Part shown: one piece after another, positions 1-51,631 of the stretch
Layout of the letters: the number at the start of each line of letters is the position of its first letter
Position numbering within the stretch: position 1 is the first letter of the stretch
NCBI GenBank assembly: GCA_028710915.1
Contig: JAQTTF010000001.1
Coordinates: 1-51,631 of the forward strand
Direction: 5' to 3'
DNA: 51,631 bases
Source: Minisyncoccota bacterium
Lineage (GTDB): Bacteria > Patescibacteriota > Minisyncoccia > Phycocordibacterales > JAQTLZ01
The notes under the pieces: model-generated
Told to the model about the DNA's origin: nothing
The model's database searches: none
What the model saw: the letters and a program-made list of their open reading frames with translations, nothing else
Position numbers and translations under genes: made by a program

Positions 1-1518
1 CGCCGGATTTGCCATCTGGGCAGTACCAGTTTTTGCGGCCACGCTCCAATTTTTGAGCTTTACTGTGCCGTGCCGAAGAGCCTTGTCCACTACTTCTACA
101 AGCATCTTGGTGATAGCTTCCGAAGTCTCTTTTTTGAGCACTTGCATATCAACTCCACCAGTAAAAAGATCTTTTGAGAGCCCCACATTATACTTCAAAG
201 TCTTGATCACATGCGGGTCGATAAGAAATCCTCCGTTTGCAAGCGAAGAAAGAGCGCGAACAGTTTCAACCGGCGTTATTGCGATTCCCTGTCCGAACGC
301 GGCAGTCGCATGTTCAATATCTCGAGGACTTTTCAAGTTCTCAACGAGTCCAGCAGCTTCATTGGGAAGATCAATTCCCGTTTCTTCTCCAATTCCATAA
401 TTGAGCATATATTTCGAAAACAAATCCTTCCCCATTCTAAGAGCCACCGTCGCAGCGCCGGTATTCAAAGATTGATTGAGCACTTCCTGCATAGAAACAA
501 CGCCTCTTCCTTTAAAGTCAAAGTTGGAAATTTTTGACCCGTTCAGTTCAAGAAATCCTTTGTCATCGTAGGTAGAAGTAGCGGTTACGGTGCCAGAATC
601 GATTCCCGCTGCCATGGTAAGAGGTTTTATAATCGAACCCATTTCATAAACTCCTTCCACGAGAGGATCCGTAAAAACGTGAGGGTCTTTTTCGAGATTG
701 AAATTGTTTGGATCAAATGTGGGAAGCGACGCCATAGCATAAATATCGCCGTTTGTCGGATCTATAATAATCGCGCCGGAAGTATCGGGATTCCATTCGG
801 CCTGGAGGGATTTTAATTGCTTTTCAAGAAAAAGCTGCACCGAAGGCTCTATCGTAGAAACAATATCACCCTCTGCTTGTTTATTATCTACCAGAGTTTT
901 AGTGATATCGGAAAATATTTCGGCAAAGAAATTGACGTTTAAATTTTGATCGTTTCGGTTTAATTCCTCTTCGTAATATTTCTCCAATCCATATTGCCCA
1001 GCGAGCGTCTTGCCATCGGAACCTACAAATCCGAGCACATTTGCGGCCATCGTCATCCCTGGATAATACCTCCATTTTTCTTTATACAAAGAAACACCCG
1101 GGAGATTGAGGCTCTCAATTTTCTTCGCGCTTTCTTCATCGACTTTTCGAGCAACTTCTTCATAGGGATCAGTTTTCTTTTCAGCCTTCGCAAGAAAAGA
1201 TTCTTTAGAAAGCGGGATTACGCTCGAAATCTTTTCATACGTTGATTCCGGATCGAGAACTAATTTTGGATTGAGCGCGATAAGAAATCCGCTTTTTAAA
1301 GTAGCAGCGCTTACAAGATCCCCGCTTCTCGTCTGAAAGAAAATAGAACCTCTATCAAAGATATTTTCGTTCGGCTTTATATACTGGCGATCGGCTTTAT
1401 CACTATATAGGTGGCCGTCTACGACTTGGACAAGATATAATTTTGCAGTAATAAGAAGTGCAAAAAGGAAAAGTACCAGAGAAATAATGCGTATTCTTGA
1501 TAAGGAATTATTCTTCAT
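1..1518 (-). CDS. ftsI: Penicillin-binding protein 2 / FtsI-type transpeptidase (C-terminus runs off the window)
   Basis: Absent from the ORF track because no stop lies inside the window. My reverse-strand translation from the ATG (complement of 1516-1518) reads MKNNSLSRIRIISLVLFLFALLITAKLYLVQV... It has a TM anchor, then GSIIKP (SxxK), SLN (SxN) and KTGTA (KTG). The frame stays open to base 1, and the gene follows ftsL in dcw order. Confidence 0.85.
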   Translation of the reverse strand, partial: MKNNSLSRIRIISLVLFLFALLITAKLYLVQVVDGHLYSDKADRQYIKPNENIFDRGSIFFQTRSGDLVSAATLKSGFLIALNPKLVLDPESTYEKISSVIPLSKESFLAKAEKKTDPYEEVARKVDEESAKKIESLNLPGVSLYKEKWRYYPGMTMAANVLGFVGSDGKTLAGQYGLEKYYEEELNRNDQNLNVNFFAEIFSDITKTLVDNKQAEGDIVSTIEPSVQLFLEKQLKSLQAEWNPDTSGAIIIDPTNGDIYAMASLPTFDPNNFNLEKDPHVFTDPLVEGVYEMGSIIKPLTMAAGIDSGTVTATSTYDDKGFLELNGSKISNFDFKGRGVVSMQEVLNQSLNTGAATVALRMGKDLFSKYMLNYGIGEETGIDLPNEAAGLVENLKSPRDIEHATAAFGQGIAITPVETVRALSSLANGGFLIDPHVIKTLKYNVGLSKDLFTGGVDMQVLKKETSEAITKMLVEVVDKALRHGTVKLKNWSVAAKTGTAQMANPA

Positions 1519-1530
1519 GAGCTCTCGAAA

Positions 1531-1851
1531 TTACTCCACCGAGTTGAGGGAGAGTGCTTTCGAAAGCGCTGTGCGAGAAATAAAGACAGGATTTTGAACC
1601 GTCTGAAACCCAAGCGAAGATGCGAGGTCAAGTGTGATTGAATCCTTAAGAGTAATATAGCGCGATTCGAGCTCTCCTACCCCAGAACTGAGCGAGGCAA
1701 TGCGTTCTCCTGATTTTTGTCTTTCCACCACATTGCGAATTGTATGATTTAACAAATATGCATAGGAACAAAGCAATACGAGCAGGAGAAAAGCCGCACC
1801 CCAGAAAAAGAGTTTTTGATAGTGAATGAATTTTTCTATATTATTTCTCAT
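1531..1851 (-). CDS. ftsL: FtsL-like cell division membrane protein
   Basis: 106 aa with a single TM helix (FFWGAAFLLLVLLCSYAYLL). It sits between rsmH and ftsI and overlaps rsmH by 11 nt. The call rests on position and topology only. Confidence 0.55.
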   Translation of the reverse strand: MRNNIEKFIHYQKLFFWGAAFLLLVLLCSYAYLLNHTIRNVVERQKSGERIASLSSGVGELESRYITLKDSITLDLASSLGFQTVQNPVFISRTALSKALSLNSVE

Positions 1852-2740
1852 TTTTTTCTAAAATTCGCAGTTTCGAACTTCTTGAACGCGGATTTGCTAT
1901 TATTTCTTCCCTTGTCGGCGTAATCGGTTTTTTTGGCTCTAAAGTTGCTCCGTCTTCTTTTTCTTTTAATTTAAAAAAATGTTTTACAATTCTGTCTTCA
2001 ATACTATGGAATGATATGACTGCCATTCTTCCTTTCGGCGCAAGTGCTGTATATCCTTTTTCTAAACCCTCTCGAAGCGCTCTGATTTCGTCATTCACCG
2101 TAATTCGCAGTGCCTGGAATGTTTTTGTAGCGAAATGAGTTTTCTTGTGATGGTAGAGCGCCGGTGTTGAATTTTTGATTATCTCAACAAGCTCTCCTGT
2201 TGTTTCAATTGGCTTTACAGCCCTGGCTTCAATAATCCCCTTCGCAATCCGCCTTGAAAAAGTTTCTTCACCATATCCGTAAATTACATCTGCAATATTT
2301 TCTTCATCCCACGAGTTCAAAATTTCTTTTACCGTCAAATCGTTCTCAGTCGGTTTTTCTTTGAAGGTCATAAGGAGCGGCTCATCTTTTTGAAAAGAAA
2401 ATCCCCTTCCTGAATCTTCAAATTGGTTTGAAGAAAGTCCTAAGTCGTACAAAATCTTGTTTACTTTCGCAATACCATTTTTCTCGAGTACCCTATCCAA
2501 ATTTCGAAAGTTATCCTGCGCAAGCAAATACAGTGCGTTCTGCGCCGTTAGGCGTACCTCTGCTCGCTTAAGCGCACTTTCGTCCATATCGATTCCGATG
2601 ATTTGTACTTTCTGTCCGAAACGTTTGGCAACCTCTTCACTATGGCCGCCGCCGTTTATCGTACAATCGAGAAAGATATCACCATTTGTAATCTGTAATC
2701 CATCTATTGATTCTTGTAAAAGAACACTCGTATGCGTCAT
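1841..2740 (-). CDS. rsmH: 16S rRNA (cytosine1402-N4)-methyltransferase RsmH
   Basis: 299 aa. Carries the LDCTINGGGHSE SAM-binding motif, YDLGLSSNQ and ISFHSIEDRIVK. Overlaps mraZ by 4 nt (ATGA). Confidence 0.9.
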   Translation of the reverse strand: MTHTSVLLQESIDGLQITNGDIFLDCTINGGGHSEEVAKRFGQKVQIIGIDMDESALKRAEVRLTAQNALYLLAQDNFRNLDRVLEKNGIAKVNKILYDLGLSSNQFEDSGRGFSFQKDEPLLMTFKEKPTENDLTVKEILNSWDEENIADVIYGYGEETFSRRIAKGIIEARAVKPIETTGELVEIIKNSTPALYHHKKTHFATKTFQALRITVNDEIRALREGLEKGYTALAPKGRMAVISFHSIEDRIVKHFFKLKEKEDGATLEPKKPITPTREEIIANPRSRSSKLRILEKNEK

Positions 2741-3171
2741 AGGATTCCAACCTGTCCGAGTTTTTCCGCCAATGTATCGGCCTGTTTCTCAACTACCTTC
2801 TTATATTCACCCCACGCTTTCTCGTTCCAAATTTCCGCTCTATTTTCTACTCCGATAATCGCCACTTTTTCTCCCAAATGAGATCTCTCGCGAAGAAAGT
2901 CTGGAACCAAAATACGTCCAAGCGAATCAACTTCCGCTTCTACGGCGCCTCCGAACATAAACCGGTTGAAGCTCCGGTTGTCTGCCGACAGCATAGACGA
3001 TTGCGAAAGCTTCCCCGAAATCTTTTCCCATTCCTTTTGGGCAAACACGAATAAACAATTGTCGAGCCCGGGAGTGAGCACCACTTTTTTCCCCATTTCT
3101 TTTCGAAACTTTACCGGAAGAGACAGCCGGTTTTTGTCGTCTATTGTGTGAGTGTATTCTCCTATGAGCAT
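2737..3171 (-). CDS. mraZ: Transcriptional regulator MraZ
   Basis: 144 aa with two SpoVT/AbrB-like halves (IDDKNRLSLPVKFR and VDSLGRILVPDFLR). It is the first gene of the dcw cluster. Confidence 0.9.
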   Translation of the reverse strand: MLIGEYTHTIDDKNRLSLPVKFRKEMGKKVVLTPGLDNCLFVFAQKEWEKISGKLSQSSMLSADNRSFNRFMFGGAVEAEVDSLGRILVPDFLRERSHLGEKVAIIGVENRAEIWNEKAWGEYKKVVEKQADTLAEKLGQVGIL

Positions 3172-3198
3172 ATGATTTCATACTATGTTAGACGTTTA

Positions 3199-3264
3199 CC
3201 ACTCTATCCCACTTACAATACAGTCTATACCACTTCATTCCACAATACTATAGACTTATCCACA
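3199..3264 (-). promoter_or_regulatory. Array of five phased GTGG boxes upstream of mraZ (putative MraZ operator)
   Basis: Plus-strand CCAC(T/A) occurs at 3199, 3209, 3230, 3240 and 3260, which reads (A/T)GTGG on the gene strand. Spacings are 10, 21, 10 and 20 nt. The array lies 28-93 nt upstream of the mraZ ATG. Confidence 0.55.
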
Positions 3265-3303
3265 ACGAAATTATTACAAGGGAAAACAGCATGAGACGAA
3301 AAA

Positions 3304-3322
3304 ATCGGCCCAGAGGGCCGAT
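3304..3322 (-). terminator. Bidirectional stem-loop terminator downstream of alr
   Basis: ATCGGCCC-aga-GGGCCGAT is flanked by A6 on one side and T6 on the other. Confidence 0.7.
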
Positions 3323-3348
3323 TTTTTCGTCATTATTCGCTGTAATCT

Positions 3349-4554
3349 CTAGAAATAAAGGCGTTTGATAAGCGGATTAATTCGCGTAATTACCTCATTT
3401 TGAAAAGTATCCGCGTGATTGGCAAGCTCATAGACATCAATACACTCTTTTCCATCCTTTCCAATAAGCGTCACAACATCGCCAACATTTACTTGGGGAA
3501 TATCCGTACAATCGATAATGATCATATCCATCGAGACAAGCCCTATAATCTGCGCGCGCTTCCCGTTTAAAAGCACTTCAGCATTGTTGGACAAAGCACG
3601 CGGAAGCCCTTGCCAATATCCAACCGGACAAATTGCAATCTTTGCATTTGACGAAAGTTTATAAGTCAGTTCATAGCCGACAGATTCTCCTGCTCCAATT
3701 TCTTTTACTTCTGAGACAAGAGTCCTCCAAGAAAGTATCGGAGTGAGTTTTATTTTTTTCTCAAAAACTTCTCTTAGCTTATGAGACGGCCAAAGCCCAA
3801 AAAGACCGGAAGCAATGCGAACCATATCAAAATCCGCCTCTGGATATAAAAGAGCTCCCGCTGTTGCGCCAGCATGCGTAATGAGAGGAAATCCTGCTGT
3901 TTCAAAGCTTTTCTTCCATTCTAGAAATTGACTGATTTGACCTCTCGTATATTCAAGTGAAGACGGATCCTTCGCTTGCGCAAAGTGTGTGTACAGCCCT
4001 TCTACTTCTATGAAATCTTTAAATCTTTTTAATACTGAAAATAATTTTTCTTTCTGATCTCTAAGAAATCCCTGCCGATGCATTCCCGTATCAACTTCAA
4101 TATGAATTTTGATTTTCGCACCACGAAAATCATGTCGAAAGATGTCCAGCCCGGGGCGGACGAGATTTTCGACTATCTTCTTCGATAGTTTTTCTTTTGG
4201 GAGATTCTCAAAAAATGCAAAGCTTGAGACAGTGAGAGAAATATCTTTCTCTGCCGCTTCAGCGACAAGTTCCGGCAAAGTAAATCCAAGGACAAGCATA
4301 GGCAGAGCGATTCCCTCTCTTCGCAAACTAAATCCTTCAACAACAGAATCTACGCCGATCCAATCAGCGCCAAGTTTAGAAATCTCTTTGGAGAAGTCGA
4401 TGAGACTGTGGCCATAGGCGTTGGATTTCACCACTGCCATCATTTTGCAGGTCTTGGGAAGGATGCCTCGGAGCGAATCATAATTTTTCTTTATTGCTCC
4501 CGTATCTACTTCAATCCAAGTGCGAAGCCCAGAACGCATTTCTTTCGTAATCAT
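3349..4554 (-). CDS. alr: Alanine racemase
   Basis: Carries the PLP-lysine motif AVVKSNAYGHS and an alanine racemase C-terminal domain. The ORF extends to 4608, but the internal ATG at 4554 (MITKEM...) gives a normal N-terminus. Confidence 0.85.
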   Translation of the reverse strand: MITKEMRSGLRTWIEVDTGAIKKNYDSLRGILPKTCKMMAVVKSNAYGHSLIDFSKEISKLGADWIGVDSVVEGFSLRREGIALPMLVLGFTLPELVAEAAEKDISLTVSSFAFFENLPKEKLSKKIVENLVRPGLDIFRHDFRGAKIKIHIEVDTGMHRQGFLRDQKEKLFSVLKRFKDFIEVEGLYTHFAQAKDPSSLEYTRGQISQFLEWKKSFETAGFPLITHAGATAGALLYPEADFDMVRIASGLFGLWPSHKLREVFEKKIKLTPILSWRTLVSEVKEIGAGESVGYELTYKLSSNAKIAICPVGYWQGLPRALSNNAEVLLNGKRAQIIGLVSMDMIIIDCTDIPQVNVGDVVTLIGKDGKECIDVYELANHADTFQNEVITRINPLIKRLYF

Positions 4555-4768
4555 AGCCTTCAAAATAGCAGTTTTTGGGACTCTCCACAACCGATCTCGC
4601 CCTTTCAATATTTTTTACTGTATACTAAATCTATTAAAAGGTAACAAATTTATTCACCCGCCAAAGTTTTCAGGGTGCATAAAATAAAATAGATTTTTTT
4701 AATTAATTCACAATTTTCTATAAAGCTTGAACTAGCATTAAGCCATAGTAGAAAATTTAGGCGGGTAA

Positions 4769-5845
4769 ATGAAAAAGATATTCCTCTTTACTATAATTTT
4801 GAGTCTCTTCGGTTCTGTTTCTGTTGCACGAGCGATTAGTACTACGACCGACCAAATTATTGCTACCACGACACCGGCAGTTTTAGCGACTCCGATGCCA
4901 ATTCATGGAGGAACAAGTTATGACACTGCCACCCCTTTAAGCTTCGGTTCTTATACTCTCGATCACAATCAGAAAAATGGGAATTACGATTATTTCACTT
5001 TGCCGGCAACTCCTGGGAATACTTTTACCATCACTCTCATTACGTCTGATAAAGGAGTTGGCTATGATGCCCCCTCAAATTCCTTTGTTCCAAGCAACCA
5101 GATAAACGCGGGACTTCGAATTATGGACAAAGACCATACGGATATTAACGATATTAGCATTGTGACAGCGCTCCAAAAAGACTCCATTGTCTACACGCCA
5201 AATTCAACAAGCACCCTCTATCTACTCGTGGGACCTCTGCAGACTGAATACTCGAATGTGTATTATTCGATGAACAAAGATACGATATTTAAAATTGAGA
5301 GCGGTGCACCGACTCCAGTGCCAGCTACCCCTACGCCCGATCTTGGAGCAATTCCGACTCCAAATCCCGATACAACAGGGACAAATCTTTTTAGCGGAAC
5401 AATGCTCTATGTAATTATCGGAATCGGAGTGCTTATCCTTCTTCTCCTCATTATTCTCATCGCAAAAATGTCGAAAAGAAACAAGCCTCCGCAAATTCCT
5501 CCATCGATGATGCCTCCAACAATGCGACCTCCGACATATACACCTCCATCATCTATGCCGCCAGGAACCGCACCGATGTCTATACCGACTCCTCCAATGC
5601 AGAGGCCACCAATGTACACTCCACCGGCAACTATGGCGCCGCCAGTGCAAGTTATGCCGACAGTTCCAATCCAGCCTCCAAGGCCAGCTTATGTCCCTCC
5701 AACAGTTACACCGCCAGTAATGACTACCCCACCCGCTCCAGTAACTCCGACATCGATGCCAACAACTCCTCCTCCAACTCCTCTACAACAAACTCCTCCG
5801 GCTCCACCAGCACCTACTCGAACAATGCCGCCAAGTGGATTGTAG
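4769..5845 (+). CDS. Bitopic surface protein: signal peptide, about 190-aa ectodomain, TM helix, about 125-aa Pro-rich tail
   Basis: Signal peptide is MKKIFLFTIILSLFGSVSVARA. The TM helix is LYVIIGIGVLILLLLIILIA, followed by KMSKRNK. The tail is rich in PPxY-like units (PPTYTPP, PPMYTPP, PAYVPP). Confidence 0.6.
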   Translation: MKKIFLFTIILSLFGSVSVARAISTTTDQIIATTTPAVLATPMPIHGGTSYDTATPLSFGSYTLDHNQKNGNYDYFTLPATPGNTFTITLITSDKGVGYDAPSNSFVPSNQINAGLRIMDKDHTDINDISIVTALQKDSIVYTPNSTSTLYLLVGPLQTEYSNVYYSMNKDTIFKIESGAPTPVPATPTPDLGAIPTPNPDTTGTNLFSGTMLYVIIGIGVLILLLLIILIAKMSKRNKPPQIPPSMMPPTMRPPTYTPPSSMPPGTAPMSIPTPPMQRPPMYTPPATMAPPVQVMPTVPIQPPRPAYVPPTVTPPVMTTPPAPVTPTSMPTTPPPTPLQQTPPAPPAPTRTMPPSGL

Positions 5846-5928
5846 AAACGAAAAACTTCCGCTTTCGCGGAAGTTTTTTGATATTGTTTTTTAGAGAATT
5901 TTCTGTTACCTTTGTAGAGTAATTATAT

Positions 5929-6011
5929 GCGCCGGTCGTATAGCGGCTATTACAGGAGACTGTAAATCTCCCGCCCATTGGGCATCGTTGGTTCGAGTCC
6001 AACCCGGCGCA
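5929..6011 (+). tRNA. tRNA-Tyr (GTA), long variable arm, no encoded CCA
   Basis: Acceptor GCGCCGG/CCGGCGC. Anticodon arm GGAGA-CTGTAAA-TCTCC. T arm GTTGG-TTCGAGT-CCAAC. Discriminator A, followed by CAA. Confidence 0.9.
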
Positions 6012-6058
6012 CAAAGTAAAGAAAGTCTGCACTACTGCAGATTTTCTTACGTTGTGCG
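6007..6058 (+). other. Long imperfect hairpin that includes the last nucleotides of tRNA-Tyr
   Basis: CGCACAAAGTAAAGAAAGTCTGCA-ctac-TGCAGATTTTCTTACGTTGTGCG. The left arm starts inside the acceptor 3' strand. Confidence 0.7.
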
Positions 6059-6101
6059 AGCCGCAGTCATATTTTTTCAGTAGAAAAAATAGACGAGGCA
6101 G

Positions 6102-6146
6102 GGTCGTGAAAATTATTTTGTGACGACAAAATAATTATTCCTGACC
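6102..6146. repeat. GGTC...GACC AT-rich hairpin repeat (copy A)
   Basis: GGTCGTGAAAATTATTTTGT-gacg-ACAAAATAATTATTCCTGACC. A shorter related hairpin lies at 6067-6094 (GTCATATTTTTTC-agta-GAAAAAATAGAC). Confidence 0.65.
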
Positions 6147-6156
6147 ACAAATAAAA

Positions 6157-6200
6157 AACCAATTAGGACACTGGTCGTGTAACGACCGAGATTCCAACCC
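6157..6200 (+). ncRNA. tRNA-linked conserved RNA core motif, copy A (most diverged)
   Basis: AACCAATTAGGACACTG-GGTCG-tgtaa-CGACC-GAGATTCCAACCC. It ends in TCCAACCC, identical to tRNA-Tyr 5998-6005. Confidence 0.5.
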
Positions 6201-6229
6201 ACACAAATTTTTTCTTTTATATAAACAAA

Positions 6230-6260
6230 GAACCGCCGAGAGAAGCGCGGTCGGCGGTTC
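6230..6260 (-). terminator. Rho-independent terminator of the 6284-6982 gene
   Basis: GAACCGCCGA...TCGGCGGTTC stem, followed on the minus strand by TTTGTTT. Confidence 0.65.
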
Positions 6261-6283
6261 TTCGGCGGTAAATCTACATCTTG

Positions 6284-6982
6284 CTATTTCTTTTGGTTCT
6301 CCTTTTCTGGCGGTTTAGAGTTCTTCTCGCGCTCTATTTGTTCTAACGCCCGAGAAAGCGCTCGGAAAAAGGCTTCTTCCTCCTCATGTCCAGCGTTCCG
6401 CTCCCATTGTTCTTCGGCGGCTTTATGGGGGTTTTCAGTCGTAGTCGCCCCTTTGTCTGCTGTTGGGTCATAACCCAAGACCTCGACGACCCTCTTATGC
6501 TGTTCATCGTCCCGTTTGAGATCCTCTTTGAGTGCCTCGTCAGCACGCTCCATAGCCTCCTTGGCCTTGCGGAGCGTCTCGACTGTCTTCTCATCATATG
6601 TCTGAAGCCCCTTTTCAAGCTCCGCTATAAATTGGGGGCTGGGCTCCATCCCCATTTCTTTCATGCCCTTTTTGTACGCTGCAACAACTTCAAGGTCATC
6701 CTTCGCCTCGGTTATCTTCCCACATGCCGTGACAAATTTTGTACACAGCTTTTCTGTCTCCGCCGCGGATTTTTCCAGACTATCCACGCGCTTTTGCAAC
6801 TTCTCGATGGTCGCCTTCTGCTCCGCAATCAGGGCATCATCAACGGCGATTTTCTGCCGCTGGTGTTCAATGAGTTGCTCTTGAGTCACGGGGACAATCC
6901 CCGCGCCTTGCGGCAAATCATTCGCCAGTGCGATCGCAGAGAACAGCGCCAACACAACGAGAGAAAGATGAGTGAATTTCAC
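6284..6982 (-). CDS. Secreted coiled-coil protein, function unknown (GC-richer than its neighbours)
   Basis: GTG start is preceded by GGAGGG at a 6-nt spacing. Signal peptide is MKFTHLSLVVLALFSAIALA, and the rest is a charged heptad-like sequence. The opposite-strand ORF 6386-7231 is treated as a shadow. Confidence 0.65.
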   Translation of the reverse strand: MKFTHLSLVVLALFSAIALANDLPQGAGIVPVTQEQLIEHQRQKIAVDDALIAEQKATIEKLQKRVDSLEKSAAETEKLCTKFVTACGKITEAKDDLEVVAAYKKGMKEMGMEPSPQFIAELEKGLQTYDEKTVETLRKAKEAMERADEALKEDLKRDDEQHKRVVEVLGYDPTADKGATTTENPHKAAEEQWERNAGHEEEEAFFRALSRALEQIEREKNSKPPEKENQKK

Positions 6983-7142
6983 AAAGAACCCTCCAAAATT
7001 GCTCGAGGACCATTCCTGAGCTATATCATAATGATGTATATATCATATTTTGTCAAGTTTCTGTTTTTACCCCGTTTCCCAGTACAGCGCAAAAAACAAC
7101 AAAAAAATTCCGTGAAAGCAGAATTTTTTTGTTTCGCATTTA

Positions 7143-9833
7143 TTATTTCACCCCCTGACCTTTCCCTACCCGCACATCAGAGACGACACTTTTTTTATCT
7201 CTTCGCCCAACTTTTTTCACTTCAAAAATAAATTCTTTCTCTTTCATACCGACAGAAATAATCCCCCCTCTCATAAGTCCTTTTGAAATCATCAGATTTG
7301 CAACAGGTGTCATAAGCTTGTCTTGAATAAGCCTTTTCAAAGGTCGCGCACCATATTGAGGATTGTAGCCTTCTTTTGCCAAGTAGGTGAGCACCACATC
7401 TTCAACCTCGAGAGAAATTTCTTTTGACAGAAGTCGATCTTTCACTACACCAATCTGAATATCTACAATTTCTTTAATCGCTTCTTCGTTCAAGATATCG
7501 AAGACGATCACATCATCAAGACGATTCAAAAATTCCGGTCGAAAATGATCCTTGAGAGCATTCTGTACTTTTGATTTTATTTCTTGATAATCGCTCTTTG
7601 GATTTCCCGCGTTGAAACCGATCTTCTGCATCTTATCGATATAGCTTGCGCCAATATTTGAGGTCAAGACAATGATCGTATTTTTAAAATTGACCACTCT
7701 TCCCTTTGCATCGGTTAGTCTTCCGTTATCAAGAACTTGGAGAAGAATATTGAATACTTCTGGATGTGCTTTTTCAATTTCGTCAAAGAGAATAATCGAA
7801 TACGGTCGATGTCGAACAAGTTCTGTGATGCCTCCGCCTTCGTCGTAGCCCACATAGCCCGGAGGCGAACCGATAATTTTTGAAACCGAATGCTTCTCCA
7901 TATATTCAGACATATCCACACGGATGAGCGCCTTTTCATCGTCAAACATAAATTTCGCAAGCGCTTTGGTAAGCTCTGTCTTTCCCACTCCGGTAGGACC
8001 AAGGAAAATGAACGAGCCGATAGGACGATTTGGATCTGCAACTCCCACGCGAGAACGCTTTACAGCATCGGAAATTTTTCGTACCGCTTCATCCTGACCC
8101 TTGATTCTTGACTTAAGTTCTTCTTCCATTCGAGCGAGTTTCCCTGCTTCTTCCTCAAGCATTCGGGTAACAGGAATCCCCGTCCATTTTGAGACAATGG
8201 AAGCAATATCATTTTCAACAATTTCTTCTTTGAGAATTCGGCGAGAACTCTGGAGCTTCTTGAGTCTCTTTATTTTCGTTTCAAGTTCTTTTTCAAATTC
8301 CGGAATTTTTCCATAGCGAATTTCTGCAGCTCTAGAAAGATCAGAATGGGCTTCGGCGCTTTCTCCCTCCATACGAAGAGATTCAAGTTCTTTCTTAATA
8401 GTTTTTATTTCAGAAATCGTCTCTTTTTCATTTTTCCATTTGAGTTCGATTTCAGAAGTCTTTTCTTTCAGATCAGCAATTTCTTTCTGAATTTTAGAAA
8501 CGCGGGCCTTTGCCACTTTAGAAGTTTCTGCTTCCTTTTTAAGAGCCTCTTTTTCAATTTCAAGACGCATCACTTTTCGATGGGTCTCTTCGAGTGCCGG
8601 GGGCATATCCTCAAGAGAAATTTTGAGTGAAGATGCGGCTTCATCGATAAGATCAACTGCTTTATCAGGCAAGAATCTATCGCTTATATAACGACTCGAA
8701 AGATTTACAGCAGCAACAATTGCATCATCAGTAATTCGCACCCCGTGGAAAAGCTCATATTTTTCTTTGAGGCCTCGAAGAATGGCGATAGCATCATCGA
8801 TCGAAGGCTCGCTTACGTGTACCGGCTGAAAACGTCTTGTGAGCGCGGGATCTTTCTCGATATGACGCTGATACTCCTTAAGCGTTGTCGCTCCGATTGC
8901 GCGAAGCTCTCCCCGAGCCAAAGCAGGCTTGAGCATATTTGAAGCATCCATAGAACCTTCTGCCGCACCAGCGCCGACAATCGTATGAATTTCATCGATG
9001 AAAAGAATAATTCTTCCTTCCGAACGTTCTACTTCCTTAATGATATTCTTGAGACGCTCTTCAAATTCTCCTCGGTATTTGGTACCCGCAATGAGAGAGC
9101 CGAGATCAAGTGACACAAGCTCGCGATCTTTAAGAGATTCTGGAACATCGCCTAGGGCCATCCTAATAGCGAGTCCTTCAGCAATAGCTGTCTTTCCGAC
9201 TCCGGCTTCGCCGATAAGCATCGGATTATTTTTGGTTCGGCGGGAAAGAATCTGGATAATGCGGGAAATCTCGGTGTCTCGGCCAATAACTGGATCCAAT
9301 TTATTTTCTCTGGCAAGCTTGGTCAAACTTCTGGTGTATTTCGAAAGTGATTTAAATTTCTTTGGCTGATTTACATCGGTAATTTTTGCGGTGCGCAATT
9401 CTTCGAGCACGCGAAGTACTCCCTCTTTTTCGATTCGAAAACGAGAAAGAATTTCCCGGGCGCTTCCCGGCACATCAAGGATAGCGATAAAGAGATGTTC
9501 TGTTGAAACGAATTCGTCTTTCAGTCCGGCAGCAATTTTCGAAGATTTCTCGATTGCTTCAGCAAGCTCTGGAGTAAGATAAATCTGATACGAAGGAGCA
9601 ACAACTGCTCCAGATTCCGGGCCTTCAATCGACTCGATGAGCGAATCTGTAAGAAGAAGGGTGTCAATTTCCAGCTTATCGAGAATAGAGGTAACCATAC
9701 TCTCTTCTTGGAGAAGGAGGGCTGTGAGAAGATGGAGCGGATTTACATGATTTTGTCCGCGTTCAATCGCAAGCTCATGAGCCCTGCGGATCGCCTCCTT
9801 TGCTTTTGTGGTGAAATGGTTGAATGGGGGCAT
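7143..9833 (-). CDS. clpB: ATP-dependent chaperone ClpB
   Basis: 896 aa. Has a Clp N domain, two AAA+ modules (GEAGVGKT and GPTGVGKT), a long coiled-coil M domain, and the sensor motif GARPLKR. Confidence 0.95.
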
Positions 9834-9964
9834 TTGGGTAGTTTATTAACTTATAGAAAAATACTGAATACTACATACTTTATGCCGCATACTTCATACT
9901 TATCTTACGTATTATACAGTCAAAAAGGCGCAAATCAAATTTGCCCTTATTTTGTAGGAAAAAG

Positions 9965-10780
9965 CTAGTTGGATGAAGCAGGAATCTGATCTTTAATAAG
10001 ATTTACCGGAGTATAAGTGTTGCGAGAAGTCGTCCCATCGCCGACGAGATGAATACCGATGATTTCTCCTGAAAGATTCAAGAGATAGTATCCTGAAGCC
10101 CCGTCATCTGGATTCAAATTTGTTTTAATAAGAGAAGGAATCTTTGGTACTGTTTTTGCTTTTTCTGCATCAGGATTATCTATCATAGTAATTCCAGAGA
10201 TCACTCCGACGCCGACGACATTTCCGGTATCATTTGCTCCGAGAGAGATCACTGTTTGCCCAAGGCGAATAGTGTTTGAATCAGACAAGATCGCGGGATT
10301 AAAAACATATTTATCTTTTGAGCTATCTCCCGCAGTTTTGAAGAGAGACACTGCTTTCCCTGTAGTCTGCATAGCAAGAATAGGATATGACTTTCCATCA
10401 GAAAACACGGCGCTGAATTTGCCATTTGGGTTAAAAGCAATATTGTCCGAAAGAATCAAGCCATCTTTTGAAACAACGAGTCCAAGTTGTGAAAATGAAG
10501 GAACATCTGCGTCTTTGATATGCACAAGACTTTTGGAATCCTGATTTACAGCGGAAACAATCAAATCTTCCTCGGTTACAGGAACTTCTTTTGTAACGAT
10601 AGTAGGCTGGCCTGGAACAACTTTTTCAACTGTCGTCTGGACAACTCTGTTGATAGTCTGGGTAACGCCCGGAGGAGCCTGATCCAAAAGCGAAACCGTA
10701 ACGATACCAGTCGCAATTGAAGTAATAAAACTCACTAGAAGAGTGAGAAGGATAATTTGTGATTTGGTGAGTTCTTCCAT
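9965..10780 (-). CDS. Membrane-anchored trypsin/HtrA-like domain protein, probably catalytically degenerate
   Basis: N-terminal TM helix. The C-terminal GASGYYLLNLSGEIIGIHL resembles the HtrA motif GNSGGPLLN..G.VIGIN. The position of the HtrA catalytic His reads LILSDNIAF. Confidence 0.5.
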   Translation of the reverse strand: MEELTKSQIILLTLLVSFITSIATGIVTVSLLDQAPPGVTQTINRVVQTTVEKVVPGQPTIVTKEVPVTEEDLIVSAVNQDSKSLVHIKDADVPSFSQLGLVVSKDGLILSDNIAFNPNGKFSAVFSDGKSYPILAMQTTGKAVSLFKTAGDSSKDKYVFNPAILSDSNTIRLGQTVISLGANDTGNVVGVGVISGITMIDNPDAEKAKTVPKIPSLIKTNLNPDDGASGYYLLNLSGEIIGIHLVGDGTTSRNTYTPVNLIKDQIPASSN

Positions 10781-10812
10781 GTGTCTCTATAGTATCAGGT
10801 TTCGGCAGAATT

Positions 10813-11973
10813 TCAATTCAAGATTTTAGAGAGAATTTTCAAGACATTATCAAGTTCTGTTTTTACTGTTTCCCTGCCAAGCGTAAATCGAAGCGAAGAT
10901 CTTTCACATCCCTTTTTATCTGGTAAAGCGCCGATAACATATGAAAAAGGATTTTCGGAAAGATTGTTGCAGGCACTTGTTGAAGAACAAGCGATTCCCG
11001 CTTCATCAAGCTTGATGACTGCAAATTCAGCGTCGAGTTCTGGGAAACAAATATTTACATTATTCGGAAGGCGGCGGACTTGGTCGCCATTTAGAGTCAC
11101 CTTTGGAAACTTTTTTAAAATTTCGGCAATAAGGAAATCGCGCAAACCGGTTAGGCGCGCAGATTCGCTTGAGCGAATCTGCGCGCACTTCTCGAGTGCC
11201 TTTGCCATTCCCACGATCCCCGGAACATTTTCAGTCCCCGATCTGACTCCCACCTCCTGCCCCCCGCCGAAAAGGATCGGCTCAATTGAAACTTCTTTTT
11301 TCTTGTACAAAACTCCGACTCCTTTTGGTCCGTATATTTTTGAACCATCGAGTGTCATCAGGGAAACGCCGAGCGAATCTACTTTAAGCGGCAAATAATT
11401 TGCCGCTTGCGACGCATCAGTATGAAATGCAATTTTCACGCCGTAATCTTTTTGAAATTGTCGGATCAGTCGAGCAATTTCAGAAATCGGCTGGATTGTT
11501 CCAATTTCATTGTTTGCATACATCACTGACACAAGTATCGTATTTTTTTGAAGTACCTTTGCAATATCTTTCGGATTCACAATTCCATTTTCAGAAACTG
11601 GTACATATGTAATTTCTCCGCCTTCTTTTTCAATTTGCTTGCACACTTCGAGAATCGAAGGATGTTCAATAACACTTGTGATAACATGCGGTTTTGAAAT
11701 TTTCTTTTTCGCAGATCGAAAAACTCCAAGAAGCGCCATATTATTCGCTTCTGTCCCGCCGGAAGTAAAAATAATTTCTTCTGCTCGCACCCCAAATTCT
11801 CCTCCGATAGATTTTCGAGCATCCGCCACAGCTTTCTTTGCCGAAACTCCTCCAGTATAAAGGGAAGAAGGATTCTCAAAATTCTCCGAGAAAAACGGCT
11901 TCATAGCTTCAAAAACCTCTTTGTCGAGAGGAGTTGTGGAGGCATAATCGAGATATATGCGTTTTTTATTCAT
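10813..11973 (-). CDS. Cysteine desulfurase (NifS/IscS class V aminotransferase)
   Basis: Motifs TSGGTEANN and HTDASQA, PLP lysine in SKIYGPKGVGVLY, RSGTENV, and active-site Cys in SSTSACNN. The ATG at 11973 (MNKKRIYLDYAS) is preferred over 11991. Confidence 0.9.
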   Translation of the reverse strand: MNKKRIYLDYASTTPLDKEVFEAMKPFFSENFENPSSLYTGGVSAKKAVADARKSIGGEFGVRAEEIIFTSGGTEANNMALLGVFRSAKKKISKPHVITSVIEHPSILEVCKQIEKEGGEITYVPVSENGIVNPKDIAKVLQKNTILVSVMYANNEIGTIQPISEIARLIRQFQKDYGVKIAFHTDASQAANYLPLKVDSLGVSLMTLDGSKIYGPKGVGVLYKKKEVSIEPILFGGGQEVGVRSGTENVPGIVGMAKALEKCAQIRSSESARLTGLRDFLIAEILKKFPKVTLNGDQVRRLPNNVNICFPELDAEFAVIKLDEAGIACSSTSACNNLSENPFSYVIGALPDKKGCERSSLRFTLGRETVKTELDNVLKILSKILN

Positions 11974-12079
11974 TACAGCACAATATAGCAAACCACTGTC
12001 AATTTTCCCAATTTTCTGTATAATTTCCTGCTATACGTGAACGCTATTGCGATGACGAAAATACGCCCAAATATCTACC

Positions 12080-13582
12080 ATGAAGCCCGAAAAGAACAAC
12101 ACAATAGTTCGCCCGCCTGTTATTGCAATAATGGGTCATATTGATCATGGGAAATCCACTCTCCTCGACTACATTCGAAAATCAAACATCGTAGATAAAG
12201 AAGCCGGTGGAATCACCCAGCACGTCGGTGCATACGAAGTGGTTCACAAGGCAAAAGACGGCAAAGAAAGCAAAATCACTTTTCTCGACACTCCAGGTCA
12301 TGCTGCATTCACTGGCATCCGCTCTCGCGGAGTGCGAGTGGCTGACATTGCTGTGCTTGTTGTATCTGCGGAAGATGGGGTAAAAGCACAGACGATCGAA
12401 GCACTCAAAACAATTCAGGCGGAAGAAATCCCTTACATTATTGCAATAACAAAGATAGACAAGCCAAACGCAAACATAGAGCTCGCAAAGCAGAGCATGG
12501 CAACAAACGAAATCTACGTGGAGGGATACGGCGGTTCTATCCCCTGTGTTCCAATATCTGCAAAAACTGGAGAAGGAGTCCCTGAGCTTCTCGATATGAT
12601 GCTTCTCGTCGCGGAAATGGAAGAATTGAAAACTGACATAACAAAACCAGCAGAAGGAGTTATCCTTGAAAGCAATCTAGATCCAAAGAAAGGAATTTCA
12701 GCTACGCTCATACTCACTGATGGCACGCTCAAAAGCGGCTCATACGTCGTATCGGGGCAAAGCAGTGCTCCGGTTCGCATTATGGAAAATTTCGCCGGAG
12801 TAAAAATTGCCGAAGCATCTGCGCCCAGTCCTGTAAAAATAATCGGCTGGAGCGAGATGCCCCAGATCGGCGAACTTTTCAAAACAGTAGAGAGTAAAAA
12901 AGAAGCGGAGCAAATCGCGCTTGAATTCAAAGAAAAAATGGATTCAATTCCAGAGAAAAAAGAAGAGTTGAACGACAAACTTGAAATCCCCCTTGTCGTA
13001 AAAGCTGATGTATCTGGAAGCTTGGAAGCAATTCAAGGAGAAATCGCAAAAATCCCCCAAGAAAAAGTAAAATTGAAGATTATTCAAAGCGGGATCGGCA
13101 CAATTTCTGAAAGCGATGTGAAGGTGGCGAACGGAAGCGCGGGCTCAATCCTCATCGGCTTCAGTGTAAAGATTGATTCACAGGCAGAGAGCTTGCGAGA
13201 AAGACTCGGAGTACAGATGCAGATGTTCGACATCATTTATAAACTCGTCGAATACCTCGAAGAAACAGTTAAGACAAGAACTCCCAAAGTAATGACCGAA
13301 GAAGCAACCGGCCGAGCGAAAATTATGAAGACATTTAGTCGAAACAAAGATCGCCAGATTGTCGGTGGAAAAGTAGAAACGGGAGAAATCAGAACTGGAA
13401 AGGAAGTAAAAATCTTACGCAGAGATGTCGAAATCGGAAGAGGAAGAATCAAAGAACTCCAACAGCAAAAAGCGAAAGCAACAGAGATCCGCGAAGGATA
13501 CGAATTTGGAGCAGACATAGAAGCAAAAATCGAGATAGCTCCGGGAGACCGGGTAGAATGTTTTGACGTTGTAGAAAAATAA
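12080..13582 (+). CDS. infB: Translation initiation factor IF-2 (short form, G domain at the N-terminus)
   Basis: Motifs GHIDHGKSTL, DTPGHAAF and TKIDK, plus IF-2 C-terminal domains. It is followed by rbfA. Confidence 0.9.
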   Translation: MKPEKNNTIVRPPVIAIMGHIDHGKSTLLDYIRKSNIVDKEAGGITQHVGAYEVVHKAKDGKESKITFLDTPGHAAFTGIRSRGVRVADIAVLVVSAEDGVKAQTIEALKTIQAEEIPYIIAITKIDKPNANIELAKQSMATNEIYVEGYGGSIPCVPISAKTGEGVPELLDMMLLVAEMEELKTDITKPAEGVILESNLDPKKGISATLILTDGTLKSGSYVVSGQSSAPVRIMENFAGVKIAEASAPSPVKIIGWSEMPQIGELFKTVESKKEAEQIALEFKEKMDSIPEKKEELNDKLEIPLVVKADVSGSLEAIQGEIAKIPQEKVKLKIIQSGIGTISESDVKVANGSAGSILIGFSVKIDSQAESLRERLGVQMQMFDIIYKLVEYLEETVKTRTPKVMTEEATGRAKIMKTFSRNKDRQIVGGKVETGEIRTGKEVKILRRDVEIGRGRIKELQQQKAKATEIREGYEFGADIEAKIEIAPGDRVECFDVVEK

Positions 13583-13585
13583 ATC

Positions 13586-13912
13586 ATGGCTGAATTTCGA
13601 GACGAAAAAATCATAGCGATCATTAAAGAAGCCGGCGCACAATTTCTGGCGCAGGAATCAACTCGTGCTTCCCTTCTCACTGTTACTAAAGTAGATCTCT
13701 CAACAGATGGGAAACGAGCAATAATTTACTTCACTGCTTTCCCTACCGACAAAGAGGAAACGGCGCTTCTCTTTGCAAAGCGAAAGCGAAAAGATTTTCA
13801 AGAATTTATGCGCGAGAAAACAAGCCTCGGACGAATGCCCTTATTTGATTTTGCAATTGATGAAGGAGAGAAGAATCGCCAGAAGATCGACTCCTTATCG
13901 CAAAAAATCTAA
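13586..13912 (+). CDS. rbfA: Ribosome-binding factor A
   Basis: 108 aa, located immediately after infB. Has the RbfA-like pattern (LLTVTKVDLSTDGKRAIIYF). Confidence 0.75.
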   Translation: MAEFRDEKIIAIIKEAGAQFLAQESTRASLLTVTKVDLSTDGKRAIIYFTAFPTDKEETALLFAKRKRKDFQEFMREKTSLGRMPLFDFAIDEGEKNRQKIDSLSQKI

Positions 13913-13944
13913 AAAATGTTACACTAAACGAGTCGTATTTATAC

Positions 13945-14019
13945 GGCCACGTAGCCAAGTGGTAAGGCAGAGATCTGCAAAATCTCTATGCGGCGGTTCA
14001 ATTCCGCCCGTGGCCTCCA
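13945..14019 (+). tRNA. tRNA-Cys (GCA), CCA encoded
   Basis: Acceptor GGCCACG/CGTGGCC. Anticodon arm GAGAT-CTGCAAA-ATCTC. T arm GGCGG-TTCAATT-CCGCC. Ends in TCCA. Confidence 0.9.
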
Positions 14020-14023
14020 TAAT

Positions 14024-14113
14024 GCCCGGGTGGCGAAATTGGTAGACGCAGAGGACTTAAAATCCTCGGCCCTTTAAAAAGGCATGTGGGTTCGATTCCC
14101 ACCCCGGGCACCA
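14024..14113 (+). tRNA. tRNA-Leu (TAA), CCA encoded
   Basis: Acceptor GCCCGGG/CCCGGGC. Anticodon arm GAGGA-CTTAAAA-TCCTC. Long variable arm. T arm GTGGG-TTCGATT-CCCAC. Lies 4 nt after tRNA-Cys. Confidence 0.9.
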
Positions 14114-14149
14114 ATGAAAAGAAGTACCTTGGGTACTTCTTTTCATTGG
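14111..14149 (+). other. Long hairpin starting at the CCA of tRNA-Leu(TAA)
   Basis: CCAATGAAAAGAAGTACC-ttg-GGTACTTCTTTTCATTGG. Confidence 0.75.
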
Positions 14150-14151
14150 CT

Positions 14152-14164
14152 GGTGGGAATCGAA
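14152..14164 (+). other. 13-nt block perfectly antisense to the T arm of the preceding tRNA-Leu(TAA)
   Basis: GGTGGGAATCGAA is the exact reverse complement of TTCGATTCCCACC at 14091-14103. Confidence 0.8.
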
Positions 14165-14191
14165 AGACGGAAGCGCTTGGCGCTGAGTCGG

Positions 14192-14228
14192 GGTCGCGGA
14201 ATTTTTCAGTAGAAAAATATCCGTGACC
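14192..14228. repeat. GGTC...GACC AT-rich hairpin repeat (copy B1)
   Basis: GGTCGCGGAATTTTTC-agta-GAAAAATATCCGTGACC. Confidence 0.7.
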
Positions 14229-14254
14229 GATTCCCATTTCGAAGACTAAAGGGG

Positions 14255-14299
14255 AAACCAATCGGGGTACTGACCCTGTAAGGGTCGATATCTTTCCCC
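14255..14299 (+). ncRNA. tRNA-linked conserved RNA core motif, copy B
   Basis: AAACCAATCGGGGTACTG-GACCC-tgtaa-GGGTC-GATATCTTTCCCC. AATCGG (14260-14265) can pair with CCGATT (14227-14232). Confidence 0.6.
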
Positions 14300-14360
14300 C
14301 TATGAGTTTGTCAGAACACTTTTTTTCTGTTATTGTTTTTGAGTTTCCAGGATTTGTCAT

Positions 14361-14405
14361 GGTCAGGAATAATTTCAATTCCGTCGAATTGAAATTTCCC
14401 CGACC
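14361..14405. repeat. GGTC...GACC AT-rich hairpin repeat (copy B2)
   Basis: GGTCAGGAATAATTTCAATTC-cgtc-GAATTGAAATTTCCCCGACC. Its left arm matches the reverse complement of the right arm of copy A. Confidence 0.7.
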
Positions 14406-14496
14406 CGGCCTCACCTATTTTTCTTGTTAGAAAAATATGGTTCCGGCTTGCACAAGTCCACAAAAACTTAAAGCAGTTTAAGTTTTTGAGCATTAT

Positions 14497-14569
14497 GCAC
14501 CCATAGCTCAGCTGGTAGAGCAGATCCCTCTTAAGGATAAGGTCGTAGGTTCGATCCCTACTGGGTGCA
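14497..14569 (+). tRNA. tRNA-Lys (CTT), no encoded CCA
   Basis: Acceptor GCACCCA/TGGGTGC. Anticodon loop CTCTTAA. T arm GTAGG-TTCGATC-CCTAC. Discriminator A, followed by CAA. Confidence 0.85.
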
Positions 14570-14614
14570 CAACTTTGAAAAATCTTCACTGCTGAAGATT
14601 TTTCAAAGTTGTGC
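14567..14614 (+). other. Long hairpin that includes the last 3 nt of tRNA-Lys
   Basis: GCACAACTTTGAAAAATCTTCA-ctgc-TGAAGATTTTTCAAAGTTGTGC, a perfect 22-bp stem. Confidence 0.8.
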
Positions 14615-14658
14615 AAGACGGAGGTATGTTTTGCGAGTACGCAAAACAACCGAGTCGG

Positions 14659-14703
14659 GGTCGCGAAAATTTTTACTCGACGGAGTAAAAATTATTTGTG
14701 ACC
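14659..14703. repeat. GGTC...GACC AT-rich hairpin repeat (copy C)
   Basis: GGTCGCGAAAATTTTTACTC-gacg-GAGTAAAAATTATTTGTGACC. Confidence 0.7.
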
Positions 14704-14710
14704 ACAACAA

Positions 14711-14751
14711 AAAATCCAATCGGGATACTGTTCTCGTAGAGAAAGATTCCC
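14711..14751 (+). ncRNA. tRNA-linked conserved RNA core motif, copy C
   Basis: AAAATCCAATCGGGATACTG-TTCTC-gta-GAGAA-AGATTCCC. Confidence 0.6.
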
Positions 14752-14785
14752 AGGTGGACGCACCGAGTAAAACAACATCATAAAT

Positions 14786-14867
14786 GCCGGGGTGGCGAAA
14801 TTGGCAGACGCACTTGCCTTAGGAGCAAGCGGAGTAATCCATGGAGGTTCAAGTCCTCTCCCCGGCA
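14786..14867 (+). tRNA. tRNA-Leu (TAG), no encoded CCA
   Basis: Acceptor GCCGGGG/CCCCGGC. Anticodon arm CTTGC-CTTAGGA-GCAAG. Long variable arm. T arm GGAGG-TTCAAGT-CCTCT. Confidence 0.9.
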
Positions 14868-14912
14868 CAAATTAAAAAACTAGCACTTAAGTGCTAGTTT
14901 TTTAATTTGTGC
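14865..14912 (+). other. Long hairpin that includes the last 3 nt of tRNA-Leu(TAG)
   Basis: GCACAAATTAAAAAACTAGCAC-ttaa-GTGCTAGTTTTTTAATTTGTGC, a perfect 22-bp stem. A second hairpin lies at 14917-14938 (GTAAGTGCC-aaaa-GGCACTTAC). Confidence 0.8.
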
Positions 14913-14940
14913 GGGAGTAAGTGCCAAAAGGCACTTACGT

Positions 14941-15093
14941 GAGAGGACTTGAAGCCCGATTGAGCATTTTTTCTAGCTCTACCAAGCGAAGAAAAAATCC
15001 AATCGGGGTACTGCTCCTGTAAGGAGAAAGATTCTCCTTCCGATCGACAAGAAGATCGAAAAGTACCGGGCGTAGCCGACAAGTCCTCTCCCG
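14941..15093 (+). ncRNA. tRNA-linked structured element, copy D (closed domain containing the core motif at 14994-15038)
   Basis: GAGAGGACTTGAA (14941-14953) is the exact antisense of tRNA T arm 14848-14860. GAGAGGACTTG also pairs with CAAGTCCTCTC at 15080-15090. Inner helices are CCCGATTG/CAATCGGG (14955-62/15000-07) and ATTTTTTCT/AGAAAAAAT (14966-74/14990-98). The core reads AAAATCCAATCGGGGTACTG-CTCC-tgtaa-GGAG-AAAGATTCTCC. Confidence 0.6.
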
Positions 15094-15169
15094 CTTTCTA
15101 CTGCCCAGTCAACAACTCCTTTTCCTATTCTATCCTTAAACCAAGCCACCAAATCGAGTATTCTCTAGG

Positions 15170-15198
15170 TTGACAAATGCTTGTTTATATGATAGTAT
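15170..15198 (+). promoter_or_regulatory. Sigma-70-type promoter for the 15292 gene
   Basis: TTGACA (15170-15175), a 17-nt spacer, then TAGTAT (15193-15198). Confidence 0.5.
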
Positions 15199-15291
15199 AC
15201 AGGTAGAGGAGTCGTGTGATTCCTGCTTGTACATTCAAATCGTCATTACCGGGTTTGAAAAACCCAGAAACCAAACGGAGGCAAGAAGATC

Positions 15292-16116
15292 ATGGAGACT
15301 TTGCTGGATGTCTTGGGTATCATCGCTCTTGTGCTGTTCATCCTGACAGTATTGGGTGTGATAGACAAAGAGAGCTGGAAACAGTTCGGAGGGTGGGCAT
15401 GGGCAAAGACCCCCCCGATTGCGCGATGGGCGCTGTTCGCGGTCATAATCATCGGCCTTTACGGGCTCTGCGCGTTCAATGGCACTTACGAGAGGTTGTC
15501 ATGGGATGCCAGAACTCGAATCTTCTTCTTCTTACTATCGATACCAATTGCTTTCATAATTGGTAGCGCTGGTAGCGGAGCAGGAGCGCCGGCAGGACAC
15601 GGCGGGCATGGAGGAGGACACGGCGGCGGAGGGAGCAACAAAAATTGGGCACTCATCCTCCTTGCACTGGGGGTCGTCATTGTTGCGTGGATGGGGGTGG
15701 TTAACGCCCCTGGAATTGTGCAGGCAGTGAACCCTACTACGGTAAGCCCCAAAAAAGCGGCCGGTCAGAAAGCAAGCGCTGGGAACACAACACAAGTTAT
15801 AGTTTCCCAGAAGCCGCCGGAAGGTCCAGAAAATATGGCTCCAGTCCCAGTCGAGCCGGGAACAATGAGTGAAGTGTTTCCTGTCTCTACGAAAGACATC
15901 ATGTATTGGATTTATCTCCACAAGCGCTCCGACAATGGCCACGTATCCCTCATTCTATACAATGGGAAGTGGACCAAAAGCGGCAAGTATGTTGCTGATC
16001 TGAGCCACAAGGAAGTCTGCGACTCGGGTAGCGCTGAATTTCCAAGACTACCTTTCGTACAATTAGATAATACGAAGGGGAGAGGAAGTGTGGACCTGGG
16101 GTGGAACAAAAACTGA
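15292..16116 (+). CDS. Multi-TM membrane protein with a Gly/His-rich loop, function unknown (GC-rich island)
   Basis: GGAGG lies 10 nt upstream of the ATG. About 4 TM helices, the loop GSGAGAPAGHGGHGGGHGGGGSN, and a soluble C-terminal domain of about 130 aa. Confidence 0.6.
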   Translation: METLLDVLGIIALVLFILTVLGVIDKESWKQFGGWAWAKTPPIARWALFAVIIIGLYGLCAFNGTYERLSWDARTRIFFFLLSIPIAFIIGSAGSGAGAPAGHGGHGGGHGGGGSNKNWALILLALGVVIVAWMGVVNAPGIVQAVNPTTVSPKKAAGQKASAGNTTQVIVSQKPPEGPENMAPVPVEPGTMSEVFPVSTKDIMYWIYLHKRSDNGHVSLILYNGKWTKSGKYVADLSHKEVCDSGSAEFPRLPFVQLDNTKGRGSVDLGWNKN

Positions 16117-16147
16117 AACTGAAGGTATAATGACGATTCAAGCAATG

Positions 16148-16178
16148 GGCGGAGAAAGACACTATGTCTCTCTCCGCC
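16148..16178 (+). terminator. Terminator of the 15292-16116 gene
   Basis: GGCGGAGA...TCTCCGCC stem, followed by a T-rich tract. Confidence 0.6.
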
Positions 16179-16210
16179 TATTATGTTTCTCTTTTTTTAT
16201 ATTCAACAGA

Positions 16211-16237
16211 AAACGCCCCACTTAAAGCAGGGCGTTT
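16211..16237 (-). terminator. Terminator downstream of the 16252-16491 gene
   Basis: AAACGCCC...GGGCGTTT stem, with a T-run on the minus strand. Confidence 0.6.
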
Positions 16238-16251
16238 CCAAAGAAAAAATA

Positions 16252-16491
16252 CTAGAAATTAAGACTTGCCTTAATGATATTTTTAATGACAATAGCCGCA
16301 GTCATAATGAAAAGTCCGATAAGACCCCACATAATATGCTTGGCACCGACACTTCTTGCTTCTTCATCGTCAGACTTCCAAACAAATATTACAACTCCGT
16401 AGACAAATATCACCACCGCAACACCAAACAATAGCGTGATGATAGGATTAAGAACAACCCTCTCTATATTGGCAATTATTGGTACTTGCAT
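16252..16491 (-). CDS. Small two-TM pilin-like protein (TrbC/VirB2-like topology), paralog 1
   Basis: 79 aa. Two hydrophobic helices are separated by the charged loop KSDDEEARSVG. Confidence 0.6.
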   Translation of the reverse strand: MQVPIIANIERVVLNPIITLLFGVAVVIFVYGVVIFVWKSDDEEARSVGAKHIMWGLIGLFIMTAAIVIKNIIKASLNF

Positions 16492-16508
16492 AGATAAATT
16501 TAATAAGG

Positions 16509-16532
16509 AAAAGAGCTCGCGAGAGCTCTTTT
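16509..16532 (-). terminator. Palindromic terminator between pilin-like paralogs
   Basis: AAAAGAGCTC-gcga-GAGCTCTTTT. Confidence 0.6.
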
Positions 16533-16542
16533 CGCTTCTAGA

Positions 16543-16875
16543 CTATCGAGGGAGAAGATTAGGAACGTTATTTGCCTGATTCAACTGGAGAGAGTCTCGA
16601 AGGAGGTTTACCAAGCCCCAGACAGACACCATGACGAAAATAGCGATAATACCGTAAATCATTGTATTCCTTCCAGCTTGTCGCTTTTCCTCATCCCCTC
16701 CTGCCAAGATATAGGTAAGAACTCCGTATAGAAAGAGTACAACCGCTGCAGAGATAAAGAGCGGTACGAGTCTGGTAAGGATGTTCTGAGCCCAGGTAAT
16801 GAGATTATCAACACCAGCCGCAAATGCGAGCATTGGCAGTGCCCAAGCTGACGCAACAATAAGAGTTTTTTTCAT
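16543..16875 (-). CDS. Two-TM pilin-like protein, paralog 2
   Basis: 110 aa. Signal peptide MKKTLIVASAWALPMLAFA. C-terminal module LFLYGVLTYILAGGDEEKRQAGRNTMIYGIIAIFVMVSVWGLVNLL. Confidence 0.65.
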   Translation of the reverse strand: MKKTLIVASAWALPMLAFAAGVDNLITWAQNILTRLVPLFISAAVVLFLYGVLTYILAGGDEEKRQAGRNTMIYGIIAIFVMVSVWGLVNLLRDSLQLNQANNVPNLLPR

Positions 16876-16999
16876 TTCTTAAAAAAATAACTTAATAATA
16901 AAGACCTTTTGATAAATAATACGTGCCTTAATGGTAACAAACCGCGGGAAATGAGCAAGAAAGATGTGTGGATATTAAATCTTCTCCAGACTAACATTA

Positions 17000-17521
17000 C
17001 TAAGGGGTAAGTTGCGGCAATATAGGACTCTTGCCCACAACACTTAGGCTAATAATGCCGACAAGCGCCCATAGTGTAGTAATAACTGCAAGGCCGACAA
17101 TACCATAGGTCATAAACCTGACTCCTTCTTTGCGTTTCTCTTCATCGCCCCCTGAATAAATATAGCGAAGCACCCCATACAGGAAGCCAACGACAGCGAG
17201 ACCAACAAGGAGTGGAATGAGTAGGCCCAAATAGCTGGTCAAACAAGCAACCAAAGATTTAAAATCGTTTATTGCGCCGCATGAACCACCGGCAGAAGTG
17301 TGTACGCTATATGCAGAATCGCTACAACTCTGAATTGCCGGCAAGTCTAGCCCAGCATTGAGAGTGCCCGGTGGACATATATAAGCATGCGCGACGAAAG
17401 GAGTAAAAAAGAAAGACGAAAGAACAAAACAAAACATAACCAAGGAAATGACACCTCGGGAATGGAGGATAAAATACTTTGTAACACGATTAAATCTTTG
17501 AGCTGCCGAACGTGTATGCAT
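17000..17521 (-). CDS. Pilin-like paralog 3 with a short Cys-containing ectodomain
   Basis: C-terminal module FLYGVLRYIYSGGDEEKRKEGVRFMTYGIVGLAVITTLWALVGII. Five Cys lie upstream of it. The true start may be the internal ATG at 17434 (MFCFVLSS...). Confidence 0.6.
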   Translation of the reverse strand: MHTRSAAQRFNRVTKYFILHSRGVISLVMFCFVLSSFFFTPFVAHAYICPPGTLNAGLDLPAIQSCSDSAYSVHTSAGGSCGAINDFKSLVACLTSYLGLLIPLLVGLAVVGFLYGVLRYIYSGGDEEKRKEGVRFMTYGIVGLAVITTLWALVGIISLSVVGKSPILPQLTP

Positions 17522-17538
17522 ATGAATAAAAATTATTT

Positions 17539-18441
17539 TTATAATTGATTAATAGTGTTTTGAATAATTGCAGAGAGCGCTGTTGCCCCCAAAAGCACGG
17601 CGGCACCGACAACCGTCCAAAGAAATGCTCTTTTCGCTGTTTCCAATTCCTCGCTGTTGCCCTGCGCTTTTACAAAAAGGAATCCAGAATAAATAATTGC
17701 AAGCACAATAATAATCGCTCCAATTTGTTCTGCGATCTTCAAAATCTTTGCAAAAAGCTGATAGAGATCACAGGTATTCCCAAGAGGATTTTTAAGTCCA
17801 CCAGAACTATCACACCCTTTTCCACTGTTTGGTCCTTGCTGAAGGAGACCTGCACTATTTGGTCCTTGCTGAAGCAAGCCTGGATCTGTTGTGTCATTCG
17901 CTGCAGGTGGTACCACATTCGTCGGAGCTGGAGTCGGAGCGGCCGCATTATTTATTGAAGAAAGAGGAGCGTAAGATCCTGAACTGCCGTTTCCGACCAA
18001 AATACCGCTGAGATCAAAATTGAAGAGAAATCCGGTAGTTGATGAATTGGGGTAATACGGCTTTAGCTTATTATTTATTGTAACAATATCCACAGAAGTA
18101 CACTGTCGGCAGGAGCCTCCGGCCACCCCAGAATTATTGATTGACTGAACGCACGCAGCATTTGTAGGAAAAGCATTCACTGCTTTTTTGTCTTTTCCTA
18201 TTGCACACCAGACAGTACAGGTACCGCAGATATTCCATGACGGGTCTCTCCCCTGCGTACAAGCAGGTCCTGAAGCAAAAACATGCACCACATCACTCGG
18301 ATCTTTCGAACACCATGTGGCCGCAAAAGCAGAGGTAGCTCCTAATGTAAAAAACAAAGCAAAAAGAAAAATTGCAAACAAAAAATGAGACTTGCGACCA
18401 AGCGTAGTTTTAATGTTCTTCTCTTTTTTTACAGTATTCAT
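17539..18441 (-). CDS. Pilin-like paralog 4 with a Cys-rich ectodomain of about 200 aa
   Basis: C-terminal module IIYSGFLFVKAQGNSEELETAKRAFLWTVVGAAVLLGATAL. The N-terminal region has 11 Cys. The ATG at 18441 (MNTVKKEK...) avoids overlap with the upstream gene. The ORF is open to 18498. Confidence 0.6.
   Translation of the reverse strand: MNTVKKEKNIKTTLGRKSHFLFAIFLFALFFTLGATSAFAATWCSKDPSDVVHVFASGPACTQGRDPSWNICGTCTVWCAIGKDKKAVNAFPTNAACVQSINNSGVAGGSCRQCTSVDIVTINNKLKPYYPNSSTTGFLFNFDLSGILVGNGSSGSYAPLSSINNAAAPTPAPTNVVPPAANDTTDPGLLQQGPNSAGLLQQGPNSGKGCDSSGGLKNPLGNTCDLYQLFAKILKIAEQIGAIIIVLAIIYSGFLFVKAQGNSEELETAKRAFLWTVVGAAVLLGATALSAIIQNTINQL
17828..17887 (-). repeat. Two tandem 30-nt units encoding GLLQQGPNS twice
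   Basis: TTTGGTCCTTGCTGAAG is exact at 17828 and at 17858. Confidence 0.8.
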
Positions 18442-18457
18442 TTTTTCTTTTTTAAGA

Positions 18458-19594
18458 TTATCCAAAAATACCTTTGAAAAACTCCGGATCTGCCACAAGA
18501 CCTTTAATGATCGTATTCACCAGAAGCCACGCGCAAAGCATAATAATAATTCCAATGAGAGCGCTCCAAAAGATTTGATGAGCCTCTTCTATTTTCCCAG
18601 GATTCCCGCCTGCGGTCAAATAGAGAAAACCGGCAAAAAAGAAAGCAACGGCGGCAATCGAGACAGCGACTTTAAGAAGAAAGCCGATGATATTGCCGAT
18701 AAGATTAAGAAATTGCTGGAAACCACAATTGCTATAGGCGGTTTGATTTGTAGCATCAATAGTAACAGTGCCGTCACAGGAAACCAGTCCGCTCGGGTTT
18801 GTGCTGGAAGTCGGATTTCCATTATTGCCATTTCCTCCGCCCTTAGGCTGAGTTGGGGATTGAGGGTTAGTGGGTGTTGGCGATGGATTTGCTGAGGAGT
18901 TACAAGCAGTATCGGAAAACCTGCAAGCTCCTCCGGGAACATTATTGGTTTGAATATAAGACTGACATACCTGCATAAATGAACTCTTTTCATCAACAGT
19001 AGAATATTTCGATTCTTTAAAAGGTTTCCCATTCGAATCCATACAGACATATCCAGAAACAGGAGCTGGAGTGGGTGTTGGAGTTGGAGCAACACAATCA
19101 GTATCAGAGAGTGTGCAAGTACCTCCGGATATATTATTAGTCTGAATATATGTTTGACACTGTTGCATGCCAGTATTTTTCTCCTGCTCACTTGCATAAT
19201 GCAATTTCTTCAGAAGAGTTGTACTGGAGTTCATACAAATCCAACCCGACACAGGTACAGGAGTTGGAGTGGGAGTTGGTGTGGGTGTGGGAGGAATAGT
19301 AGCAGAACAGCTGCATTTCCATTGTGCTACTCCCCTTTCTTGAGCAACCCCCGGAACATCGTTACTACAAGCTTCTCCCTGATCGAAATCTTGCCCAACC
19401 GTATGAAATATATATGTCTTCGCAACAACAGTGGAACCATCACAAGTAAGACTCCAGTAGCCTTCTTCTGGCGTGTTCGGATCCGTAGTAGCTTTCACTC
19501 CCGTCGTCGGTAAAAAATAGAAAGATACTCCCAAGGCTATTGCAATAGCAATAATATAGAAAGGAAACCTTTTTGAAGATAAAAAATTGAACAT
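18458..19594 (-). CDS. Pilin-like paralog 5 with a large Cys-rich, TP-linker modular ectodomain
   Basis: 378 aa. C-terminal module FFFAGFLYLTAGGNPGKIEEAHQIFWSALIGIIIMLCAWLLVN. Two ectodomain modules of about 63 aa are joined by (TP)n linkers. Confidence 0.7.
   Translation of the reverse strand: MFNFLSSKRFPFYIIAIAIALGVSFYFLPTTGVKATTDPNTPEEGYWSLTCDGSTVVAKTYIFHTVGQDFDQGEACSNDVPGVAQERGVAQWKCSCSATIPPTPTPTPTPTPVPVSGWICMNSSTTLLKKLHYASEQEKNTGMQQCQTYIQTNNISGGTCTLSDTDCVAPTPTPTPAPVSGYVCMDSNGKPFKESKYSTVDEKSSFMQVCQSYIQTNNVPGGACRFSDTACNSSANPSPTPTNPQSPTQPKGGGNGNNGNPTSSTNPSGLVSCDGTVTIDATNQTAYSNCGFQQFLNLIGNIIGFLLKVAVSIAAVAFFFAGFLYLTAGGNPGKIEEAHQIFWSALIGIIIMLCAWLLVNTIIKGLVADPEFFKGIFG
18875..19255 (-). repeat. 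Tandem duplication of a Cys module of about 63 aa inside paralog 5
   Basis: PVSGWICMNSS..QQCQTYIQTNNISGGTCTLSDTDC aligns with PVSGYVCMDSN..MQVCQSYIQTNNVPGGACRFSDTAC. Confidence 0.8.
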
Positions 19595-19603
19595 TATCTA
19601 AAA

Positions 19604-20878
19604 TTATTGGCTAAATAACTGCTGGATCTGCTGGCTTGCTTGGCCGATCGCATCGGCATACTTTTCCTGTCCCGAAGAAACTGTTTCAATCATGCGCTGG
19701 AAAATACTCTGTGTTTCGGTAGGATTTGGATCAAACCAAGCTCGAGAACGCAACGCTGAAGAATAAAGAACGGGGCTAAGTGGATCGGAAGGCGGTGTTG
19801 AGAGAAGATCAAGACGAACTGGAGGCAAACCGCTCACTTGTGAGAAACTCCTTATGACATCCTGTGAAGTAAGGTACGTAATCATAGAAAGCGCGCTCGT
19901 ATAATTCGGCGACGTTTTCAAAATTGCCAACCCAAACATCCTGGCAAAGGTCATTTTTGTTGAAGCATCTTTAGGCTGGGGCATTTCTGCCATATCGAGA
20001 TTTAGGTTGGGATTCTTTGCCCGCAGCGCTGAAAGTTCTGAAGCAAAGCCGAAATAAAGAGCGAGCTTCCCGGATGCAAAATAATCAAAAGAAGCAGGAA
20101 GCGAACGATTCCATGTGTATGCCTCGTTAGTCGGATTCCCAAACTGGCTATAGAAACGCAAGGCAGTATCTGCTGAATTCCCCGATGAATCCATGACTGA
20201 AGACCAGCCTATTTGAGTCTGTTGTGTAATTGGGTTCCCCGACTGAATAAGAAGAGTCGCAAGAATTTCTTTTGCATTGGAAACATTTCTAAATTCTCCC
20301 ATTGCCACAGCGCTTTGCAAAATTACAGACTCATTATTTTTCTGCGTGAGTGTCTTTGTAAATGTGATAAAATCGCTCCAATTTTTCGGCGGCACTGCCA
20401 CAGAAGCATTCGTCAGAAGGTCGCGATTCCAATACATAACCATGGGATCAATAACAAAAGGCAAAGCAAGAATGCCATCAGTTGTTATGTACATATTTCC
20501 TTCTTGTACGAATGTGTCTTGAAAAGTTCTCTGAGAGAGCGTAGTGAATGGTATTTGAGCAATCTTTTCAGCATGTCGGTAAATTTTATCTTGCGCTAGA
20601 AGAAAGATGTCCGGCCCGTGTCCAGTTGCGATAGCTTCAGCAAGATCAGTATCGAATGTCGCCTCGTCTCTCTGAACATAGCTTACTTTCAGCTGATCAG
20701 GCTTGCCTTGATTTAAATTTGTAAGGAGTGCATCAAATGTGGTTTGCGGAATCGTGCCCCAGATTACAACAGGAGCGATTGCGCTCCCGTTCGGAGCTCG
20801 CACAATTGCGAATGTAAGCACGCCGACAATTGCGAAGAAAATAAGAATTCCAATAAAGACGATTTGAAAATTAGACAT
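19604..20878 (-). CDS. Membrane-anchored extracellular solute-binding protein (ABC family 1-like)
   Basis: 424 aa. N-terminal TM helix, then a periplasmic-binding-protein-like sequence (VVIWGTIP, MVMYWNRDLL). No permease or ATPase gene is adjacent. Confidence 0.55.
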   Translation of the reverse strand: MSNFQIVFIGILIFFAIVGVLTFAIVRAPNGSAIAPVVIWGTIPQTTFDALLTNLNQGKPDQLKVSYVQRDEATFDTDLAEAIATGHGPDIFLLAQDKIYRHAEKIAQIPFTTLSQRTFQDTFVQEGNMYITTDGILALPFVIDPMVMYWNRDLLTNASVAVPPKNWSDFITFTKTLTQKNNESVILQSAVAMGEFRNVSNAKEILATLLIQSGNPITQQTQIGWSSVMDSSGNSADTALRFYSQFGNPTNEAYTWNRSLPASFDYFASGKLALYFGFASELSALRAKNPNLNLDMAEMPQPKDASTKMTFARMFGLAILKTSPNYTSALSMITYLTSQDVIRSFSQVSGLPPVRLDLLSTPPSDPLSPVLYSSALRSRAWFDPNPTETQSIFQRMIETVSSGQEKYADAIGQASQQIQQLFSQ

Positions 20879-20880
20879 GC

Positions 20881-21408
20881 TTATTTTTTAAAGATAAAAC
20901 CATAATGATGGTCTCCTGCCCGAATCTGGGTCTGAAATATAAAACCCGACTTTTCAAAAAGGGCTCGCGCCTTAACTCCCGGGAAAACACTATCGAATGA
21001 AGGACCCATCCCTCCAAAAGAATCCGTCCAATCGATAACAAGCGCCCGCCCGCCCGGCTTTAATATCCTCTTCGCTTCAGTTACCACGGCTTCTTTTGGG
21101 CCAATCTGAAAAAGAATATTTGAAATGACAACAGCATCGACAGTATCTCCCCGCAAATGAGTGCCTCCCGGTTTTTCTACATCCGCCCAAATAATTTCGA
21201 TATTGGTAAAACCGCGTTTGTTCCCCTCATTTTTAATTTTTGAAAGAAGATCCTTTTGAACATCGATCGCATACACCTTCCCCGCCCCACCGACAGCTTT
21301 TGCGATTTCAAAAGCATAAAAACCGGTGCCTGCACCAAAATCGGCAACTTTTGCTCCAGATTGAAGTCCAAATTGCTCTATATTATGTTCTGGATCTGTA
21401 AAGGCCAT
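20881..21408 (-). CDS. Class I SAM-dependent methyltransferase
   Basis: Motif I is VADFGAGTGFYAFEIA, plus the acidic motif YAIDV. The ATG at 21408 (MAFTDPEHN) is preferred over 21450. Confidence 0.7.
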   Translation of the reverse strand: MAFTDPEHNIEQFGLQSGAKVADFGAGTGFYAFEIAKAVGGAGKVYAIDVQKDLLSKIKNEGNKRGFTNIEIIWADVEKPGGTHLRGDTVDAVVISNILFQIGPKEAVVTEAKRILKPGGRALVIDWTDSFGGMGPSFDSVFPGVKARALFEKSGFIFQTQIRAGDHHYGFIFKK

Positions 21409-21479
21409 AGAAATGAATCCTCTATAGTATACAACAAAACAACCCCGCATTTTCAGGGGGCTGTGGAGAAAATGAGCGA

Positions 21480-21971
21480 TTAACGCGTGACAGTTATTTT
21501 CTCTCCTAGTTCTGCATACGGAGCCGAAATAGTAATTCGTGTCGTGGTTGCGTCCTTCTGGATAACATATCCGCTTTCGTAATCTGAAGCCGTATTAAAA
21601 TATGCCCTGTTAGAATCTGGATCAATCGGGAGTGAAGGAAGATACGTCGGAACGAGACAAGCATTGATATCAAATGCGTCTTCAGCCGATGTGCTTGAAG
21701 CTATCGTCATTGGAGTACTCGTGGAAATATTTTGAGAACACACTGTATCTCCTGCAAGTCGAAATACTCCTTTGTTGTCTGCAATTCTCTGGCCAACGGC
21801 ATTTAAAATCTCATTCACATTACTTTGTCGCTGTAGATTTCTTGCTTGAGCAAATTGCCGGGAAGGATTTATAGCGATAAGCACAATTCCAGCGAGAATT
21901 GCAATGATGCCGATGACGACGAGAATTTCTACCAAGGTAAAACCACTTGTGTTCGTTATTTTTCTTTTCAT
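21480..21971 (-). CDS. Type IV pilin (prepilin N-terminal cleavage/methylation domain)
   Basis: N-terminus is MKRKITNTSGFTLVEILVVIGIIAILAGIVLIAI. 163 aa. Confidence 0.85.
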   Translation of the reverse strand: MKRKITNTSGFTLVEILVVIGIIAILAGIVLIAINPSRQFAQARNLQRQSNVNEILNAVGQRIADNKGVFRLAGDTVCSQNISTSTPMTIASSTSAEDAFDINACLVPTYLPSLPIDPDSNRAYFNTASDYESGYVIQKDATTTRITISAPYAELGEKITVTR

Positions 21972-22010
21972 AGAGCGCTCGAAATGAATGTTAACTATTA
22001 TTCCACACTT

Positions 22011-22475
22011 TTACGGCAATGAACAGCTGCGAGAAGTGGGAGTAGGAAGTTCCTCAAAAGACAGGATCGACATATTTGATGAGTTTAGAAGAGCTTTGAG
22101 ATTTGTATGCGACGATGAAACGACAGCTCTGGTCTCCAAATGTATCGTGCCGACTGAAAAACCTATAGGACAAATCTTGCAGGAATCTTCACCTTGGAAA
22201 ATGGTTTCGCCTCCCGAATATGTCTTGTCTTCAAGAAGGTTCATCCGCGCCGTATCAAGGCACACTTCAGCAAGAAATTCGCTTCGTTTCTTATTTTCAG
22301 AATCTAAAATATTGAAACGGGTAAAAAATGAGCTCATATTGAGAGAGAGGAGGATCGCAAGAAGTACGGCGGAAATAAGAATTACAGATACCAGCGCGAT
22401 GAACCCGCCGGAATTTTTCTTGGAAAAATTCCGGCCGCCGAATCTATTTTCTTTTGTACATTTTTCACCTGACAT
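22011..22475 (-). CDS. PilX-like minor pilin / pilus assembly protein
   Basis: Hydrophobic N-terminal segment GGFIALVSVILISAVLLAILLSL. It lies within the pilin operon and overlaps the upstream gene by 11 nt. Confidence 0.55.
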   Translation of the reverse strand: MSGEKCTKENRFGGRNFSKKNSGGFIALVSVILISAVLLAILLSLNMSSFFTRFNILDSENKKRSEFLAEVCLDTARMNLLEDKTYSGGETIFQGEDSCKICPIGFSVGTIHLETRAVVSSSHTNLKALLNSSNMSILSFEELPTPTSRSCSLP

Positions 22476-22935
22476 AATATGTAGTTGTTATAAAGCGATT
22501 TCCTATTTGCAAAACAACAAGAACCCCAGCTGGACTGCCAGACATTACAGGAGGAATATAGGAAAAAGAAATGGAATCTATTTTTACCAATTCATCATTA
22601 AGCGGAACTGGTTTCATATTTCCCCGAGAAAACACAAGAAGACCATCCTGCAAATGTAAGGTCAGAGGATTTTGCGAAGAATTATATTTACGGACAGAAA
22701 GGGTGCTCGAGGCAAGAGATGTCGAAGGAGTATTGATATTAGAAACACCGATGAGTATCCAGTCGATCTTTCGAGAAAGGAAATTTAATTCCTCGTCTAC
22801 GGCAATGCTTTGACTTTGCTTTGAAGAAGATTCGATAAGATCATACGATACAGTAAGAACTCCCCCCAAAAGAAGTGATAAGAGAGCTATATATACTATG
22901 GTTTCGATTAGTGTAAATCCATTATTCTTTCTCAT
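22465..22935 (-). CDS. Minor pilin (prepilin-type N-terminus)
   Basis: MRKNNGFTLIETIVYIALLSLLLGGV. Confidence 0.75.
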   Translation of the reverse strand: MRKNNGFTLIETIVYIALLSLLLGGVLTVSYDLIESSSKQSQSIAVDEELNFLSRKIDWILIGVSNINTPSTSLASSTLSVRKYNSSQNPLTLHLQDGLLVFSRGNMKPVPLNDELVKIDSISFSYIPPVMSGSPAGVLVVLQIGNRFITTTYYVR

Positions 22936-24416
22936 TGTGGTGAAAATATATGAAGGCCTTTCGATCCAACTTCATAAAGCTGATTGTTTTCAATATCCAT
23001 TCCGTTTACGCCAAAACTCGCCCAAGGAGAAATCGAAATCATTTGATGAGCGTTGCTATCATATTCAAATATCGGTTTTTTTGAATAGGTGCTTGCGATG
23101 AAAACAATATTTTCGAAAGCTCTGATGGCGCTAACATATACGCCATCGGTAGTGGAAAGATTGAGATTCGCATGTTCTATCTCGTGTATATTCTTCGGAT
23201 CTGTCACATCTAAAATAAAAAATTCTGATTCGGTTGTCTTGGAAAGGCCTTGTCCTTGCCTGCCAAGATAGAGCTTATTCCCGATAAGAAAAAGCGCCGT
23301 ACCATATTCTGTTCCTGGAGGATTGAAAAATCCTAAAGGCAGCGTATTTGTTTTGGCATCCATTTCCAAAGTCGGAGAAGTAACATCGAAAGCTTCGAGT
23401 TCTGGCATTGAGGCATCTGTACTGGAAAGCGCCAAATAACAAATAGTCTTCTCCACGCCATCTATGAACTGATTTGAAACAGCTATCGCATTCACACTAT
23501 GCCAGACTTTCAAATTCCCGATCTCAACTGGATTGGCGGGATCTGAAACATCAAAAATATGCAATTCTGCGGAATGAGAAGAAGGAGAATAATCTGTGCC
23601 AATATAGACTTTTCCATCAAAATAAAAAATACTTTGGCCAGGTTTATTGCTTCCTAAAAGCGTACAGGCCTGATCGCAGGAAATAAGTTTGAGGTTCTCC
23701 GGATCTCCAATATCTATTACTTGGAGTTGATCGGTACTCGAAGCATTCCCAACATACGCATAATTCTGAGCAACATCCAAAGCTTGAAATCCGTTTCCAG
23801 CAATGAGGGAAGAAAAGTTAGAATTTTTTGTATTGTAAGCGAAAAAATTTGCCGTTGTAGATCCAGTCGAGGCGGTCATGTAAGCAATTCCATTTTTCAT
23901 ATCAAGCCCAGTGATTGCACTCGGAAGATTTGAGACCGCAGACGTTTCAGTAATTTTCGACCAATCTTTCGCCGCGGACATCTCGCCTCCGCAATCATTT
24001 CCTAATTGCGAAAGCACAGAAGGGCTTCCGAAGAAACTGGCAAAAGTTATGCCTTGCGGGCGAGAATCGGCTTGCCAGGAAATCGTTTCTGAAACTTTTT
24101 TCCTGCAAGGAGTAATACTTGAAACTGAAATATCTTTTGAATAAAGGCCGCTGTATGGGTCTCCATCCTGCCCTATTATTGTCGAAGTTGCTGATACTAG
24201 GTTGTTAAAATCACTGAAAGATTCTCCTCGCAGGATTTCAAACTCTTCTCTCGCGACTGCAAGGCCGTGATTATTAAGATCAGAATCAAGCGCGAGAGAA
24301 GAGTTGGAAAAGCTCAAGAGAATGAGCGCGGCAAAAGTAATAGAAAGAATTGCGAGTGCAATAATAATCTCAAGAGTGCTTACTCCTCTATTCTTAATAG
24401 TTGATCCGTCCTTCAT
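22932..24416 (-). CDS. Large minor pilin with a C-terminal beta-propeller-like (LVIVD-type repeat) domain
   Basis: Pilin-like N-terminus is RGVSTLEIIIALAILSITFAALILL. Repeated units follow (LQVIDIGDPENLKLI, LHIFDVSDPANPVEI, LEAFDVTSP, FFILDVTDPKNIHEI). Confidence 0.65.
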   Translation of the reverse strand: MKDGSTIKNRGVSTLEIIIALAILSITFAALILLSFSNSSLALDSDLNNHGLAVAREEFEILRGESFSDFNNLVSATSTIIGQDGDPYSGLYSKDISVSSITPCRKKVSETISWQADSRPQGITFASFFGSPSVLSQLGNDCGGEMSAAKDWSKITETSAVSNLPSAITGLDMKNGIAYMTASTGSTTANFFAYNTKNSNFSSLIAGNGFQALDVAQNYAYVGNASSTDQLQVIDIGDPENLKLISCDQACTLLGSNKPGQSIFYFDGKVYIGTDYSPSSHSAELHIFDVSDPANPVEIGNLKVWHSVNAIAVSNQFIDGVEKTICYLALSSTDASMPELEAFDVTSPTLEMDAKTNTLPLGFFNPPGTEYGTALFLIGNKLYLGRQGQGLSKTTESEFFILDVTDPKNIHEIEHANLNLSTTDGVYVSAIRAFENIVFIASTYSKKPIFEYDSNAHQMISISPWASFGVNGMDIENNQLYEVGSKGLHIFSPQ

Positions 24417-24870
24417 TGTTTATTGTAATAACCTCCGTATGAATTCCGTCGGTTATGGTCGTTGTCGCCTCTCCTCCGCCGAAAGGAGGAACCGGATCTC
24501 CAGTCAATTGTTCAAAAATAATATCGGTACTCGTAGAGACGGCAATGCTTGGATTTTTTGCAATAAACTCATTCGAAATACTTCCCTCGTTGAAAAATTC
24601 TCCTCGAAAAATGGTGTAGCCTTTGTCGTCTATATGCACTCCGTGCGTGGTTTCGTCAATATTATTCATCGCTTCGCTTCGAGCTTTTTGCAAAACACTT
24701 ACGAGCATGCTTTTCTCGCTTCGGAAAAGATACGAACGATAAAAATCTACTCCGACAGGCAAAGAGAGTCCGAGAATAATTCCAAACAAGCCGACGACAA
24801 CCAGTATCTCGACCAAAGTGAAGCCTTTTTGAAAAGATTCTTTAGTGCCGAAGGTGCGCCGTGATTTCAT
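24394..24870 (-). CDS. Minor pilin (GspH/FimT-like)
   Basis: KGFTLVEILVVVGLFGIILGLSLPV. The ATG at 24870 is preferred. The ORF is open to 24900. Confidence 0.7.
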   Translation of the reverse strand: MKSRRTFGTKESFQKGFTLVEILVVVGLFGIILGLSLPVGVDFYRSYLFRSEKSMLVSVLQKARSEAMNNIDETTHGVHIDDKGYTIFRGEFFNEGSISNEFIAKNPSIAVSTSTDIIFEQLTGDPVPPFGGGEATTTITDGIHTEVITINNEGRINY

Positions 24871-26116
24871 AGATAGGAGTGATAACCGAAACAGCAACAA
24901 GCCCGACCAAAAGTCCCATAATGATCATGAGTATCGGCTCAACGGAACCAGAAAGATTTCTTGCAATATCATCAACTTCTCGCTCATACATTTCCGCAAC
25001 ATAGAGAAAAGTATTCGAAAGATTTCCCGTCGTCTCTCCGACCGCGACCATTTGCGAAAGGGTGTCTGGAAAAAGTTTTTCGTTTTCATTAAAAAAACTT
25101 GAAATTCGTTCTCCTTTCATCACAGTTTTGGCGAGAGTCTCGAGGCCCTCTTGGAACACCAGATTATTCGTACTCTCTGCCGTCAAGACAACAGCCTCGC
25201 TCACCGTCACTCCGCCTTTAAGCAAGAGTCCTAATGTTCTGCAAAAATTCGCGACAGCATAACTTTGAACGATTTTTCTCACGAACGGCAATTTCAAAAG
25301 CGCGACATCGAGCCAATACCTTACTCGCTTAAATTTCTTTACAAGATAAGCGCAGATCCCGATAAAAAATAAAACGGAAAAGACAAGCCACCAGCCATAG
25401 AGATGCAAAAATACGCTCACTCCGATGAGAATTCTCGTGGTGAGGGGAATTGTAATATGGAGACTGGTGAAAATAGGCAGAATTTTAGGAAATATAAAAG
25501 CGGTAAGAAGAAGCGTTAATCCGAGTGTCGCGATCGTTACAAAGATTGGATACACAAGCGCGCTGACAATCTTCTGCTTGAGCAGATGTTTCTTTTCAAG
25601 TTCGTGAGCGAGATATTCGAGATTTTGATCGAGAATCCCGCTTGTCTCCCCGACCCGGATCATATTCACAGCAAAGGCACCGAAAAGATTTTGAAACCTT
25701 GCGAGACTCGTCGAGAGATACTGACCGCTTGAAACATCTGCGATAAGCGTCTCAAAAAATTCTGCCCGTCCTTTCGAGCGATTCTGCTTTTGAATAATAT
25801 AAAGGCTTTCAACGATCGGAACCCCTCCATGAATGAGAAAACTAAGCCGCTTCGAGAAGTGGATCTTGTCTTTCATGCTGAAATGCCCGAAGCGCGCTCG
25901 CGCAAGGAGCCCCGCGAGCGCGCTTTTTTTCAGAGCACCCTCTTTTTTTTCATCCCCTTTCGTTTCTTTTGAAATATTTTTCTGCCGATGAACCGAATCA
26001 AAATGTTTCTGGCTTGTTTCTTTCTTTTTCTTTTTAAAAATCTTAGAAATCGAACGCCCAACACGATCAGTGCCGCGCTTCAAACTTTCGCCCATGTAGG
26101 AAATCTGTTTATTCAT
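24842..26116 (-). CDS. pilC: Type IV pilus platform protein PilC (T2SS F family)
   Basis: 424 aa with duplicated T2SS-F cytoplasmic domains and 3 TM helices. Overlaps pilB by 8 nt. Confidence 0.85.
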   Translation of the reverse strand: MNKQISYMGESLKRGTDRVGRSISKIFKKKKKETSQKHFDSVHRQKNISKETKGDEKKEGALKKSALAGLLARARFGHFSMKDKIHFSKRLSFLIHGGVPIVESLYIIQKQNRSKGRAEFFETLIADVSSGQYLSTSLARFQNLFGAFAVNMIRVGETSGILDQNLEYLAHELEKKHLLKQKIVSALVYPIFVTIATLGLTLLLTAFIFPKILPIFTSLHITIPLTTRILIGVSVFLHLYGWWLVFSVLFFIGICAYLVKKFKRVRYWLDVALLKLPFVRKIVQSYAVANFCRTLGLLLKGGVTVSEAVVLTAESTNNLVFQEGLETLAKTVMKGERISSFFNENEKLFPDTLSQMVAVGETTGNLSNTFLYVAEMYEREVDDIARNLSGSVEPILMIIMGLLVGLVAVSVITPIYEITAHLRH

Positions 26117-27323
26117 GACCTACGCGCAACACTTCTTCGAGCGTGGTGACTCCCGCTTTTGCTTTCAAAAGCCCATCTTCCACCATAGTCTTCATCCCAT
26201 TTTTCATAGCAATCTCTTTTATAGCTGAAGAGGAAGCGTGATCGACAATCGCAGCTCGGATTTCCTGGTCCACTTCAAGAACTTCGTAAATACCGACTCT
26301 CCCGCGATATCCGGTGCCATTACATTCTTCACAACCTTTTCCATGATAGTAGGTTGCCTTTTCATCAAAACCTTTTGCCGAAAAACTCTGCGAAAAACTT
26401 TTTACTTCCGTTTCAGACAATTTCTTCTCCGTCTTGCACGATGTACAAATTTTCCTCACCAGTCTCTGCCCAATCGCCACATTCACTGTTGAAGCAACGA
26501 GGAAGGGTTCGATCTTCATATCTAAAAGCCGCGGCAAAGTTGTTGCAGCATCGCTTGTGTGAAGCGTGGAAAGAAGAAGGTGTCCGGTGAGAGCCGTGTT
26601 CACAGCGATTCCCGCAGTTTCGACATCTCGAATTTCTCCTACCATAATGATGTTCGGATCTTGTCGAAGAATTGAACGAAGTCCATTTGCGAAAGTGAGA
26701 GAACTCCGAGGATTTACCTGGATCTGTTCGATTCCTTCAAGCGCGTATTCAATCGGATCTTCAATAGTAATAATTGAAACCTCTTTTGTGTTGAGCATTT
26801 TTAAAATCGTGTAGAGTGTTGTCGTCTTTCCAGAGCCAGTCGGGCCTGTCGCAAGAATCATTCCCGAAGATTTTTCTGCCGCTTTCTTTAATTTCTTGTA
26901 ATCCTCCGGTGAAAGTCCGAGCATCTCCAGCGAAAGATTTTCTGCTTTGTCCGAAAGAAGCCGAAGTACCGCATTTTCGCCAAAAAAAGTCGGCACAATA
27001 GAGACACGGACATCCACAGGCAAAGTTTCTTTAAGGGAAATTCTGAAGCGCCCATCTTGCGGAGCTTGGTGCTCATCAGTTCGCAGAGACGCCAGAATTT
27101 TTATTCGAGAAATAATTTCCGGATGAATATCTTTTGGAAACACACAAAGCTCCTCAAGCACTCCGTCGATACGGAGCCGTACTCTCACCTTTTTCTCCGA
27201 CGGATCAATGTGGATATCCGATGCATGATTTGCATGCGCATATTCCACAAGCGAATCGATGAGATTCACAATGGAAACATCCTTCCACTCACCGAGCTCT
27301 TTTCTCGTTTTGTGCTCTGTCAT
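26109..27323 (-). CDS. pilB: Type IV pilus assembly ATPase (PilB/GspE family, short N-terminus)
   Basis: Walker A is GPTGSGKTT, plus the motif VGEIRD, the His box TGHLLLSTLHT, and a tetra-Cys cluster (CTSC...CEEC). Confidence 0.9.
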   Translation of the reverse strand: MTEHKTRKELGEWKDVSIVNLIDSLVEYAHANHASDIHIDPSEKKVRVRLRIDGVLEELCVFPKDIHPEIISRIKILASLRTDEHQAPQDGRFRISLKETLPVDVRVSIVPTFFGENAVLRLLSDKAENLSLEMLGLSPEDYKKLKKAAEKSSGMILATGPTGSGKTTTLYTILKMLNTKEVSIITIEDPIEYALEGIEQIQVNPRSSLTFANGLRSILRQDPNIIMVGEIRDVETAGIAVNTALTGHLLLSTLHTSDAATTLPRLLDMKIEPFLVASTVNVAIGQRLVRKICTSCKTEKKLSETEVKSFSQSFSAKGFDEKATYYHGKGCEECNGTGYRGRVGIYEVLEVDQEIRAAIVDHASSSAIKEIAMKNGMKTMVEDGLLKAKAGVTTLEEVLRVGHE

Positions 27324-27333
27324 TGAAATTAAT

Positions 27334-27741
27334 TTAGATTGCGATCAGTTGCGGGAAAAGAATCGCCCGAGACGCATAGAGAAATACCAGGACAAGAAGC
27401 AAGAGGAAAAAACCAAAGAAAATATTTTTCGGATGCTGTCTTCGTATTTCAATAAAAATAAGAAAGACAAGAGAAAGAACAACTGCTCCCGCTACGACAA
27501 GATAAGCGTCTGTTATAAAGGTCGGAAGAGAGAGAATAAACCCTTGATACCAAGGAAGATGCGCAGAAATAAGATATGCGTTTACATTTGTCTTAACAAC
27601 AAGAAGACCATAAATAATAGAGAAGATAAAGAGGGTCAAAACAAGACAGAGGAGCGAAGTAACAGAAGCCTCCCTCAAAAAGTGAGGTTTATAGTCGTTC
27701 CCTTCATGAGGGATAAAGTAATGTTTAAAGGCCCGTCTCAT
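27334..27741 (-). CDS. Small polytopic membrane protein, unknown function
   Basis: 135 aa with 3 predicted TM helices. It is the first gene of the co-directional pilus block. Confidence 0.5.
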   Translation of the reverse strand: MRRAFKHYFIPHEGNDYKPHFLREASVTSLLCLVLTLFIFSIIYGLLVVKTNVNAYLISAHLPWYQGFILSLPTFITDAYLVVAGAVVLSLVFLIFIEIRRQHPKNIFFGFFLLLLVLVFLYASRAILFPQLIAI

Positions 27742-27816
27742 AGAAGATTGTGCTCTTAGATAGTACCCCTTTTAGCCTTATTTTGTCTAGCTAAATTAGG
27801 AAAGTCAAATGACTAC

Positions 27817-27845
27817 TTGACTTTTTATTATAAATATGATACTAT
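27817..27845 (+). promoter_or_regulatory. Extended -10 sigma-70-type promoter
   Basis: TTGACT (27817-27822), a 17-nt spacer ending in TGA, then TACTAT (27840-27845). Confidence 0.55.
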
Positions 27846-27875
27846 TATAACAGTAGTACAGTAATCATGTTTCCA

Positions 27876-28002
27876 AAGAAGGAGAGAGTGGGATTCCGTT
27901 CCCACCAAAGACACACCTCTTAGATTTTCTCCTTGAAAATCTTCGAAGTATTCCCGCCAAAGCTTAACCTCAATCGGCGGATACCTCTCTCTCCTTTCTT
28001 TT
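27876..28002 (+). ncRNA. Candidate structured small RNA (multi-helix junction), family unknown
   Basis: The closing helix is AAAGAAGGAGAGAG (27876-27889) with CTCTCTCTCCTTTCTTT (27986-28002). Three internal hairpins are GTGGGA-ttccgt-TCCCAC, AGATTTTC-tcctt-GAAAATCT and GTATTCCCGCC...GGCGGATAC. It is bracketed by a promoter and a terminator. Confidence 0.5.
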
Positions 28003-28006
28003 ACAC

Positions 28007-28040
28007 CCCGAGTCTCATTTGAGCTCGGGTTTGTCGTTTT
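28007..28040 (+). terminator. Rho-independent terminator after the candidate sRNA
   Basis: CCCGAG...CTCGGG stem, followed by TTTGTCGTTTT. Confidence 0.6.
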
Positions 28041-28065
28041 CAGACACGAGGGTATACTGAACTTT

Positions 28066-28800
28066 ATGTGGACATCAGACCAAATAAAAAAACATACAAC
28101 AGCCGCAAAGCTTCTCGAAAAAGTAAAAGATGAGACGTTTCAATTCTTGAGAGAAAACAAAAATGCAAAAGAGCATGAAGTGAATAAATTTATTTTAAAA
28201 AGATTCAAGCAGTACAATCTTGTGTCAGATAGAAAGACAATGATTGTCGGCTTTAATGCCCACGCGGCAATTCCTCACTACTTCCCTTCTCGAAAATCGT
28301 CTGCGCTCAAACTAAATACATTAGTGCTTCTCGATATGTGGGCACGGCTCCGCGAGAAAGGCGCGCCGTATGCAGACATCACCTGGATGGGATTTTCTGG
28401 AAAGAAAGTTCCGAAAAATATACAAAGAGCTTTTAATACAACGATTGGGGCGCGAGATGCCGCGCTCGCCGAAGCACGAGCGCGGCTTTCCCGGAAAATT
28501 CTTCCCGTCGGAAAAGAACTTCACGAAACTGCTTGTAAAGTGATTATCAAAGCCGGCTTCAAGAAAAACATTCTCCACGGAACAGGACACGCTTTGGGTT
28601 TTACTAACCCCCACGGCAATCCCCCACATCTTTCAGTGCGCAAAAGCGGAATGCTCCGAAAAAATATCGGCTACACTGTAGAGCCGGGAATTTATCTGCC
28701 GGGAAAATTTGGAATCCGAAGTGAAATGAATTTTTATATCGACAATAATTTCAAACTTCGTATAACTACGCCGCTTCAGAAAAAAATCGTCTTCATTTAA
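28066..28800 (+). CDS. M24-family metallopeptidase (Xaa-Pro / methionine aminopeptidase fold)
   Basis: Metal-ligand pattern is LLDMW, ADITW, HGTGHALG, VEPGIY and IRSEMN. Confidence 0.7.
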   Translation: MWTSDQIKKHTTAAKLLEKVKDETFQFLRENKNAKEHEVNKFILKRFKQYNLVSDRKTMIVGFNAHAAIPHYFPSRKSSALKLNTLVLLDMWARLREKGAPYADITWMGFSGKKVPKNIQRAFNTTIGARDAALAEARARLSRKILPVGKELHETACKVIIKAGFKKNILHGTGHALGFTNPHGNPPHLSVRKSGMLRKNIGYTVEPGIYLPGKFGIRSEMNFYIDNNFKLRITTPLQKKIVFI

Positions 28801-28821
28801 AATTTCCGTTATACTATTCAA

Positions 28822-29751
28822 ATGCCTTGGTATATTTTTGCTCTTGTCGGACCAATCTTTTGGGCGATAAGCAACCATATCGATAAATATCTCGTCGAGC
28901 GTTTTTATAAAAAAAAGAACGTCGGAGAAAATAACGTCGGCTCGCTTGTCATCTTTACTGGAATCGCAGAATTCGTGACCGCTTGTATTGTTTTCATCTT
29001 TACTCCCCATTCGATTCCTATCGCCGCCCTTCACGCCGTCACTATCATTTTCGGCGGAATGATACTAATCGGATCATTCATTCTCTATCTTGGAGCAATC
29101 GAGCGCGAAGAAGCATCAATTGTCACCCCGCTTTGGCAAATGGTTCCTGTGTTCGCTTATATTTTGAGCTACTTCGTTCTTGGAGAAACGCTTTCAGGAA
29201 AACAAATTGTTGCAGCAATTCTCGTCATCTCCGGCGCAATTCTCATTTCTCTTAATTTCAAAAAGAGAAACATAAAAATAAAAACAGCAGTTATCGGCCG
29301 AATGATGCTGGCTTCATTTTTAGTTGCCCTTCACATTGTAATTTTTAAAACGATTGCCCTTGAGGAAAATTACTGGGCCAGTATTTTCTGGGACAGTATT
29401 GGTTCGGCTCTTTTTGCTCTTATTCTCTTTCTTTCTATACGTTCATACCGAAAGCAATTCCTTTCAATTTTGCGCGAAAATACAAGAGCGGTTTTGACCG
29501 TTAATTTCATAAGTGAAGGGGTAAATGCTGCGGCTGGGCTTTCATACAGCTACGCCCTTCTTCTTGCTCCTATTGCGCTTGTCTCTGTCATAAACGGCCT
29601 TCAGCCATTTTTTGCATTCCTCATTGGAATACTTCTCACGCTTTTCTTGCCGAGTCTTGGAAAAGAAAAAATCGGTTCGCGTTCTATCGGACAAAAATTG
29701 GTCGCCATCGCTCTTATTTTTATCGGAATATATCTCCTTTTCATAATCTAG
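28822..29751 (+). CDS. EamA/DMT-family transporter
   Basis: 309 aa with about 10 TM helices in two similar halves. Confidence 0.7.
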   Translation: MPWYIFALVGPIFWAISNHIDKYLVERFYKKKNVGENNVGSLVIFTGIAEFVTACIVFIFTPHSIPIAALHAVTIIFGGMILIGSFILYLGAIEREEASIVTPLWQMVPVFAYILSYFVLGETLSGKQIVAAILVISGAILISLNFKKRNIKIKTAVIGRMMLASFLVALHIVIFKTIALEENYWASIFWDSIGSALFALILFLSIRSYRKQFLSILRENTRAVLTVNFISEGVNAAAGLSYSYALLLAPIALVSVINGLQPFFAFLIGILLTLFLPSLGKEKIGSRSIGQKLVAIALIFIGIYLLFII

Positions 29752-29755
29752 CGCT

Positions 29756-30175
29756 ATGTTAAAAAATTCTGCAAAAAAAGTCTTGGTATTTGGAACCTTC
29801 GATGGTATTCATGAAGGCCACCGATTTTTTTTGCGCGAAGCAAAAAAAATCGGTGCGCATCTCACTGTAGTAGTCGCGCCAGATATCCAAGTTGAAACAT
29901 TGAAGAAACATTCGCCCCGTTTCCCGCTCAAAAAAAGAATGAATGATTTAGAGGAAGAAAAAATTGCAGACTACGTAATTTCGGGCGATGAAACACTTGG
30001 AACATGGAATGTCATTTTAGAAAACAAGCCTGATGTGGTTGCTCTTGGACACGATCAAGACAGTTTAGGAAAAGCTCTGGAGAGCGCTTCGGCACATTTC
30101 CCATTTCGAATCGAAATGAAAAAAATAGCTCCATTTAAGCCGGAAATCTTTCGTTCTGGTCTCCTCAACAAATAG
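29756..30175 (+). CDS. HxGH cytidylyltransferase-like nucleotidyltransferase (FMN adenylyltransferase-like)
   Basis: VLVFGTFDGIHEGHRFFLREAKK. 139 aa. Confidence 0.6.
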   Translation: MLKNSAKKVLVFGTFDGIHEGHRFFLREAKKIGAHLTVVVAPDIQVETLKKHSPRFPLKKRMNDLEEEKIADYVISGDETLGTWNVILENKPDVVALGHDQDSLGKALESASAHFPFRIEMKKIAPFKPEIFRSGLLNK

Positions 30176-30244
30176 AGAAGCTCTCGAAATTTTCTTTGCG
30201 AAGTGCTATAATAGGAGCTTCGAGCAATTTTCTCTATAAAAAAC

Positions 30245-30796
30245 ATGAAAAAACCTCGCGCCAAAGTCAGTCAATATAAAACAGTCTTCAAAGGACAGAC
30301 TTTTGAAGTCAAACGCGCTGTAGCCACAATGCCCTCCGGCAAAAAAGAGATTTTTGAAACAATGCATCGCCCGCCAAGCGTAATGATTCTTCCGATCAAC
30401 GACAAAAAACAGCTCCTCCTTATCCGCGAATACAGATCGAGAATCAAAAAATATATTTGGGCGCTTCCAGCAGGAAAAGTAAAAATAAAGGAAGGAGAAA
30501 CGCCAATCCGCGCAGCGCAAAGAGAACTTCGAGAAGAGGCGGGAGTTCGAGCGAAGAAAATAACATTATTGCGACTTGCTGAAGGAGGACAGTCGTGGGT
30601 ATGGAGGCGATATGCCTACATTGCAACAAAACTCGTTCCCGACCGTCTTACTAAGGATGAGGACGAGGATATTAAGGTCGTACCAGTCTCTATTGATAGA
30701 GCATTTGAAATGATAAAAAAGGACGAAATTTATAACGAGAATATGGCGTATATGATATTCCGTCTTTGGGCTCAAAGGAAAAAATTTGGCCTCTAG
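30245..30796 (+). CDS. Nudix hydrolase (ADP-ribose pyrophosphatase-like)
   Basis: The Nudix box is GKVKIKEGETPIRAAQRELREEAGV. Confidence 0.85.
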   Translation: MKKPRAKVSQYKTVFKGQTFEVKRAVATMPSGKKEIFETMHRPPSVMILPINDKKQLLLIREYRSRIKKYIWALPAGKVKIKEGETPIRAAQRELREEAGVRAKKITLLRLAEGGQSWVWRRYAYIATKLVPDRLTKDEDEDIKVVPVSIDRAFEMIKKDEIYNENMAYMIFRLWAQRKKFGL

Positions 30797-30863
30797 AAAA
30801 AAGAAGAATATACTACAAGAAGGTGAGGTTTAAAAAGATTTTACTAGTTAAACATTAACTAAA

Positions 30864-31361
30864 ATGGAACCAGCAAAAGATACAAGCTCGAAAAATATGA
30901 TTATCGGAGTAGTCGTCGTCATAATCGTTCTCGCTTTGGGAACGTATCTCTTAACAAGAAATTCTTCAACATCAAACACTGAAGCATCCCCTTCTCCAAC
31001 AGAAATGACTTCGGTCGGAGGCGATAAGGTCTCTGTCGGCGATCAATTCCCTGGCTCAAAGCTCTATCTTGATTCAGTAACATTCGCAAACGGAGGATGG
31101 GTAGTCGTGCATGAAAGTACAAACGGCCAGTCTGGAAAAATTATTGGCGAAGCATATTTCCCTGCAGGAACAAACCCAGGCAGTGTTGATCTCGGAAATA
31201 ATAAATTGGTTGCGGGAAATGAATACGTCGTGATGCTTCATTCTGATGATGGCGACAAGAAATTCGATGCAACAAAAGACCTTCCGCTCACAGATGATCA
31301 GGGTAATATCATTATGAAAGTTATCAAGGCTTCGAAGACACCGGAGCAGGTGAAGGGCTAA
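30864..31361 (+). CDS. Membrane-anchored secreted protein, unknown function
   Basis: N-terminal TM helix, an S/T-rich linker, and a beta-rich domain of about 110 aa (GGWVVVHESTNGQSGKIIGEAYF). Confidence 0.55.
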   Translation: MEPAKDTSSKNMIIGVVVVIIVLALGTYLLTRNSSTSNTEASPSPTEMTSVGGDKVSVGDQFPGSKLYLDSVTFANGGWVVVHESTNGQSGKIIGEAYFPAGTNPGSVDLGNNKLVAGNEYVVMLHSDDGDKKFDATKDLPLTDDQGNIIMKVIKASKTPEQVKG

Positions 31362-31513
31362 GAGTAAGAAATCATCTATATAAATAAGATAATAAACTCG
31401 GCTAGCCCCGAGTTTATTTGTTATATACTTTGGACTTTTAATACTTGACTTATATCTTGTTTATGATATTTTATACGCTGGTAAAAATCACTTTTCTAGG
31501 AGGAAAAAGCACC

Positions 31514-31672
31514 ATGAAATCCATGGGAAATTCGCAGAAAGCATACGTACAGGCCGATGAGCAAGTGGCCAAAGGAAACTGTGGCTACCCTAATGACCCT
31601 TGGGTGGTCATCGCCAGACTGAATAAGTCCCGCTTTCGCGGCGGGCGGCGGTATTGGCACAGTCGCTCCTGA
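31514..31672 (+). CDS. Stand-alone small protein (52 aa), unknown function
   Basis: AGGAGG lies 9 nt upstream of the ATG at 31514. The protein is MKSMGNSQKAYVQADEQVAKGNCGYPNDPWVVIARLNKSRFRGGRRYWHSRS. It has its own terminator and is GC-richer than its flanks. Confidence 0.5.
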   Translation: MKSMGNSQKAYVQADEQVAKGNCGYPNDPWVVIARLNKSRFRGGRRYWHSRS

Positions 31673-31682
31673 ATAATCCAGC

Positions 31683-31715
31683 GTGTTCAGACCCTTCGAG
31701 TCTGAACACGTTTTT
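31683..31715 (+). terminator. Rho-independent terminator of the small ORF
   Basis: GTGTTCAGAC-ccttcga-GTCTGAACAC, followed by TTTTT. Confidence 0.8.
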
Positions 31716-31814
31716 CATTTTTCCCTTCTGCAGTTTGACTTTTTAGTGAATTTTTGTTTAAATGAACCAACTGAAATGGCCCGGCCAGGGCTCTTTTTTT
31801 AGTAAAAAATTACA

Positions 31815-33584
31815 ATGGAGATTAGGAATATTGCAATCATAGCCCACGTGGATCATGGGAAAACAACACTGACCGACGCTATCCTTAAACAAAACGGAAT
31901 GGCGGAAGAAGGCGTCTCAATGGACTCAAATGCACTCGAGCTCGAGCGCGGTATTACTATTTACGCAAAAAATACTTCTCTCTTTTATAAAGGCACGAAA
32001 ATAAATATCGTGGATACTCCAGGGCACGCTGACTTCGGTTCCGAAGTGGAACGCGTGCTTCGGGCTATCGATACCGTGCTCCTTATCGTCGACGCGCAGG
32101 AAGGACCAATGCCACAGACACGTTTCGTTTTGAAAAAATCTCTCGAACTTGGATTGAAACCGATTGTTGTCATCAATAAGATCGACAAACCCGCAGCAGA
32201 TCCAGAAGGGACAAAAGAAGCTCTCCATGAACTCTTCCTCGAGCTCGGCGCAAATGATAAGCAGTTTGATTTCACTACAGTTTACGCAATCGGCCGACAA
32301 GGCGTTGCAATGAAAAATCTTTCCGACCCGCGAAATGATTTGAATCCTCTCCTCGATACCGTGCTTGCAGAAGTTCCTCCCGCAAATAAAAGCGCAACTG
32401 CTCCCCTTCAGGCGCAGGTATTCAACCTGGCCTACGATAATTTCCTCGGACGTATGGGTATCGCTCGCGTGTATGAAGGAACAATCATTTCCGGAAGCAC
32501 TGTTTTTGCAAAAGATCCAACCGGAAAAATGTTCAAAGGAAAGATCAGCAAGCTTTTTACATTCGAAGGAACAGCCCGAAAAGAAACCGACAAAGCAGAA
32601 GCTGGCGACATCGTGATGATCGCCGGAATCCCTGAAATTTATATCGGAGAAACTCTAACCGACAAAGAAGAAACTCCTGCACTTCCAGCAATTGCAATTG
32701 ATGAACCGACTATTTCTCTCGGATTTCTGGTGAACGACTCCCCTTTTGCGGGACGCGAAGGAAAATTTGTGACTGGACGACAGATCCGTGAGCGATTAGA
32801 AAAAGAACTCGAGGTGAACGTCGGACTCAAAGTGGATTTTGAATCTGACTCTGACGCGGAAAAAGTCTACGGACGAGGTGAGCTTCATATCGGCATTCTT
32901 CTTGAAACAATGCGCCGAGAAGGATTTGAGCTCCAAGTCTCGCAACCGAAAGCGATCATTAAAGAAGAAAATGGCATCAAGCTCGAGCCGTATGAAGAAA
33001 CCGTCATTGATGCGAAAGAAGACGTGACCGGTGTCATCATCGAAAAGATGGGCAGACGAAAAGGCATTATGAAAGATATGAAAGTGAAAGACGGCAATGC
33101 CCGAATGATTTTTGATATTCCAACTCGAGGACTTCTCGGATACCGAGGCGAATTTGTAATTGATACCAAAGGCGAAGGAATTCTTTCATCTCGATTTGTT
33201 GAATTCCGTGAATGGGCCGGCGAAATTCGAAAGAAGCCGGAAGGTGCAATGATTTCGATGGAAGATGGAAAAGCGCTTGCATTCGCACTCTGGAATCTTC
33301 AAGAGCGAGGAGTTATTTATATCGAGCCAACGACTGAAGTCTACAAAGGAATGGTTGTTGGAAATACGACAAAGGGCGAAGAAATGTTCGTGAATCCATG
33401 CAAAGGAAAACAACTCTCAAACATGCGCTCATCTGGAAACGACGAAGGAATTTATCTGACTCCTCCAGTCAAAGTGTCCATCGAACGAGGTCTTGAAATT
33501 ATGAATGAAGACGAGTATCTCGAGATCACTCCGAAATCTGTGCGACTGCGAAAGAAGACTTTTGAAAGTAAAAAGAGAACATAA
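31815..33584 (+). CDS. typA: Translational GTPase TypA/BipA
   Basis: Motifs AHVDHGKTTL, DTPGHADF and NKIDK, with EF-G-like domains. 589 aa. Confidence 0.95.
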   Translation: MEIRNIAIIAHVDHGKTTLTDAILKQNGMAEEGVSMDSNALELERGITIYAKNTSLFYKGTKINIVDTPGHADFGSEVERVLRAIDTVLLIVDAQEGPMPQTRFVLKKSLELGLKPIVVINKIDKPAADPEGTKEALHELFLELGANDKQFDFTTVYAIGRQGVAMKNLSDPRNDLNPLLDTVLAEVPPANKSATAPLQAQVFNLAYDNFLGRMGIARVYEGTIISGSTVFAKDPTGKMFKGKISKLFTFEGTARKETDKAEAGDIVMIAGIPEIYIGETLTDKEETPALPAIAIDEPTISLGFLVNDSPFAGREGKFVTGRQIRERLEKELEVNVGLKVDFESDSDAEKVYGRGELHIGILLETMRREGFELQVSQPKAIIKEENGIKLEPYEETVIDAKEDVTGVIIEKMGRRKGIMKDMKVKDGNARMIFDIPTRGLLGYRGEFVIDTKGEGILSSRFVEFREWAGEIRKKPEGAMISMEDGKALAFALWNLQERGVIYIEPTTEVYKGMVVGNTTKGEEMFVNPCKGKQLSNMRSSGNDEGIYLTPPVKVSIERGLEIMNEDEYLEITPKSVRLRKKTFESKKRT

Positions 33585-33590
33585 AAAAAC

Positions 33591-33616
33591 TGCCGACCCG
33601 AAAGTCGGTAGTTTTA
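33591..33616. terminator. Bidirectional terminator between typA and the 33614-33925 gene
   Basis: CTGCCGAC-ccgaaa-GTCGGTAG is flanked by A7 and T4. Confidence 0.7.
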
Positions 33617-33925
33617 ATTCTTCTCTCTGACGATCTGTTTAGGAAAGTCTTCGAGATATTCTCTGACTACGCGATACTGGATCGCGACAGTGTGAGTACA
33701 TGCGTGATTTTGACTGCGAATGCCTTGCAGTGCGGCAATTCGCAGGACACGCACATCCTCTTCGTCCAATCGGACCGTTTTCTGAATCAAACGGACAAAA
33801 CCATCGCCGATCGGATTTCCTTTCTCCGCGTATTCCTCAAGGGTTTCTCTCAAATCCTTGGCGGAAATTTGCGGAGAGCTTTCCAACTCCTGAATTGTTT
33901 TCGCCACAGGATCTCCTTTCGACAA
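33614..33925 (-). CDS. Hypothetical protein (GC-rich island)
   Basis: 103-aa ORF with a GC3-rich codon pattern. I recognise no motif. Confidence 0.45.
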   Translation of the reverse strand: MSKGDPVAKTIQELESSPQISAKDLRETLEEYAEKGNPIGDGFVRLIQKTVRLDEEDVRVLRIAALQGIRSQNHACTHTVAIQYRVVREYLEDFPKQIVREKN

Positions 33926-34080
33926 GTAGAAACTTTCGCGCTCACTCCAACACAGAAAATAACACGCTCAAGATATCGAAGTCAAAAAATATTATGCACA
34001 TTTTTTATTGACTATTTTCTTTTCAAGACTATAGTAATTCCCAGTCAAAGAGTAAACAAAATTCACGGAGGGGCAACATC

Positions 34081-34329
34081 ATGCACAGAGGTTTTGACGC
34101 GATTTTCGGAGAGTTGCCCGAGGCTGATTCGGAGATGACTCCCCGAGAATTGGACGGCTACATGGCGTTCTTGACCTTGATTACAGATGAATGCTTCGAA
34201 AATCCTGAAGCACTCAAGGAGCACGAAGAATTCAAAGCGAACTCCGGCGATCCTGCATGGGTTCGCGGCTGGGAAAAGGCCGCCGTCTACTTGAAGGAGA
34301 TGAAGCATTTCGCAGAACATGGCGCGTAG
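34081..34329 (+). CDS. Hypothetical acidic protein (GC-rich island)
   Basis: 82 aa. GGAGG lies 8 nt upstream. The promoter is TTGACT-16 nt-TATAGT at about 34009-34036. The terminator is GCACGAAC...GTTCGTGC at 34329-34351. Confidence 0.5.
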   Translation: MHRGFDAIFGELPEADSEMTPRELDGYMAFLTLITDECFENPEALKEHEEFKANSGDPAWVRGWEKAAVYLKEMKHFAEHGA

Positions 34330-34518
34330 CACGAACTTTTTCAGTTCGTGCGTTTTCTTTTTCCAACTTCCAAAAGTCGTCAAGTCGTTGACTCGGGACC
34401 TCAAAATAAGTACTCTAAATCCGGAATCAGAACATCGATTTCAAGGGGAAATTTCCCCGAAGCTGATAGGGCTTTCCTCTATCACAAAAGGCGAAGAATC
34501 GGAAGGGGGATACGAAGT

Positions 34519-35433
34519 ATGTCCGAAGTCAATTCGGAGTTTCGATCAATCGGCGGGCTCCAGGTCAAAAAGGATCCGCTTGAAGTGGGCAAGACGAAGG
34601 GCGTGTACCAGGTCGTCGACGAACCGCTCGTGATTTTGCACTCCTTGCCCTTCATCACGGCTGGCAATGGCGCCCGTCGTGAAGAAGTCGCTGGCAAGGG
34701 TGTAATCTCGAACGAAATGACCTGCATCGTGTTCGAATACCTCGCTCAAAAAGGTATTCCAGTTGCGTTCCAACGGCGGCTCGGTCCCGACTGCCTTCTG
34801 GCGTTGTTCCTGCGGATGTACAAGCTCGAAGTGGTCGAAAGGCTCAAGGCCTACGGCTCAGTCTGCAAGCGGGAAGGTTTGGCAAAGGGCACCCCGCTCG
34901 AACCGGCGCGCTTTGAGCTGTACCTGAAGACGGCAAAATGCATCTGGGAAATGAACGGCCACACGTGGCGACTTCCGGTCGATGACCCCATGATGGAAAT
35001 CATCGGCAACATGGTCTTCCTCTTCGACCCGGGCGCCGCACTCAGTACGAAGCCGTTCCTCGAACTGCACATCGAGGACGTCTTCGAGAATCCCACGCTC
35101 GCGATCAAGCACATCGAGCAAATGCGCGACATCAACCTGCGCGCGGTACTCGCGATCATCGAGCTGTTCGCAAAAGCCGGCATCGGCGTTCCGGACTTCA
35201 AGCTCGAATACGGAATTCACCCGGTGACGGGCGAACTCCAGATCGGCGACGTCGCCGACCTCGAATCCGGTCGCGGGATCTACTTGGGAGCGCCGAGCGG
35301 AGCGGAACCGCACCCGGAGCTTGTCGGGCAGCATGTGTGCAAGCAGTATTTCCGGCAAGGCGGAACCGGCGAGGAAACCGTCCGCCGCTACAGCATCGCC
35401 CTCGATCTGTTGCGGAAGGCGGTGGCGGCTTAA
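34519..35433 (+). CDS. Divergent SAICAR synthetase (PurC)-like protein
   Basis: By eye it aligns to PurC. VGKTKGVYQV matches GKAKTVY. FITAGNGARREEVAGKGVISNEMTCIVFEYLAQKGIPV matches DTSAGDGAR..KG..N......L...GIPT. DFKLEYG matches DFKLEFG. The ATG at 34519 has a GGGGGA-type RBS. The island is very GC-rich, with a terminator at 35464-35494. Confidence 0.7.
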   Translation: MSEVNSEFRSIGGLQVKKDPLEVGKTKGVYQVVDEPLVILHSLPFITAGNGARREEVAGKGVISNEMTCIVFEYLAQKGIPVAFQRRLGPDCLLALFLRMYKLEVVERLKAYGSVCKREGLAKGTPLEPARFELYLKTAKCIWEMNGHTWRLPVDDPMMEIIGNMVFLFDPGAALSTKPFLELHIEDVFENPTLAIKHIEQMRDINLRAVLAIIELFAKAGIGVPDFKLEYGIHPVTGELQIGDVADLESGRGIYLGAPSGAEPHPELVGQHVCKQYFRQGGTGEETVRRYSIALDLLRKAVAA

Positions 35434-35507
35434 TCAACCATGAAATCAATCGTGATCATACAGGGTCGACACACCAGTCGACCTTGTTTTCTTTTATAAA
35501 ATTTTGT

Positions 35508-35536
35508 TTGTGAAAAATCGGGAGTTTAGCTACAAT
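35508..35536 (+). promoter_or_regulatory. Promoter of the HisRS-like gene (near-leaderless transcript)
   Basis: TTGTGA, a 17-nt spacer, then TACAAT. The -10 box ends 10 nt before the ATG, and no SD is visible. Confidence 0.45.
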
Positions 35537-35546
35537 ACTATTCATT

Positions 35547-36476
35547 ATGACCGACAAAAAACTCTCAACTGAACCCTACAAGGGCGTCCGCGACTTCTAT
35601 CCTGAAGATATGGCTGTTCAAAATTATATTTTTTCGATTTGGAAAAAAGTAGCACAGGAATTTAAATACCAAGAATATAGTGCATCTATTCTCGAGCCAG
35701 CAGAACTCTACAAAGCCAAGGGAGAAATGAGCGAAGAAATCGTAAATGAACAAATGTATACATTCACCGACAAGGGTGACCGCGAAGTTGCCCTCCGTCC
35801 TGAAATGACACCAACACTTGCGAGAATGGTTGCGGCAAAACGAAGGTCATGGAAATTCCCTCTCCGATGGTTCTCAATTCCAAATTGTTTCCGTTATGAA
35901 AAGCCTCAACGAGGCCGAAAGCGCGAACACTGGCAATTGAACTGCGACCTTATGGGCATTGCCGAAATTGAAGCGGAAGTGGAAATCATTTCGCTCGCGC
36001 ACAAAATAATGAAAGAATTCGGCGCAAAAGACGAGGATTTTGAAATTCAAATCAATTCAAGAAAACTTCTAGAATCTGCATACGGCAAAGAAATGTTTGG
36101 ACTTCTCGACAAGAAAGAAAAAATGGAAAAGGCTGAATTCGAATCGGAATGGCAGAAACTTTCCGACAAGCCATACGTAGAAACAAAATTGGAAGACAGT
36201 CCGGAACTTATAAAAATAATAAAAGCACTCGCTGATATGGGAATTAAGGCGAAATTCACCCCATCAATCACTCGTGGTTTCGACTATTACACCGGAATGG
36301 TCTTCGAAGTATTTGATACCAATCCAGAGAATCGCCGTGCTCTTTTCGGCGGAGGCAGATACGACAATCTTCTAGAAATGTTCGGAGTTGAACCCGTCCC
36401 GACCGTCGGCTTTGGAATGGGAGATGTTACTATGCGCGACTTTCTCGAAACTCACAGATTGCCGTTAAAAAAATAA
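35547..36476 (+). CDS. hisS: Histidyl-tRNA synthetase-like catalytic core, no anticodon-binding domain
   Basis: Class II motifs are present: LRPEMTPTLARMV, FRYEKPQRGRKREHWQLNCDLMG and FGGGRYDNLLEMFG. The protein stops at 309 aa, shortly after motif 3. Confidence 0.75.
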   Translation: MTDKKLSTEPYKGVRDFYPEDMAVQNYIFSIWKKVAQEFKYQEYSASILEPAELYKAKGEMSEEIVNEQMYTFTDKGDREVALRPEMTPTLARMVAAKRRSWKFPLRWFSIPNCFRYEKPQRGRKREHWQLNCDLMGIAEIEAEVEIISLAHKIMKEFGAKDEDFEIQINSRKLLESAYGKEMFGLLDKKEKMEKAEFESEWQKLSDKPYVETKLEDSPELIKIIKALADMGIKAKFTPSITRGFDYYTGMVFEVFDTNPENRRALFGGGRYDNLLEMFGVEPVPTVGFGMGDVTMRDFLETHRLPLKK

Positions 36477-36494
36477 AGACCGAAAAACTGCACT

Positions 36495-37070
36495 ATGCGC
36501 AAAGTTGTCTTCGATATAGAAACAAGAAATATTTTCAGCGATGTCGGCTCAAACGACCCCTCAAAGCTCGATATTTCTATCGTCTGCGCTTATGATTCTG
36601 AGACAGACACCTATTCATCTTATCTCGAAGAAGAATTGCCAAAGCTCTGGCCTATCATTGAGAAAGCAGATATGCTCGTTGGGTATAATTCTAATCACTT
36701 TGATATTCCGCTTCTCAACAAATATTATCACGGTGATCTTTCAAAAATAAAAAGTCTCGACATCCTCGAAGAAATCCGAAAAGTGCTTGGCCGCAGAGTA
36801 AAACTTGATCAAGTCGCCGAAGCGACGCTCGGTACAAAAAAATCCGGCCACGGCCTCGATGCAATAGTGTGGTGGAAGAAAGGTGAGATCGATAAAATCC
36901 GCAAATACTGTCTCGACGATGTGAAAATCACGAAAGATGTTTACGAGTACGCTCTCAAAAACGGAAAACTCTTTTTCAAAGAAGGCGGAAAAGCAAACGA
37001 GATCAAGCTCGATACTTCAAATTGGGAAAAGAAAAACGAGGCATCAATGACATTTAGTTTGCCGTTTTAA
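36495..37070 (+). CDS. RNase H-fold DEDD-type 3'-5' exonuclease-like protein
   Basis: VFDIETRN (DxE), YNSNHFDIPLL and YCLDDVKIT. Confidence 0.6.
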   Translation: MRKVVFDIETRNIFSDVGSNDPSKLDISIVCAYDSETDTYSSYLEEELPKLWPIIEKADMLVGYNSNHFDIPLLNKYYHGDLSKIKSLDILEEIRKVLGRRVKLDQVAEATLGTKKSGHGLDAIVWWKKGEIDKIRKYCLDDVKITKDVYEYALKNGKLFFKEGGKANEIKLDTSNWEKKNEASMTFSLPF

Positions 37071-37115
37071 AAAAAGTGCTATAATAGTTTTTACATTACC
37101 CATAAATAATTTTTC

Positions 37116-38009
37116 TTGCCTCCACAAACATCAAGCAAACTTTCGACCCCAGTCGCAATCATCATCGCGGGAGTTATTATCGCCGGAGCGATTCTTTTGG
37201 TCGCAAGCGGCAAGATCAGTAACAATGCTCAACCCGGAGTAATTACGCAAGATCATAATGAAAATATAGCGCCGGTTACATCTGCCGATCATATCAAAGG
37301 AAGCCCTGATGCGCCTATTGTAATGGTAGAATTTTCAGATCTTGAATGTCCATTCTGCAAAATCTTTCATCAGACACTCGAAGGACTTGTAACAACCTAT
37401 AGCGGGAAAGTGGCTTGGGTCTACCGACATTTCCCTCTCGACCGGCATCCAAAAGCGCCAGCTGAAGCACAAGCGAGCGAATGTGCAGCGGAGCTCGGAG
37501 GAAATGATGGCTTTTGGAAATTCATAACTCAAGTATATGCAGTCACTCCTTCAAACAACGGAATGGATGATGGAGTTTACAATACTCCGGAACCTGTGCC
37601 AAAGGATTCAACTGGTACTCCATACTACACAGAAAAGAAACCAAAAAGCGCAACAGATGCTGGTGTACTCTCGCTGACCGCAGTCAATATCGGACTCGAC
37701 AAAGCGAAATTCGAAGCCTGTCTTGCAAGTGGAAAATACAAGCAGAAAGTGACAGATCAGTTGAATGATGGAGTACAAGCTGGCGGAAATGGAACCCCGT
37801 ACACAATTATGGTTCTCAAAAACAAAATTGGAGATGTTGCAAAGAAATATATTACTGATACCAATGCTACGTTCTTGAAACAAATTAATACTCCGGGAAC
37901 ACCTGACCTTCTCTTCGTTACAAATGATGGAATGAGAATTGGAGTAAGTGGTGCGCAGGATCCGGCTGTCATGCAGAAGATTGTAGATTTGGTTTTAGCG
38001 GGCAAATAG
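37116..38009 (+). CDS. Membrane-anchored DsbA-family thiol:disulfide oxidoreductase
   Basis: TTG start, a TM anchor, and the CxxC motif ECPFCKIFH in a thioredoxin fold. Confidence 0.75.
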   Translation: MPPQTSSKLSTPVAIIIAGVIIAGAILLVASGKISNNAQPGVITQDHNENIAPVTSADHIKGSPDAPIVMVEFSDLECPFCKIFHQTLEGLVTTYSGKVAWVYRHFPLDRHPKAPAEAQASECAAELGGNDGFWKFITQVYAVTPSNNGMDDGVYNTPEPVPKDSTGTPYYTEKKPKSATDAGVLSLTAVNIGLDKAKFEACLASGKYKQKVTDQLNDGVQAGGNGTPYTIMVLKNKIGDVAKKYITDTNATFLKQINTPGTPDLLFVTNDGMRIGVSGAQDPAVMQKIVDLVLAGK

Positions 38010-38061
38010 AAAAGAAATTCAAAAAAGCCCCGGCGTATCCTCGCCGGGGCTTTTTTCTTTC

Positions 38062-40971
38062 CTACAACGTCTCTTTTTTGAGAGGACACCACTCGCAATC
38101 CTTATCACCACAAGTCTCCGTTAAGAATTTTCCGGACCAAACACTTTCAATGAGCAATTGGACTTCGCCGAGAACTCGCTTTTCGTCTGTACTCGAAATC
38201 GGAAGCGAGATTACTGGACATCTCCCCTTCGCATCCGGTTTTATGAAAACCAGCGCCGGTTCTATCGCCTTATTTTTGTATTTCGTGTTCCCCTCGAGCA
38301 AAATTTTGTAGAAAATAAGCTGGCGGAAATAGTTGCCGTCGCTGTCTGTTTTTGTCTCGCCTTTGAGCGCATTTACACTCATTGCCTCGCGAGTTTTGTA
38401 GTCATAGACCAGCGTCTTATCTTGGCCCTCAACCACGGTGTCCAGCTTGCCATGAAGCTTCAAAATGACCTCTTTTTGCCCATATTTGCCCTCATACGAA
38501 GCTTCTACCCACGTTTCCGTTAATACCTTACCCTCCACATTTAGCAGTGGAATAAGGGCTTTTGCCACTTTGGGAGCATCTGCGAGAAGCGCTTCCACAG
38601 CTCCTTCTTTTTCAAAAAGTGGAAGAAGCGAGCGGTCAAAAAAGGCTTTCACCGTACTCTCAATCGTCGCCACAATCGCCTCTTCACTTTTATTTTCTTG
38701 ATGCCACACATACGAAAGAGCTTCGTGCATCGCATTCCCTTTTTCCGATGCAACGCTCGGAGCTTCCGGCACTTTCAAAATACTTTTGTATAAAAATTTG
38801 CTTGGGCATTCCAAGAAGCTGTTCAATGCTGTTACTGAAAGCCCGGATTCAGTCAGAACATTTTTTGCATATTCCACAATCTCCGCTTTTTGTTTTTGAT
38901 CTACATCTCCGGCAATTTTCGCAGACGAATTATCAAAAGTAGCCGGTAAATCAGTTTGTGAAATAGATTTTGCATCAAGTTCGGAAATAAACCGAAGCGG
39001 AGTGAATTCTTTTTTCAACGCATCTTCAAGCGGAGCAATTATTGAAGCGTGTTTCTTGGCACGAGTGAGAGCAACATAGAAAAGCCGTCTTGCATCCCGC
39101 ACTTCATCTTCATCTCCTTTTTCGCGAGGCAAAATAAACGAGCTTCCGTGCCCGCGAGAAAGCCAGGTCTCGTCAGTTGCATACGGCAAGAAAACATAAT
39201 CAAACTCAAGGCCTTTGGAGCCGTGAGCGGTCATTACCCGCACTTGGGAGTCCGGTCGGCCGACGGTTATCTTCACACTCTTTGTCTCTGCTGATTGCCG
39301 ATATGCCAGAAGTTCTTCTATCAAAACGCTCGGAGATTGAATACTTTTTCCCGACGCAATGTCTCCCGCAAGGGCGACAATAGTTCGCCAGACTTCAGCA
39401 GAAAGAGGATTTCGTTCAGCAACTTTTTCAAATCCTGAAAGCTTCGCCGCCAAAACGAGAAAGTTAATCGCTCCGTCTTTGGTAATTTCTTTCTGCAACT
39501 TTCCTATTGCGGAAATTTCTTTAGAAATTTCCGCAATGTTCCCGCTTCGAATTGAGCGAACAAGCACAGTTCGGCGAGTAAAATCGAGTCCCCAGAGTCC
39601 CCCAGCAACAGTCCGAGCCAAAGCCTCCACATTCCCCGGATTCGCTAAGTATTCAATCAAGTCAAAATAAAGTACCCCAACAGGATGCGAAAAAATATCC
39701 GCCCCGCGCTCCGCCGAAGCAGGTATTCCATTTTGTTGAAGTAAGGCAAGCACCCGCTCCACATCACGATTCCGCCTTACAATTATCGCTACTGTGCTTT
39801 CTGGTTTTATTTCTTTAACTTCCTCCACCAAATACTTGTCCCCCGCTTCCGTATTCCCCGCAGTAACAATATCCACCGGTTTTGGCTTATCACCATTCGC
39901 CGCTTTAAGTTTTATTCGGAGATTTTTGTACTCATCACCTTCATAATTTTGCTCTATCATAGCAAAGCTTGAATCGAGAATATGCTGATGCGAGCGGTAG
40001 TTTTCCTCGAGCCGGATCTCCTTCATCCCCTTCCACGCGGTCTTGAATTTCAAAAAGTTCTCGACAGACGCACCTTGAAAGCGGAAAATGGCCTGCTTCT
40101 CATCCCCCACCACGAAGAGATTGGGATTGTCGAAAAAGTCAGCGATAGCGCGAATGAGCATATTTTGCGAATCATTGGTGTCCTGATGCTCGTCAACGAG
40201 AATGTAGAGAAATTTCTCCTGGAGCATTTGAAGAAGCAATTTGTCGGTGCGCAAAGTGGTGAGAAGCTCGATGATGAGGTCGTCAAAATCCATTTTCCGG
40301 TCGGCGCGTTTCTTCTCTTCGTAGGCGAGATAGGCATCGGCAAAGATAATCGTGCGCTCGCATTTTTCAATTCGCTTCAATGCGTCGCCTTTGAGTTGAC
40401 CTTTTGTCGGCCCGCGAGTGGAAAGACTAGATTGGTCGTTTTTCACCCGCTCAATTTCTTCTGTGGCAAATGTGCCCACGATTTCCGGCGTCCATGCTTC
40501 TTTTTTGCTGTCGCGAATTGCACCGAGAATTTTCCCGACATAGAAATCCGGCTCGCCGGCAGGACGCAGCTTGGCAAACTTCTTGTCGCGCAAAATGGTG
40601 CGGACGAGGGTTTCAGATTCTATTTCAGTAATTTGCTTGGTACGAGAGAGATGCGGAAAATGATCCGGGAATTCGGCAATGACAGAACCGGCAAAGCCGT
40701 GATAGGTATGCACCCGCACCTCCTCTGCGCGCGCTCCGATGAGCGCGCGCAGACGCCTTTTCATCTCTTTGGCACCGGCTTCCGTGAAAGTAAGACACAA
40801 AATCCCGCTAGCAGGCGTGTCAGTTTTGAGCAAAATATTTCCAATCCGCAAAGCCAAAATCTGCGTCTTCCCAGTCCCCGGCCCCGCAATGACCATGACA
40901 GGTCCCTCAATGGTATCAACAGCCTCTTTTTGCTTAGTGTTAAGTTTCTTGTATTCTTCCTCGAATTTCAT
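38062..40971 (-). CDS. UvrD/PcrA-type helicase fused to a C-terminal PD-(D/E)XK (Cas4/AddB-like, Cys-cluster) nuclease
   Basis: Walker A is AGPGTGKTQ, with the motifs VDEHQDTN and TAHGSKGLEFD. The nuclease core is GKLDTVV...VYDYKT. Cys ligands are ECPSKF and CGDKDCEWCP. Confidence 0.85.
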   Translation of the reverse strand: MKFEEEYKKLNTKQKEAVDTIEGPVMVIAGPGTGKTQILALRIGNILLKTDTPASGILCLTFTEAGAKEMKRRLRALIGARAEEVRVHTYHGFAGSVIAEFPDHFPHLSRTKQITEIESETLVRTILRDKKFAKLRPAGEPDFYVGKILGAIRDSKKEAWTPEIVGTFATEEIERVKNDQSSLSTRGPTKGQLKGDALKRIEKCERTIIFADAYLAYEEKKRADRKMDFDDLIIELLTTLRTDKLLLQMLQEKFLYILVDEHQDTNDSQNMLIRAIADFFDNPNLFVVGDEKQAIFRFQGASVENFLKFKTAWKGMKEIRLEENYRSHQHILDSSFAMIEQNYEGDEYKNLRIKLKAANGDKPKPVDIVTAGNTEAGDKYLVEEVKEIKPESTVAIIVRRNRDVERVLALLQQNGIPASAERGADIFSHPVGVLYFDLIEYLANPGNVEALARTVAGGLWGLDFTRRTVLVRSIRSGNIAEISKEISAIGKLQKEITKDGAINFLVLAAKLSGFEKVAERNPLSAEVWRTIVALAGDIASGKSIQSPSVLIEELLAYRQSAETKSVKITVGRPDSQVRVMTAHGSKGLEFDYVFLPYATDETWLSRGHGSSFILPREKGDEDEVRDARRLFYVALTRAKKHASIIAPLEDALKKEFTPLRFISELDAKSISQTDLPATFDNSSAKIAGDVDQKQKAEIVEYAKNVLTESGLSVTALNSFLECPSKFLYKSILKVPEAPSVASEKGNAMHEALSYVWHQENKSEEAIVATIESTVKAFFDRSLLPLFEKEGAVEALLADAPKVAKALIPLLNVEGKVLTETWVEASYEGKYGQKEVILKLHGKLDTVVEGQDKTLVYDYKTREAMSVNALKGETKTDSDGNYFRQLIFYKILLEGNTKYKNKAIEPALVFIKPDAKGRCPVISLPISSTDEKRVLGEVQLLIESVWSGKFLTETCGDKDCEWCPLKKETL

Positions 40972-41009
40972 GCCTCAATTGTAGCACCAAAATTTAGGTA
41001 TTAAAAAAA

Positions 41010-41519
41010 TCATTTATAACCTGCGATTAAAAGAAAAATTATTACTAACGCGAATCCGCTAAAGTATGACGCGGGTAAATACTTATTTTTGTATATTCTT
41101 ATCCATTTTTGGTGCCACCATATGGAACCATTAGGACCTTTGAGTAGTTGTGTTAAAGAGTCAAAGTACCAGTTGAACACAAACCATGAAAAATCCTCAA
41201 TAAAACAGATGGCGATAAATATTGCTACTAATAGCCAAACATTTTTAACTAAAATAAAATATTCGGCCACCAAAATCCATGGAATTATCAGCCAGTACAT
41301 TACCAATGAATAACCAAAAAAATATGGCACTCCGATGGCTTTGGCAAGTCCTTTCATTACAGGGTTATTCTGGGCAATAATTTTACCGTACCATTTATCT
41401 TTTGGGTGCCCCGCGCCCCAGCCCTTATCCTTTTCAATGAGAATTTCTAAAATAGCCACTGGCCATGCAATCGCCAATACATTAAGAATAAAAAAGGAGT
41501 AAAAATTCATAATCTGCAT
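41010..41519 (-). CDS. Polytopic membrane protein, unknown function
   Basis: 169 aa, Trp-rich, about 5 TM helices. Confidence 0.5.
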   Translation of the reverse strand: MQIMNFYSFFILNVLAIAWPVAILEILIEKDKGWGAGHPKDKWYGKIIAQNNPVMKGLAKAIGVPYFFGYSLVMYWLIIPWILVAEYFILVKNVWLLVAIFIAICFIEDFSWFVFNWYFDSLTQLLKGPNGSIWWHQKWIRIYKNKYLPASYFSGFALVIIFLLIAGYK

Positions 41520-41554
41520 TATACAACACTATTTATTATGCTACACTAGAAGCC

Positions 41555-42328
41555 ATGATTACACATTTTAGTGCTTTGATTTTAGGAATCGTTGAGGGAT
41601 TTACGGAATTTCTTCCTATATCTTCCACGGCTCATCTCATTCTTGTTTCGAAACTCATCGGTATCTCGCAAGATAATTTTGTGAAGACGTTTGAGATCGC
41701 GATTCAAAGTGGAGCGATACTTGCCGTGATAATTCTCTTCTGGAAGAAATTTACCAACATTGAAAACTTAAAAAAGATCGTCGTCGCTTTCATCCCGACC
41801 GGAATCATCGGTCTTGCGCTCTACAAAATTGTCAAAACATATCTTCTTGGAAATATTCCTGTAGTGCTCAGCGCGTTACTTCTCGGCGGTATTATTCTTA
41901 TCATTTTTGAAAAGAAATTTAAGGAAAAGACTGGAACAAGCGTAAAAAATATTCAGGATATGAGTTACAAACAGTCTGCTTATGTCGGGCTGTATCAAGC
42001 AATTGCTATCATTCCTGGAGTCTCACGTTCGGGAGCAACGATTCTCGGGGGAATGCTTCTTGGTATTTCGCGAGAGACGATCGTGGAATTTTCGTTTCTT
42101 CTCGCAGTGCCGACCATGCTTGCAGCAACAGGGCTCGACCTTTTGAAAAATCTTCACGCTTTCTCCAGCGCGCAATTTGGAACGCTCGGGCTAGGATTTA
42201 TAGCTTCATTTGTCACAGCAATCATCGGCATCAAATTCCTTCTTGATTATATCCGCAAGCATTCATTCAGCGCTTTTGGCGTTTATCGCATCATCATTGC
42301 AATTCTCTTTTTCTTTGTGTTTTTGTAA
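41555..42328 (+). CDS. uppP: Undecaprenyl-diphosphate phosphatase
   Basis: Motifs EFLPISSTAHLIL and PGVSRSGATI. 257 aa, multi-TM. Confidence 0.9.
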   Translation: MITHFSALILGIVEGFTEFLPISSTAHLILVSKLIGISQDNFVKTFEIAIQSGAILAVIILFWKKFTNIENLKKIVVAFIPTGIIGLALYKIVKTYLLGNIPVVLSALLLGGIILIIFEKKFKEKTGTSVKNIQDMSYKQSAYVGLYQAIAIIPGVSRSGATILGGMLLGISRETIVEFSFLLAVPTMLAATGLDLLKNLHAFSSAQFGTLGLGFIASFVTAIIGIKFLLDYIRKHSFSAFGVYRIIIAILFFFVFL

Positions 42329-42391
42329 ACAAAGAAACCGCCCGCAAGACAGAGAAGTTTCTTTGTCCTACGAACGGTTTTAATTTCCTAC

Positions 42392-42826
42392 CTACTTGCG
42401 ATTCAACTGCCGAACCTTCAGGTCGTACATAGTAGCGAGAATAACGCTCGCCGCCATGTGACGAATCACCTTTTCGGGTGAGGCAGCTTCGAGTCCTTGG
42501 AGCCAGCCTTTCGGCCGATTCCAGTGCACGTGATTCGTTGTGCACTTATCCAAGCCCGCCTTAAGCCGCTTCCACGGCTCGCCGGAGCTCTGCCCCCTCG
42601 GCTCGCCAACGATAGCGCACGAGGCAATTTTCGCGAGGGTCTCCAGCTTCATACGACGGAGCTCCTCCACAATTGCCCGATGGACTATCTCACGGACGCC
42701 GGCTGCGACAGTGTCGTTCTCAAAACTGTCGAACCCCACGTCGCCATCCATCACCTGCCTCTTCAAGAGTTGCCCCATCAAAGTGGTAGCGAGTCTCTTG
42801 ATGTACTCTCTGTCCTGCCTTCCCAT
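42392..42826 (-). CDS. Hypothetical protein (GC-rich island)
   Basis: 144 aa. Upstream promoter on the minus strand is TTGACT-17 nt-TATGAT (plus coordinates about 42930-42960). No motif recognised. Confidence 0.45.
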   Translation of the reverse strand: MGRQDREYIKRLATTLMGQLLKRQVMDGDVGFDSFENDTVAAGVREIVHRAIVEELRRMKLETLAKIASCAIVGEPRGQSSGEPWKRLKAGLDKCTTNHVHWNRPKGWLQGLEAASPEKVIRHMAASVILATMYDLKVRQLNRK

Positions 42827-43007
42827 GTGTCAGTCCTTTCTCGATGCCAACCATCATTATGAACACAAGCCATGGGAATAGCTTGAACGGGCGTAGCCCT
42901 GGTTGGAGAAGCAAAGAGCTTCTGGGCTGTATCATACCATTTTATTAAAGAAAAGTCAATGTTGGCTATTTTAAGCAGAAAAAAGACGCCCATTGGGGGC
43001 GTCTTGA

Positions 43008-43484
43008 TTACTTCCAGAATACACGATATTCCGGCTTGCTGAATTTGAGAAGACATCGAGATCTCACTTCTTTGGGAAGCCGATCACACGAGTCGCAGCT
43101 CGGCTGGCACAGCGCCCGTGATAACCACTTTCCTCTGTCGGGTTCTTCTTCCATCCCGTGCTTCATAGCAAGTCCAGCGATTATTTCATCTTGAGCGATG
43201 ATAAATAATCGCTTACCCAGAGGAGCGCGGGCAACAAGTCCCCGAAACACGAAGCTCATATATCGGTTGCCTCTGTGTTCCTGATCGACCCAGAGCGATC
43301 CGATCTCGACCGAATGCTCGCGATCCCAGAGCGCGCCGAAGGCAATGATTTTCCCTTCGTGCTCAATAACTTCCGCTCGCCCCTCTTGTGCCGCAAGGAG
43401 GAGTGCATCGACTTCCAAACGTGCTCCGAGAAGCGTACGCTCCCTTCTCATTTTCTGCGAAAGAACTTCAAATTTGTCTCTCAT
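43008..43484 (-). CDS. GNAT-like acetyltransferase with a Cys-rich C-terminal tail
   Basis: IGSLWVDQEHRGNRYMSFVFRGLV resembles GNAT motif A. The tail is CQPSCDSCDRLPKEVRSRC. AGGAGG lies upstream of the ATG. Confidence 0.45.
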   Translation of the reverse strand: MRDKFEVLSQKMRRERTLLGARLEVDALLLAAQEGRAEVIEHEGKIIAFGALWDREHSVEIGSLWVDQEHRGNRYMSFVFRGLVARAPLGKRLFIIAQDEIIAGLAMKHGMEEEPDRGKWLSRALCQPSCDSCDRLPKEVRSRCLLKFSKPEYRVFWK

Positions 43485-43778
43485 TTTTTCCTCCTTTCAA
43501 AAGGTGAGAAAAGACAAAAATAACGGCTTCAGGCCGCTTGAGAAAGTTCGTATAAATTTTAGAGAAATTACAAACACTCGAAAGCAGCCTCAAGAATGTG
43601 GCTGCGTCGTCGATTCTGTAAATTTGTAATCTTTGACTGCATATACAAAGGTTATCAGATAATGCGCTTATTCGTCAAATCTATAGAGTTTTTCTATTTG
43701 ACTTGTTCCGGTACATAAAGCAAGATAAAAAACGGGACAGGGTAATTTTCATGGCGAAGTACATAGGAGAATGGCAAC

Positions 43779-44804
43779 ATGCCTGACAATCCACAGGTTC
43801 CGGCGTCGGGACCAGCGATAGGACCAGAATTAGTACAGGAGCTAAAACCAGTAGTAGACTGGCATGGGCTTCTCACAAAGTGTCCGGACCCGCAAATGCA
43901 GAAGATTGCGTCTCGGGTGAAAAAGGCAGCGAACATTGCTTCCGTGATTCTTCACGGTCCAACTGGCGCTGGCAAAGAGGTGGTCGCAAGAGCACTACAA
44001 CAGTGCGGAGATCGTTCCGGTGAGGCACTCGTTATCGTCAACTGTGCAGCAATTCCTCACGGTTTGTTCGAAAGCGAACTCTTCGGCCACAAGAAAGGCT
44101 CCTTTACCGGCGCTGAGCGAGACCGGAAAGGTGCATTTTTGCTGGCAGACAAGGGAACATTGTTTCTCGACGAAATCGGGGAGCTCCACCTTGAACTTCA
44201 AGCCAAGCTCCTGCGAGCTATCGACGGGGGCATCATCAGAGCAGTTGGTAGCGACAGGGACATCGAGACGAATGTGCGACTCATTGTCGCCAGCAACCGG
44301 AACCTTCAGAAGATGGTCGAGAAGAATTGGTTTCGTGCAGATCTCTATTATCGGCTAAATCTGTTTCCGATCACGATTCCGCCGCTTCGCGAACGGGCTC
44401 AAGATATCCCACACCTCGCAAAGTTCTTTCTCGAACAGTACTCGAACGGAACAGGAACCTTTTCGTCAGACGGAATGGCGAAGATCTGTGCATATTCCTG
44501 GCCCGGTAACGTCCGTGAACTCAGCAACACGCTCCGGACGGTTTGGACAACTCTCGAAGAAGGCCAGACGGAGATTCGGGCAGAAGATTTGTCCGACCTT
44601 CAAGAGCCGAAGGAGGATGCCGCGGCTAAACTCGCCAAGGCACTCAAGAAGTTCTGCAGAAGGACAAAAGACCTGACACTTGATCAAAGAGTCAACCTCA
44701 TCATTCGCAGAGTTCTTGAAGAAGAGGAGGGCAACGTCGCACAAGTTGCGCATCGACTCGATATCGGCAAGGCAACGGTACGTTCCAAAATGAAGAAAGA
44801 ATAA
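43779..44804 (+). CDS. Sigma-54-interacting AAA+ transcriptional activator (PspF-like: no sensor/receiver domain)
   Basis: Walker A is [11 protein letters not shown]. The GAFTGA loop reads as GSFTGA. Walker B is LFLDEIGEL, plus [10 protein letters not shown] and [10 protein letters not shown]. The C-terminal Fis-type HTH is [23 protein letters not shown]. Confidence 0.85.
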
Positions 44805-45091
44805 AGTTCTTCGGGGCAAGCCCCGAAAGTATCGAACTATATTACGACTTTGACTCGGACGTCGTGAATGAGATTACTCATTCGTGCGTCTCTCGCTCGC
44901 CGTAATAAAAAAATTCAAAAGTCTAGTTCTAAGGGCTCTGCGCTGAAAAGTGTCGAGCCCCTATTTTTTGTAATGATAAGTCAGCGTATACTGAATGCAA
45001 AATTTTCGATATATATTGCAAACAACTAACCCCGTTTCGGGGTTTTACACAGAGAAATGTAAAAATGATTTGGAATTGCTATACTTTTAGC

Positions 45092-45592
45092 ATGAAAATG
45101 AAATTCCGCAAGAATACCGAGGCGGCTTTGAAATTTATTGAAGATGTTTTTTCAAAGCATCATTTGGAACGGGTCTATATGGGCGGATTTGATGCAAAAA
45201 TGTATGGCGCGACTCGTCCCCTTGCCGATATTGATGTCTACGTGAGAGAAGAAAAATTGCCAATGCTTGCCGAAGAATTCAAAAAATATATTGTTTTTGG
45301 ACCGAAAAGATACAAAGATCGTAATTGGGATTTGCAAATGTTCACATTTATTTATGATGGGCAGGTCGTGGATATTTGCGGAGATGAATCTGTGAAAATT
45401 TTCGATGAACCCGACAAAAAATGGATAAAACCTCCGACTGGATTTGAAAAATATACCGAAGCAGAAATATTCGGAAGAAAGATCAAGCTCATCACCGAAC
45501 CCGACCTAATTAAATACAAAACTTTTTTGCATCGCAGAGTGGACGTGAGCGATGTGAAAGAAATGAAAGTGGTAATGACTGAAAAGGTTTAG
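45092..45592 (+). CDS. Small nucleotidyltransferase-fold protein (Lnu/ANT-like GG...DxD pattern)
   Basis: RVYMGGFDAKMYGATRPLADIDVYV. The ATG at 45092 is preferred over 45065. Confidence 0.45.
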   Translation: MKMKFRKNTEAALKFIEDVFSKHHLERVYMGGFDAKMYGATRPLADIDVYVREEKLPMLAEEFKKYIVFGPKRYKDRNWDLQMFTFIYDGQVVDICGDESVKIFDEPDKKWIKPPTGFEKYTEAEIFGRKIKLITEPDLIKYKTFLHRRVDVSDVKEMKVVMTEKV

Positions 45593-45718
45593 CGGACAAG
45601 TTTCTGTAAATTCTAAATTAAAACTTAAGCTGGGGGTTTGCAATTTGACCGAGTTACAAAATATCTGTCCCAGTAAAAACTCCTGTCACTTTTGCATAGA
45701 GGATCCGTCTATAGGGGT

Positions 45719-46288
45719 ATGAACTCCTCATTGCAAAAACACTTGAATGCTATTTTCTCCCTTGATTATATCGACGTGTGTCTTGCGGGATGCATGAATA
45801 TTTTCCTTATACTCGCAATTTTCGTCGGTAGAAACAAAATTTTTTATGGCGCTTTTCTTTCGATAGGATTAGTAGCGACTATCACTATGCTTCTCATGAT
45901 TCTCGTAGAGCGAATTGCGTCTAGCATAAGAACACGGGAAGAAAATAAGAATCTCATTATTGCCATACTTCTTGAAACATTCTTGCTATTCGGCCTTCCT
46001 CTTTTGCCGCCGACAACCAATCTATTCTTTTTAATCTTGCAGCTTCTCGCTGTCGTAGCAGTCCAATCATCTGCCACACTCTTTTTCTGGAAAGCATGCG
46101 AAAGCGAATTATCCAAAGCTTTTGTTTCCGCTACAATTGCGGGCACGGTTATTTCAGAAGATTTCCCCCAGGTACTCTCACTTGTATCATCTAAAATCAA
46201 AATACAAAGAGAGAAACTTGCTCGTCACATTTATGTCCCTTCCCCACTCCTGGTAAAGAAGATTAGAGCTCCAGACCATACAACCTGA
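45719..46288 (+). CDS. Polytopic membrane protein, unknown function
   Basis: About 5 TM helices. The ORF is open from 45692, and the first ATG is at 45719. Confidence 0.45.
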   Translation: MNSSLQKHLNAIFSLDYIDVCLAGCMNIFLILAIFVGRNKIFYGAFLSIGLVATITMLLMILVERIASSIRTREENKNLIIAILLETFLLFGLPLLPPTTNLFFLILQLLAVVAVQSSATLFFWKACESELSKAFVSATIAGTVISEDFPQVLSLVSSKIKIQREKLARHIYVPSPLLVKKIRAPDHTT

Positions 46289-46337
46289 AAGATAAAATAA
46301 AAAAACTCTCGCGCTCGCGAGAGTTTTTCATTGCCGA

Positions 46338-46535
46338 CTATTTTTTCTCTTCTTCGTCATCATTCATACTACCATCCTCAGCATCGTCATCGCCGACCGC
46401 CATAGCATTTTCAAAATACGAGAAAGCGCGATATTCCGGAGGATTTAAAGTAAATTTCTTTACTAATACTCTTTTTTCCATATCCAAGACATATTTCTGA
46501 AGCTTTAATACGGTTTTATCTGTTTGATTTAACAT
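46338..46535 (-). CDS. Small protein with an acidic tail, unknown function
   Basis: 65 aa ending in DDDAEDGSMNDDEEEKK. A palindromic terminator (CTCTCGCGCTCGCGAGAG) lies at about 46306-46323. Confidence 0.4.
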   Translation of the reverse strand: MLNQTDKTVLKLQKYVLDMEKRVLVKKFTLNPPEYRAFSYFENAMAVGDDDAEDGSMNDDEEEKK

Positions 46536-46820
46536 GTTATTTTGGATTTAAGCCAGTAAGCGAAGGGTTTTAGATCCCCAAGTATTGATTTGAACTTTCA
46601 TACGCGATTTCGAGAAGAGCTCAAGACCATACCTGGGGAACAATAGACCCTATTTGCTTGTGCCTAAGAGTGTTACAAAGTGTGTTTGTGCTCAACTCGC
46701 TAGGCTCTGCAAGGAAATACGACTATCTCCTTCCACAATAAAAGACGGCAAGTATTTTCATTTGTTACTAAAAAACGTCATCACACAATAGAAATTGAAT
46801 GACTGTCAAAAAAATAGTTT

Positions 46821-47660
46821 TCAGTTCACTAAATAGAGTTCCTGATTATATTCCCCCACTCCGAGACACTCTGCTTCGCCTTTCAAAATCTTTTCGAATG
46901 GTCGGCAAGCAAAACAGCCTTTTTCGCCTTTTGGACAGAAAAATCCTTTTTCCTCGCGCGCTTCTTTTACTTTTTTTGCTTTTTCCAGGACATCTGCAAA
47001 TGCTTTGTCTACATCCGGCAATTTCACTGCCACAGGTGCATCGTCTTTATCTAAGTACCAATAAGCCGCGCCAGAAACTTTTCTTTTCTGGAGATTTTTC
47101 AAAAGGAGCAAATAAATCGGAAGCTGAAGCGAATCTTCTTTTTCTTCATTTTTTCCAGTCTTAAAATCAAGAACTCGGATGCTGTCATCTTCAGGAATAT
47201 ATTCGATCCAATCAATTTTTCCGCATAAAATGATATTGTCTGCTTCTGAAAGATAGAAATTGGGAAGCATTTCGCGCTCCGGTAATTTTACCGTTTTATT
47301 TTTAAGCGGGCCGGGATTCGCCGCGACGCGACGGATCATCGCAAGACCGCGTTCCTTCGCCTCTTTTTCATCTGCTTCAGTCAAAAAACCACCTTTTTTA
47401 CCAGAATATTTCGCCCACGCTTTTTCAAATTCTTCTTCGAGATTTTGTGTAAATCTTTCTTCAACTTTAAAAGCACCGAGCCCTTCTACCACTTGATGCA
47501 CCGCAGATCCAAGTGAAAGCGCAGGAGAGACGATATTTATTTTCTTTCCGGTCTTCGGATTCTTGTACACATTTTTCAGATAGTAGGAACGCGGACATTT
47601 CGAAAAATCCCCAAGAGAGGAGTGGGAAACCCAGACAGCACTGTATTTGTCTTGTATCAC
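46821..47660 (-). CDS. PD-(D/E)XK nuclease (RecB/Cas4-like, Cys cluster)
   Basis: The nuclease core is GKIDWIEY...VLDFKTGK. There is an N-terminal Cys (FSKCPRSYYL) and a C-terminal CPKGEKGCFAC. Confidence 0.65.
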   Translation of the reverse strand: MIQDKYSAVWVSHSSLGDFSKCPRSYYLKNVYKNPKTGKKINIVSPALSLGSAVHQVVEGLGAFKVEERFTQNLEEEFEKAWAKYSGKKGGFLTEADEKEAKERGLAMIRRVAANPGPLKNKTVKLPEREMLPNFYLSEADNIILCGKIDWIEYIPEDDSIRVLDFKTGKNEEKEDSLQLPIYLLLLKNLQKRKVSGAAYWYLDKDDAPVAVKLPDVDKAFADVLEKAKKVKEAREEKGFFCPKGEKGCFACRPFEKILKGEAECLGVGEYNQELYLVN

Positions 47661-47700
47661 TCCTTTATTCTATCAAAATATATCGTGATAGAATATCTAT

Positions 47701-48525
47701 ATGAAAAATAAAACTATTGATGTCCTCTTCGTTGGCATTAATCTCCTCATTGTCATCCTTCTTTTTACGATTTTTGATCATATGGCTCATGGTCTCGAAG
47801 GGGCCTGGAGCGTACCGGATTATTATTTCAGAAATAAAATTCCCTTTGGTTTTCTATGGGCGATTGTAGGATATTTCTTCACTAGGAAAATCGAGAATAT
47901 TTGGCTTAAATCATTGATTCTTTCTTGTTTCGTAGGCGTAATCCTACAAACACGGTATTTTCTTGAAGGATACCCGCTTGATTTCGTCCTCATTTTCCTC
48001 GTCATCCATTCCGTGATTCTTTTTATCCTCTCTGTTATTATGTATAAAGTTTTAGGGTCGCTTTATAAAAATAACCAATCAGTTTCTATGAAAAATTTTA
48101 TTATCGTTCTTGTCGTACTCGTAATAGTCGTTGTCGGCGTATATTATCTTGTTTTTAATAACCAAGGAGGAAGTCAAAACGTATATGCTCCGACAGAAAG
48201 TGCTATGACTCAAGCAACTCCAACTGAATCTTCCGTAGCCACAGTGGCTCCGACTGGAGCTTCTGCTCCAGCAGACATGTCTGTAAGTATTTCAGGTTTT
48301 AAATTTAACCCCGCACAGCTCACGGTAAAAGCTGGAACAAAAGTAACTTGGACAAACCAAGATTCCGTTCCTCATACAGTTACCTCCGATTCTGAAAATG
48401 TTCTCAACTCCCCGCGACTTTCTCAAGGACAATCTTTTAGCTTCACCTTTACGACTCCCGGCACTTACGCTTATCACTGCGAAGTTCATCCTATGATGAG
48501 AGCGACGGTTGTAGTAACAAACTAA
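47701..48525 (+). CDS. Polytopic membrane domain fused to a C-terminal cupredoxin (plastocyanin/amicyanin-like) domain
   Basis: About 5 TM helices and an S/T/A linker. The type-1 copper ligand pattern is PHTV...YHCEVHPMM. Confidence 0.75.
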   Translation: MKNKTIDVLFVGINLLIVILLFTIFDHMAHGLEGAWSVPDYYFRNKIPFGFLWAIVGYFFTRKIENIWLKSLILSCFVGVILQTRYFLEGYPLDFVLIFLVIHSVILFILSVIMYKVLGSLYKNNQSVSMKNFIIVLVVLVIVVVGVYYLVFNNQGGSQNVYAPTESAMTQATPTESSVATVAPTGASAPADMSVSISGFKFNPAQLTVKAGTKVTWTNQDSVPHTVTSDSENVLNSPRLSQGQSFSFTFTTPGTYAYHCEVHPMMRATVVVTN

Positions 48526-48539
48526 AACTCATTTGATTC

Positions 48540-48568
48540 TTGCATTCCTTTTGTCAAAGGAATAGTAT
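48540..48568 (+). promoter_or_regulatory. Promoter with an 8-bp inverted repeat filling the spacer
   Basis: TTGCAT (48540-45), a 17-nt spacer, then TAGTAT (48563-68). ATTCCTTT-tgtc-AAAGGAAT spans 48544-48563. Confidence 0.5.
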
Positions 48569-48601
48569 GGCAGAAAATGGTTCTTCAAAGGAGGGATTCT
48601 C

Positions 48602-49111
48602 ATGCAAAGCCTGACGCTTTTACGTGTGGGTTTAGACCACGATATTCCGGTTGATTACGCACGGGATCTCAAGGACTGCCTTGGGAAAGCCCGCGTGCGG
48701 ATATCAGCTTGGAATTGCGATACCAGTCCGATAGCCGTTCGAGACAGGGAGAGAGGTCGCGCCTTGATCTCGGTCAAATACCTTCTGCCAATGGATTTTG
48801 ATCCTTTGGTGCACAATATATCCTGCGTCATTCGAGAGGCAAAAGGATATGGACAGCCGGCTACCGTGAAGGAACTCTTGGCTCTAAAAGCGAGATCCTT
48901 AACTTTGCGAGCCCTGACATCGCAAACGAACCCGCTCAGCAAACTGCCTGCGCTTGGAACTCCTCTCGAAGACGGCGACATCGTGCCAGGAATCTCGAAA
49001 ATTCCGAGAACAAAGTATTGGGGGCTCGCCCCGATACGAGCACAAGAGTGGTTGTCCTGCGCCAATCAGTTGCTCATCGCGGTAGTGTTGCAAAGAACAG
49101 AATTGGAGTAA
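48602..49111 (+). CDS. Hypothetical protein (GC-rich island)
   Basis: 169 aa. AGGAGG lies 7 nt upstream of the ATG. No motif recognised. Confidence 0.5.
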   Translation: MQSLTLLRVGLDHDIPVDYARDLKDCLGKARVRISAWNCDTSPIAVRDRERGRALISVKYLLPMDFDPLVHNISCVIREAKGYGQPATVKELLALKARSLTLRALTSQTNPLSKLPALGTPLEDGDIVPGISKIPRTKYWGLAPIRAQEWLSCANQLLIAVVLQRTELE

Positions 49112-49272
49112 CGGCTAGGTCAAGAAGATCACGCCGTTTTTTCTTTTTCATTTTAAAAATCTAACAAAAAATTCGCTTGCTTGTGAGCGCGACTTTGTCT
49201 ATTATGAAATAAGAACCTTAACTAGCCTTCAAACCCATTTGGTCGAGAAAATCGACCCAGAAAGGATTGTGC

Positions 49273-49968
49273 ATGAACGAGCTCTTCAACACTTTGCCCA
49301 CCTTCTTTGTTTTGGCTTCGGGTGGACCCGGAGAAAAAGAAGGAGGTTCGGGCCTCGAGAAACTCCAGGAGGCCATAGAAATGGGCCACCTTCGAGCAAA
49401 AATCGTCGGAATCGGCTCAAACCACGCAAATGGCGGCGTGCGAGAAAAAGCTGATCGGTTCAAGATCCCGTTCTTCCATTTGCCCAAGGCAAAGCGAAAT
49501 GCCGAAGAATACCAACGGCTTGTCAGGGAAACGAAAGCGGATTTTGTCGTCCTCTCTGGATATATCTTTCTCGTGGAAGGTCTAGAACCTGGAAGGACCG
49601 TCAACATCCACCCGGGACGGACGGACAAGTTCGGCGGCCCCGGAATGCATGGGGATCACGTCCACCAGGCAACGATGTAAGCTTTCGTGAGGGGTGAGGT
49701 CAGTGAGACAGCGGTGACGATGCATTTCGTCACCCCCGAGTACGACAAGGGACCAGTCCTTTGGGAGTTCCGAATCAAAATTCGTACCCACGACACGTGG
49801 AAAACGCTAAAGAAACGCGTCAATGGGTACGAACACAGGTTCCAAGCGATCATTACGAATCTGGTCGTGAACGGCCTGATTCGCCTGAGGGGAGACGGCA
49901 CAAACAATGATCCATGGAGCGTAATTGTTCCCAAGGGATATGAGATCCGTCAGGGCGAATACATTTAA
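49273..49968 (+). pseudogene. PurN-like formyltransferase interrupted by one in-frame TAA (49678-49680)
   Basis: ORFs 49267-49680 and 49687-49968 are in the same frame. Read through, the sequence is ...VNIHPGRTDKFGGPGMHGDHVHQATM*AFVRGEVSETAVTMHFVTPEYDKGPVL... The formyltransferase N-x-H and Asp motifs are intact. Confidence 0.6.
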
Positions 49969-50189
49969 CGAAAACGTTCAACAATCGCATCAAAAAAAAC
50001 CGCTGGAAGAGAAAACTCTTGCCAGCGGATTTTTATTTTTTATGTTCGGGATAAAAGACTTGTATAAAAAGTGGACTTCTATATGATTTATTGTGGACGT
50101 ACCTTAGCATTTAAACATTCAGCGCCTTCCTTGTGGATTGCGCATTCTTTCCTCGATGGCCGGGGACAACCCCGAAAGGAGTAACACCG

Positions 50190-51551
50190 ATGTCGAACAA
50201 GACAGGCACTACGGTCCCCGGAAACGGTGAGACTGCGACAGAAGAGAAATACGAGGTTGTTTCGGAAAACATTCGCCTCCCTCTCGCGGAGGTAAGAATG
50301 TTTGAAGGCCAGCCTCGCAAGTTTTTCGATCAGGCGGCACTTCGAGATCTCGCTGCAAGTATCAGGGCCCGCGGACAAACAACTCCAATCAGAGTCATGC
50401 GCTTAGAAAAACCGGTCGGCAAAATCAAATCCGAAGCGGTCGATGGTCAGCGAAGATACATGGCGCACGAACTTCTGAAATCGACACATCTGGTTGCCAC
50501 AATCGTAAAGGTACGAGACAAAAAGGATCAATTCATCCAGTCCTGCATCGCGAACTTCGGACAATACCCGCACACCATGCTCGAAAAGGTGCTCGCGGCC
50601 AAACGTCTGCACGAGGAGTACAAACAGAAACCGAGCGACATCGCTACGGTCTTCGTCTGTAACGTCGGCTACATTTATTCACTCTTGAAAGCTGGCGAAG
50701 CCGATATTGCGATTCTCGAGCGGCTAGATCCAAAGAGACCTGAGAACGAAAGACTCACGTTCCCAGTTCTCCTCATGCTTGCCCCTCTCCCGCGCGATAT
50801 GCAACACAAACTCGCTCCCCAAGTGGCTGGTACCATTCCGGTCTACAAAGCGCGAGACATCATCCATACTGCCACGAAAGCCGCCGGAATACAGATCGGA
50901 AGTGGCCAGAACGCAAGAACTCCCAGGTGTGACTGGAATATGGTCACCGGGTTTGTAAGACGAACGTCGGAACAAGCCGGCATTTTTGCCAAGAAACCCG
51001 ACGAATACTTCGATGCTATCTGTGCTTCTCGCACGAAAGGCGAAGTGGATCGAGTTGTGATTGAACTGGAACAGGGTATCCAGAGACTTCAAAGCCTCAA
51101 AGCGGCGTTGAAGAAACGGGCGACTGAAAACAGAACCGGAGGCAACGGTGCCACAAACAACGCTTGGCTTTTGGAACACAAAAGCGCTCCGGCGGCGGAG
51201 AGAAGAGCTCCCCCGCCCGAAACTCGAAATATCCCTCCCGTAGCCGTAATTCCTACGGAGGCGATTGAGACGAGAGTTGTACTGAAGCAACCGGAGAAGG
51301 TGCGAGCAGATGTCCAAACATCGACGGTCCAACAGTCCGCAAAGCCGGAGCGGAAGCATCTGACGCACAAGCAAAGGATGGCGATGGAGAAAAGCGGCGG
51401 ACTTTTGAAAAAACCGGCGCCGCGAGAGTTCCCTGTGCCAGTTGATGTGCCGCTCCTCCCCTTCGTCGCTGCACCGACAGCGACAGAATTACGGGACAAG
51501 AAACGTGGCTACACCGCCGGCACAAAAATTCCGACAATGCACGTGGATTAA
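50190..51551 (+). CDS. ParB N-terminal-domain (ParB/Srx fold) protein with a long basic/Pro-rich C-terminal region
   Basis: GQPRKFFDQAALRDLAASIRARGQTTPIRV ... DGQRRYMAH. AAAGGAG lies 8 nt upstream of the ATG at 50190. The ORF is open from 50133. Confidence 0.7.
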   Translation: MSNKTGTTVPGNGETATEEKYEVVSENIRLPLAEVRMFEGQPRKFFDQAALRDLAASIRARGQTTPIRVMRLEKPVGKIKSEAVDGQRRYMAHELLKSTHLVATIVKVRDKKDQFIQSCIANFGQYPHTMLEKVLAAKRLHEEYKQKPSDIATVFVCNVGYIYSLLKAGEADIAILERLDPKRPENERLTFPVLLMLAPLPRDMQHKLAPQVAGTIPVYKARDIIHTATKAAGIQIGSGQNARTPRCDWNMVTGFVRRTSEQAGIFAKKPDEYFDAICASRTKGEVDRVVIELEQGIQRLQSLKAALKKRATENRTGGNGATNNAWLLEHKSAPAAERRAPPPETRNIPPVAVIPTEAIETRVVLKQPEKVRADVQTSTVQQSAKPERKHLTHKQRMAMEKSGGLLKKPAPREFPVPVDVPLLPFVAAPTATELRDKKRGYTAGTKIPTMHVD

Positions 51552-51631
51552 ATGCTCTGGAAAGATTTTTATACTTACAAGAAGAAACAACCGCTGGAAT
51601 TGCAGCGGTTGTATTTGTTAATAATTTTTAA

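Follow-up and report, generated by a model that had tools for sequence, protein, structure and literature searches.

Small folded non-coding elements behind tRNA and tmRNA genes of CPR bacteria form a previously undescribed family

Four copies behind four tRNA genes

The window (the whole analysed stretch of 51,631 nucleotides, contig JAQTTF010000001.1 of a Minisyncoccota bacterium) contains four copies, A to D, of a short motif, each located 3' of a tRNA gene and on its strand (Table 1). The preliminary description of this DNA placed the copies "just downstream" of the tRNAs. Their positions, strand and order after a tRNA are confirmed by the sequence, ARAGORN and Rfam; however, the distance is 131-147 nt, i.e., the copies do not directly adjoin the genes.

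The 15-mer CCAATCGGGGTACTG is exact in copies B and D, has one mismatch in copy C, and reads CCAATTAGGACACTG in copy A (four mismatches), as had been reported. Allowing up to three mismatches, three matches are observed against 0.65 expected, and 0 of 100 shuffles reach three. The adjacent hairpin indeed has arms that differ in each copy and are nevertheless complementary; the better reading is a GUA triloop on a stem of 5 bp (ACCCU-GUA-AGGGU, CUCCU-GUA-AGGAG, GUCGU-GUA-ACGAC and UUCUC-GUA-GAGAA). The GUA of the loop, which had been taken as a hint of tRNA mimicry, is not anticodon-related.

The motif of about 45 nt proved to be only the 3' half of a three-way-junction unit of ~95-135 nt. Copy D (14909-15041) is the only complete type-1 unit among the four. 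Copies A, B and C lack the 5' half of the type-1 core, have decayed sense copies of the tRNA, and are chimeras in which a type-2 core (consensus GAGKCGGGGUCGCG...YGUGACC) is fused to the truncated, partly eroded type-1 half. The upstream partner proposed for AAUCGG is a true helix, P2, in copy D only (CCCGATTG); in copy B the proposed CCGATT is instead the T-loop copy with which the type-2 module before it closes. The covariance model built from homologues recovers copies D, B and C, gives copy A an E of 0.9, and finds no copy beyond these four in the window.

Table 1. Positions of the tRNA genes and of the parts of copies A to D in the window (CM, covariance model)
Feature	Position	Strand	Basis
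tRNA-Tyr(GUA), preceding copy A	5929..6012	+	ARAGORN; Rfam tRNA 53.6 bits
Copy A, palindromic terminator-like hairpin starting within the tRNA 3' end	6005..6063	+	sequence; same layout in homologues
Copy A, hairpin end = antisense acceptor 3' strand ttgtgcgagccg	6052-6063	+	sequence
Copy A, type-2 core: AGCCGCAG - hairpin - GACGAGGCAGGGTCGTG - hairpin - CCTGACC	6059..6146	+	regex match at 6095; sequence
Copy A, type-1 half	6159..6205	+	sequence; CM 11 bits, E 0.9
Copy A, diverged 15-mer; GUA-triloop hairpin	6159-6173; 6174-6186	+	sequence
Copy A, decayed tRNA-Tyr T-loop/T-stem 3'/3'-end copy CGAGATTCCAACCCACACA (tRNA: TTCGAGTCCAACCCGGCGCACA)	within 6159..6205	+	sequence
tRNA-Cys, upstream of tRNA-Leu(UAA), without element	13945-14019		
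tRNA-Leu(UAA)	14024..14113	+	ARAGORN; Rfam
Copy B, perfect palindrome	14110-14149	+	sequence
Copy B, antisense T-loop + T-stem 3' strand tggtgggaatcgaa	14151-14164	+	reverse complement = tRNA TTCGATTCCCACC
Copy B, type-2 core: AGACGGAAG - hairpin - CUGAGUCGGGGUCGCGG - hairpin - UCCGUGACC	14165..14236	+	sequence, regex
Copy B, type-2 core end = T-loop copy GATTCCCA	14229-14236	+	sequence
Copy B, type-1 half, 5' half of type-1 core absent	14251..14299	+	sequence; CM 34 bits, E 2e-7
Copy B, GGGGAAA; 15-mer; GUA-triloop hairpin; CGATATC-TTTCCCC	15-mer 14258-14272; hairpin 14273-14285	+	sequence
tRNA-Lys(CUU)	14497..14570	+	ARAGORN; Rfam
Copy C, perfect palindrome, tRNA 3' end included	14566-14615	+	sequence
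Copy C, type-2 core: AGACGGAGG - hairpin - ACCGAGUCGGGGUCGCG - hairpin - UUUGUGACC	after palindrome, to 14703	+	sequence, regex
Copy C, type-1 half	14716..14764	+	sequence; CM 24.6 bits, E 1e-4
Copy C, 15-mer with one mismatch; GUA-triloop hairpin	14716-14730; 14731-14743	+	sequence
Copy C, decayed T-loop/3'-end copy AGATTCCCAGGTGGACGCACC	within 14716..14764	+	sequence
tRNA-Leu(UAG)	14786..14868	+	ARAGORN; Rfam
Copy D, palindromic A-tract/stem/T-tract hairpin, tRNA 3' end included	14864..14917	+	sequence
Copy D, antisense acceptor strand gtgcgggag, ending that hairpin	14909-14917	+	sequence; RNA folding pairs it with tRNA 3' end
Copy D, complete type-1 unit	14918..15041	+	CM 83.5 bits, E 1.2e-21; alignments A1, A3
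Copy D, hp1	14918-14937	+	alignments A1, A3
Copy D, antisense T-stem 3' + T-loop GAGAGGACTTGAA	14941-14953	+	alignments A1, A3
Copy D, P2 5' strand CCCGATTG	14955-14962	+	alignments A1, A3
Copy D, A/U-rich hairpin hp2	14966-14998	+	alignments A1, A3
Copy D, 15-mer = P2 3' strand + GUACUG	14999-15013	+	alignments A1, A3
Copy D, GUA-triloop hairpin	15014-15026	+	alignments A1, A3
Copy D, decayed T-loop/3'-end copy	15027-15041	+	alignments A1, A3
Second tRNA-Leu(UAG) 3'-part remnant CAAGTCCTCTCCCGC	15088..15102	+	sequence; kept also in L101

Anatomy of the unit and its relation to the local tRNA

Read 5' to 3', the tRNA is followed by an optional palindromic terminator-like hairpin, the antisense acceptor 3' strand, hp1, the antisense T-stem 3' strand with the T-loop, the three-way-junction core, and a direct copy of the tRNA that starts at T54 and ends with the discriminator. 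The core comprises P2 (CCCGAUUG/CAAUCGGG) with an A/U-rich cap, GUACUG, and the 5-bp GUA-triloop hairpin. Whole elements measure roughly 100-250 nt and have no ORF. Of 125 type-1 copies, 98 have a tRNA on their own strand at most 450 nt upstream (median 75 nt), and at least 37 anticodon types are represented; among further copies, the one in L186 is preceded by a tmRNA and the one in L133 by a tRNA with an intron.

The arms belong to the local tRNA. The 13 nt 5' of the core are the reverse complement of its T-loop/T-stem 3' strand (at least 11 of 13 positions in 82 of the 98 copies); this is a complement and not a copy, because T-loops like TTCAAAT give ATTTGAA. The antisense acceptor segment was found at a fixed distance in 46 of 82 copies against 11 of 82 in the control. 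Beyond the GUA hairpin the tRNA is repeated up to its 3' end, starting at T54 (or about position 60). This bears out the suggestion of a T-loop-like GAUUC tail, which is a literal copy of the T-loop and 3' end of the adjoining tRNA. In 17 of the 98 copies the final 20 nt of the tRNA recur without a mismatch, in most others they recur in part, and the direct repeat stops within a few nucleotides of the tRNA end.

Considering this anatomy, it is tempting to propose a stand-alone stable RNA, processed by RNase P/Z, that mimics the acceptor and T stems of the neighbouring tRNA and serves as a decoy, sponge or spare part for tRNA-directed enzymes or toxins. The antisense acceptor and the sense 3' copy do rebuild an acceptor helix, the copy ends at the discriminator, fresh copies are identical to the tRNA tail at 20 of 20 positions, and elements also occur behind tmRNA, a classic tRNA-like RNA. 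Nevertheless, we believe this proposal to be quite improbable: the T-loop copy is held in a duplex with its antisense, so the tRNA elbow is not mimicked; the arm helix often runs on through the discriminator; sense copies commonly decay while the core persists; CCA is not encoded; and no promoter-like signal was found between the palindrome and the unit. The same pairing of the T-loop copy and inclusion of the discriminator led us to reject assignment to the tRNA-like structures (the tmRNA tRNA-like domain, YrlA, viral TLS). The unit shares acceptor/T-stem helices and the discriminator end with them, but its T-loop is also interrupted by the core and its sequence is copied from the neighbour tRNA instead of being a fixed mimic.

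Selection on structure and taxonomic range

The motif is a structured single-stranded nucleic-acid element with genuine covariation. In 132 copies, 93% of the cells in the covariance model are paired and compensatory changes occur at 32 of 32 pairs, values reached by 0 of 500 shuffles; the structure of the single strand is under selection. All conserved helices are nested. On the tRNA-sense strand, G.U exceeds A.C by 34 to 15; GCGAAGC was counted 24 times and its reverse complement not once.

Matches to the type-1 pattern lie at 116 or more genome loci, and all those with a name come from Patescibacteria (CPR); the same core is present in Saccharibacteria, Taylorbacteria, Nomurabacteria and Lloydbacteria. 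In viral contigs the pattern had 0 matches. The initial impression that no known RNA family fits was correct. A cmscan of the whole window with Rfam 15 at gathering thresholds gave only five tRNAs, and a scan of 5800-15400 at E<=10 gave no other family; sub-threshold matches are miRNA-type hairpin models on the palindromes. HDV-like, hammerhead, twister, twister-sister, pistol, hatchet, tmRNA, YrlA and T-box models are all among the Rfam 15 families without a match. A literature search for the element found nothing relevant. This is a previously undescribed CPR-wide family of small folded non-coding elements behind tRNA/tmRNA genes.

A cis-acting RNA module co-transcribed with the tRNA, i.e., a 3' processing, insulating or quality-control device, has to be considered here. 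It could be a self-cleaving ribozyme like the theta/HDV-like ones behind phage tRNAs, or a pseudo-tRNA minihelix recruiting RNase P, RNase Z or RNase III to the trailer. The position near tRNA/tmRNA genes on the same strand, the covariation and the G.U excess agree with it, and so do the three-way junction with its invariant unpaired UAC and GNA/GNRA-like loop and the isolated unit of locus L182, whose fold (z = -7.3) combines an acceptor-like helix with one arm and a T-like helix that is extended. Still, we consider such a module unlikely. A terminator-like palindrome usually stands between the tRNA and the unit, and the co-transcribed RNA or ribozyme of the preliminary description found no support; RNA folding indicates that the antisense arms would thermodynamically unfold a co-transcribed tRNA. 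Moreover, the element is not universal (66 of 202 tRNAs in element-bearing loci have none in a core-independent test), units erode, as copies A-C do, the boundary with the T-loop copy has variable 1-2-nt indels, and no ribozyme model of Rfam matched even at E<=10.

As to the ribozymes beside phage tRNAs (theta/HDV-like and hammerhead), the likeness consists in a small structured RNA 3' of tRNA genes with a core flanked by arms that pair with a substrate-like strand. The present units differ in that 30-250 nt, including a terminator-like hairpin, separate them from the tRNA end, and in being chromosomal in CPR bacteria and not viral. The hammerhead was rejected by the junction of the unit: its strands are G, GUACUG and (C)GA, and alignments A1 and A3 contain no CUGAUGA/GAAA. 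The HDV-like/theta fold, a nested double pseudoknot, was rejected since all conserved helices are nested and since the stretch adjoining the tRNA varies and is often a palindrome.

Dynamics and interpretation

Whole units are tandemly repeated in four loci (L081, L155, L180 and L181), orphan units are preceded only by a T-loop-to-3'-end fragment, and at least two or three core families have a common arm design. Up to seven type-1 copies come from one MAG, CAYZNH (L040, L095, L120, L124, L128 and two in L164). Copies at different tRNAs of the same genome share variable hairpin sequences while their arms differ; hp2 is near-identical in 14% of comparisons within a genome against 0.9% between genomes. 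Locus L101 has flanks ~97% identical to the window and a different element content at three of four tRNAs; the tRNA-Cys carries an element in L101 and none in the window. The tRNA-Leu T-arm is also swapped, and the differences between the two loci could reflect allele replacement by homologous recombination instead of transposition. Overall, the family behaves as a dynamic, amplifying repeat, more like tiny mobile DNA than a fixed tRNA accessory.

We presume, with a probability of about 45%, that these are miniature protein-less insertion or integrative elements specialised on tRNA 3' ends and acting in single-stranded form; mobility itself, the single-stranded intermediate and the enzyme are what we infer. 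The helix closing the core is built of an antisense and a second sense copy of host tRNA positions 54-73 (T-loop, T-stem 3' strand, acceptor 3' strand). The unit would bring or regenerate a working 3' end of the tRNA together with a terminator-like hairpin, and the second copy of the tRNA end would stay downstream as a direct repeat; this is the layout of tRNA-targeting genomic islands scaled to roughly 150 nt. The antisense arms would let the tRNA-sense single strand fold into a rod with the tRNA-derived segment double-stranded and with the core and the terminator hairpin capping the two ends. We propose that this folded form, ssDNA or RNA, is the substrate that host enzymes, or a factor encoded elsewhere, would recognise and recombine. 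Against insertion, ~20 nt of both the sense and the antisense arm would have to be rewritten for every tRNA newly targeted, for which we know of no enzymatic precedent.

Genomic islands and prophages inserted in tRNA/tmRNA genes at the T-loop sublocation (tyrosine-integrase att sites) likewise target the 3' end, keep the gene intact, and leave the insert flanked by a direct repeat from the T-loop to the gene end. Both the flanking 3' repeat and the intact tRNA gene are found here; however, the insert is only ~100-250 bp, contains the repeated segment in antisense as well as a conserved folded core, and occurs behind dozens of different tRNAs per genome. It carries no integrase or other gene, and no recombinase, integrase, transposase or reverse transcriptase adjoins it or was found among 30 window ORFs scanned. 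Neither a free or circular form nor an insertion caught in the act was seen. The direct repeats, as a signature of integrase-mediated tRNA/tmRNA insertion, together with the many decayed and mosaic copies, would also suit inert scars without activity of their own: att-site or arm leftovers of larger integrative elements (CIME-like), or template-switching by-products at tRNA-terminator palindromes. This we regard as very improbable, given the compensatory changes at every helix position, one core common to four distinct lineages, the strand-specific motif enrichment, and the lack of matches in viral contigs.

REP/REPIN and other structured repeats are non-autonomous: RAYT/IS200-type HUH enzymes mobilise them in trans through their ssDNA hairpins. 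The insertion elements proposed here resemble them in being short, non-coding, hairpin-rich, intergenic and dispersed in many copies per genome, and in within-genome similarity, strand-specific hairpin motifs and a frequent double role as terminators. Unlike them, the CPR elements have tRNA specificity and target-derived arms and are linked to no RAYT or TnpA; the 8-bp inverted repeat of P2, the sole TIR candidate, has a subterminal position, and no transposase was seen in the window. CTX-phi type IMEX and integron attC are alike in that a single strand folds, through its inverted sequences, into a duplex that copies the chromosomal target, and in that structure is conserved above sequence. 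They use dif/attI and XerCD/IntI, whereas the duplex of the present element would differ per tRNA, and to our knowledge no site-specific recombinase tolerates that.

The core is conserved very strongly even between deep CPR lineages, which would also fit a host function; loci were collected with a pattern fixing P2, and this inflates the apparent conservation of sequence. A rather unlikely proposal is that the core is a new catalytic or guide RNA with ~20 nt of programmable pairing to a specific tRNA 3' half or gene, which either inserts itself without a dedicated protein (RNA- or ssDNA-guided) or releases and supplies spare tRNA 3' segments that ligases join to damaged tRNAs. In either case it would be a nucleic-acid machine, programmable and addressed to tRNAs, that only CPR bacteria possess.

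Downstream of copy D, the remnant CAAGTCCTCTCCCGC has 13 nt identical to the T-loop/T-stem of tRNA-Leu(UAG) and is probably the tail of an older, eroded module.

The motif and the larger unit

The 15-mer CCAATCGGGGTACTG has two exact copies and one single-mismatch copy in the window (three matches against 0.65 expected; no shuffle had three), and a fourth copy has four mismatches to it. A short hairpin follows every copy, its arms varying while complementarity is kept; in this respect the preliminary description is borne out by the positions and by the match counts. The motif is real; nevertheless, the sequence between tRNA and motif, together with the homologues, shows that it makes up just the 3' end of something larger, a composite unit. 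The five tRNA genes of the window, found with ARAGORN and Rfam, are all on the + strand.

Coordinates of the features discussed (window positions unless a homologous locus, L, is named)
Feature	Position	Strand	Remark
tRNA-Tyr	5929-6012	+	copy A behind it
tRNA-Cys	13945-14019	+	
tRNA-Leu-UAA	14024-14113	+	copy B behind it
tRNA-Lys-CUU	14497-14570	+	copy C behind it
tRNA-Leu-UAG	14786-14868	+	copy D behind it
15-mer	6159		four mismatches
15-mer	14258		exact
15-mer	14716		one mismatch
15-mer	14999		exact
Palindrome	6005-6058		
Palindrome	14110-14149		
Palindrome	14566-14615		
Palindrome	14864-14911		
Type-2 core	6059-6146		
Type-2 core	14165-14228		
Type-2 core	14616-14703		
Copy D	14943-15036		covariance-model match
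GCCCAGTCAA	15107-15116		
Cys/Leu-UAA spacer	14020-14023		4 nt
L101, Cys/Leu-UAA gap	1931-2072		third-type unit
L101, tRNA-Leu(UAA)	2072-2160		
L133, group I intron	2006-2247		Rfam, 58 bits
IF-2	12080-13582		500 aa
T4SS_pilin ORFs, pilus cluster	16543-19594, 21480-27323	-	

When species-representative genomes were scanned for the 15-mer alone, most matches were due to chance; those sharing hairpin and tail were all from Patescibacteria and all downstream of tRNA genes. The 15-mer was superseded as a query by the two-anchor pattern CCCGATTGAG-N18-46-CCAATCGGGRTACTG, which occurs at no fewer than 116 genome loci (at least 116). Among the matches listed, the named loci are all Saccharibacteria, Taylorbacteria, Paceibacterota, Parcubacteria, Nomurabacteria, Lloydbacteria or "Patescibacteria group". 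A phage origin is rejected, the pattern having no match in the viral contigs of IMG/VR.

The canonical (type-1) unit, read from loci such as L065, L081, L107 and L182 and from copy D, has the following order: the tRNA; a spacer, in many cases a palindromic hairpin (A-tract/stem/T-tract) starting within the tRNA 3' end; the acceptor 3' strand copied in antisense; hp1, a hairpin of 8 bp; the T-stem 3' strand and T-loop, also in antisense (anti-T), then G; CCCGAUUG-AGC; hp2, an A/U-rich hairpin whose internal loop has tandem G.A; C-CAAUCGGG-GUACUG; the 5-bp GUA-triloop hairpin; and a direct copy of tRNA sequence that begins at T54, takes in the 3' strands of T-stem and acceptor and ends at the discriminator (the sense copy). 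The "GAUUC tail" earlier called T-loop-like is thus a copy of the tRNA T-loop. In L124, L128, L152 and L105 a further conserved string, GA(A)AAAUGUACYNNNGGU, comes after the GUA hairpin, where it replaces or follows the T-loop copy; it may start yet another module.

The window palindromes are near-perfect and unusually long (arms of 18-23 bp); each starts inside the last bases of its tRNA, and they resemble bidirectional terminators. The changes that distinguish them from those of L101, a close relative of the window, are symmetric (compensated). The short motif GCCCAGTCAA is also present in L024, L158 and L036; it recurs in several genomes just 3' of elements or 5' of orphan units, and its reverse complement, TTGACTGGGC, is -35-like. 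Consensus scans for a promoter of the element's own or a classic terminator were uninformative.

Covariation and the folding strand

For 40 sequences RNAalifold recovered the helix P2 together with hp2 and the small hairpin, compensatory changes being numerous. For the full structure (P1, formed by anti-T and the T-copy; P2/hp2; the small hairpin) 93.6% of cells pair in a 29-sequence seed, all measures exceeding 500 shuffles and the slid controls. The covariance model built from this seed detected 132 copies in 100 loci, in whose alignment 93.1% of cells are paired and double changes occur at all 32 pairs, with 0 of 500 shuffles equalling the observed values; the covariation proposed from the window alone is thereby confirmed. 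P2 is invariant among the pattern-selected copies and covaries in variants, e.g., CCCCGAUG/CAUCGGGG. An isolated perfect unit folds into an acceptor-like helix, hp1, P1 and a three-way junction (z = -7.3). The suggested comparison with Rfam 15 gave no family match, even at E<=10.

Internal G.U pairs outnumber A.C pairs 34:15 on the tRNA-sense strand, which is therefore the folding strand; the folding molecule may be either RNA or ssDNA. GNA triloops, namely the GUA hairpin and GCGAAGC, recur at the apices; triloops of this kind are especially stable in DNA. Classic RNA tetraloops are rare in the elements. The GAA-triloop mini-hairpin GCGAAGC occurs 24 times in 23.5 kb of elements and its reverse complement 0 times; it forms hairpin apices in loci L119-L221, e.g., L215, L182, L187 and L130.

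A tRNA origin of the small-hairpin 3' arm (three antisense segments covering positions 49-73, as in a ribozyme-like substrate clamp) was refuted by direct test: its identity to tRNA positions 51-53 is 1.65 against 1.66 in the control, and only T54 and T55 are common to the two.

Relation to the tRNA gene and turnover of the units

A same-strand tRNA lies at most 450 nt upstream of 98 of the 125 type-1 copies, at a median of 75 nt from tRNA end to core, with 37 different anticodons represented. As for the copies lacking such a tRNA, about eleven are at contig edges, one (L186) is behind tmRNA, at least one (L133) is behind a tRNA split by a group I intron, and several "orphans" are preceded solely by a fragment from the T-loop to the 3' end. 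The L133 intron lies inside the element-bearing tRNA gene; L123 is probably similar. The GUA loop had been considered a hint of tRNA mimicry; anticodon mimicry fails, the loop being GUA behind all 37 anticodons.

In 82 of 98 copies, at least 11 of the 13 nt 5' of the core agree with the reverse complement of the T-loop/T-stem 3' strand of the local tRNA. Since non-palindromic T-loops are complemented (TTCAAAT as ATTTGAA, TTCAAGT as ACTTGAA), anti-T is a complement rather than a copy; for this reason a copy of the T-stem 5' strand plus palindromic TTCGAA is rejected. Anti-T complements the 3' strand in both informative G.U cases (only two). The antisense acceptor segment was found in 46/82 units against 11/82 shuffled controls, always 22-28 nt upstream of anti-T. 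The sense copy is identical to the tRNA tail at 20/20 positions in 17 units and partial in most others; identity sets in at T54 or, with an indel of 1-2 nt, near position 60, and ends no more than a few nucleotides from the tRNA 3' end. In a core-independent test of 202 tRNAs, all from ascertained (element-bearing) loci, an antisense or sense copy lies downstream of 136 and is absent from 66.

The covariance model scores copy D at 83.5 bits, B at 34, C at 24.6 and A at 11, and finds no further copies in the window. In A, B and C just the 3' half of type 1 is kept, and a type-2 core (RGMCGGARG - hairpin - GAGKCGGGGUCGCG - hairpin - YGUGACC) directly follows the palindrome or antisense segment. 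Type 2 has the same antisense and sense tRNA arms as type 1 and shares the string UCGGGGU with it; its helices covary across loci (e.g., GAC/GUC vs GCC/GGC), and it also occurs in L036, L105, L144, L149, L154, L162, L171, L180 and L185. The upstream CCGATT previously proposed as a pairing partner in B is actually the T-loop copy closing the type-2 module. Type-2 and complete type-1 units occur in series in L036, L149 and L162, each with its own antisense and sense arms, and further core variants exist (CGCCGGAG...GGUGMCCAG...AGUCGMGGG; AAAGGUUCUCCCAU...GGGAAACCUGUACUG); A, B and C are thus chimeric, partly eroded copies.

The intergenic flanks of L101 are roughly 97% identical to those of the window, but its element content is different. 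Its third-type unit (GGCGGAATTGAA-AGGGTTTTCGATG...GGTCGCC-AATTCCCAGCC...) is absent from the orthologous 4-nt spacer of the window; unlike in the window, no unit follows its tRNA-Leu-UAA. A full type-1 variant stands behind its tRNA-Lys, and its D unit is the same except for the palindrome (compensated) and the sense copy. The two tRNA-Leu(UAA) alleles have identical 5' halves and differ from the variable arm onward, in both strands of the T-stem as well as in the acceptor 3' strand; judging from this comparison, the 3' half of the tRNA appears to move together with the element. Tandem duplication of whole units occurs in L081, L155, L180 and L181. The hp1/hp2 sequences are shared far more often by copies of one genome behind different tRNAs than between genomes (hp1 is identical in L120 and L124), while the arms differ; therefore, the cores spread inside a genome, the arms being rewritten at every tRNA. 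We know of no precedent for rewriting of 20-nt arms.

Interpretation and known systems

We believe that a selfish, non-autonomous insertion element fits better than an essential tRNA accessory because of the direct repeat from the T-loop to the gene end; the tRNA and tmRNA targets; the gene left intact with its own terminator-like hairpin; and the amplification, orphans, mosaicism, erosion and rapid turnover. Lower weight is given to a co-transcribed processing module or ribozyme, to a stand-alone tRNA mimic and to inert scars, all of which are kept as rival readings. The antisense arms have two alternative pairings, with the real tRNA tail across the palindrome and with the downstream copy across the core. 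Both would be expected of a unit that is the circularly permuted form of a rod-like, single-stranded molecule; such a molecule would have its tRNA-derived segment in duplex form, and the observed layout is exactly what its integration at the homologous segment would produce. We infer this form and its integration; no integrase, transposase or reverse transcriptase is among the 30 window ORFs scanned.

A full-text literature search of incomplete coverage, exact sequence strings included, returned no description of the element. The element comes closest to T-loop-type att duplications of integrase-borne islands, to REPIN-like structured repeats, to folded-ssDNA recombination sites (CTX-phi attP, integron attC) and to the ribozymes found behind phage tRNAs. 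Each of these has one or two features in common with it and fails on a defining one, so within that coverage we rate the architecture categorically new.

If mobile, these would be the smallest known elements homing to tRNA genes, doing so by target-derived sense and antisense arms instead of an encoded enzyme, which points to a novel retargeting mechanism of obvious engineering interest. If they are functional RNAs, a large fraction of the tRNA genes of a major bacterial radiation has an unrecognised structured partner. Either way, they are abundant, lineage-specific landmarks that probably interrupt CPR metagenome assemblies and mislead the annotation of tRNA genes; cultured Saccharibacteria offer a concrete experimental handle.

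The genes around the window elements are housekeeping ones (ClpB, a short IF-2, RbfA, alanine racemase, HisRS, BipA, AddA-like helicases), with type IV pilus and T4SS-pilin genes also among the neighbours; the window is chromosome of a CPR/Patescibacteria-type bacterium. The IF-2 is without the long N-terminal region, consistent with a reduced CPR genome. T4SS_pilin domains are found in four consecutive ORFs, and the pilus cluster of the same region includes PilB-like T2SSE, PilC-like T2SSF and a prepilin with N_methyl; such genes, which bear on ssDNA uptake, are typical of episymbiotic CPR bacteria.

Follow-up and report, generated by a model that had tools for sequence, protein, structure and literature searches.

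Short GC-rich gene islets in an AT-rich Pacebacteria genome, probably acquired from GC-richer relatives

In a study of 125 aquifer Patescibacteria, the share of genome length attributed to horizontal gene transfer (HGT) was at most 13%, and events within the phylum made up 83% of the inferred transfers (PMC12455944). The GC-rich regions described here look like a known kind of feature, HGT islets. They lie in a window of 51,631 nucleotides, the whole stretch of DNA that was analysed, from a 0.82-Mb Pacebacteria (Patescibacteria/CPR) MAG designated G000, which has 782 ORFs on 87 contigs, a completeness of 82%, and a contamination of 5.4%. Two separately assembled congeners, G001 and G002, complete a comparison set of three genomes from one genus. 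Island ORFs were searched with Pfam, NCBIfam, PADLOC, and PHROG profiles.

An earlier note on this DNA had described six or more GC-rich coding islands embedded in an AT-rich backbone, and the mosaic is real. Sliding-window GC is 0.37-0.46 in the backbone and peaks at 0.52-0.61 at the claimed positions, while GC3 per ORF is 0.55-0.76 in the islands vs. 0.33-0.46 in backbone genes (0.382 pooled over the genome backbone). Pooled over the six intervals, GC is 0.515, as against 0.423 elsewhere in the window. The hand counts offered as illustration are exact (42/60 G+C at 35221-35280, 20/60 at 41041-41100), and the quoted codon string is found at 34897, in frame with a PurC-like gene. All six peaks are in place, but island 3 amounts to one 52-aa ORF, and island 4 is strongly GC-rich only over about 34.2-35.45 kb, with 33614-34330 at about 0.47-0.52. 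Island 6 runs past the contig end. Each island is a short islet that holds one to three genes, in most cases a single gene. The mosaic spans the genome, with a GC3 mode of 0.38 and a heavy right tail in which 91 of the 782 ORFs have a GC3 of at least 0.52, and congeners of 99-100% completeness carry the same mosaic.

Island genes stand apart in composition at every codon position, and their amino-acid usage is atypical as well. Most island proteins have an R/(K+R) ratio of 0.49-0.64 vs. 0.34 for the backbone, and the codon shift is a general one toward G/C-ending codons. We applied the Muto-Osawa regressions, in the form employed by Lawrence and Ochman, to the pooled GC1/GC2/GC3 of island genes (0.597/0.406/0.595); the implied source has ~52-53% GC. 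Taken together with amino-acid usage, the codon positions indicate sources of ~52-54% GC. The pooled values show no GC3 deficit, and so no visible signal of amelioration, which is odd for genes that predate species splits with dS of ~1 or more.

The islets occupy intergenic slots where G001 and G002 hold different cargo or nothing, and where unrelated GC3-rich ORFs of G001 and G002 also reside. Islet 1, a 940-bp module (6204..7143, minus strand), contains a terminator hairpin (6228-6262), a 232-aa ORF (6284-6982, minus strand, GC3 0.58) with a signal-peptide-like N-terminus, and the clpB terminator (7098-7133). Searches of Pfam, NCBIfam, and PADLOC placed this ORF in no family, and its sole PHROG match is weak. 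The module is absent from G001, which has a clean empty site with only 8 bp between a tRNA-Tyr-linked motif and the clpB stop codon; the slot in G002 holds 3.3 kb of other DNA. Islet 2 (15089..16273, plus strand), in a slot after a tRNA cluster, encodes a 274-aa membrane protein (15292-16116, GC3 0.56) with no family match. In G001 and G002 the slot measures 2.7 and 3.1 kb, respectively, each time with GC3-rich ORFs of its own. The C-terminal half of the islet 2 protein has 38% identity to a 192-aa ORF of the G001 slot, itself weakly similar to a 194-aa ORF of G002, and the protein looks like a member of a fast-evolving family resident in the slot. That two islands adjoin tRNA genes is correct: islets 1 and 2 lie directly downstream of tRNA-Tyr (5929-6012) and tRNA-Leu(UAG) (14786-14868), respectively. 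Islet 3, the 52-aa ORF (31514..31672, plus strand, GC 0.55, no family match), has a promoter at 31445-31472 and a terminator at 31680-31712, in an intergenic gap whose length in G000, G001, and G002 is 441, 281, and 1095 bp, respectively.

Islet 4 (33588..35528, plus strand) fills a slot between BipA and HisRS. Two small ORFs (33614-33925, minus strand; 34081-34329, plus strand), without a homolog in either congener, are followed by a conserved promoter and leader (34385-34518), a 304-aa PurC-like gene (34519-35433, plus strand, GC 0.59, GC3 0.76), and a terminator (35460-35487). The predicted PurC-like product is divergent: it matches SAICAR_synt at 7.8e-28 and scores 66.8 bits to TIGR00081, below the cut-off of 189.9. 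A syntenic ortholog occurs in G001 (protein identity 63%, dN/dS 0.20, GC3 0.72). Neither G002 nor 38 other families of the order yielded one, and PurE, PurB, and PurH were not found in any of the three congeneric genomes. The nearest relative outside the genus, at 36% identity, is on a 53% GC contig with DUF5671. The leader is 78% identical to that of G001, about the same conservation as backbone DNA generally, and this conservation together with the synteny suggests vertical descent of the gene in the two species. GC4 is 0.80 and 0.74 in these species, and synonymous divergence is saturated (p4 0.68). Under the backbone substitution process, their ancestor would have required a GC4 of 1.05, an impossible value; a simple course of import and amelioration therefore does not work for this gene. 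Its high GC has outlasted what passive decay would permit, and this is the remaining puzzle.

Islet 5 (42329..45064) was found only in G000; the syntenic regions of G001 and G002 contain no match to it, and the slot holds 9.5-9.9 kb of other DNA there. It comprises a 144-aa ORF (42392-42826, minus strand, GC3 0.71), a GNAT-like gene (43008-43484, minus strand), and a sigma-54 activator (43779-44804, plus strand) with an AAA+ domain and a Fis-type HTH, without a sensor domain. At its border is a structured repeat of ~100 nt (44808-44905), which recurs in G002 and on contig C66, there beside a GC-rich islet. The ORF at 42778-43056 contains both a promoter and a terminator and is therefore probably no gene. 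Best homologs of the activator have 44-53% identity and belong to many phyla. This gene is an exception among the islets in that it must come from outside the CPR. Sigma54_DBD was not found in the G000 genome, so that the activator is without a detectable sigma-54 partner.

Islet 6a (48528..50058, plus strand), whose entire 1531 bp compare with 103 bp at the G001 counterpart, carries a 169-aa ORF (48602-49111, GC3 0.55) with no family match and an ortholog in G002 (61% identity, dN/dS 0.23). Next to it is a PurN-like pseudogene (49273-49968) with an in-frame TAA at 49678-49680, flanked on both sides by Formyl_trans_N matches; no PurN-like gene was found in the syntenic regions of G001 or G002. 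Islet 6b is a ParB-like gene (50133..51551, plus strand, GC3 0.57) of 454-472 aa, starting with GTG at 50133 or ATG at 50187. It matches ParB_N at 8e-9 and scores 51.5 bits to TIGR00180, below the cut-off of 58.45. Its ortholog in G001 (65% identity, GC3 0.61) is a single-gene GC-rich islet between a cupredoxin gene and a DnaG/RpoC block. Among 1.84 billion representatives, the best other relative has 39% identity, and one relative is named Candidatus Paceibacterota. Searched by tblastn, the protein gave only weak plasmid ParB matches (~28-31% identity) and no phage match. Domestication, as the earlier note put it, describes the PurC-like, ParB-like, and 169-aa genes, which are under purifying selection (dN/dS ~0.2), but not the broken PurN-like gene or the partnerless activator.

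Most island genes are stand-alone units with their own sigma-70-type promoter or intrinsic terminator, and such signals flank most of them. Calling these signals host-style adds nothing, because they are generic bacterial ones. The cargo is accessory and partly decaying. Cargo calls made from the letters agree with Pfam (SAICAR_synt, Formyl_trans_N, Sigma54_activat plus HTH_8, and ParB_N), while four island ORFs of more than 100 aa and three small ones have no family match. No integrase, transposase, or phage genes were found in the islands, no recombination-site signature at islet borders, no target-site duplication at the islet-1 junctions examined, and no relatives in viral-contig scans of four islet proteins.

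The 91 GC3-rich ORFs of G000 include enzymes unusual for CPR: a large PurL, PurD, GuaA, ProB, a long ProRS, a PyrF-like protein, biotin carboxylase, and DapA. Of 41 genomes searched for PurL, G000 alone has it. Besides the short ProRS seen across the order, G000 and G001 carry a second, GC-rich, long ProRS, part of a proB-proA-proC-proS module that is found mostly on CPR-like contigs of 50-56% GC, where it is compositionally native. In the long ProRS tree, carriers with an AT-rich backbone form one clade (support 95/96), nested among carriers with a GC-rich backbone. The long ProRS is thus a demonstrated xenolog, and serves as a proxy for the GC-rich gene class. Its GC3 is 0.56-0.58 in G000, G001, and lineage L058, where backbone GC3 is 0.37-0.39, and the copies of the three AT-backbone lineages differ by at most 27% at the protein level.

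We consider it likely that the islets are accessory genes horizontally transferred into the Pacebacteria lineage, one to three at a time, from higher-G+C genomes. The repeated acquisition proposed earlier is supported by outlier composition, patchy distribution in the three congeners, slots that swap GC-rich cargo, and the xenologous long ProRS in the same genome. The sources proposed with it, a host organism or its mobile elements, are not supported: homologs of island proteins reach 61-65% identity in a congener and otherwise at most 53%, identifiable kin are Patescibacteria-like with 50-56% GC, and signatures of mobility are missing. The sources were probably GC-richer CPR relatives for the most part. 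The window's own genes have only remote homologs, so the case for their foreign origin is made by composition and by a patchy distribution that differential loss could mimic; direction and source of transfer are inferred. Donors would be Patescibacteria-like genomes of 50-56% GC, except for the sigma-54 activator. For entry, the most economical guess is that free DNA is taken up through a type IV pilus and ComEC, machinery that the genome encodes; the window encodes a T2SSE ATPase, a T2SSF platform protein, and N-methyl pilins, and ComEC was found in 3 of 3 genomes. Recombination at a limited set of intergenic hot-spot slots would follow, with independent turnover in each species of the genus. 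Ages and fates would differ: the PurC-like, ParB-like, and 169-aa genes would date from before species splits, with purifying selection maintaining them; islet 1, islet 5, and the PurN-like gene would be species-specific; and the activator and the PurN-like gene would be orphaned or decaying.

That the mosaic is an assembly or binning chimera, with GC-rich community fragments mis-joined, is hardly credible. The MAG is indeed fragmented, incomplete, and contaminated, and no other assembly examined contains islet 1, islet 5, or the PurN-like gene, whose proteins are singletons in the protein collection. However, in the independent G001 the order and neighbours of the PurC-like and ParB-like genes are preserved and an islet-2 homolog is present, and the 169-aa ORF is also in G002. 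Mis-assembly is unlikely for these four units with synteny in independent congener assemblies. Two mis-joins per islet would be needed within one contig, all intergenic by promoters and terminators; databases reveal no abundant co-assembled organism with matching sequences (best matches at most 53%); and the near-complete congeners share the mosaic. It is very unlikely that the islets are what decay has left of a mobile element (plasmid, prophage, or integrative element) that had inserted at tRNA genes and other sites. Islets 1 and 2 do begin after short duplicates of a tRNA T-arm/3' end (6190-6200, 15080-15092), downstream of tRNA genes, but these duplicates are a conserved motif of ~16 copies, present at the G001 empty site too, and GC-rich DNA is not consistently 3' of its copies. 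Plasmids and phages typically carry ParB-like genes, and this one has weak PHROG ParB matches, yet in G001 it stands alone among core genes. The repeat bordering islet 5 and adjoining a GC-rich islet on C66 would also suit an element, but the islets and the genes next to them include no integrase, transposase, relaxase, replication, or phage structural gene.

It is also unlikely, if less so, that the genes are long-term residents of a flexible pool whose G+C, far from being a fading trace of foreign origin, is actively held high in particular genes or loci, for instance through GC-biased gene conversion at hot-spots of recombination or through selection that favours GC-rich coding sequence. 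For the high GC of the PurC-like gene, the backbone process makes passive persistence an arithmetical impossibility; the ParB-like gene, the 169-aa ORF, and the islet-2 family are likewise GC-rich in their syntenic copies; and the long ProRS holds its GC3 in all three genomes named above. The GC step coincides with CDS ends (flanks 0.31-0.47). Backbone GC3 is gene-specific (r = 0.48 between orthologs) and drops with rising synonymous divergence (r = -0.30 to -0.44), and the N-terminal third of a helicase gene has GC3 0.56-0.59 in 3 of 3 genomes. By our calculation, a scaled selection or conversion coefficient of ~1.5 would give GC3 0.74 and lower the synonymous rate by only ~20%. Nevertheless, GC-type amino acids and raised GC1 and GC2 better fit a past in a GC-richer proteome, and the long ProRS is nested among genes from GC-rich genomes. 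Shared islets other than the PurC-like gene need an ancestral GC4 of 0.56-0.78, which is attainable, so slow ordinary amelioration is enough for them. AT-rich accessory genes in the same variable slots (41010-41519, 0.355; 45065-45592, 0.377) argue that location in a slot alone is no cause of raised GC. To our knowledge, GC-biased gene conversion is reported to shift bacterial GC3 by a few points rather than by 20-35.

Two further candidate islands in the window were rejected. Positions 40201-40800 are the N-terminal third of the conserved helicase-nuclease gene (GC3 0.56 here), and at 5401-5900 the GC comes from amino-acid composition (GC2 0.53, GC3 0.38).

The source organism is a small-genome bacterium of the Patescibacteria (CPR), an assignment made because orthologs in its nearest congener, G001, carry the label Candidatus Pacebacteria. 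Its metagenome-assembled genome, designated G000, has 823,621 bases in 87 contigs at 43% GC, with completeness of 82% and contamination of 5.4%. In the window, the backbone, made up of the AT-richer core genes, encodes ordinary core functions (PBP, MraW, alanine racemase, ClpB, IF-2, BipA/TypA, HisRS, an AddA-like helicase-nuclease, UppP and a type IV pilus block). An earlier note, made from the sequence alone, had described six GC-rich islands in this AT-rich backbone, and both sliding-window GC and the G+C content at third codon positions (GC3) of each ORF bear this out. GC peaks of 0.52-0.61 lie at the six places, against 0.37-0.46 in the backbone, and GC3 is 0.55-0.76 in island ORFs but 0.33-0.46, about 0.38 overall, in backbone genes. 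Taken together, the six intervals have a GC of 0.515, and the remainder of the window 0.423. Hand counts of single 60-nt lines in that note (42/60 and 20/60) are exact, and the codon string it quoted from the PurC-like gene is found in frame at 34897. The extent and content of the islands call for some correction: the third is a single 52-aa ORF (31514-31672), the fourth is strongly GC-rich at about 34.2-35.45 kb but not over the remainder of the interval first assigned to it, and the PurN-like gene of the sixth, although present, has its frame broken by a TAA at 49678-49680. The GC elevation at 5401-5900 was considered as a further island and set aside, being driven by amino-acid composition (GC2 0.53).

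The shift extends beyond third positions, since GC1 and GC2 are raised as well (0.597 and 0.406 in the islands, 0.514 and 0.377 in the backbone). Codon choice in the islands moves uniformly to G/C-ending codons, for example CTG, GCG, CCG, AAG, TTC and ATC. Amino-acid usage differs as well: R/(K+R) is raised to 0.49-0.64 in most island proteins (backbone 0.34), GARP is up at about 0.29 (backbone 0.23) and FYMINK down at about 0.23 (backbone 0.30). The mosaic is genome-wide: about 90 kb of G000 (about 11% of bases) lies in segments of at least 0.50 GC, and GC3 reaches at least 0.52, with a mode of 0.38, in 91 of the 782 ORFs of at least 100 aa (about 12%). Biosynthetic enzymes that CPR genomes do not usually carry are frequent in this GC3-rich class, whose members include PurL, PurD, GuaA, ProB, a long second prolyl-tRNA synthetase (long ProRS), a PyrF-like protein, biotin carboxylase and DapA.

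The islets, as we call the units that make up these islands, are 0.16-2.7 kb in length and hold one to three genes apiece. Most of their genes form transcription units of their own, each with a sigma-70-type promoter (31445-31472, 34008-34035 and 42959-42931), an intrinsic terminator (31680-31712, 34329-34351, 35460-35487 and 43005-42983), or both. An ORF at 42778-43056 is probably spurious, as a promoter and a terminator fall inside it. The GC step falls at the ends of the CDSs, with GC of 0.31-0.47 in the flanks and 0.46-0.65 in the 150 nt just inside either end. The promoters and terminators, which the earlier note called host-style, are of a generic bacterial kind and therefore do not demonstrate adaptation to G000.

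No integrase, transposase, relaxase, phage gene or other mobility gene was found in or beside any islet, in searches with Pfam, NCBIfam, PHROGs and PADLOC on the islet ORFs and with Pfam on 40 other ORFs of the window, including most islet neighbours. Two of the six islets are tRNA-adjacent. Duplicates of tRNA ends abut islet 1 (6204-7143) and islet 2 (15089-16273), at 6190-6200 and 15080-15092 respectively, on one side only; no target-site duplication was found at the islet-1 junctions, nor any repeat common to all islet flanks. The tRNA-end duplicates belong to a conserved tRNA-linked motif, made up of CCAATCGGGGTACTG, a hairpin and then GATTC, which occurs in about 16 copies in G000 (6150-6203, 14248-14303, 14707-14754 and 14989-15043 in the window, plus 12 further sites) and in many more in G001 and in G002, the other congener. 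We rejected the tRNA-end duplicates and this motif as att-like borders, given the roughly 16 copies and their conservation at an empty site in G001. Downstream of the motif copies GC is 0.37-0.51 and does not rise consistently. Islet 5 (42329-45064) has at its right border a conserved element, about 100 nt long, whose two hairpins show compensatory changes between copies (44808-44905 in the window; C66:11950-12060 of G000, reverse strand; C3:101243-101399 of G002). The copy on contig C66 sits between two GC-rich ORFs, and the element may represent a small RNA, a leader sequence or a repeat.

The window is colinear with G001 (completeness 99%) and G002 (100%), whose core genes share about 73-88% nucleotide identity with it. 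The slots that hold the islets differ in content among the three genomes. In place of islet 1, G001 has a clean empty site, with 8 bp between the tRNA-Tyr-linked motif and the clpB stop, and G002 has 3.3 kb of other DNA. The islet-2 slot, after a tRNA cluster, holds 2.7 kb in G001 and 3.1 kb in G002, with other GC3-rich ORFs in both, one of which in G001 has 38% identity to the C-terminal half of the islet-2 protein of the window. The PurC-like gene of islet 4 (33588-35528) is syntenic in G001, between BipA and HisRS, with 63% protein identity and GC3 of 0.72; it was not found in G002, and thus is present in two of three congeners, nor was it found in any of 38 other families of the order (0/38). 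Islet 5, which encodes a sigma-54 activator, was found in neither G001 nor G002, where the slot holds 9.5-9.9 kb of other DNA. The stretch 48528-50058, which carries a 169-aa ORF and the PurN-like gene, is replaced by 103 bp in G001, while G002 has the 169-aa ORF at 61% identity; among the three congeners, islet 5 and the PurN-like gene were seen in G000 only. The ParB-like gene (within 50133-51551) is a lone GC-rich gene of GC3 0.61 between core genes in G001 and was not found in G002. Such a patchy distribution, with an empty site in the case of islet 1, is one mark of horizontal transfer, and from the different slot contents it follows that the islets are accessory genes in common hot-spot slots, with independent turnover in each genome. 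The junctions of the PurC-like gene, the ParB-like gene, the 169-aa ORF and islet 2 are reproduced in the independently assembled G001 or G002, and this synteny makes chimeric assembly of these four units very unlikely.

Several other differences among the congeners lie outside the islets. The AddA-like helicase-nuclease is one 969-aa ORF in the window (38062-40971), while its homologue in G001 and G002 is broken, at a point corresponding to about 39790-39823, by 1.7-2.0 kb with GC3-rich ORFs, for which an intein, an inserted islet and a split gene are candidate readings. In each of the three genomes the N-terminal third of the gene stands at GC3 0.56-0.59, while in the window the other two-thirds are at 0.43; the GC elevation at 40201-40800 is this third of a conserved gene and was not counted as an island. 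In the block 16543-19594, two ORFs (17539-18498 and 18458-19594) end in a T4SS_pilin/TrbC-like module and differ strongly between congeners, with 56-64% protein identity over partial lengths. On a small contig of G002 (C20:1407-3248) there is a second, partial clpB, 82% identical to 7143-8984 of the window, besides the syntenic one; duplication and strain variation are both possible readings.

The PurC-like protein is a member of the SAICAR_synt superfamily (Pfam, 98 bits), but against the TIGR00081 equivalog model it scores 66.8 bits where the cut-off is 189.9, and only its N-terminal half aligns. Its function is uncertain; the gene is under purifying selection (dN/dS 0.20). Other purine genes present in G000 are PurD, a large PurL and one AIRS-domain protein, and among the 41 genomes searched the large PurL occurs in G000 only. 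None of the three congeners yielded PurE, PurH or PurB, and we therefore rejected the reading of the GC-rich purine genes as a complete acquired pathway. They lie scattered over several contigs of G000 (C17:12385-16254, C16:9313-10641, C47:116-517 and C22:1790-2089), where GC-rich large PurL, PurD and a C-terminal fragment of GuaA occur along with the AIRS-domain protein. The PurN-like gene, the only one seen in the window, is a pseudogene; an alternative genetic code is a poor explanation of its stop, since the codon is TAA and all other genes are normal under table 11, and a nonsense mutation is the simpler reading. The sigma-54 activator has an AAA+ domain, a lid and a Fis-type HTH, and is without a sensor domain. 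A search for the sigma-54 DNA-binding domain (PF04552), which matched six control genomes, four of them over the cut-off, gave no match in G000 (82% complete). The ParB-like protein scores just below the parB domain cut-off, and no family match was obtained for four islet ORFs of more than 100 aa and three small islet ORFs.

The proposal of repeated acquisition from GC-richer donors is supported by composition, by the patchy slots and by the phylogeny of the long ProRS, which serves as a proxy for the GC-rich class and is its best-conserved member. Both G000 and G001 have the native short ProRS type found throughout the order and a second, long type with an editing domain; the ProRS genes of G000 lie at C29:3192-4928, the long one, and C58:22967-24187. 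The long ProRS belongs to a proB-proA-proC-proS module (proB of G000 spans the C85/C29 contig break) that is common to G001 and several CPR-like metagenome contigs. Most occurrences of the module are on CPR-like contigs that have 50-56% GC and a backbone GC3 of 0.53-0.64. In G000, proA (GC3 0.40) and proC (0.33) are at backbone level, and proB (0.53) and proS (0.58) are GC3-rich. A maximum-likelihood tree groups the three AT-backbone carriers of the long ProRS together (support 95/96), and this clade lies nested among the GC-backbone carriers; such nesting in a donor clade was obtained for this proxy only. For the genes that flank the long ProRS of L058, one of these AT-backbone carriers, G000 has no clear orthologs. 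The islet genes themselves have more remote kin. Outside the genus, the best relative of the PurC-like gene, at 36% identity, lies on a contig of 53% GC with CPR hallmarks (DUF5671, many small genes), where its composition is native. The best relative of the ParB-like gene among 1.84 billion representatives is 39% identical, and a relative at about 32% carries the name Candidatus Paceibacterota. The best matches of the sigma-54 activator are 44-53% identical and spread over many non-CPR phyla, and PurL finds its best GTDB matches, at 42-45% identity, in Desulfobacterota and Actinomycetota, with one partial match at 49%. We therefore name no donor: the sigma-54 activator, the PurC-like gene and the ParB-like gene have only remote relatives, with no homolog outside the genus above 53%.

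Because the kin of the PurC-like gene and the long ProRS are at 50-56% GC, and because the source predicted from the pooled GC1, GC2 and GC3 of the islets has about 52-53% GC, the same range as the module-bearing contigs, we favour GC-richer Patescibacteria as the main source of the islet genes, while for the sigma-54 activator we favour a source outside the CPR. The suggestion that a host organism contributed them finds no support, as the identifiable kin are on CPR-like contigs of 50-56% GC, and the evidence points to GC-richer CPR relatives over hosts. For mobile elements, the other source suggested earlier, the divergent ParB-like gene is the sole candidate phage or plasmid hallmark among the islet genes; its tblastn search gave no phage match and only weak plasmid ParB matches at about 28-31% identity, scans of viral contigs with four islet proteins returned no relatives, and no integrase, transposase or phage genes and no flanking direct repeats were found. 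A mobile-element source is thus likewise unsupported, with negative or weak results throughout the searches for phage or plasmid origin. The most economical route of entry would be that free DNA was taken up and then recombined into the slots. The window encodes a type IV pilus ATPase, a platform protein and pilins, and ComEC is encoded in each of the three congeners.

In their atypical base composition and codon usage, their patchy presence in close relatives, and their few intergenic slots, some of them tRNA-adjacent, with genome-specific cargo that is accessory, orphan or decaying, the islets resemble genomic islets at hot-spots. Acquired DNA is more often AT-richer, whereas these islets are GC-richer than the recipient genome. 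They differ from genomic islands and islets in general in their small size (0.16-2.7 kb), in having neither integrase or mobility genes nor flanking direct repeats, and in mostly having their own promoter or terminator. Of the classical marks of a genomic island they show the compositional one, and lack mobility genes, tRNA insertion with direct repeats and a size above 10 kb. A study of 125 aquifer Patescibacteria (mSystems 2025, PMC12455944) attributes up to 13% of genome length to horizontal transfer, as genomic islands and individually transferred genes, and reports 83% of inferred transfers within the phylum, and transferred genes that add metabolic functions. The fractions in G000 (about 11% of bases at 0.50 GC or above, 12% of ORFs GC3-rich) are similar, and the within-phylum bias described there agrees with GC-richer Patescibacteria as the main source here. 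The transfers it describes are relatively recent, recognized by nucleotide similarity to donors within the set, whereas for the window no donor is recoverable and several islets predate the species splits. Neither persistence of GC3 in one gene nor a missing amelioration signal appears in the part of the paper available.

The observation stands, and it illustrates well a phenomenon already known, the horizontal acquisition of accessory islets by a CPR genome. Gain of metabolic genes is central to CPR biology, with its minimal genomes and dependence on other cells, and the window shows the flexible genome of a Pacebacteria genus at coordinate level: one congener offers an empty site for comparison, and the cargo includes fragments of purine and proline metabolism plus a regulator without a detected sigma factor. 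GC3 of individual genes is a quick flag for the accessory fraction in such genomes (about 12% of genes here), and the regions so flagged are unlikely to be binning errors. The persistence of high GC in the PurC-like gene, a small anomaly for models of amelioration and of bacterial GC-content evolution, is the only element that might interest specialists in genome composition.

In the amelioration model of Lawrence and Ochman, foreign genes reportedly start at the donor's GC at each codon position and drift to the recipient's. Between congeners, NG86 dS in backbone genes is about 1-3, with synonymous sites nearly saturated. At conserved 4-fold sites the backbone has a divergence (p4) of 0.52 and G+C (GC4) of 0.44, and under an F81 model of these sites only 55% of a compositional excess survives per lineage. 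The ancestral GC4 then required is 0.78 for the ParB-like gene, 0.61 for the islet-2 family and 0.56 for the 169-aa ORF; these values are attainable, so that old imports still ameliorating explain all three, in keeping with the model. The PurC-like gene does not fit. Its GC4 today is 0.80 and 0.74 in two species at p4 of 0.68, and its required ancestral GC4 of 1.05 makes simple amelioration impossible. The pooled codon positions of the islets likewise show no GC3 lag. The long ProRS has GC3 of 0.56-0.58 in three AT-backbone lineages.

One explanation would be that the high G+C of the flexible genes is actively maintained or continually renewed, rather than being the fading mark of import. In its favour, the PurC-like gene, and less so the long ProRS, the ParB-like gene and islet 2, stays far above the backbone in sister species through saturating synonymous turnover, and the GC step ends exactly at CDS ends. 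If maintenance were the case, it would imply a locus-restricted GC-favouring force, such as gBGC at recombination hot-spots or selection on GC-rich mRNA; renewal would imply recurrent allele replacement from a GC-richer Patescibacteria pool through pilus- and ComEC-mediated DNA uptake. Strong codon selection was rejected as the cause of the high GC3, because synonymous divergence in the islets (0.44-0.64) is not below the backbone medians (0.42-0.45). According to our own estimate, GC3 of 0.74 could be sustained by a weak force in favour of GC, at a scaled coefficient of about 1.5, and the synonymous rate would drop by only about 20%. Within the backbone, GC3 is moderately gene-specific (r = 0.48) and drops with rising synonymous divergence (r = -0.30 to -0.44). 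On balance we consider maintenance or renewal unlikely, and do not regard it as the main explanation of the GC-rich class.

The PurC-like promoter (TTGACT...TACTCT) and a leader of about 100 nt (34385-34518) are 78% identical to G001, where the CDS is 68% identical. A leader so conserved, at about the level of backbone DNA, and with an apparent compensatory change in its hairpin (GGGGAAATTTCCCC in G000, GGCGAAAATTCGC in G001), hints at vertical descent of the PurC-like gene and not at separate imports. No credible Rfam match points to a known riboswitch in this leader, which may be a cis-regulatory RNA.

Follow-up and report, generated by a model that had tools for sequence, protein, structure and literature searches.

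Gene-less cassettes carrying sense and antisense copies of the adjacent tRNA 3´ end are found behind tRNA genes in Paceibacteria-type Patescibacteria

Genomic islands and prophages integrate into the 3´ ends of tRNA and tmRNA genes by means of tyrosine integrases, and both att-flanked remnants and tandem accretion are known for such elements. Sublocation classes of integration in tRNA and tmRNA genes were reportedly distinguished by Williams in 2002, and the CIMEs of Streptococcus are an example of non-autonomous remnants of the tRNA-integrating type. Folded single-stranded recombination sites are represented by the attC sites of integrons and the attP hairpin of the CTX phage. Among RNAs linked to tRNAs are the tRNA-miRNA units of gammaherpesvirus 68, the mascRNA of MALAT1 and the 3´ external transcribed spacers of E. 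coli tRNA operons, while the Drum, ROOL and GOLLD motifs are structured RNAs found near tRNAs. The primer-binding sites of LTR retroelements are complementary to the tRNA 3´ end. A further example of such islands is reportedly provided by the ssrA islands of Dehalococcoides (PMC3146451).

The window analysed here, a stretch of 51,631 nucleotides, belongs to a Patescibacteria (Paceibacteria-type) chromosome and contains five non-coding cassettes of 130–230 nt, named copies A to E. The earlier note on this DNA had counted four, overlooking copy E on the minus strand (about 14350–14487). The copies are about 60% identical to one another, and no credible ORF was found inside them. The layout comprises four parts, situated just 3´ of a tRNA gene and on the strand of the tRNA gene directly 5´ of the cassette: a terminator-like hairpin (H1); a block antisense to the tRNA from position 54 to about position 73, covering the T-loop, the T-stem and the 3´ strand of the acceptor (X´); a conserved junction core, of which there are at least two main types with modules in common; and a repeat, in direct orientation, of the 3´ end of the tRNA, from the T-loop to 1–2 nt past the discriminator (X2). 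In type 1 cassettes, X´ is split by a conserved hairpin, H2.

All of the window features described below are on the plus strand, except copy E, and the tRNA hosts were identified by ARAGORN and the Rfam tRNA model. Copy A follows tRNA-Tyr(GUA) (5929–6012; 53.6 bits in Rfam). Its H1 (6013–6052; fold z = −7.4) has an A/T-rich stem of about 17 bp, whose base extends into the tRNA 3´ end through pairing of GCACA with TGTGC. The acceptor-antisense TGTGCG (6053–6058) and the type 2 core (GCCGCAG-hairpin-CGAGGCAGGGTCGTG-hairpin-CCTGACC) reach to 6146, as recognized by alignment with B, C and E and from members of the same family elsewhere. The 3´ module (6159–6205) comprises CCAATTAGGACACTG and a 5-bp hairpin with a GTA loop (6174–6186), gives a weak match to the family covariance model R1 (15 bits) and includes GATTCCAACCCACACA, a degenerate sense copy of the 3´ end of tRNA-Tyr in which TCCAACCC occupies 6193–6200. 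Copy B follows tRNA-Leu(UAA) (14024–14113), and its H1, predicted by folding (CCAATGAAAAGAAGTACC/GGTACTTCTTTTCATTGG; 14111–14149), takes in the encoded CCA. The X´ block TGGTGGGAATCGAA (14151–14164) complements the T-loop and the 3´ strand of the T-stem, and the type 2 core (AGACGGAAG-hairpin-CTGAGTCGGGGTCGCGG-hairpin-CCGTGAC) is closed by the sense copy CGATTCCCA at 14228–14236 (14165–14236 in all). The 3´ module (14258–14299; model R1, 36 bits, E = 1.8e-7) consists of CCAATCGGGGTACTG, the hairpin ACCCTGTAAGGGT and a decayed sense copy, CGATATCTTTCCCC.

Copy E (14350–14487, minus strand), of type 2, abuts the 5´ end of tRNA-Lys, has its own H1-like hairpin (14462–14487) and is devoid of the CCAAT...ACTG module; it was recognized by alignment with A, B, C and L039, a locus of a relative that contains a motif match, and by its fold (z = −6.7). 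Copy C (14571–14763; fold z = −9.1; model R1, 23 bits) follows tRNA-Lys(CUU) (14497–14570) and consists of H1 (14571–14610), the acceptor-antisense TGTGCA (14610–14615), a type 2 core (14616–14703), CCAATCGGGATACTG (14716–14730), the hairpin TTCTCGTAGAGAA (14731–14743) and a decayed sense copy, AGATTCCCAGGTGGACGCAC (14744–14763). Copy D, behind tRNA-Leu(UAG) (14786–14868), opens with a predicted H1 (AAATTAAAAAACTAGCAC/GTGCTAGTTTTTTAATTT; 14869–14908) that shows compensatory changes relative to L039. Its split X´ (14909–14953) is formed by an acceptor part, GTGCGGGAG (14909–14917), the H2 insert (14918–14939) and a T part, GAGAGGACTTGAA (14941–14953). The type 1 core (14954–15026; model R1, 73.9 bits, E = 1.3e-17; covariation over 90 sequences) contains stem Pa (CCCGATTG with CAATCGGG), which bears Pv, an A/T-rich hairpin whose internal loop is GA-rich, followed by GTACTG and hairpin Pb (CTCCTGTAAGGAG). 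Copy D ends (15027–15094) in two sense repeats of the 3´ end of its tRNA with a small hairpin between them, the proximal one being decayed (AAAGATTCTCCTTCC; 15027–15041) and the distal one reading CAAGTCCTCTCCCGC (15080–15094).

The matches from which the earlier note had started were confirmed at their coordinates. The block GGTGGGAATCGAA (14152–14164) is the exact reverse complement of 14091–14103 in tRNA-Leu(UAA), and GAGAGGACTTGAA that of 14848–14860 in tRNA-Leu(UAG); 15080–15093 agrees with 14850–14863 at 13 of 14 positions, while 14228–14236 is identical to 14093–14101, and 6193–6200 to 5998–6005 of tRNA-Tyr. When the 300 nt downstream of each tRNA were shuffled 1000 times, neither of the two 13-nt antisense matches was reached in any shuffle (0/1000), nor was the length of the 13-nt sense match after tRNA-Leu(UAG) (0/1000). 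Two shorter sense matches, one of 9 nt behind tRNA-Leu(UAA) (p = 0.011) and one of 8 nt behind tRNA-Tyr (p = 0.045), carry little weight when taken alone and gain credibility from the family pattern. Long antisense blocks are present in copies B and D, but nothing comparable follows tRNA-Lys (copy C) and just 6 nt follow tRNA-Tyr (copy A). The sense match CGATTCCCA in copy B is now understood as the 3´ boundary of the type 2 core (GTGAC|CGATTCC), as in other genomes.

More than 120 copies of the cassette were detected in about 100 Patescibacteria assemblies by pattern scan and covariance model, behind nearly every tRNA isotype, and the family is conserved across several orders. A scan with the core motif, using one genome per species, yielded 117 loci, nearly all of them in Patescibacteria; for 79 matches, a tRNA on the same strand ends 68–185 nt upstream, with at least 17 isotypes represented. 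The covariance model R1 gave 125 hits (E ≤ 1e-3) in 100 loci, and 19 of the 25 hits outside the seed are likewise behind a tRNA. It gave no hits in L001, L002 and the non-Patescibacteria loci. Among the other tRNAs in the same loci, 51 of 111 bear sense or antisense copies with other cores, and in the loci examined a cassette stands behind about two-thirds of tRNA genes. The cassette is a common unannotated feature of a large and poorly understood bacterial lineage, for which more than 120 aligned examples and a working covariance model are now available as a resource.

Searches in existing collections returned nothing of this kind. The core-pattern scan of viral contigs gave nine hits, all attributable to chance (no tRNA, anchor or hairpin), and blastn of copy D found no match in phage and plasmid collections. 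At the gathering score, Rfam 15 detected only tRNAs in the whole window, and at E ≤ 10 over 13800–15300 nothing was added beyond chance-level hairpin hits. Rfam covers Drum, self-cleaving ribozymes, T-box, tmRNA and group II intron domains, none of which matched a cassette of the window. The literature search retrieved no description of such cassettes, and the family is apparently undescribed until now.

Both flanks of the cassette follow the adjacent tRNA. The longest sense match between an element and its own tRNA averages 13.9 nt, against 6.1 nt with other tRNAs, and the corresponding antisense values are 10.6 and 6.2 nt. A comparison proposed in the earlier note, between the antisense block and the T arm of the adjacent tRNA across isotypes, shows that the block tracks its tRNA in the 70 elements compared: X´ is Watson–Crick complementary to tRNA positions 54–62 in at least 96% of them, and the X´/tRNA pairs add up to 766 Watson–Crick, 19 G–U and 55 mismatches. 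Wherever the tRNA and X2 disagree, X´ agrees with the tRNA 32 times and with X2 twice. X2, comprising the last 16–22 nt of the tRNA, is a general feature of the family and is perfect from C56 to 1–2 nt past the discriminator in 19 of 70 copies, while in many others it is decayed or truncated, often abruptly. Of the 70 elements, 33 contain an acceptor-like 5´ block, and the H2 insert (20–26 nt) occurs generally and at a fixed position, the acceptor/T junction.

This tracking speaks for a cis-acting RNA switch, in which X´ would invade the T-arm and acceptor 3´ strand in a read-through transcript, forming with H1 a long hairpin that blocks or marks the tRNA, and X2 would compete for X´, free the tRNA and tune its maturation or turnover. 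X´ follows the T-stem changes, and both the X´–tRNA and X´–X2 pairings are thermodynamically possible. In predicted minimum-free-energy folds of the precursors, X´ pairs with the tRNA in copy D and with X2 in copies B and C, where the cloverleaf is kept. Furthermore, type 2 copies outside the window have a near-perfect palindrome, its arms as long as 19 nt, that is made up of the 3´ end of the tRNA together with H1 and X´. The pairing of copy D with its downstream decoy, as described in the earlier note, is present in the minimum-free-energy fold of the element alone (GCGGGAG with CUCCCGC and GAGAGGACUUG with CAAGUCCUCUC). However, the tRNA would already be folded tens of nucleotides before X´ is synthesized, the same tRNAs work without the element in relatives, copies A and C of the window have almost no antisense T block, and many copies retain only a truncated or decayed decoy. 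Moreover, a terminator-like H1 often stands ahead of X´, and a switch offers no account of the direct repeat, the arrays or the conserved junction core. We consider it improbable.

With regard to H1, by a crude count 32 of 64 scored regions fold at −8 kcal/mol or below, and 18 of these have a T-run of at least four. About half of the scorable H1 hairpins thus look like intrinsic terminators, as judged from predicted folding, and these would lie upstream of X´. A consensus terminator scan did not flag H1, because the T-run is inside the stem. The cassettes can confound the annotation of terminators as well as that of tRNAs.

The junction core adopts a conserved fold. In the alignment of 90 sequences, 86.5% of cells are paired, against 71.7% after shuffling, and the covariation score of 0.399 (0.156 after shuffling) was reached by none of 500 shuffles, with slid controls at or below 0.148. 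Four core helices covary across about 100 genomes of several orders, and the core has invariant unpaired positions; the junction nucleotides GAAG, RUACUG, the GUA loop and CGA are invariant. Stem Pa contains 55 G–U pairs and only 3 A–C pairs and therefore folds on the tRNA-sense strand. The minimum-free-energy z-scores of the window copies range from −6.7 to −10.7. Covariation and strand asymmetry are compatible with either RNA or single-stranded DNA.

These data bear on the proposal that the cassettes are functionless DNA by-products, in which terminator hairpins would have been extended by template switching into palindromes, the direct copies would be left over from old recombination events and gene conversion would have spread the core as a repeat. 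Template switching would keep X´ matched to the tRNA automatically, and the excess of Watson–Crick over G–U pairs between them is predicted by copying or correction, while selection for an RNA helix need not produce it. The decay and truncation of X2 and the fast turnover of H1 with compensatory changes, observed between the window and L039, also agree with this proposal. Nevertheless, by-products would not be expected to have invariant unpaired positions and four covarying helices over such a phylogenetic range, and neutral repeats are unlikely to persist in this manner in streamlined genomes of 0.6–1 Mb. In addition, the conserved H2 breaks X´ at a fixed position, and palindrome correction would tend to erase it. 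We regard this explanation as very improbable.

Occupancy and cassette type differ at orthologous tRNAs. The earlier note had suggested comparing such loci in relatives, and these were found to be empty, filled or filled with another type. Gene order in L002 is as in the window, with every tRNA site empty. L039 is 82% identical to the window over the whole aligned region, and the spacers are largely identical; nevertheless, the tRNA-Cys site is filled in L039 and empty in the window, while the tRNA-Leu(UAA) site is empty in L039 and filled in the window, the T-arm allele being different. At tRNA-Lys, L039 has another core type, and one T-stem pair and X´ are altered together. The 5´ strand of the T-stem, upstream of the repeat, is also altered between the window and L039, and homologous allele replacement therefore fits better than a crossover at the T-loop. 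The same tRNA cluster was compared in 10 loci, where occupancy varies. Arrays and perfect tandem copies occur outside the window, and in the L102 locus two copies 97% identical flank a 5.6-kb defence island with a restriction-modification-like pair and a CBASS-like pair, in which no mobility gene was seen; as there, the cassettes mark hot spots of cargo insertion. They probably break assemblies too: the L001 contig ends within the tRNA just upstream of the position of copy B in the window.

We propose that the cassette is borne by recombination and uses the tRNA 3´ end as an insertion or homology site, a reading to which we give an even chance. The cassette would be a selfish or semi-selfish insertion unit, entering, leaving and being exchanged by recombination at the tRNA 3´ end. 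This could proceed by Campbell-type or site-specific recombination at the segment from the T-loop to the 3´ end, or by DNA uptake followed by homologous recombination anchored at the tRNA. By both routes, X2 would stay as an att-like direct repeat and the tRNA would remain intact. X´ and the copy of the tRNA end would form a stem closing the folded core, so that the element would display a duplex copy of its own target. This fold might arise in RNA transcribed from the tRNA promoter, whether by read-through or as part of an operon, or else in single-stranded DNA, and would be required for the propagation or processing of the element. If mobile, a gene-less cassette would colonize essential genes harmlessly and re-target itself to each tRNA. 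The earlier suggestion of att-like duplications around a miniature element is upheld in its main lines by the direct copies, variable sites and arrays, but plain integration scars do not describe an interior that is a deeply conserved, covarying fold.

It is further conceivable, although somewhat doubtful, that the cassettes make up a class of gene-less mobile elements of viroid size, structured as RNA or as single-stranded DNA, specific to Patescibacteria, re-targetable to any tRNA and able to carry cargo such as defence islands between copies. The core would then be the active part, whether as a small ribozyme or as a scaffold on which a recombinase or reverse transcriptase acts in trans, and X´ a guide that picks tRNA genes at the segment from the T-loop to the 3´ end.

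In favour of the recombination-borne cassette proposed above, Pv/Pb variants are common to copies on different tRNAs of the same genome (identity 0.78, against 0.64 between genomes); this similarity within genomes could instead be due to gene conversion. No near-identical pair of copies on two different tRNAs, which would prove recent transposition, was found, and no excised form was seen. No gene for a recombinase, reverse transcriptase or nuclease was found in or adjoining the elements, and Pfam detected none among 20 window ORFs. Against mobility, the near-perfect Watson–Crick tracking of the tRNA by an X´ split by H2 goes beyond any simple insertion chemistry, and, against selfishness, an RNA useful to the host would account equally well for invariant nucleotides that are unpaired and for covariation that runs deep across orders.

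Such an RNA would come from a host gene co-transcribed with the tRNA or inside a tRNA operon, in which X´ and X2 would form a minihelix resembling the acceptor and T-stem; it would be excised and finished as a stable RNA by RNase P, RNase Z or the CCA-adding enzyme, and its core would act in trans, for example by binding a protein, by diverting enzymes or toxins aimed at tRNAs as a decoy, or by catalysis. Its spread over tRNAs and the similarity within genomes would result from duplication and gene conversion. Covariation, invariant junction nucleotides and G–U/A–C asymmetry on the tRNA-sense strand are all consistent with this idea, as are the constant agreement between the strands of element and tRNA and the conservation over several orders. 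Elements occupy inter-tRNA gaps in clusters; the interval from tRNA-Lys to tRNA-Leu measures 215 nt, of which copy C takes up about 190, so that little space remains for separate promoters. The acceptor-like 5´ block, the H2 insert at the acceptor/T junction, the tRNA genes without encoded CCA and the right boundary of X2 at 1–2 nt past the discriminator point in the same direction. However, X2 is truncated or decayed in many copies, and the acceptor-like helix is therefore often unable to form; X´ tracks the tRNA rather than X2 at disagreements; close relatives have no element, or one of another type, at the same tRNA; and around half of the scorable H1 hairpins are stable and terminator-like, upstream of the core. 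We consider such a gene rather unlikely; if it exists, it would add a new RNA class to the tRNA biology of minimal-genome organisms.

In comparison with the known systems, the recombination-borne cassette that we favour shares several traits with tRNA-integrating islands and prophages: a tRNA 3´ segment repeated directly from the T-loop to the gene 3´ end with the tRNA left intact (perfectly so in the 19 copies mentioned), sites that are empty in relatives (all those of L002, as well as tRNA-Cys and tRNA-Leu(UAA) between L039 and the window), tandem arrays behind one tRNA and, as in islands, cargo between two copies (L102). Unlike them, the cassette is only 130–230 nt long, has no gene, and contains an antisense copy of the target and a conserved, covarying single-strand fold. 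Cassettes are present behind about two-thirds of the tRNA genes examined, of nearly all isotypes, and no integrase or recombinase was found inside them (no credible ORF), among 20 window ORFs or in the L102 island.

Similarities with attC and the CTX attP include structure conserved over sequence, a strand-specific fold, cassette-like units in arrays, an imperfect palindrome with a variable terminal hairpin (here H1) and an extrahelical insert (H2), and a hairpin that rebuilds a duplex copy of the target. In contrast, each cassette takes its arms from a different tRNA and carries a conserved junction core in addition; an integron integrase and an attI context are missing, as are the GTTRRRY/RYYYAAC boxes, the T-loop reading GTTCRAN. 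An identity with attC was rejected, the R''/L''-L'/R' boxes and intI being absent by inspection and the elements being dispersed behind tRNAs, and the fold with a variable tip is an analogy. As with tRNA-linked RNAs, the cassettes are directly downstream of a tRNA, on the same strand, strongly structured and possibly provided with tRNA-like ends, but they match no Rfam family even at E ≤ 10 and show turnover of presence and type. To our knowledge, none of those RNAs bears both sense and antisense copies of the neighbouring tRNA, and none undergoes such turnover.

An LTR primer-binding site similarly lies inside a repeated element and offers 18–20 nt of complementarity to the 3´ portion of one specific tRNA. 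However, the complementarity of the cassette follows the gene past the discriminator into H1, rather than the added CCA, and X´ spans the whole T-loop to position 54 with the H2 interruption, in the absence of LTRs and reverse transcriptase. This identity was discarded, as X´ covers positions 54–73 and genomic sequence and has no complementarity to CCA. A MITE or other non-autonomous DNA transposon was rejected on the grounds that the sole inverted repeat is copied from the target tRNA, the repeat is 16–22 nt of tRNA and the window copies are about 60% identical. For RNA-guided elements (IS110 bridge RNA, IS200/IS605 omega RNA), no recombinase, TnpB or IscB was present beside the window copies and no HEARO or IS605-type Rfam hit was obtained. 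An intron-containing, split or permuted tRNA was dismissed because an intact contiguous tRNA precedes each element.

Finally, some details of the core were inspected. By eye, hammerhead, hairpin, twister and pistol cores did not match, in agreement with Rfam. The search for tertiary pairs by mutual information gave one possible pair, G78–C92, which would extend Pb, and no other. A kink-turn in the GA-rich loop of Pv (UGAG/CGAA) was rejected, as there is no 3-nt bulge and the loop is a plain tandem G–A loop. A T-loop motif was considered for Pb, but its closing pair covaries between U–A and C–G, and the loop is therefore a simple GUA triloop.

Five tRNA genes are called in the window, all confirmed by Rfam: tRNA-Tyr (5929-6012), tRNA-Cys (13945-14019), tRNA-Leu(UAA) (14024-14113), tRNA-Lys (14497-14570) and tRNA-Leu(UAG) (14786-14868). 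The earlier note had reported that pieces of the tRNA 3´ part recur downstream in both orientations, and all its coordinates proved exact when checked against the sequence. Positions 14152-14164 are the exact reverse complement of 14091-14103 in tRNA-Leu(UAA), as are 14941-14953 of 14848-14860 in tRNA-Leu(UAG). In the sense orientation, 15080-15093 matches 14850-14863 at 13 of 14 positions, 14228-14236 is identical to 14093-14101, and 6193-6200 is identical to 5998-6005 of tRNA-Tyr. When the 300 nt downstream of each tRNA were shuffled 1000 times, no shuffle equalled the three 13-nt matches (two antisense, one sense); the 9-nt (p = 0.011) and 8-nt (p = 0.045) sense matches are weak taken alone. 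No antisense T block was found within 300 nt downstream of tRNA-Lys, and tRNA-Cys lacks any copy because the next tRNA lies only 4 nt away.

Directly 3´ of the other four tRNAs lie related stretches of 190-230 nt, copies A (Tyr), B (Leu-UAA), C (Lys) and D (Leu-UAG), whose folds reach z values of -7.4 to -10.7 against shuffled sequence. No ORF accounting for them was found, and the motif CCAATCGGGGTACTG (up to three mismatches) occurs three times in the window versus 0.65 expected. A fifth copy, E (approximately 14350-14487, minus strand), has its own H1-like hairpin and abuts the 5´ end of tRNA-Lys, which is thus bracketed by the inverted elements E and C. Rfam returned no family for the cassette stretches even at E ≤ 10, which leaves them outside its families, Drum and the small ribozymes included.

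The association of tRNA ends with antisense and sense copies is general. A pattern scan for CCAATYRGGRYACTGNNNNNGTAR, using one genome per species, matched at least 117 loci, and nearly all of those listed are Patescibacteria MAGs (Paceibacterota, Kaiser-, Taylor-, Nomura- and Zambryskibacteria, Parcubacteria, and many labelled 'Saccharibacteria'). The few matches in other phyla have neither hairpin nor tRNA and were treated as chance. At least 79 matches have a same-strand tRNA ending 68-185 nt upstream, and the host isotypes among the listed matches are Pro, Arg, Leu, Met, Gly, Lys, Ser, Asn, Tyr, Asp, Val, His, Glu, Gln, Trp, Phe and Ile. With 90 cores as its seed, a covariance model scored 73.9 bits for D, 36 for B, 23 for C and 15 for A, and gave 125 matches in 100 loci at E ≤ 1e-3; at this threshold, none fell in L001 or L002, two relatives of the window, or in loci from outside Patescibacteria. 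Among the matches not used as seeds, 19/25 follow a tRNA of the same strand at a distance below 400 nt and carry matching antisense and sense blocks. A further 51 of the 111 other tRNAs in these loci are followed by copies on other cores, either sense (11 nt or longer) or antisense (10 nt or longer); such elements thus accompany about two thirds of the tRNA genes observed at these loci. The cassette is a real, widespread feature and, to the extent checked, undescribed: no published description was found in the literature, and no copy in viral, phage or plasmid collections. At one of these loci (L077, 7127-7200), ARAGORN calls a tRNA with anticodon UUA ('tRNA-Stop'), with a 15-nt sense and a 12-nt antisense copy downstream; in a Patescibacteria MAG this could be a suppressor or a miscall.

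The flanks of the cassette follow the adjacent tRNA. The longest exact sense match averages 13.9 nt to the element's own tRNA versus 6.1 nt to other tRNAs, and the longest antisense match 10.6 versus 6.2 nt. The earlier note had proposed asking whether the antisense blocks covary with the T arm of their neighbour, and they do: over 70 elements, the antisense block X´ and the tRNA form 766 Watson-Crick pairs and 19 G-U pairs, with 55 mismatches. Positions 54-62 of the tRNA, among them T-stem residues and the variable positions 59 and 60 of the loop, are Watson-Crick complementary to X´ in 67-70 of the 70 elements, and the match weakens over positions 63-65. At sites where X2, the direct copy of the tRNA 3´ end, departs from the tRNA in gapped alignment, X´ pairs with the tRNA alone in 32 cases, with X2 alone in two and with both in 15. 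X2 is perfect to the tRNA end in 19/70 elements, and in many copies the match stops abruptly. In a type 1 subfamily, 2 nt (AT or AC) are recurrently inserted where the core meets X2 (CGAA-AT-TCC...); the insertion is seen behind many different tRNAs at many loci (for example L015, L035, L045, L058 and L101), and copies in one genome tend to share it.

Three core types can be distinguished. Type 1, comprising copy D and most matches, begins after the tRNA with H1, often a terminator-like A-tract/T-tract stem and in some copies a small GA-motif hairpin instead. This is followed by the acceptor-antisense block (at least 7/8 positions matching in 33/70 elements), the 20-26 nt hairpin H2 with conserved flanks GAGAAAG...CTTTCGTG, and a block joining the T-stem 5´ strand to the complement of the T-loop (...GGAATCGAA), then a G. 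Next come the Pa 5´ strand (CCCGATTG), AG, Pv, the Pa 3´ strand (CAATYGGG), RUACUG, Pb and CGA; Pv is an A/T-rich stem with a small tip and a tandem G-A loop (UGAG/CGAA), and Pb has a stem of 5 bp and the loop GUA. The tRNA copy comes last, starting in the T-loop and extending 1-2 nt beyond the discriminator. Type 2, to which copies A, B, C and E belong, continues after X´ with AGMCGGAG-hairpin-CGAGKCGGGGTCGCGAG-hairpin-CTYGTGAC and CGANTCC...; its antisense block, as seen in other genomes, is contiguous and perfect up to 19 nt. Copies A and C have a type 1 3´ module appended to the type 2 core, and the module of B has decayed. Type 3 retains Pv, UACYG and Pb with the Pa sequence replaced, indicating that the family is modular.

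The core fold is supported by covariation. In an alignment of 90 cores, a four-helix model pairs 86.5% of cells versus 71.7% after shuffling, and its covariation score of 0.399 (versus 0.156) was reached in 0/500 shuffles; sliding the 3´ partners by 1-3 columns lowers it to 0.148 or less. Pb is 98.9% paired, with 5/5 pairs changing on both sides, and in Pa, pair 18-70 alternates between C-G and U-A and pair 19-69 is mostly G-U (51 sequences) or G-C (36). Many unpaired positions are invariant (including GAAG, AG, UACUG, GUA and CGA), an invariance partly imposed by the search pattern, although GAAGCCCGATTGAG, outside that pattern, is nearly invariant too. The tRNA end, H1 and X´ form a palindrome, and the unit might be a by-product of palindromes or repeats with no function; beside the covarying core, we regard this as highly improbable. 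Since G-U pairs far outnumber A-C pairs in Pa (55 versus 3), the fold is that of the tRNA-sense strand, whether RNA or single-stranded DNA. Read as RNA, it could be a processed non-coding RNA with a tRNA handle, which we consider rather unlikely. The Pa stem (CCCGAUUG with CAAUCGGG; alignment columns 16-23, 65-72 and 8-12) contains the T-loop CGAUU and its complement, which could give X´, both Pa strands and X2 two alternative pairing registers; the feature is absent from type 3 cores. When full precursors are folded to minimum free energy, B and C retain the cloverleaf, with X´ paired to X2, and in D X´ is paired to the tRNA; both states are thus accessible. A cis RNA switch, one of two readings in the earlier note, would draw on these states; it appears improbable to us, the elements being as changeable between relatives as follows.

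In L002 (IF-2 66% identical to that of the window, same gene order), tRNA-Tyr, Cys, Leu(UAA), Lys and Leu(UAG) have short ordinary trailers and no element. The locus L039 is from a close relative, 82% identical over the whole aligned region, with the spacers flanking tRNA-Lys and element D largely identical. Copy E is kept there, and D is common to both, its H1 showing compensatory changes. L039 has an element at the tRNA-Cys site, where the window has 4 nt, and its tRNA-Leu(UAA) runs directly into the sequence found after element B in the window, with T-arm allele GCCGG/CCGGC versus GTGGG/CCCAC. Behind tRNA-Lys, it has a type-1-like element versus the type 2 composite of the window, one T-stem pair and X´ having changed together. 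The T-stem 5´ strand, upstream of the repeat, also differs between the two, so homologous exchange of the tRNA 3´ part plus cassette seems a better fit than a crossover restricted to the T-loop. Ten loci have the same Cys-Leu-Lys-Leu cluster, and among them occupancy and type vary freely. A 138-nt unit is perfectly duplicated in tandem in L007 (1991-2270), and in the arrays of L105 (approximately 5880-6300) and L115 (approximately 275-640) one tRNA is followed by two to three units that differ in core type, each repeating the tRNA 3´ end and each with a different H1. Copies on different tRNAs of the same genome have Pv and Pb variants in common (mean Pv identity 0.78 within versus 0.64 between genomes). 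Together, these patterns indicate that units are gained, lost, replaced and spread among tRNAs. In L102, element copies 97% identical (1255-1405 and 7052-7202) flank a 5.6-kb island (1442-7038) with 132-nt terminal inverted repeats, encoding a LexA-fused C5 DNA methylase, a 413-aa ORF that is possibly its restriction partner, and a CBASS-like SMODS cyclase with a SLATT 2TM effector; no recombinase was seen in it. The closest relative, L001 (IF-2 88% identical), has at 7640-7828 a partial 5´ tRNA-Cys duplicate approximately 100 nt upstream of the intact gene. Its contig ends inside tRNA-Leu(UAA), the tRNA preceding element B in the window, and the elements may fragment assemblies.

The other reading in the earlier note, integration scars, is supported in outline by the direct repeat, empty sites and arrays, and is an incomplete account. 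These three features are shared with tRNA-integrating islands; those islands, however, are defined by an integrase, whereas the cassette is non-coding and has none. The cassette falls outside the definitions of MITEs, integron attC sites, retroelement primer-binding sites and RNA-guided IS elements. The best-supported reading, to which we give an even chance, is that it is an insertion unit without genes for which the tRNA 3´ end serves as a recombination or homology site. Insertion at that end would leave X2 as an att-like repeat and the tRNA intact, and X´ and the tRNA-end copy, by closing the core, would present a duplex copy of the element's own target. Re-specification of X´ and X2 for a new tRNA might occur by gene conversion of interiors, by template-switch correction of the tRNA end-H1-X´ palindrome or by a copying step upon insertion. 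Conservatively, the cassette is filed as a tRNA-3´-end-associated insertion element; that it represents a categorically new, tRNA-guided mobile cassette structured as RNA or single strand is a tentative and somewhat doubtful proposal.

The window is otherwise an ordinary Patescibacteria chromosome, with ClpB, a short IF-2 of 500 aa, NifS, TypA and type IV pilus genes among the housekeeping functions it encodes, and the best relatives of its IF-2 are named Parcubacteria, Paceibacter, Taylorbacteria or Patescibacteria. The ORF just upstream of tRNA-Tyr (4769-5845, 358 aa) has no Pfam or NCBIfam match and a proline/threonine-rich 3´ end (read at 5700-5845); the ORFs flanking elements D (15292-16116) and A (6284-6982) have no family match either. 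A T4SS-pilin-like gene cluster with type II/IV secretion ATPase (T2SSE) and platform (T2SSF) genes occupies 17539-27323. Pilus/DNA-uptake machinery of this type is common in these bacteria, and its only relevance here would be as a possible transformation route for cassette acquisition.

Follow-up and report, generated by a model that had tools for sequence, protein, structure and literature searches.

What machine is served by five neighboring genes whose products all end in the same pair of helices? In the window (the whole 51,631-nucleotide stretch analyzed, from a Minisyncoccota bacterium), five adjacent ORFs on the minus strand at 16252–19594 share one C-terminal two-helix module, as seen from the ORF list and its translations. 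Tandem arrays of VirB2-like pilin genes have already been published for Patescibacteria (PMC12102498, PMC10633639), with 441 arrays of 2–11 pilin genes described (Quinonero-Coronel et al. 2025, PMC12102498) and an essential pilin series reported in the T4SS cluster of Southlakia epibionticum ML1 (Wang et al. 2023, PMC10633639). Epibiotic growth depends on the Patescibacterial T4SS and on its pilin series in the one system tested (PMC10633639), and reviews speculate on a Patescibacterial T4SS pilus as a conduit (PMC12857230). No pilus has been observed to date for a Patescibacterial T4SS, and monoderm T4SSs are generally pilus-free (PMC12102498, PMC12857230).

Profile Searches Assign the Five Genes to a T4SS Pilin Family

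In 5′ to 3′ order on the minus strand, the five genes are as follows.

18458..19594, minus strand: pilin type A, first gene after the solute-binding protein (SBP) gene; 378 aa; PF18895 31.1 bits at residues 297–362
17539..18441, minus strand: pilin type B, second position; 300 aa from the ATG at 18441; PF18895 29.9 bits, TrbC PF04956 22.8 bits
17000..17521, minus strand: pilin type C, copy 1; 173 aa; PF18895 31.3 bits
16543..16875, minus strand: pilin type C, copy 2; 110 aa; PF18895 45.6 bits, the best score of the array
16252..16491, minus strand: pilin type D, last position; 79 aa; PF18895 26.4 bits (cut-off 26.6), NF045849 27.2 bits

The original prediction had described five paralogues with a common two-TM C-terminal module of the TrbC/VirB2 pilin type, and profile searches bear this out, with all five ORFs matching PF18895 (T4SS_pilin). 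Four of the five proteins reach its gathering cut-off of 26.6 bits, the 79-aa protein falling 0.2 bits short, and a genome-wide six-frame search for PF18895 agrees with the ORF-based matches in the array. Since five neighboring genes match one family, the assignment is far beyond chance. Hydropathy windows place two hydrophobic stretches at the C-terminus of the array proteins with a short charged loop between them. All five charged-loop sequences quoted earlier are present in the translations, as are the Cys-rich N-terminal parts with their linkers: the five proteins contain 15, 10, 5, 0, and 0 cysteines, and (TP)n and AP/TP linkers can be read directly. The TrbC/VirB2 model PF04956 scored at best 22.8 bits (E = 1.1e-4, type B protein) and 14.9 bits with the 110-aa protein, so that none of the five array proteins reaches its cut-off of 27.9 bits. 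All five genes matched NF045849, a Mycoplasma-ICE pilin-like family, at 14–27 bits (E = 2e-6 to 0.02; cut-off 40). In a profile search of the PDB, the top match was the pKM101 pilin TraM (8cw4, E = 0.0022), covering the signal peptide and helix 1 only. On these profile matches, the five genes are assigned to the VirB2/TrbC-like T4SS pilin family that is common in CPR genomes.

Structure prediction is consistent with this assignment. The AF2 model of the 110-aa pilin (pLDDT 88) is a long helical hairpin (helices 22–58 and 62–95) behind a signal helix. This fold is too simple for Foldseek, which returned generic helical hairpins only and no match against the PDB at E≤0.001; phmmer with the same protein likewise gave no meaningful PDB match. 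An AF2 model of the type B protein, built from 6 sequences, had a pLDDT of 44 and was unfit for a fold search.

Like the diderm VirB2/TrbC/TraA/TraM pilins (PF04956; 8cw4), the array proteins combine a signal peptide with two long hydrophobic helices and a short loop. They differ from them in falling below the PF04956 cut-off, in their monoderm host, in an acidic or mixed-charge loop (GGDEEKR), and in being without VirB5, VirB7, VirB9, and VirB10 partners; moreover, some members carry large ectodomains or have no signal peptide. Mbov_0395/MMCAP2_0565 of Mycoplasma ICEs (NF045849), likewise small and with two TM segments, belongs to a FATA-type conjugation system of monoderms, although the scores here (14–27 bits) lie below the cut-off of 40 and the Mycoplasma protein is encoded by a single ICE gene rather than an array.

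Small two-TM proteins could also be holins or other membrane-perturbing proteins, and one weak Phage_holin_2 match was obtained (13.6 bits, E = 0.079). That match lies far under the cut-off of 32, a PHROGs search gave no match at E≤0.01, no lysin or phage genes lie nearby, and the genes belong to a class-wide, single-copy operon core. The holin reading, which the original prediction had named as its counterpart, is effectively excluded by these Pfam and PHROGs searches and by the missing lysis-gene context.

The Array Is Predicted to Close a Conserved Operon

The features upstream of, within, and downstream of the array are the following.

21433..21458, minus strand: terminator-like hairpin with T tract, from a pattern scan; fold −11.3 kcal/mol
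20881..21408, minus strand: class I SAM-dependent methyltransferase (MT); 175 aa; Methyltransf_31 66.6 bits
19604..20878, minus strand: membrane-anchored orphan SBP; SBP_bac_8/SBP_bac_1, 85.5 and 52.9 bits (Pfam)
16510..16531, minus strand: perfect hairpin AAAGAGCTC-tcgc-GAGCTCTTT followed by TTCCTTATT, read from the sequence; fold −18.5 kcal/mol
16205..16237, minus strand: intrinsic-terminator-like hairpin with T tract, read from the sequence; fold −20.9 kcal/mol

The SBP gene ends 9 nt upstream of pilin A and the MT gene, the first of the operon, 2 nt upstream of the SBP gene. Both partners adjoin the array across relatives and were missing from the context given in the original prediction. 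The SBP gene is single-copy and immediately precedes the array, both in the order sample and across the class; the MT gene lies directly upstream of the SBP gene in about 27 of the 29 order-sample relatives with a match, and also in genome G045. The MT-SBP-pilin operon recurs in about 27 of 30 order relatives and in about 47 genomes of an 80-genome class sample. Permeases of the BPD_transp_1 family score above cut-off in 7 of 31 genomes and are adjacent to the SBP gene in none. From this gene order, the array is best described as the distal part of an ancient MT-SBP-pilin operon, a set of the Paceibacteria.

Counts from the promoter and terminator scan were near the shuffle expectation, and only individual hairpins checked by folding are used here. 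The hairpin at 21433..21458, between the last type IV pilin gene (21480–21971) and the MT gene, is a likely upstream operon boundary, and the one at 16205..16237, after the last pilin gene, is the predicted operon end. The perfect hairpin at 16510..16531 sits between the second type C gene and pilin D, where it may attenuate or partly terminate transcription downstream of the candidate major pilin gene.

Positional Orthologues Point to Four Old Subunit Types

Comparison with relatives resolves the array into four old subunit types in a fixed order: A, B, C (in 1–4 copies), and D. The modules are 69–95% identical between orthologues of different species versus 20–47% among the paralogues of the array. 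As judged by sequence, the array members are old, position-specific subunit types, each with positional orthologues.

In type A, a signal peptide precedes a Cys-rich repeat ectodomain with (TP)n linkers; a Cys loop (VSCDG…NC) and the two-helix T4SS_pilin module follow. The type A gene groups in a tree clade of first-position genes. The type B ORF spans 17539–18498 at full length (319 aa from a TTG), and the ATG at 18441 (300 aa) is the more likely start because orthologues align from that internal ATG. The type B protein comprises a signal peptide, a conserved domain of about 100 aa with 8 invariant cysteines, a variable linker, an NPLG motif, and the pilin module; five orthologues are 55–69% identical, the tree places the gene in a clade made up of the second-position genes of 13 genomes, and type B proteins elsewhere in the order are 81–148 aa long. 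Copy 1 of type C places a Cys-containing segment of about 60 aa between signal peptide and pilin module; its module is 85–87% identical to that of orthologues, which are 104–105 aa long and do not have the N-terminal extension. Copy 2, with only a signal peptide and the two-helix hairpin, is the canonical form and our candidate for the major subunit. It is 94% and 85% identical to two orthologues of the same genus (IF-2 is likewise 94% identical to that of the nearer one) and has 7352 relatives among database representatives. Type D has a short N-terminal tail and the hairpin, without a signal peptide. Its clade (SH-aLRT 96) contains exactly one member from each of 17 genomes, the last gene of the array in 16 of them and the next-to-last in one.

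The minor-pilin sets FimU-PilVWX and GspHIJK offer a parallel, being several old, non-interchangeable paralogues of a major subunit in fixed order, some with extra domains. The likeness to these sets of type IV pili and type II secretion is one of analogy only, since fold family and assembly machine are unrelated and the prepilin peptidase motif is absent here.

A T4SS Core Is Encoded on Another Contig

The earlier statement that T4SS machinery is absent holds within the window, where neither VirB4 nor VirD4 was found, but not for the genome. The array lies on contig C12; contig C82 carries VirB4 (P-loop_TraG, 92 bits), PrgI (44 bits), a polytopic 1252-aa protein, and a long pilin-like gene of its own, and VirD4-like genes are found on C77 and C56 (36.7 and 32.5 bits). 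With five tandem matches and this VirB4-like protein, the locus is an array in the published sense (at least two tandem PF18895/PF04956 genes with VirB4 in the genome). In the order sample, the 30 of 31 genomes with a PF18895 match were also the 30 with a VirB4 match, and in the class sample VirB4 was found in 78 of 81 genomes; this co-occurrence discriminates little, VirB4, SBP, and pilins all being near-universal in the class. For co-absence of pilin and VirB4, two genomes are uninformative: in G008 the array is truncated because the SBP gene lies at the start of a contig, and in G042, which has no VirB4 match, a long pilin match lies at a contig edge.

Physical linkage is seen in G045, where one co-directional cluster contains MT, SBP, a pilin, a two-module pilin, PrgI, a 241-aa protein, and VirB4. 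In the genome analyzed, as in the majority of its relatives, tens of kb or a contig break lie between the array and virB4; compared with VirB2/TrbC genes that lie next to virB3/virB4, it stands outside the T4SS cluster, G045 being the one relative in which it is inside. One lineage with the pilin set contiguous to PrgI-VirB4 is among the additions made here.

We favor, at a probability of roughly 60%, the reading that the five genes encode the VirB2-like pilins of a monoderm-type T4SS with its ATPase core on another contig. That core would comprise VirB4, PrgI/VirB3, and a probable VirB6. Each pilin would insert as a helical hairpin with both termini outside and the charged loop inside, as the signal peptides suggest, the 110-aa type C protein presumably serving as the bulk subunit and types A, B, and D as low-copy specialized subunits that start, cap, or anchor the assembly. 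Several points weigh against this reading: the missing pilus observations for Patescibacterial T4SSs, the usual distance from virB4, the PF04956 scores below cut-off, and the lack of a significant Foldseek match. In addition, with a long pilin-like gene present at the virB4 locus itself, the array might belong to another machine, and a 200–280-aa domain on every subunit would crowd a filament.

A rival reading is a T4SS-independent apparatus, in which the SBP and the five hairpin proteins form their own membrane or surface complex of fixed stoichiometry, for instance for ligand capture or uptake, "pilin" denoting remote ancestry only. Such a complex would suit the adjacency of SBP and array in nearly all genomes with VirB4 usually far away, an SBP without a cognate ABC permease in most genomes, a separate pilin-like gene at the VirB4 locus in at least 16 of 30 relatives, and the existence of polypeptides with 2–7 fused pilin modules. 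It is countered by the G045 operon, which continues directly into PrgI-VirB4, by the essential Southlakia pilin series inside a T4SS cluster (PMC10633639), and by family-level similarity to conjugative pilins, and we consider it unlikely. Returning to the T4SS pilin set, a bolder version would make the MT-SBP-pilin operon the substrate-capture front end of the Patescibacterial T4SS: the SBP would pass a host-derived molecule to a four-type pilin conduit, an importer feeding auxotrophic epibionts rather than a device for conjugation or effector export, with the A and B ectodomains selecting the host surface. We regard this version as speculative and quite unlikely.

Relative to the published Patescibacterial arrays, the locus shares tandem PF18895/PF04956-type genes in a monoderm CPR genome with a VirB4/PrgI/VirB6-type T4SS, and low paralogue identity (20–47% here, a mean of 25% in PMC12102498). 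It differs in lying outside the virB4 cluster behind an MT and an orphan SBP in a class-wide operon, in comprising four old position-specific types rather than variable copies, and in having three members with N-terminal Cys-rich ectodomains. The MT/SBP operon, the position-specific types, and the ectodomains are absent from the published array descriptions found in the literature searched. The class-wide fixed four-type pilin set tied to an orphan SBP and an MT offers experimental handles in the identity of the major subunit, the SBP ligand, and possible pilin methylation.

The Adjoining Type IV Pilus Block Is Genus-Specific

Next to the array lies a type IV pilus block with three N_methyl pilins, PilC, and a PilB-like ATPase. 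The array could thus be an accessory part of this second machine: on the same strand, the type IV pilin genes are about 2 kb away and those for PilC and the PilB-like ATPase about 5 kb, and the layout is repeated in two congeners. No other family of the order, however, showed this adjacency; the two blocks are kept apart by a terminator-like hairpin, and an 809-aa gene stands between them in the congeners. Finally, the prepilin peptidase/N_methyl motif (PF07963), carried by the three neighboring type IV pilin genes, is present in none of the five array proteins. An accessory role in the type IV pilus is highly improbable, and the linkage was rejected as a general feature by the order comparison. 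The contiguity noted in the original prediction is real as an adjoining block, but it is genus-specific and interrupted by the hairpin.

Ectodomains Differ Between Sister Species

Three array members (A, B, and the first type C copy) carry added Cys-rich surface domains and the two shortest have no ectodomain. Among the arrays sampled, large Cys-rich ectodomains on types A and B are confined to this genus; outside it, both types are short (81–160 aa). Type A orthologues have only the last ~104 aa in common (64% identity), their ectodomains being completely different among three species of one genus. The G001 protein has 292 aa and the G002 protein has 152 aa and no ectodomain; P0002 and P0004 carry unrelated ectodomains. 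The ectodomain divergence proposed earlier is thus confirmed as turnover between species, and the type A ectodomain is exchanged between species. Neither the operon partnership nor the ectodomain fusions are described in the literature searched.

Such turnover could be taken to mean that the genes are redundant, fast-diversifying adhesins, membrane-anchored or filament-borne, with the paralogues supplying variation in the way suggested for VirB2 paralogues in Bartonella and Anaplasma. The type A ectodomains, fully different in three congeneric species and in other database relatives, and the low paralogue identity are what this view would expect. However, every paralogue is matched by positional orthologues in 17 genomes that span different families, the modules are strongly conserved (up to 94–95%), two of the five genes have no ectodomain, and A and B are short outside the genus. 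The diversified adhesin set of the original prediction is thus very unlikely, and the conservation of position-specific types across species argues against the published suggestion that arrays provide antigenic-variation-like diversity.

Under the favored T4SS reading, types A and B in this genus and the first type C copy in this genome would have acquired, at the N-terminus that faces outward, disulfide-rich domains carried on flexible Pro/Thr linkers. These ectodomains may be shown on a filament or the cell surface as contact or recognition modules, and the swapping of the type A domain among sister species would fit adaptation to different host surfaces. The natural series of 152, 292, and 378 aa on the same anchor gives a handle on N-terminal domains in host recognition. 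The DsbA-like gene pointed out earlier at 37116–38009 is present, its product having a TM anchor and a CPFC motif, and could plausibly oxidize the Cys-rich domains of the array; no VKOR partner for DsbA was found in the genome, which is 82% complete.

A single small Cys module common to all ectodomains (W-x-x-x-D…GP[YF]…C…C) was considered and rejected, as leave-out HMMs and hhalign left three module types unconnected; a combined HMM of the ectodomain Cys modules is circular and carries no weight. The only link, a weak one, joined the repeat of G001 to the C-terminal end of the pilin on C82 (E = 0.016).

Five Minus-Strand Genes Share a Pilin-Type Module

The original prediction described five minus-strand genes ending in one common module of two transmembrane segments, and the open reading frames, hydropathy and every quoted loop sequence confirm it: at the C-terminus of every protein, a short charged loop joins two hydrophobic stretches. 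The genes are numbered by rising coordinate and transcribed from gene 5 to gene 1, with letters denoting the subunit types described below.

Genes of the array
16252–16491, minus strand: gene 1, type D, 79 aa, without a signal peptide
16543–16875, minus strand: gene 2, type C (C2), 110 aa
17000–17521, minus strand: gene 3, type C (C1), 173 aa
17539–18498, minus strand: gene 4, type B, 319 aa from a TTG start, taken as 300 aa from the internal ATG at 18441
18458–19594, minus strand: gene 5, type A, 378 aa

The shorter form of gene 4 was adopted because its orthologues align from the internal ATG. A signal-peptide-like N-terminal segment is present in four of the five proteins, the 79-aa protein being the exception. 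The translations contain (TP)n linkers, and the number of cysteines per protein is 15 (type A), 10 (B), 5 (C1) and 0 (both C2 and D).

The C-terminal modules of genes 1 to 5 matched PF18895 (T4SS_pilin) with 26.4, 45.6, 31.3, 29.9 and 31.1 bits, respectively (cut-off 26.6 bits). TrbC/VirB2 (PF04956) was matched below its cut-off (best score 22.8 versus 27.9 bits), as was NCBIfam NF045849, the family of the pilin-like protein for conjugal transfer in Mycoplasma ICEs, which all five genes matched with E-values of 2e-6 to 0.02, under the cut-off of 40. A non-filament family such as holins had been named as the alternative that would overturn the pilin assignment; the module is of the pilin type, given the PF18895 matches, a PHROGs search of the array proteins that returned no match, and a single, negligible holin match in their Pfam search. 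A phmmer search of 1.84 billion representatives recovered 7352 relatives of the 110-aa protein, 76 of which formed the alignment for an AlphaFold2 model (pLDDT 88) in which a signal helix precedes two long helices (residues 22–58 and 62–95). Foldseek found no significant match to this model in the PDB, the helical hairpin being too simple to discriminate, and the top hit of a PDB sequence-profile search was the pKM101 conjugative pilin TraM (8cw4, E = 0.0022), in an alignment spanning the signal peptide and helix 1 only. The earlier assignment to a VirB2/TrbC-like pilin family was thus right.

In many relatives of the 110-aa pilin (database proteins P0031, P0032, P0038 and P0159), two, three or even seven T4SS_pilin modules follow one another in a single polypeptide uninterrupted by stops, and these proteins look like “pilin polyproteins.” A two-module gene lies inside the array of the sampled genome G045 (locus L034, 3544–4320).

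A Known Kind of Array with Four Fixed Subunit Types

Quinonero-Coronel et al. (2025, PMC12102498) used PF18895 and PF04956 to search 3,035 Patescibacteria genomes, identified 441 arrays of 2–11 VirB2-like pilin genes with a mean identity of 25%, and compared these arrays with the VirB2 paralogues found in Bartonella and Anaplasma. In Southlakia, a pilin gene series inside the T4SS cluster is essential (Wang et al. 2023, PMC10633639), a result restated in a 2025 review (PMC12857230). Given these published arrays, the array as such is of a known kind, the Patescibacterial VirB2-like pilin array. Three features characterize the present variant: a class-wide operon in which a class I SAM-dependent methyltransferase (MT) and a membrane-anchored solute-binding protein (SBP) precede the pilins, four fixed subunit types, and, in this genus, Cys-rich ectodomains that are exchangeable on a conserved anchor. 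This variant is not described in the searchable papers, and our literature search found none tying an SBP or a methyltransferase to these arrays.

We compared 17 arrays and built a tree of 99 modules. Type D is the last gene (∼80–95 aa, without a signal peptide) and forms a clade (SH-aLRT 96) with a single member from each genome. Type A occupies the first position, carries a signal peptide and a VPCDG...C loop, and groups by position with moderate support; type B, in the second position, has an NPLK motif and the sequence FLFVKAQGN-EELE, and groups by position with good support. The middle positions are held by type C, which is nearest the Pfam consensus and includes both genes 3 and 2 here; lineage-specific duplication makes its copy number vary between one and four. 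Types A and B measure 81–160 aa outside this genus, and among the arrays compared their large ectodomains are confined to it. The array is not a pool of fast-varying copies.

Ectodomains Turn Over on a Conserved Anchor

Two congeners, G001 and G002, allow the array to be followed between species. On a contig of GCA_028711065.1 (L017), which from the agreement of its open-frame lengths with the G001 matches probably belongs to G001, type IV pilus genes are followed by MT, SBP, five pilins (292, 388, 105, 110 and 78 aa), other genes and then RbfA and IF-2; G002 (L019) is arranged likewise, its pilins measuring 152, 380, 104, 113 and 76 aa. The 110-aa protein shares 94% and 85% identity with its two congener orthologues, and IF-2 is 94% identical between this genome and G001. 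Between species, the last 85 residues of each array protein are 69–95% identical, and paralogues within this genome just 20–47%.

In type A the anchor is constant and the ectodomain changes between species: there are three Cys-rich repeats with TP linkers in this genome, three two-Cys repeats unlike these in G001, no ectodomain in G002, and unrelated ectodomains in P0002 and P0004, two relatives from the database. Type B retains a domain of ∼100 aa with eight invariant cysteines and varies in its middle part, and among the orthologues compared the 68-aa N-terminal extension of gene 3 is found in this genome only. Ectodomain turnover, for which the original prediction proposed a test by comparative genomics, is thus borne out for genes 5 and 3, partly for gene 4, and not for genes 2 and 1.

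A Conserved MT-SBP-Pilin Operon

The intergenic gaps are 2 nt between MT (20881–21408) and SBP (19604–20878), 9 nt between SBP and A, 16 nt (A-B), 17 nt (B-C1), 124 nt (C1-C2) and 51 nt (C2-D). Three hairpins are predicted from the nucleotide sequence.

Predicted hairpins
21433–21458, minus strand: terminator-like, between the last type IV pilin gene and MT
16510–16531, minus strand: strong hairpin after the 110-aa gene
16205–16237, minus strand: terminator-like, after the last array gene

Adjacency to the type IV pilus operon recurs solely in the two congeners, both of which hold an 809-aa SpaA/Ig-like surface-protein gene between the type IV pilin genes and MT (L017 5610–8039, L019 7121–9550); no gene occupies this place in the present genome (21408–21480). 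The proposal of adhesins diversified beside a type IV pilus operon was only partly right, the types being four and fixed and the adjacency limited to congeners. A 494-aa protein in the type IV pilus block (22932–24416), with a 478-aa orthologue in a congener, gave LVIVD-repeat matches only.

Across 30 relatives from 29 families of the order, PF18895 matches were found in 29, mostly as arrays of 3–8, and a single-copy SBP orthologue likewise in 29. In essentially every assessable genome the SBP directly precedes the array, on the same strand, and MT directly precedes SBP in ∼27 of the 30. In G008, the lone relative without pilin matches, the SBP lies where a contig begins, which cuts the array off. 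BPD_transp_1 permeases, with which an SBP of this type normally works, scored above cut-off in just 7 of 31 order genomes and were adjacent to SBP in none, so the SBP is an orphan. Across the class (80 genomes plus this one), the SBP was present in 75 of 81, with a strong pilin match within ∼3 kb downstream on the same strand in at least ∼47.

VirB4 was found in 78 of these 81 genomes, usually tens of kb from the array (82 and 89 kb in two single-contig genomes). In G045, one co-directional cluster comprises MT, SBP, a pilin, the two-module pilin, PrgI, a 241-aa protein and VirB4, which is the best evidence in this analysis that the operon belongs to a T4SS. The main rival reading, an SBP-pilin membrane complex independent of any T4SS, draws on the far tighter linkage between SBP and array and is weakened by the gene layouts of G045 and Southlakia. 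In G045, a gene for a putative RpfB-like lytic transglycosylase with G5, DUF348 and DPBB domains (L034, 9478–10566) follows virB4 at a distance of a few kb and is a possible VirB1 analogue for the T4SS.

T4SS Core Genes Lie Elsewhere in the Genome

The assembly (823 kb, 87 contigs, 82% complete, 5.4% contamination), whose close relatives are labeled Candidatus Paceibacterota, includes the window as contig C12. T4SS machinery is absent from the window, as originally noted, and present elsewhere in the genome: contig C82 encodes a VirB4-like ATPase, which matched P-loop_TraG at 92 bits and also AAA_10, DUF87 and TraC. A protein resembling PrgI/VirB3 (44 bits) and a polytopic one of 1252 aa are encoded on the same contig, and C77 and C56 carry VirD4-like genes. 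The TrbL/VirB6 and CagE/VirB4 Pfam models had no match in the genome. A sixth pilin-like gene (263 aa, C82:3426–4217) lies ∼2 kb from virB4 and has its module in mid-protein, followed by a C-terminal extension. Since a long pilin-like gene is found near virB4 in at least 16 of the 30 relatives, these genomes keep two distinct pilin loci. The 3.9-kb contig C84 is a diverged near-duplicate of one end of C82 (pilin-like gene, 420-aa protein, Jag, YidC and RnpA), probably reflecting strain heterogeneity or contamination in the MAG.

A Model for the Assembly

The reading with the best support is that of a heteromeric assembly, VirB2-like in kind, that would cooperate with a monoderm-type T4SS. Type C would be its bulk subunit, as the most conserved, most canonical and sole multi-copy type, with a hairpin after its 110-aa copy; the specialised minor roles would fall to types A, B and D. 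Cleavage of the signal peptide would direct the N-terminus outward, so that domains attached there through Pro/Thr linkers would lie exposed at the surface. Disulfides in the ectodomains fit such an extracytoplasmic location. The DsbA-like protein (37116–38009) has an N-terminal transmembrane anchor and a CPFC active-site motif; a search of the 82%-complete genome for VKOR found none. TraX acetylates F pilin, and by analogy MT could modify the pilins encoded downstream of it.
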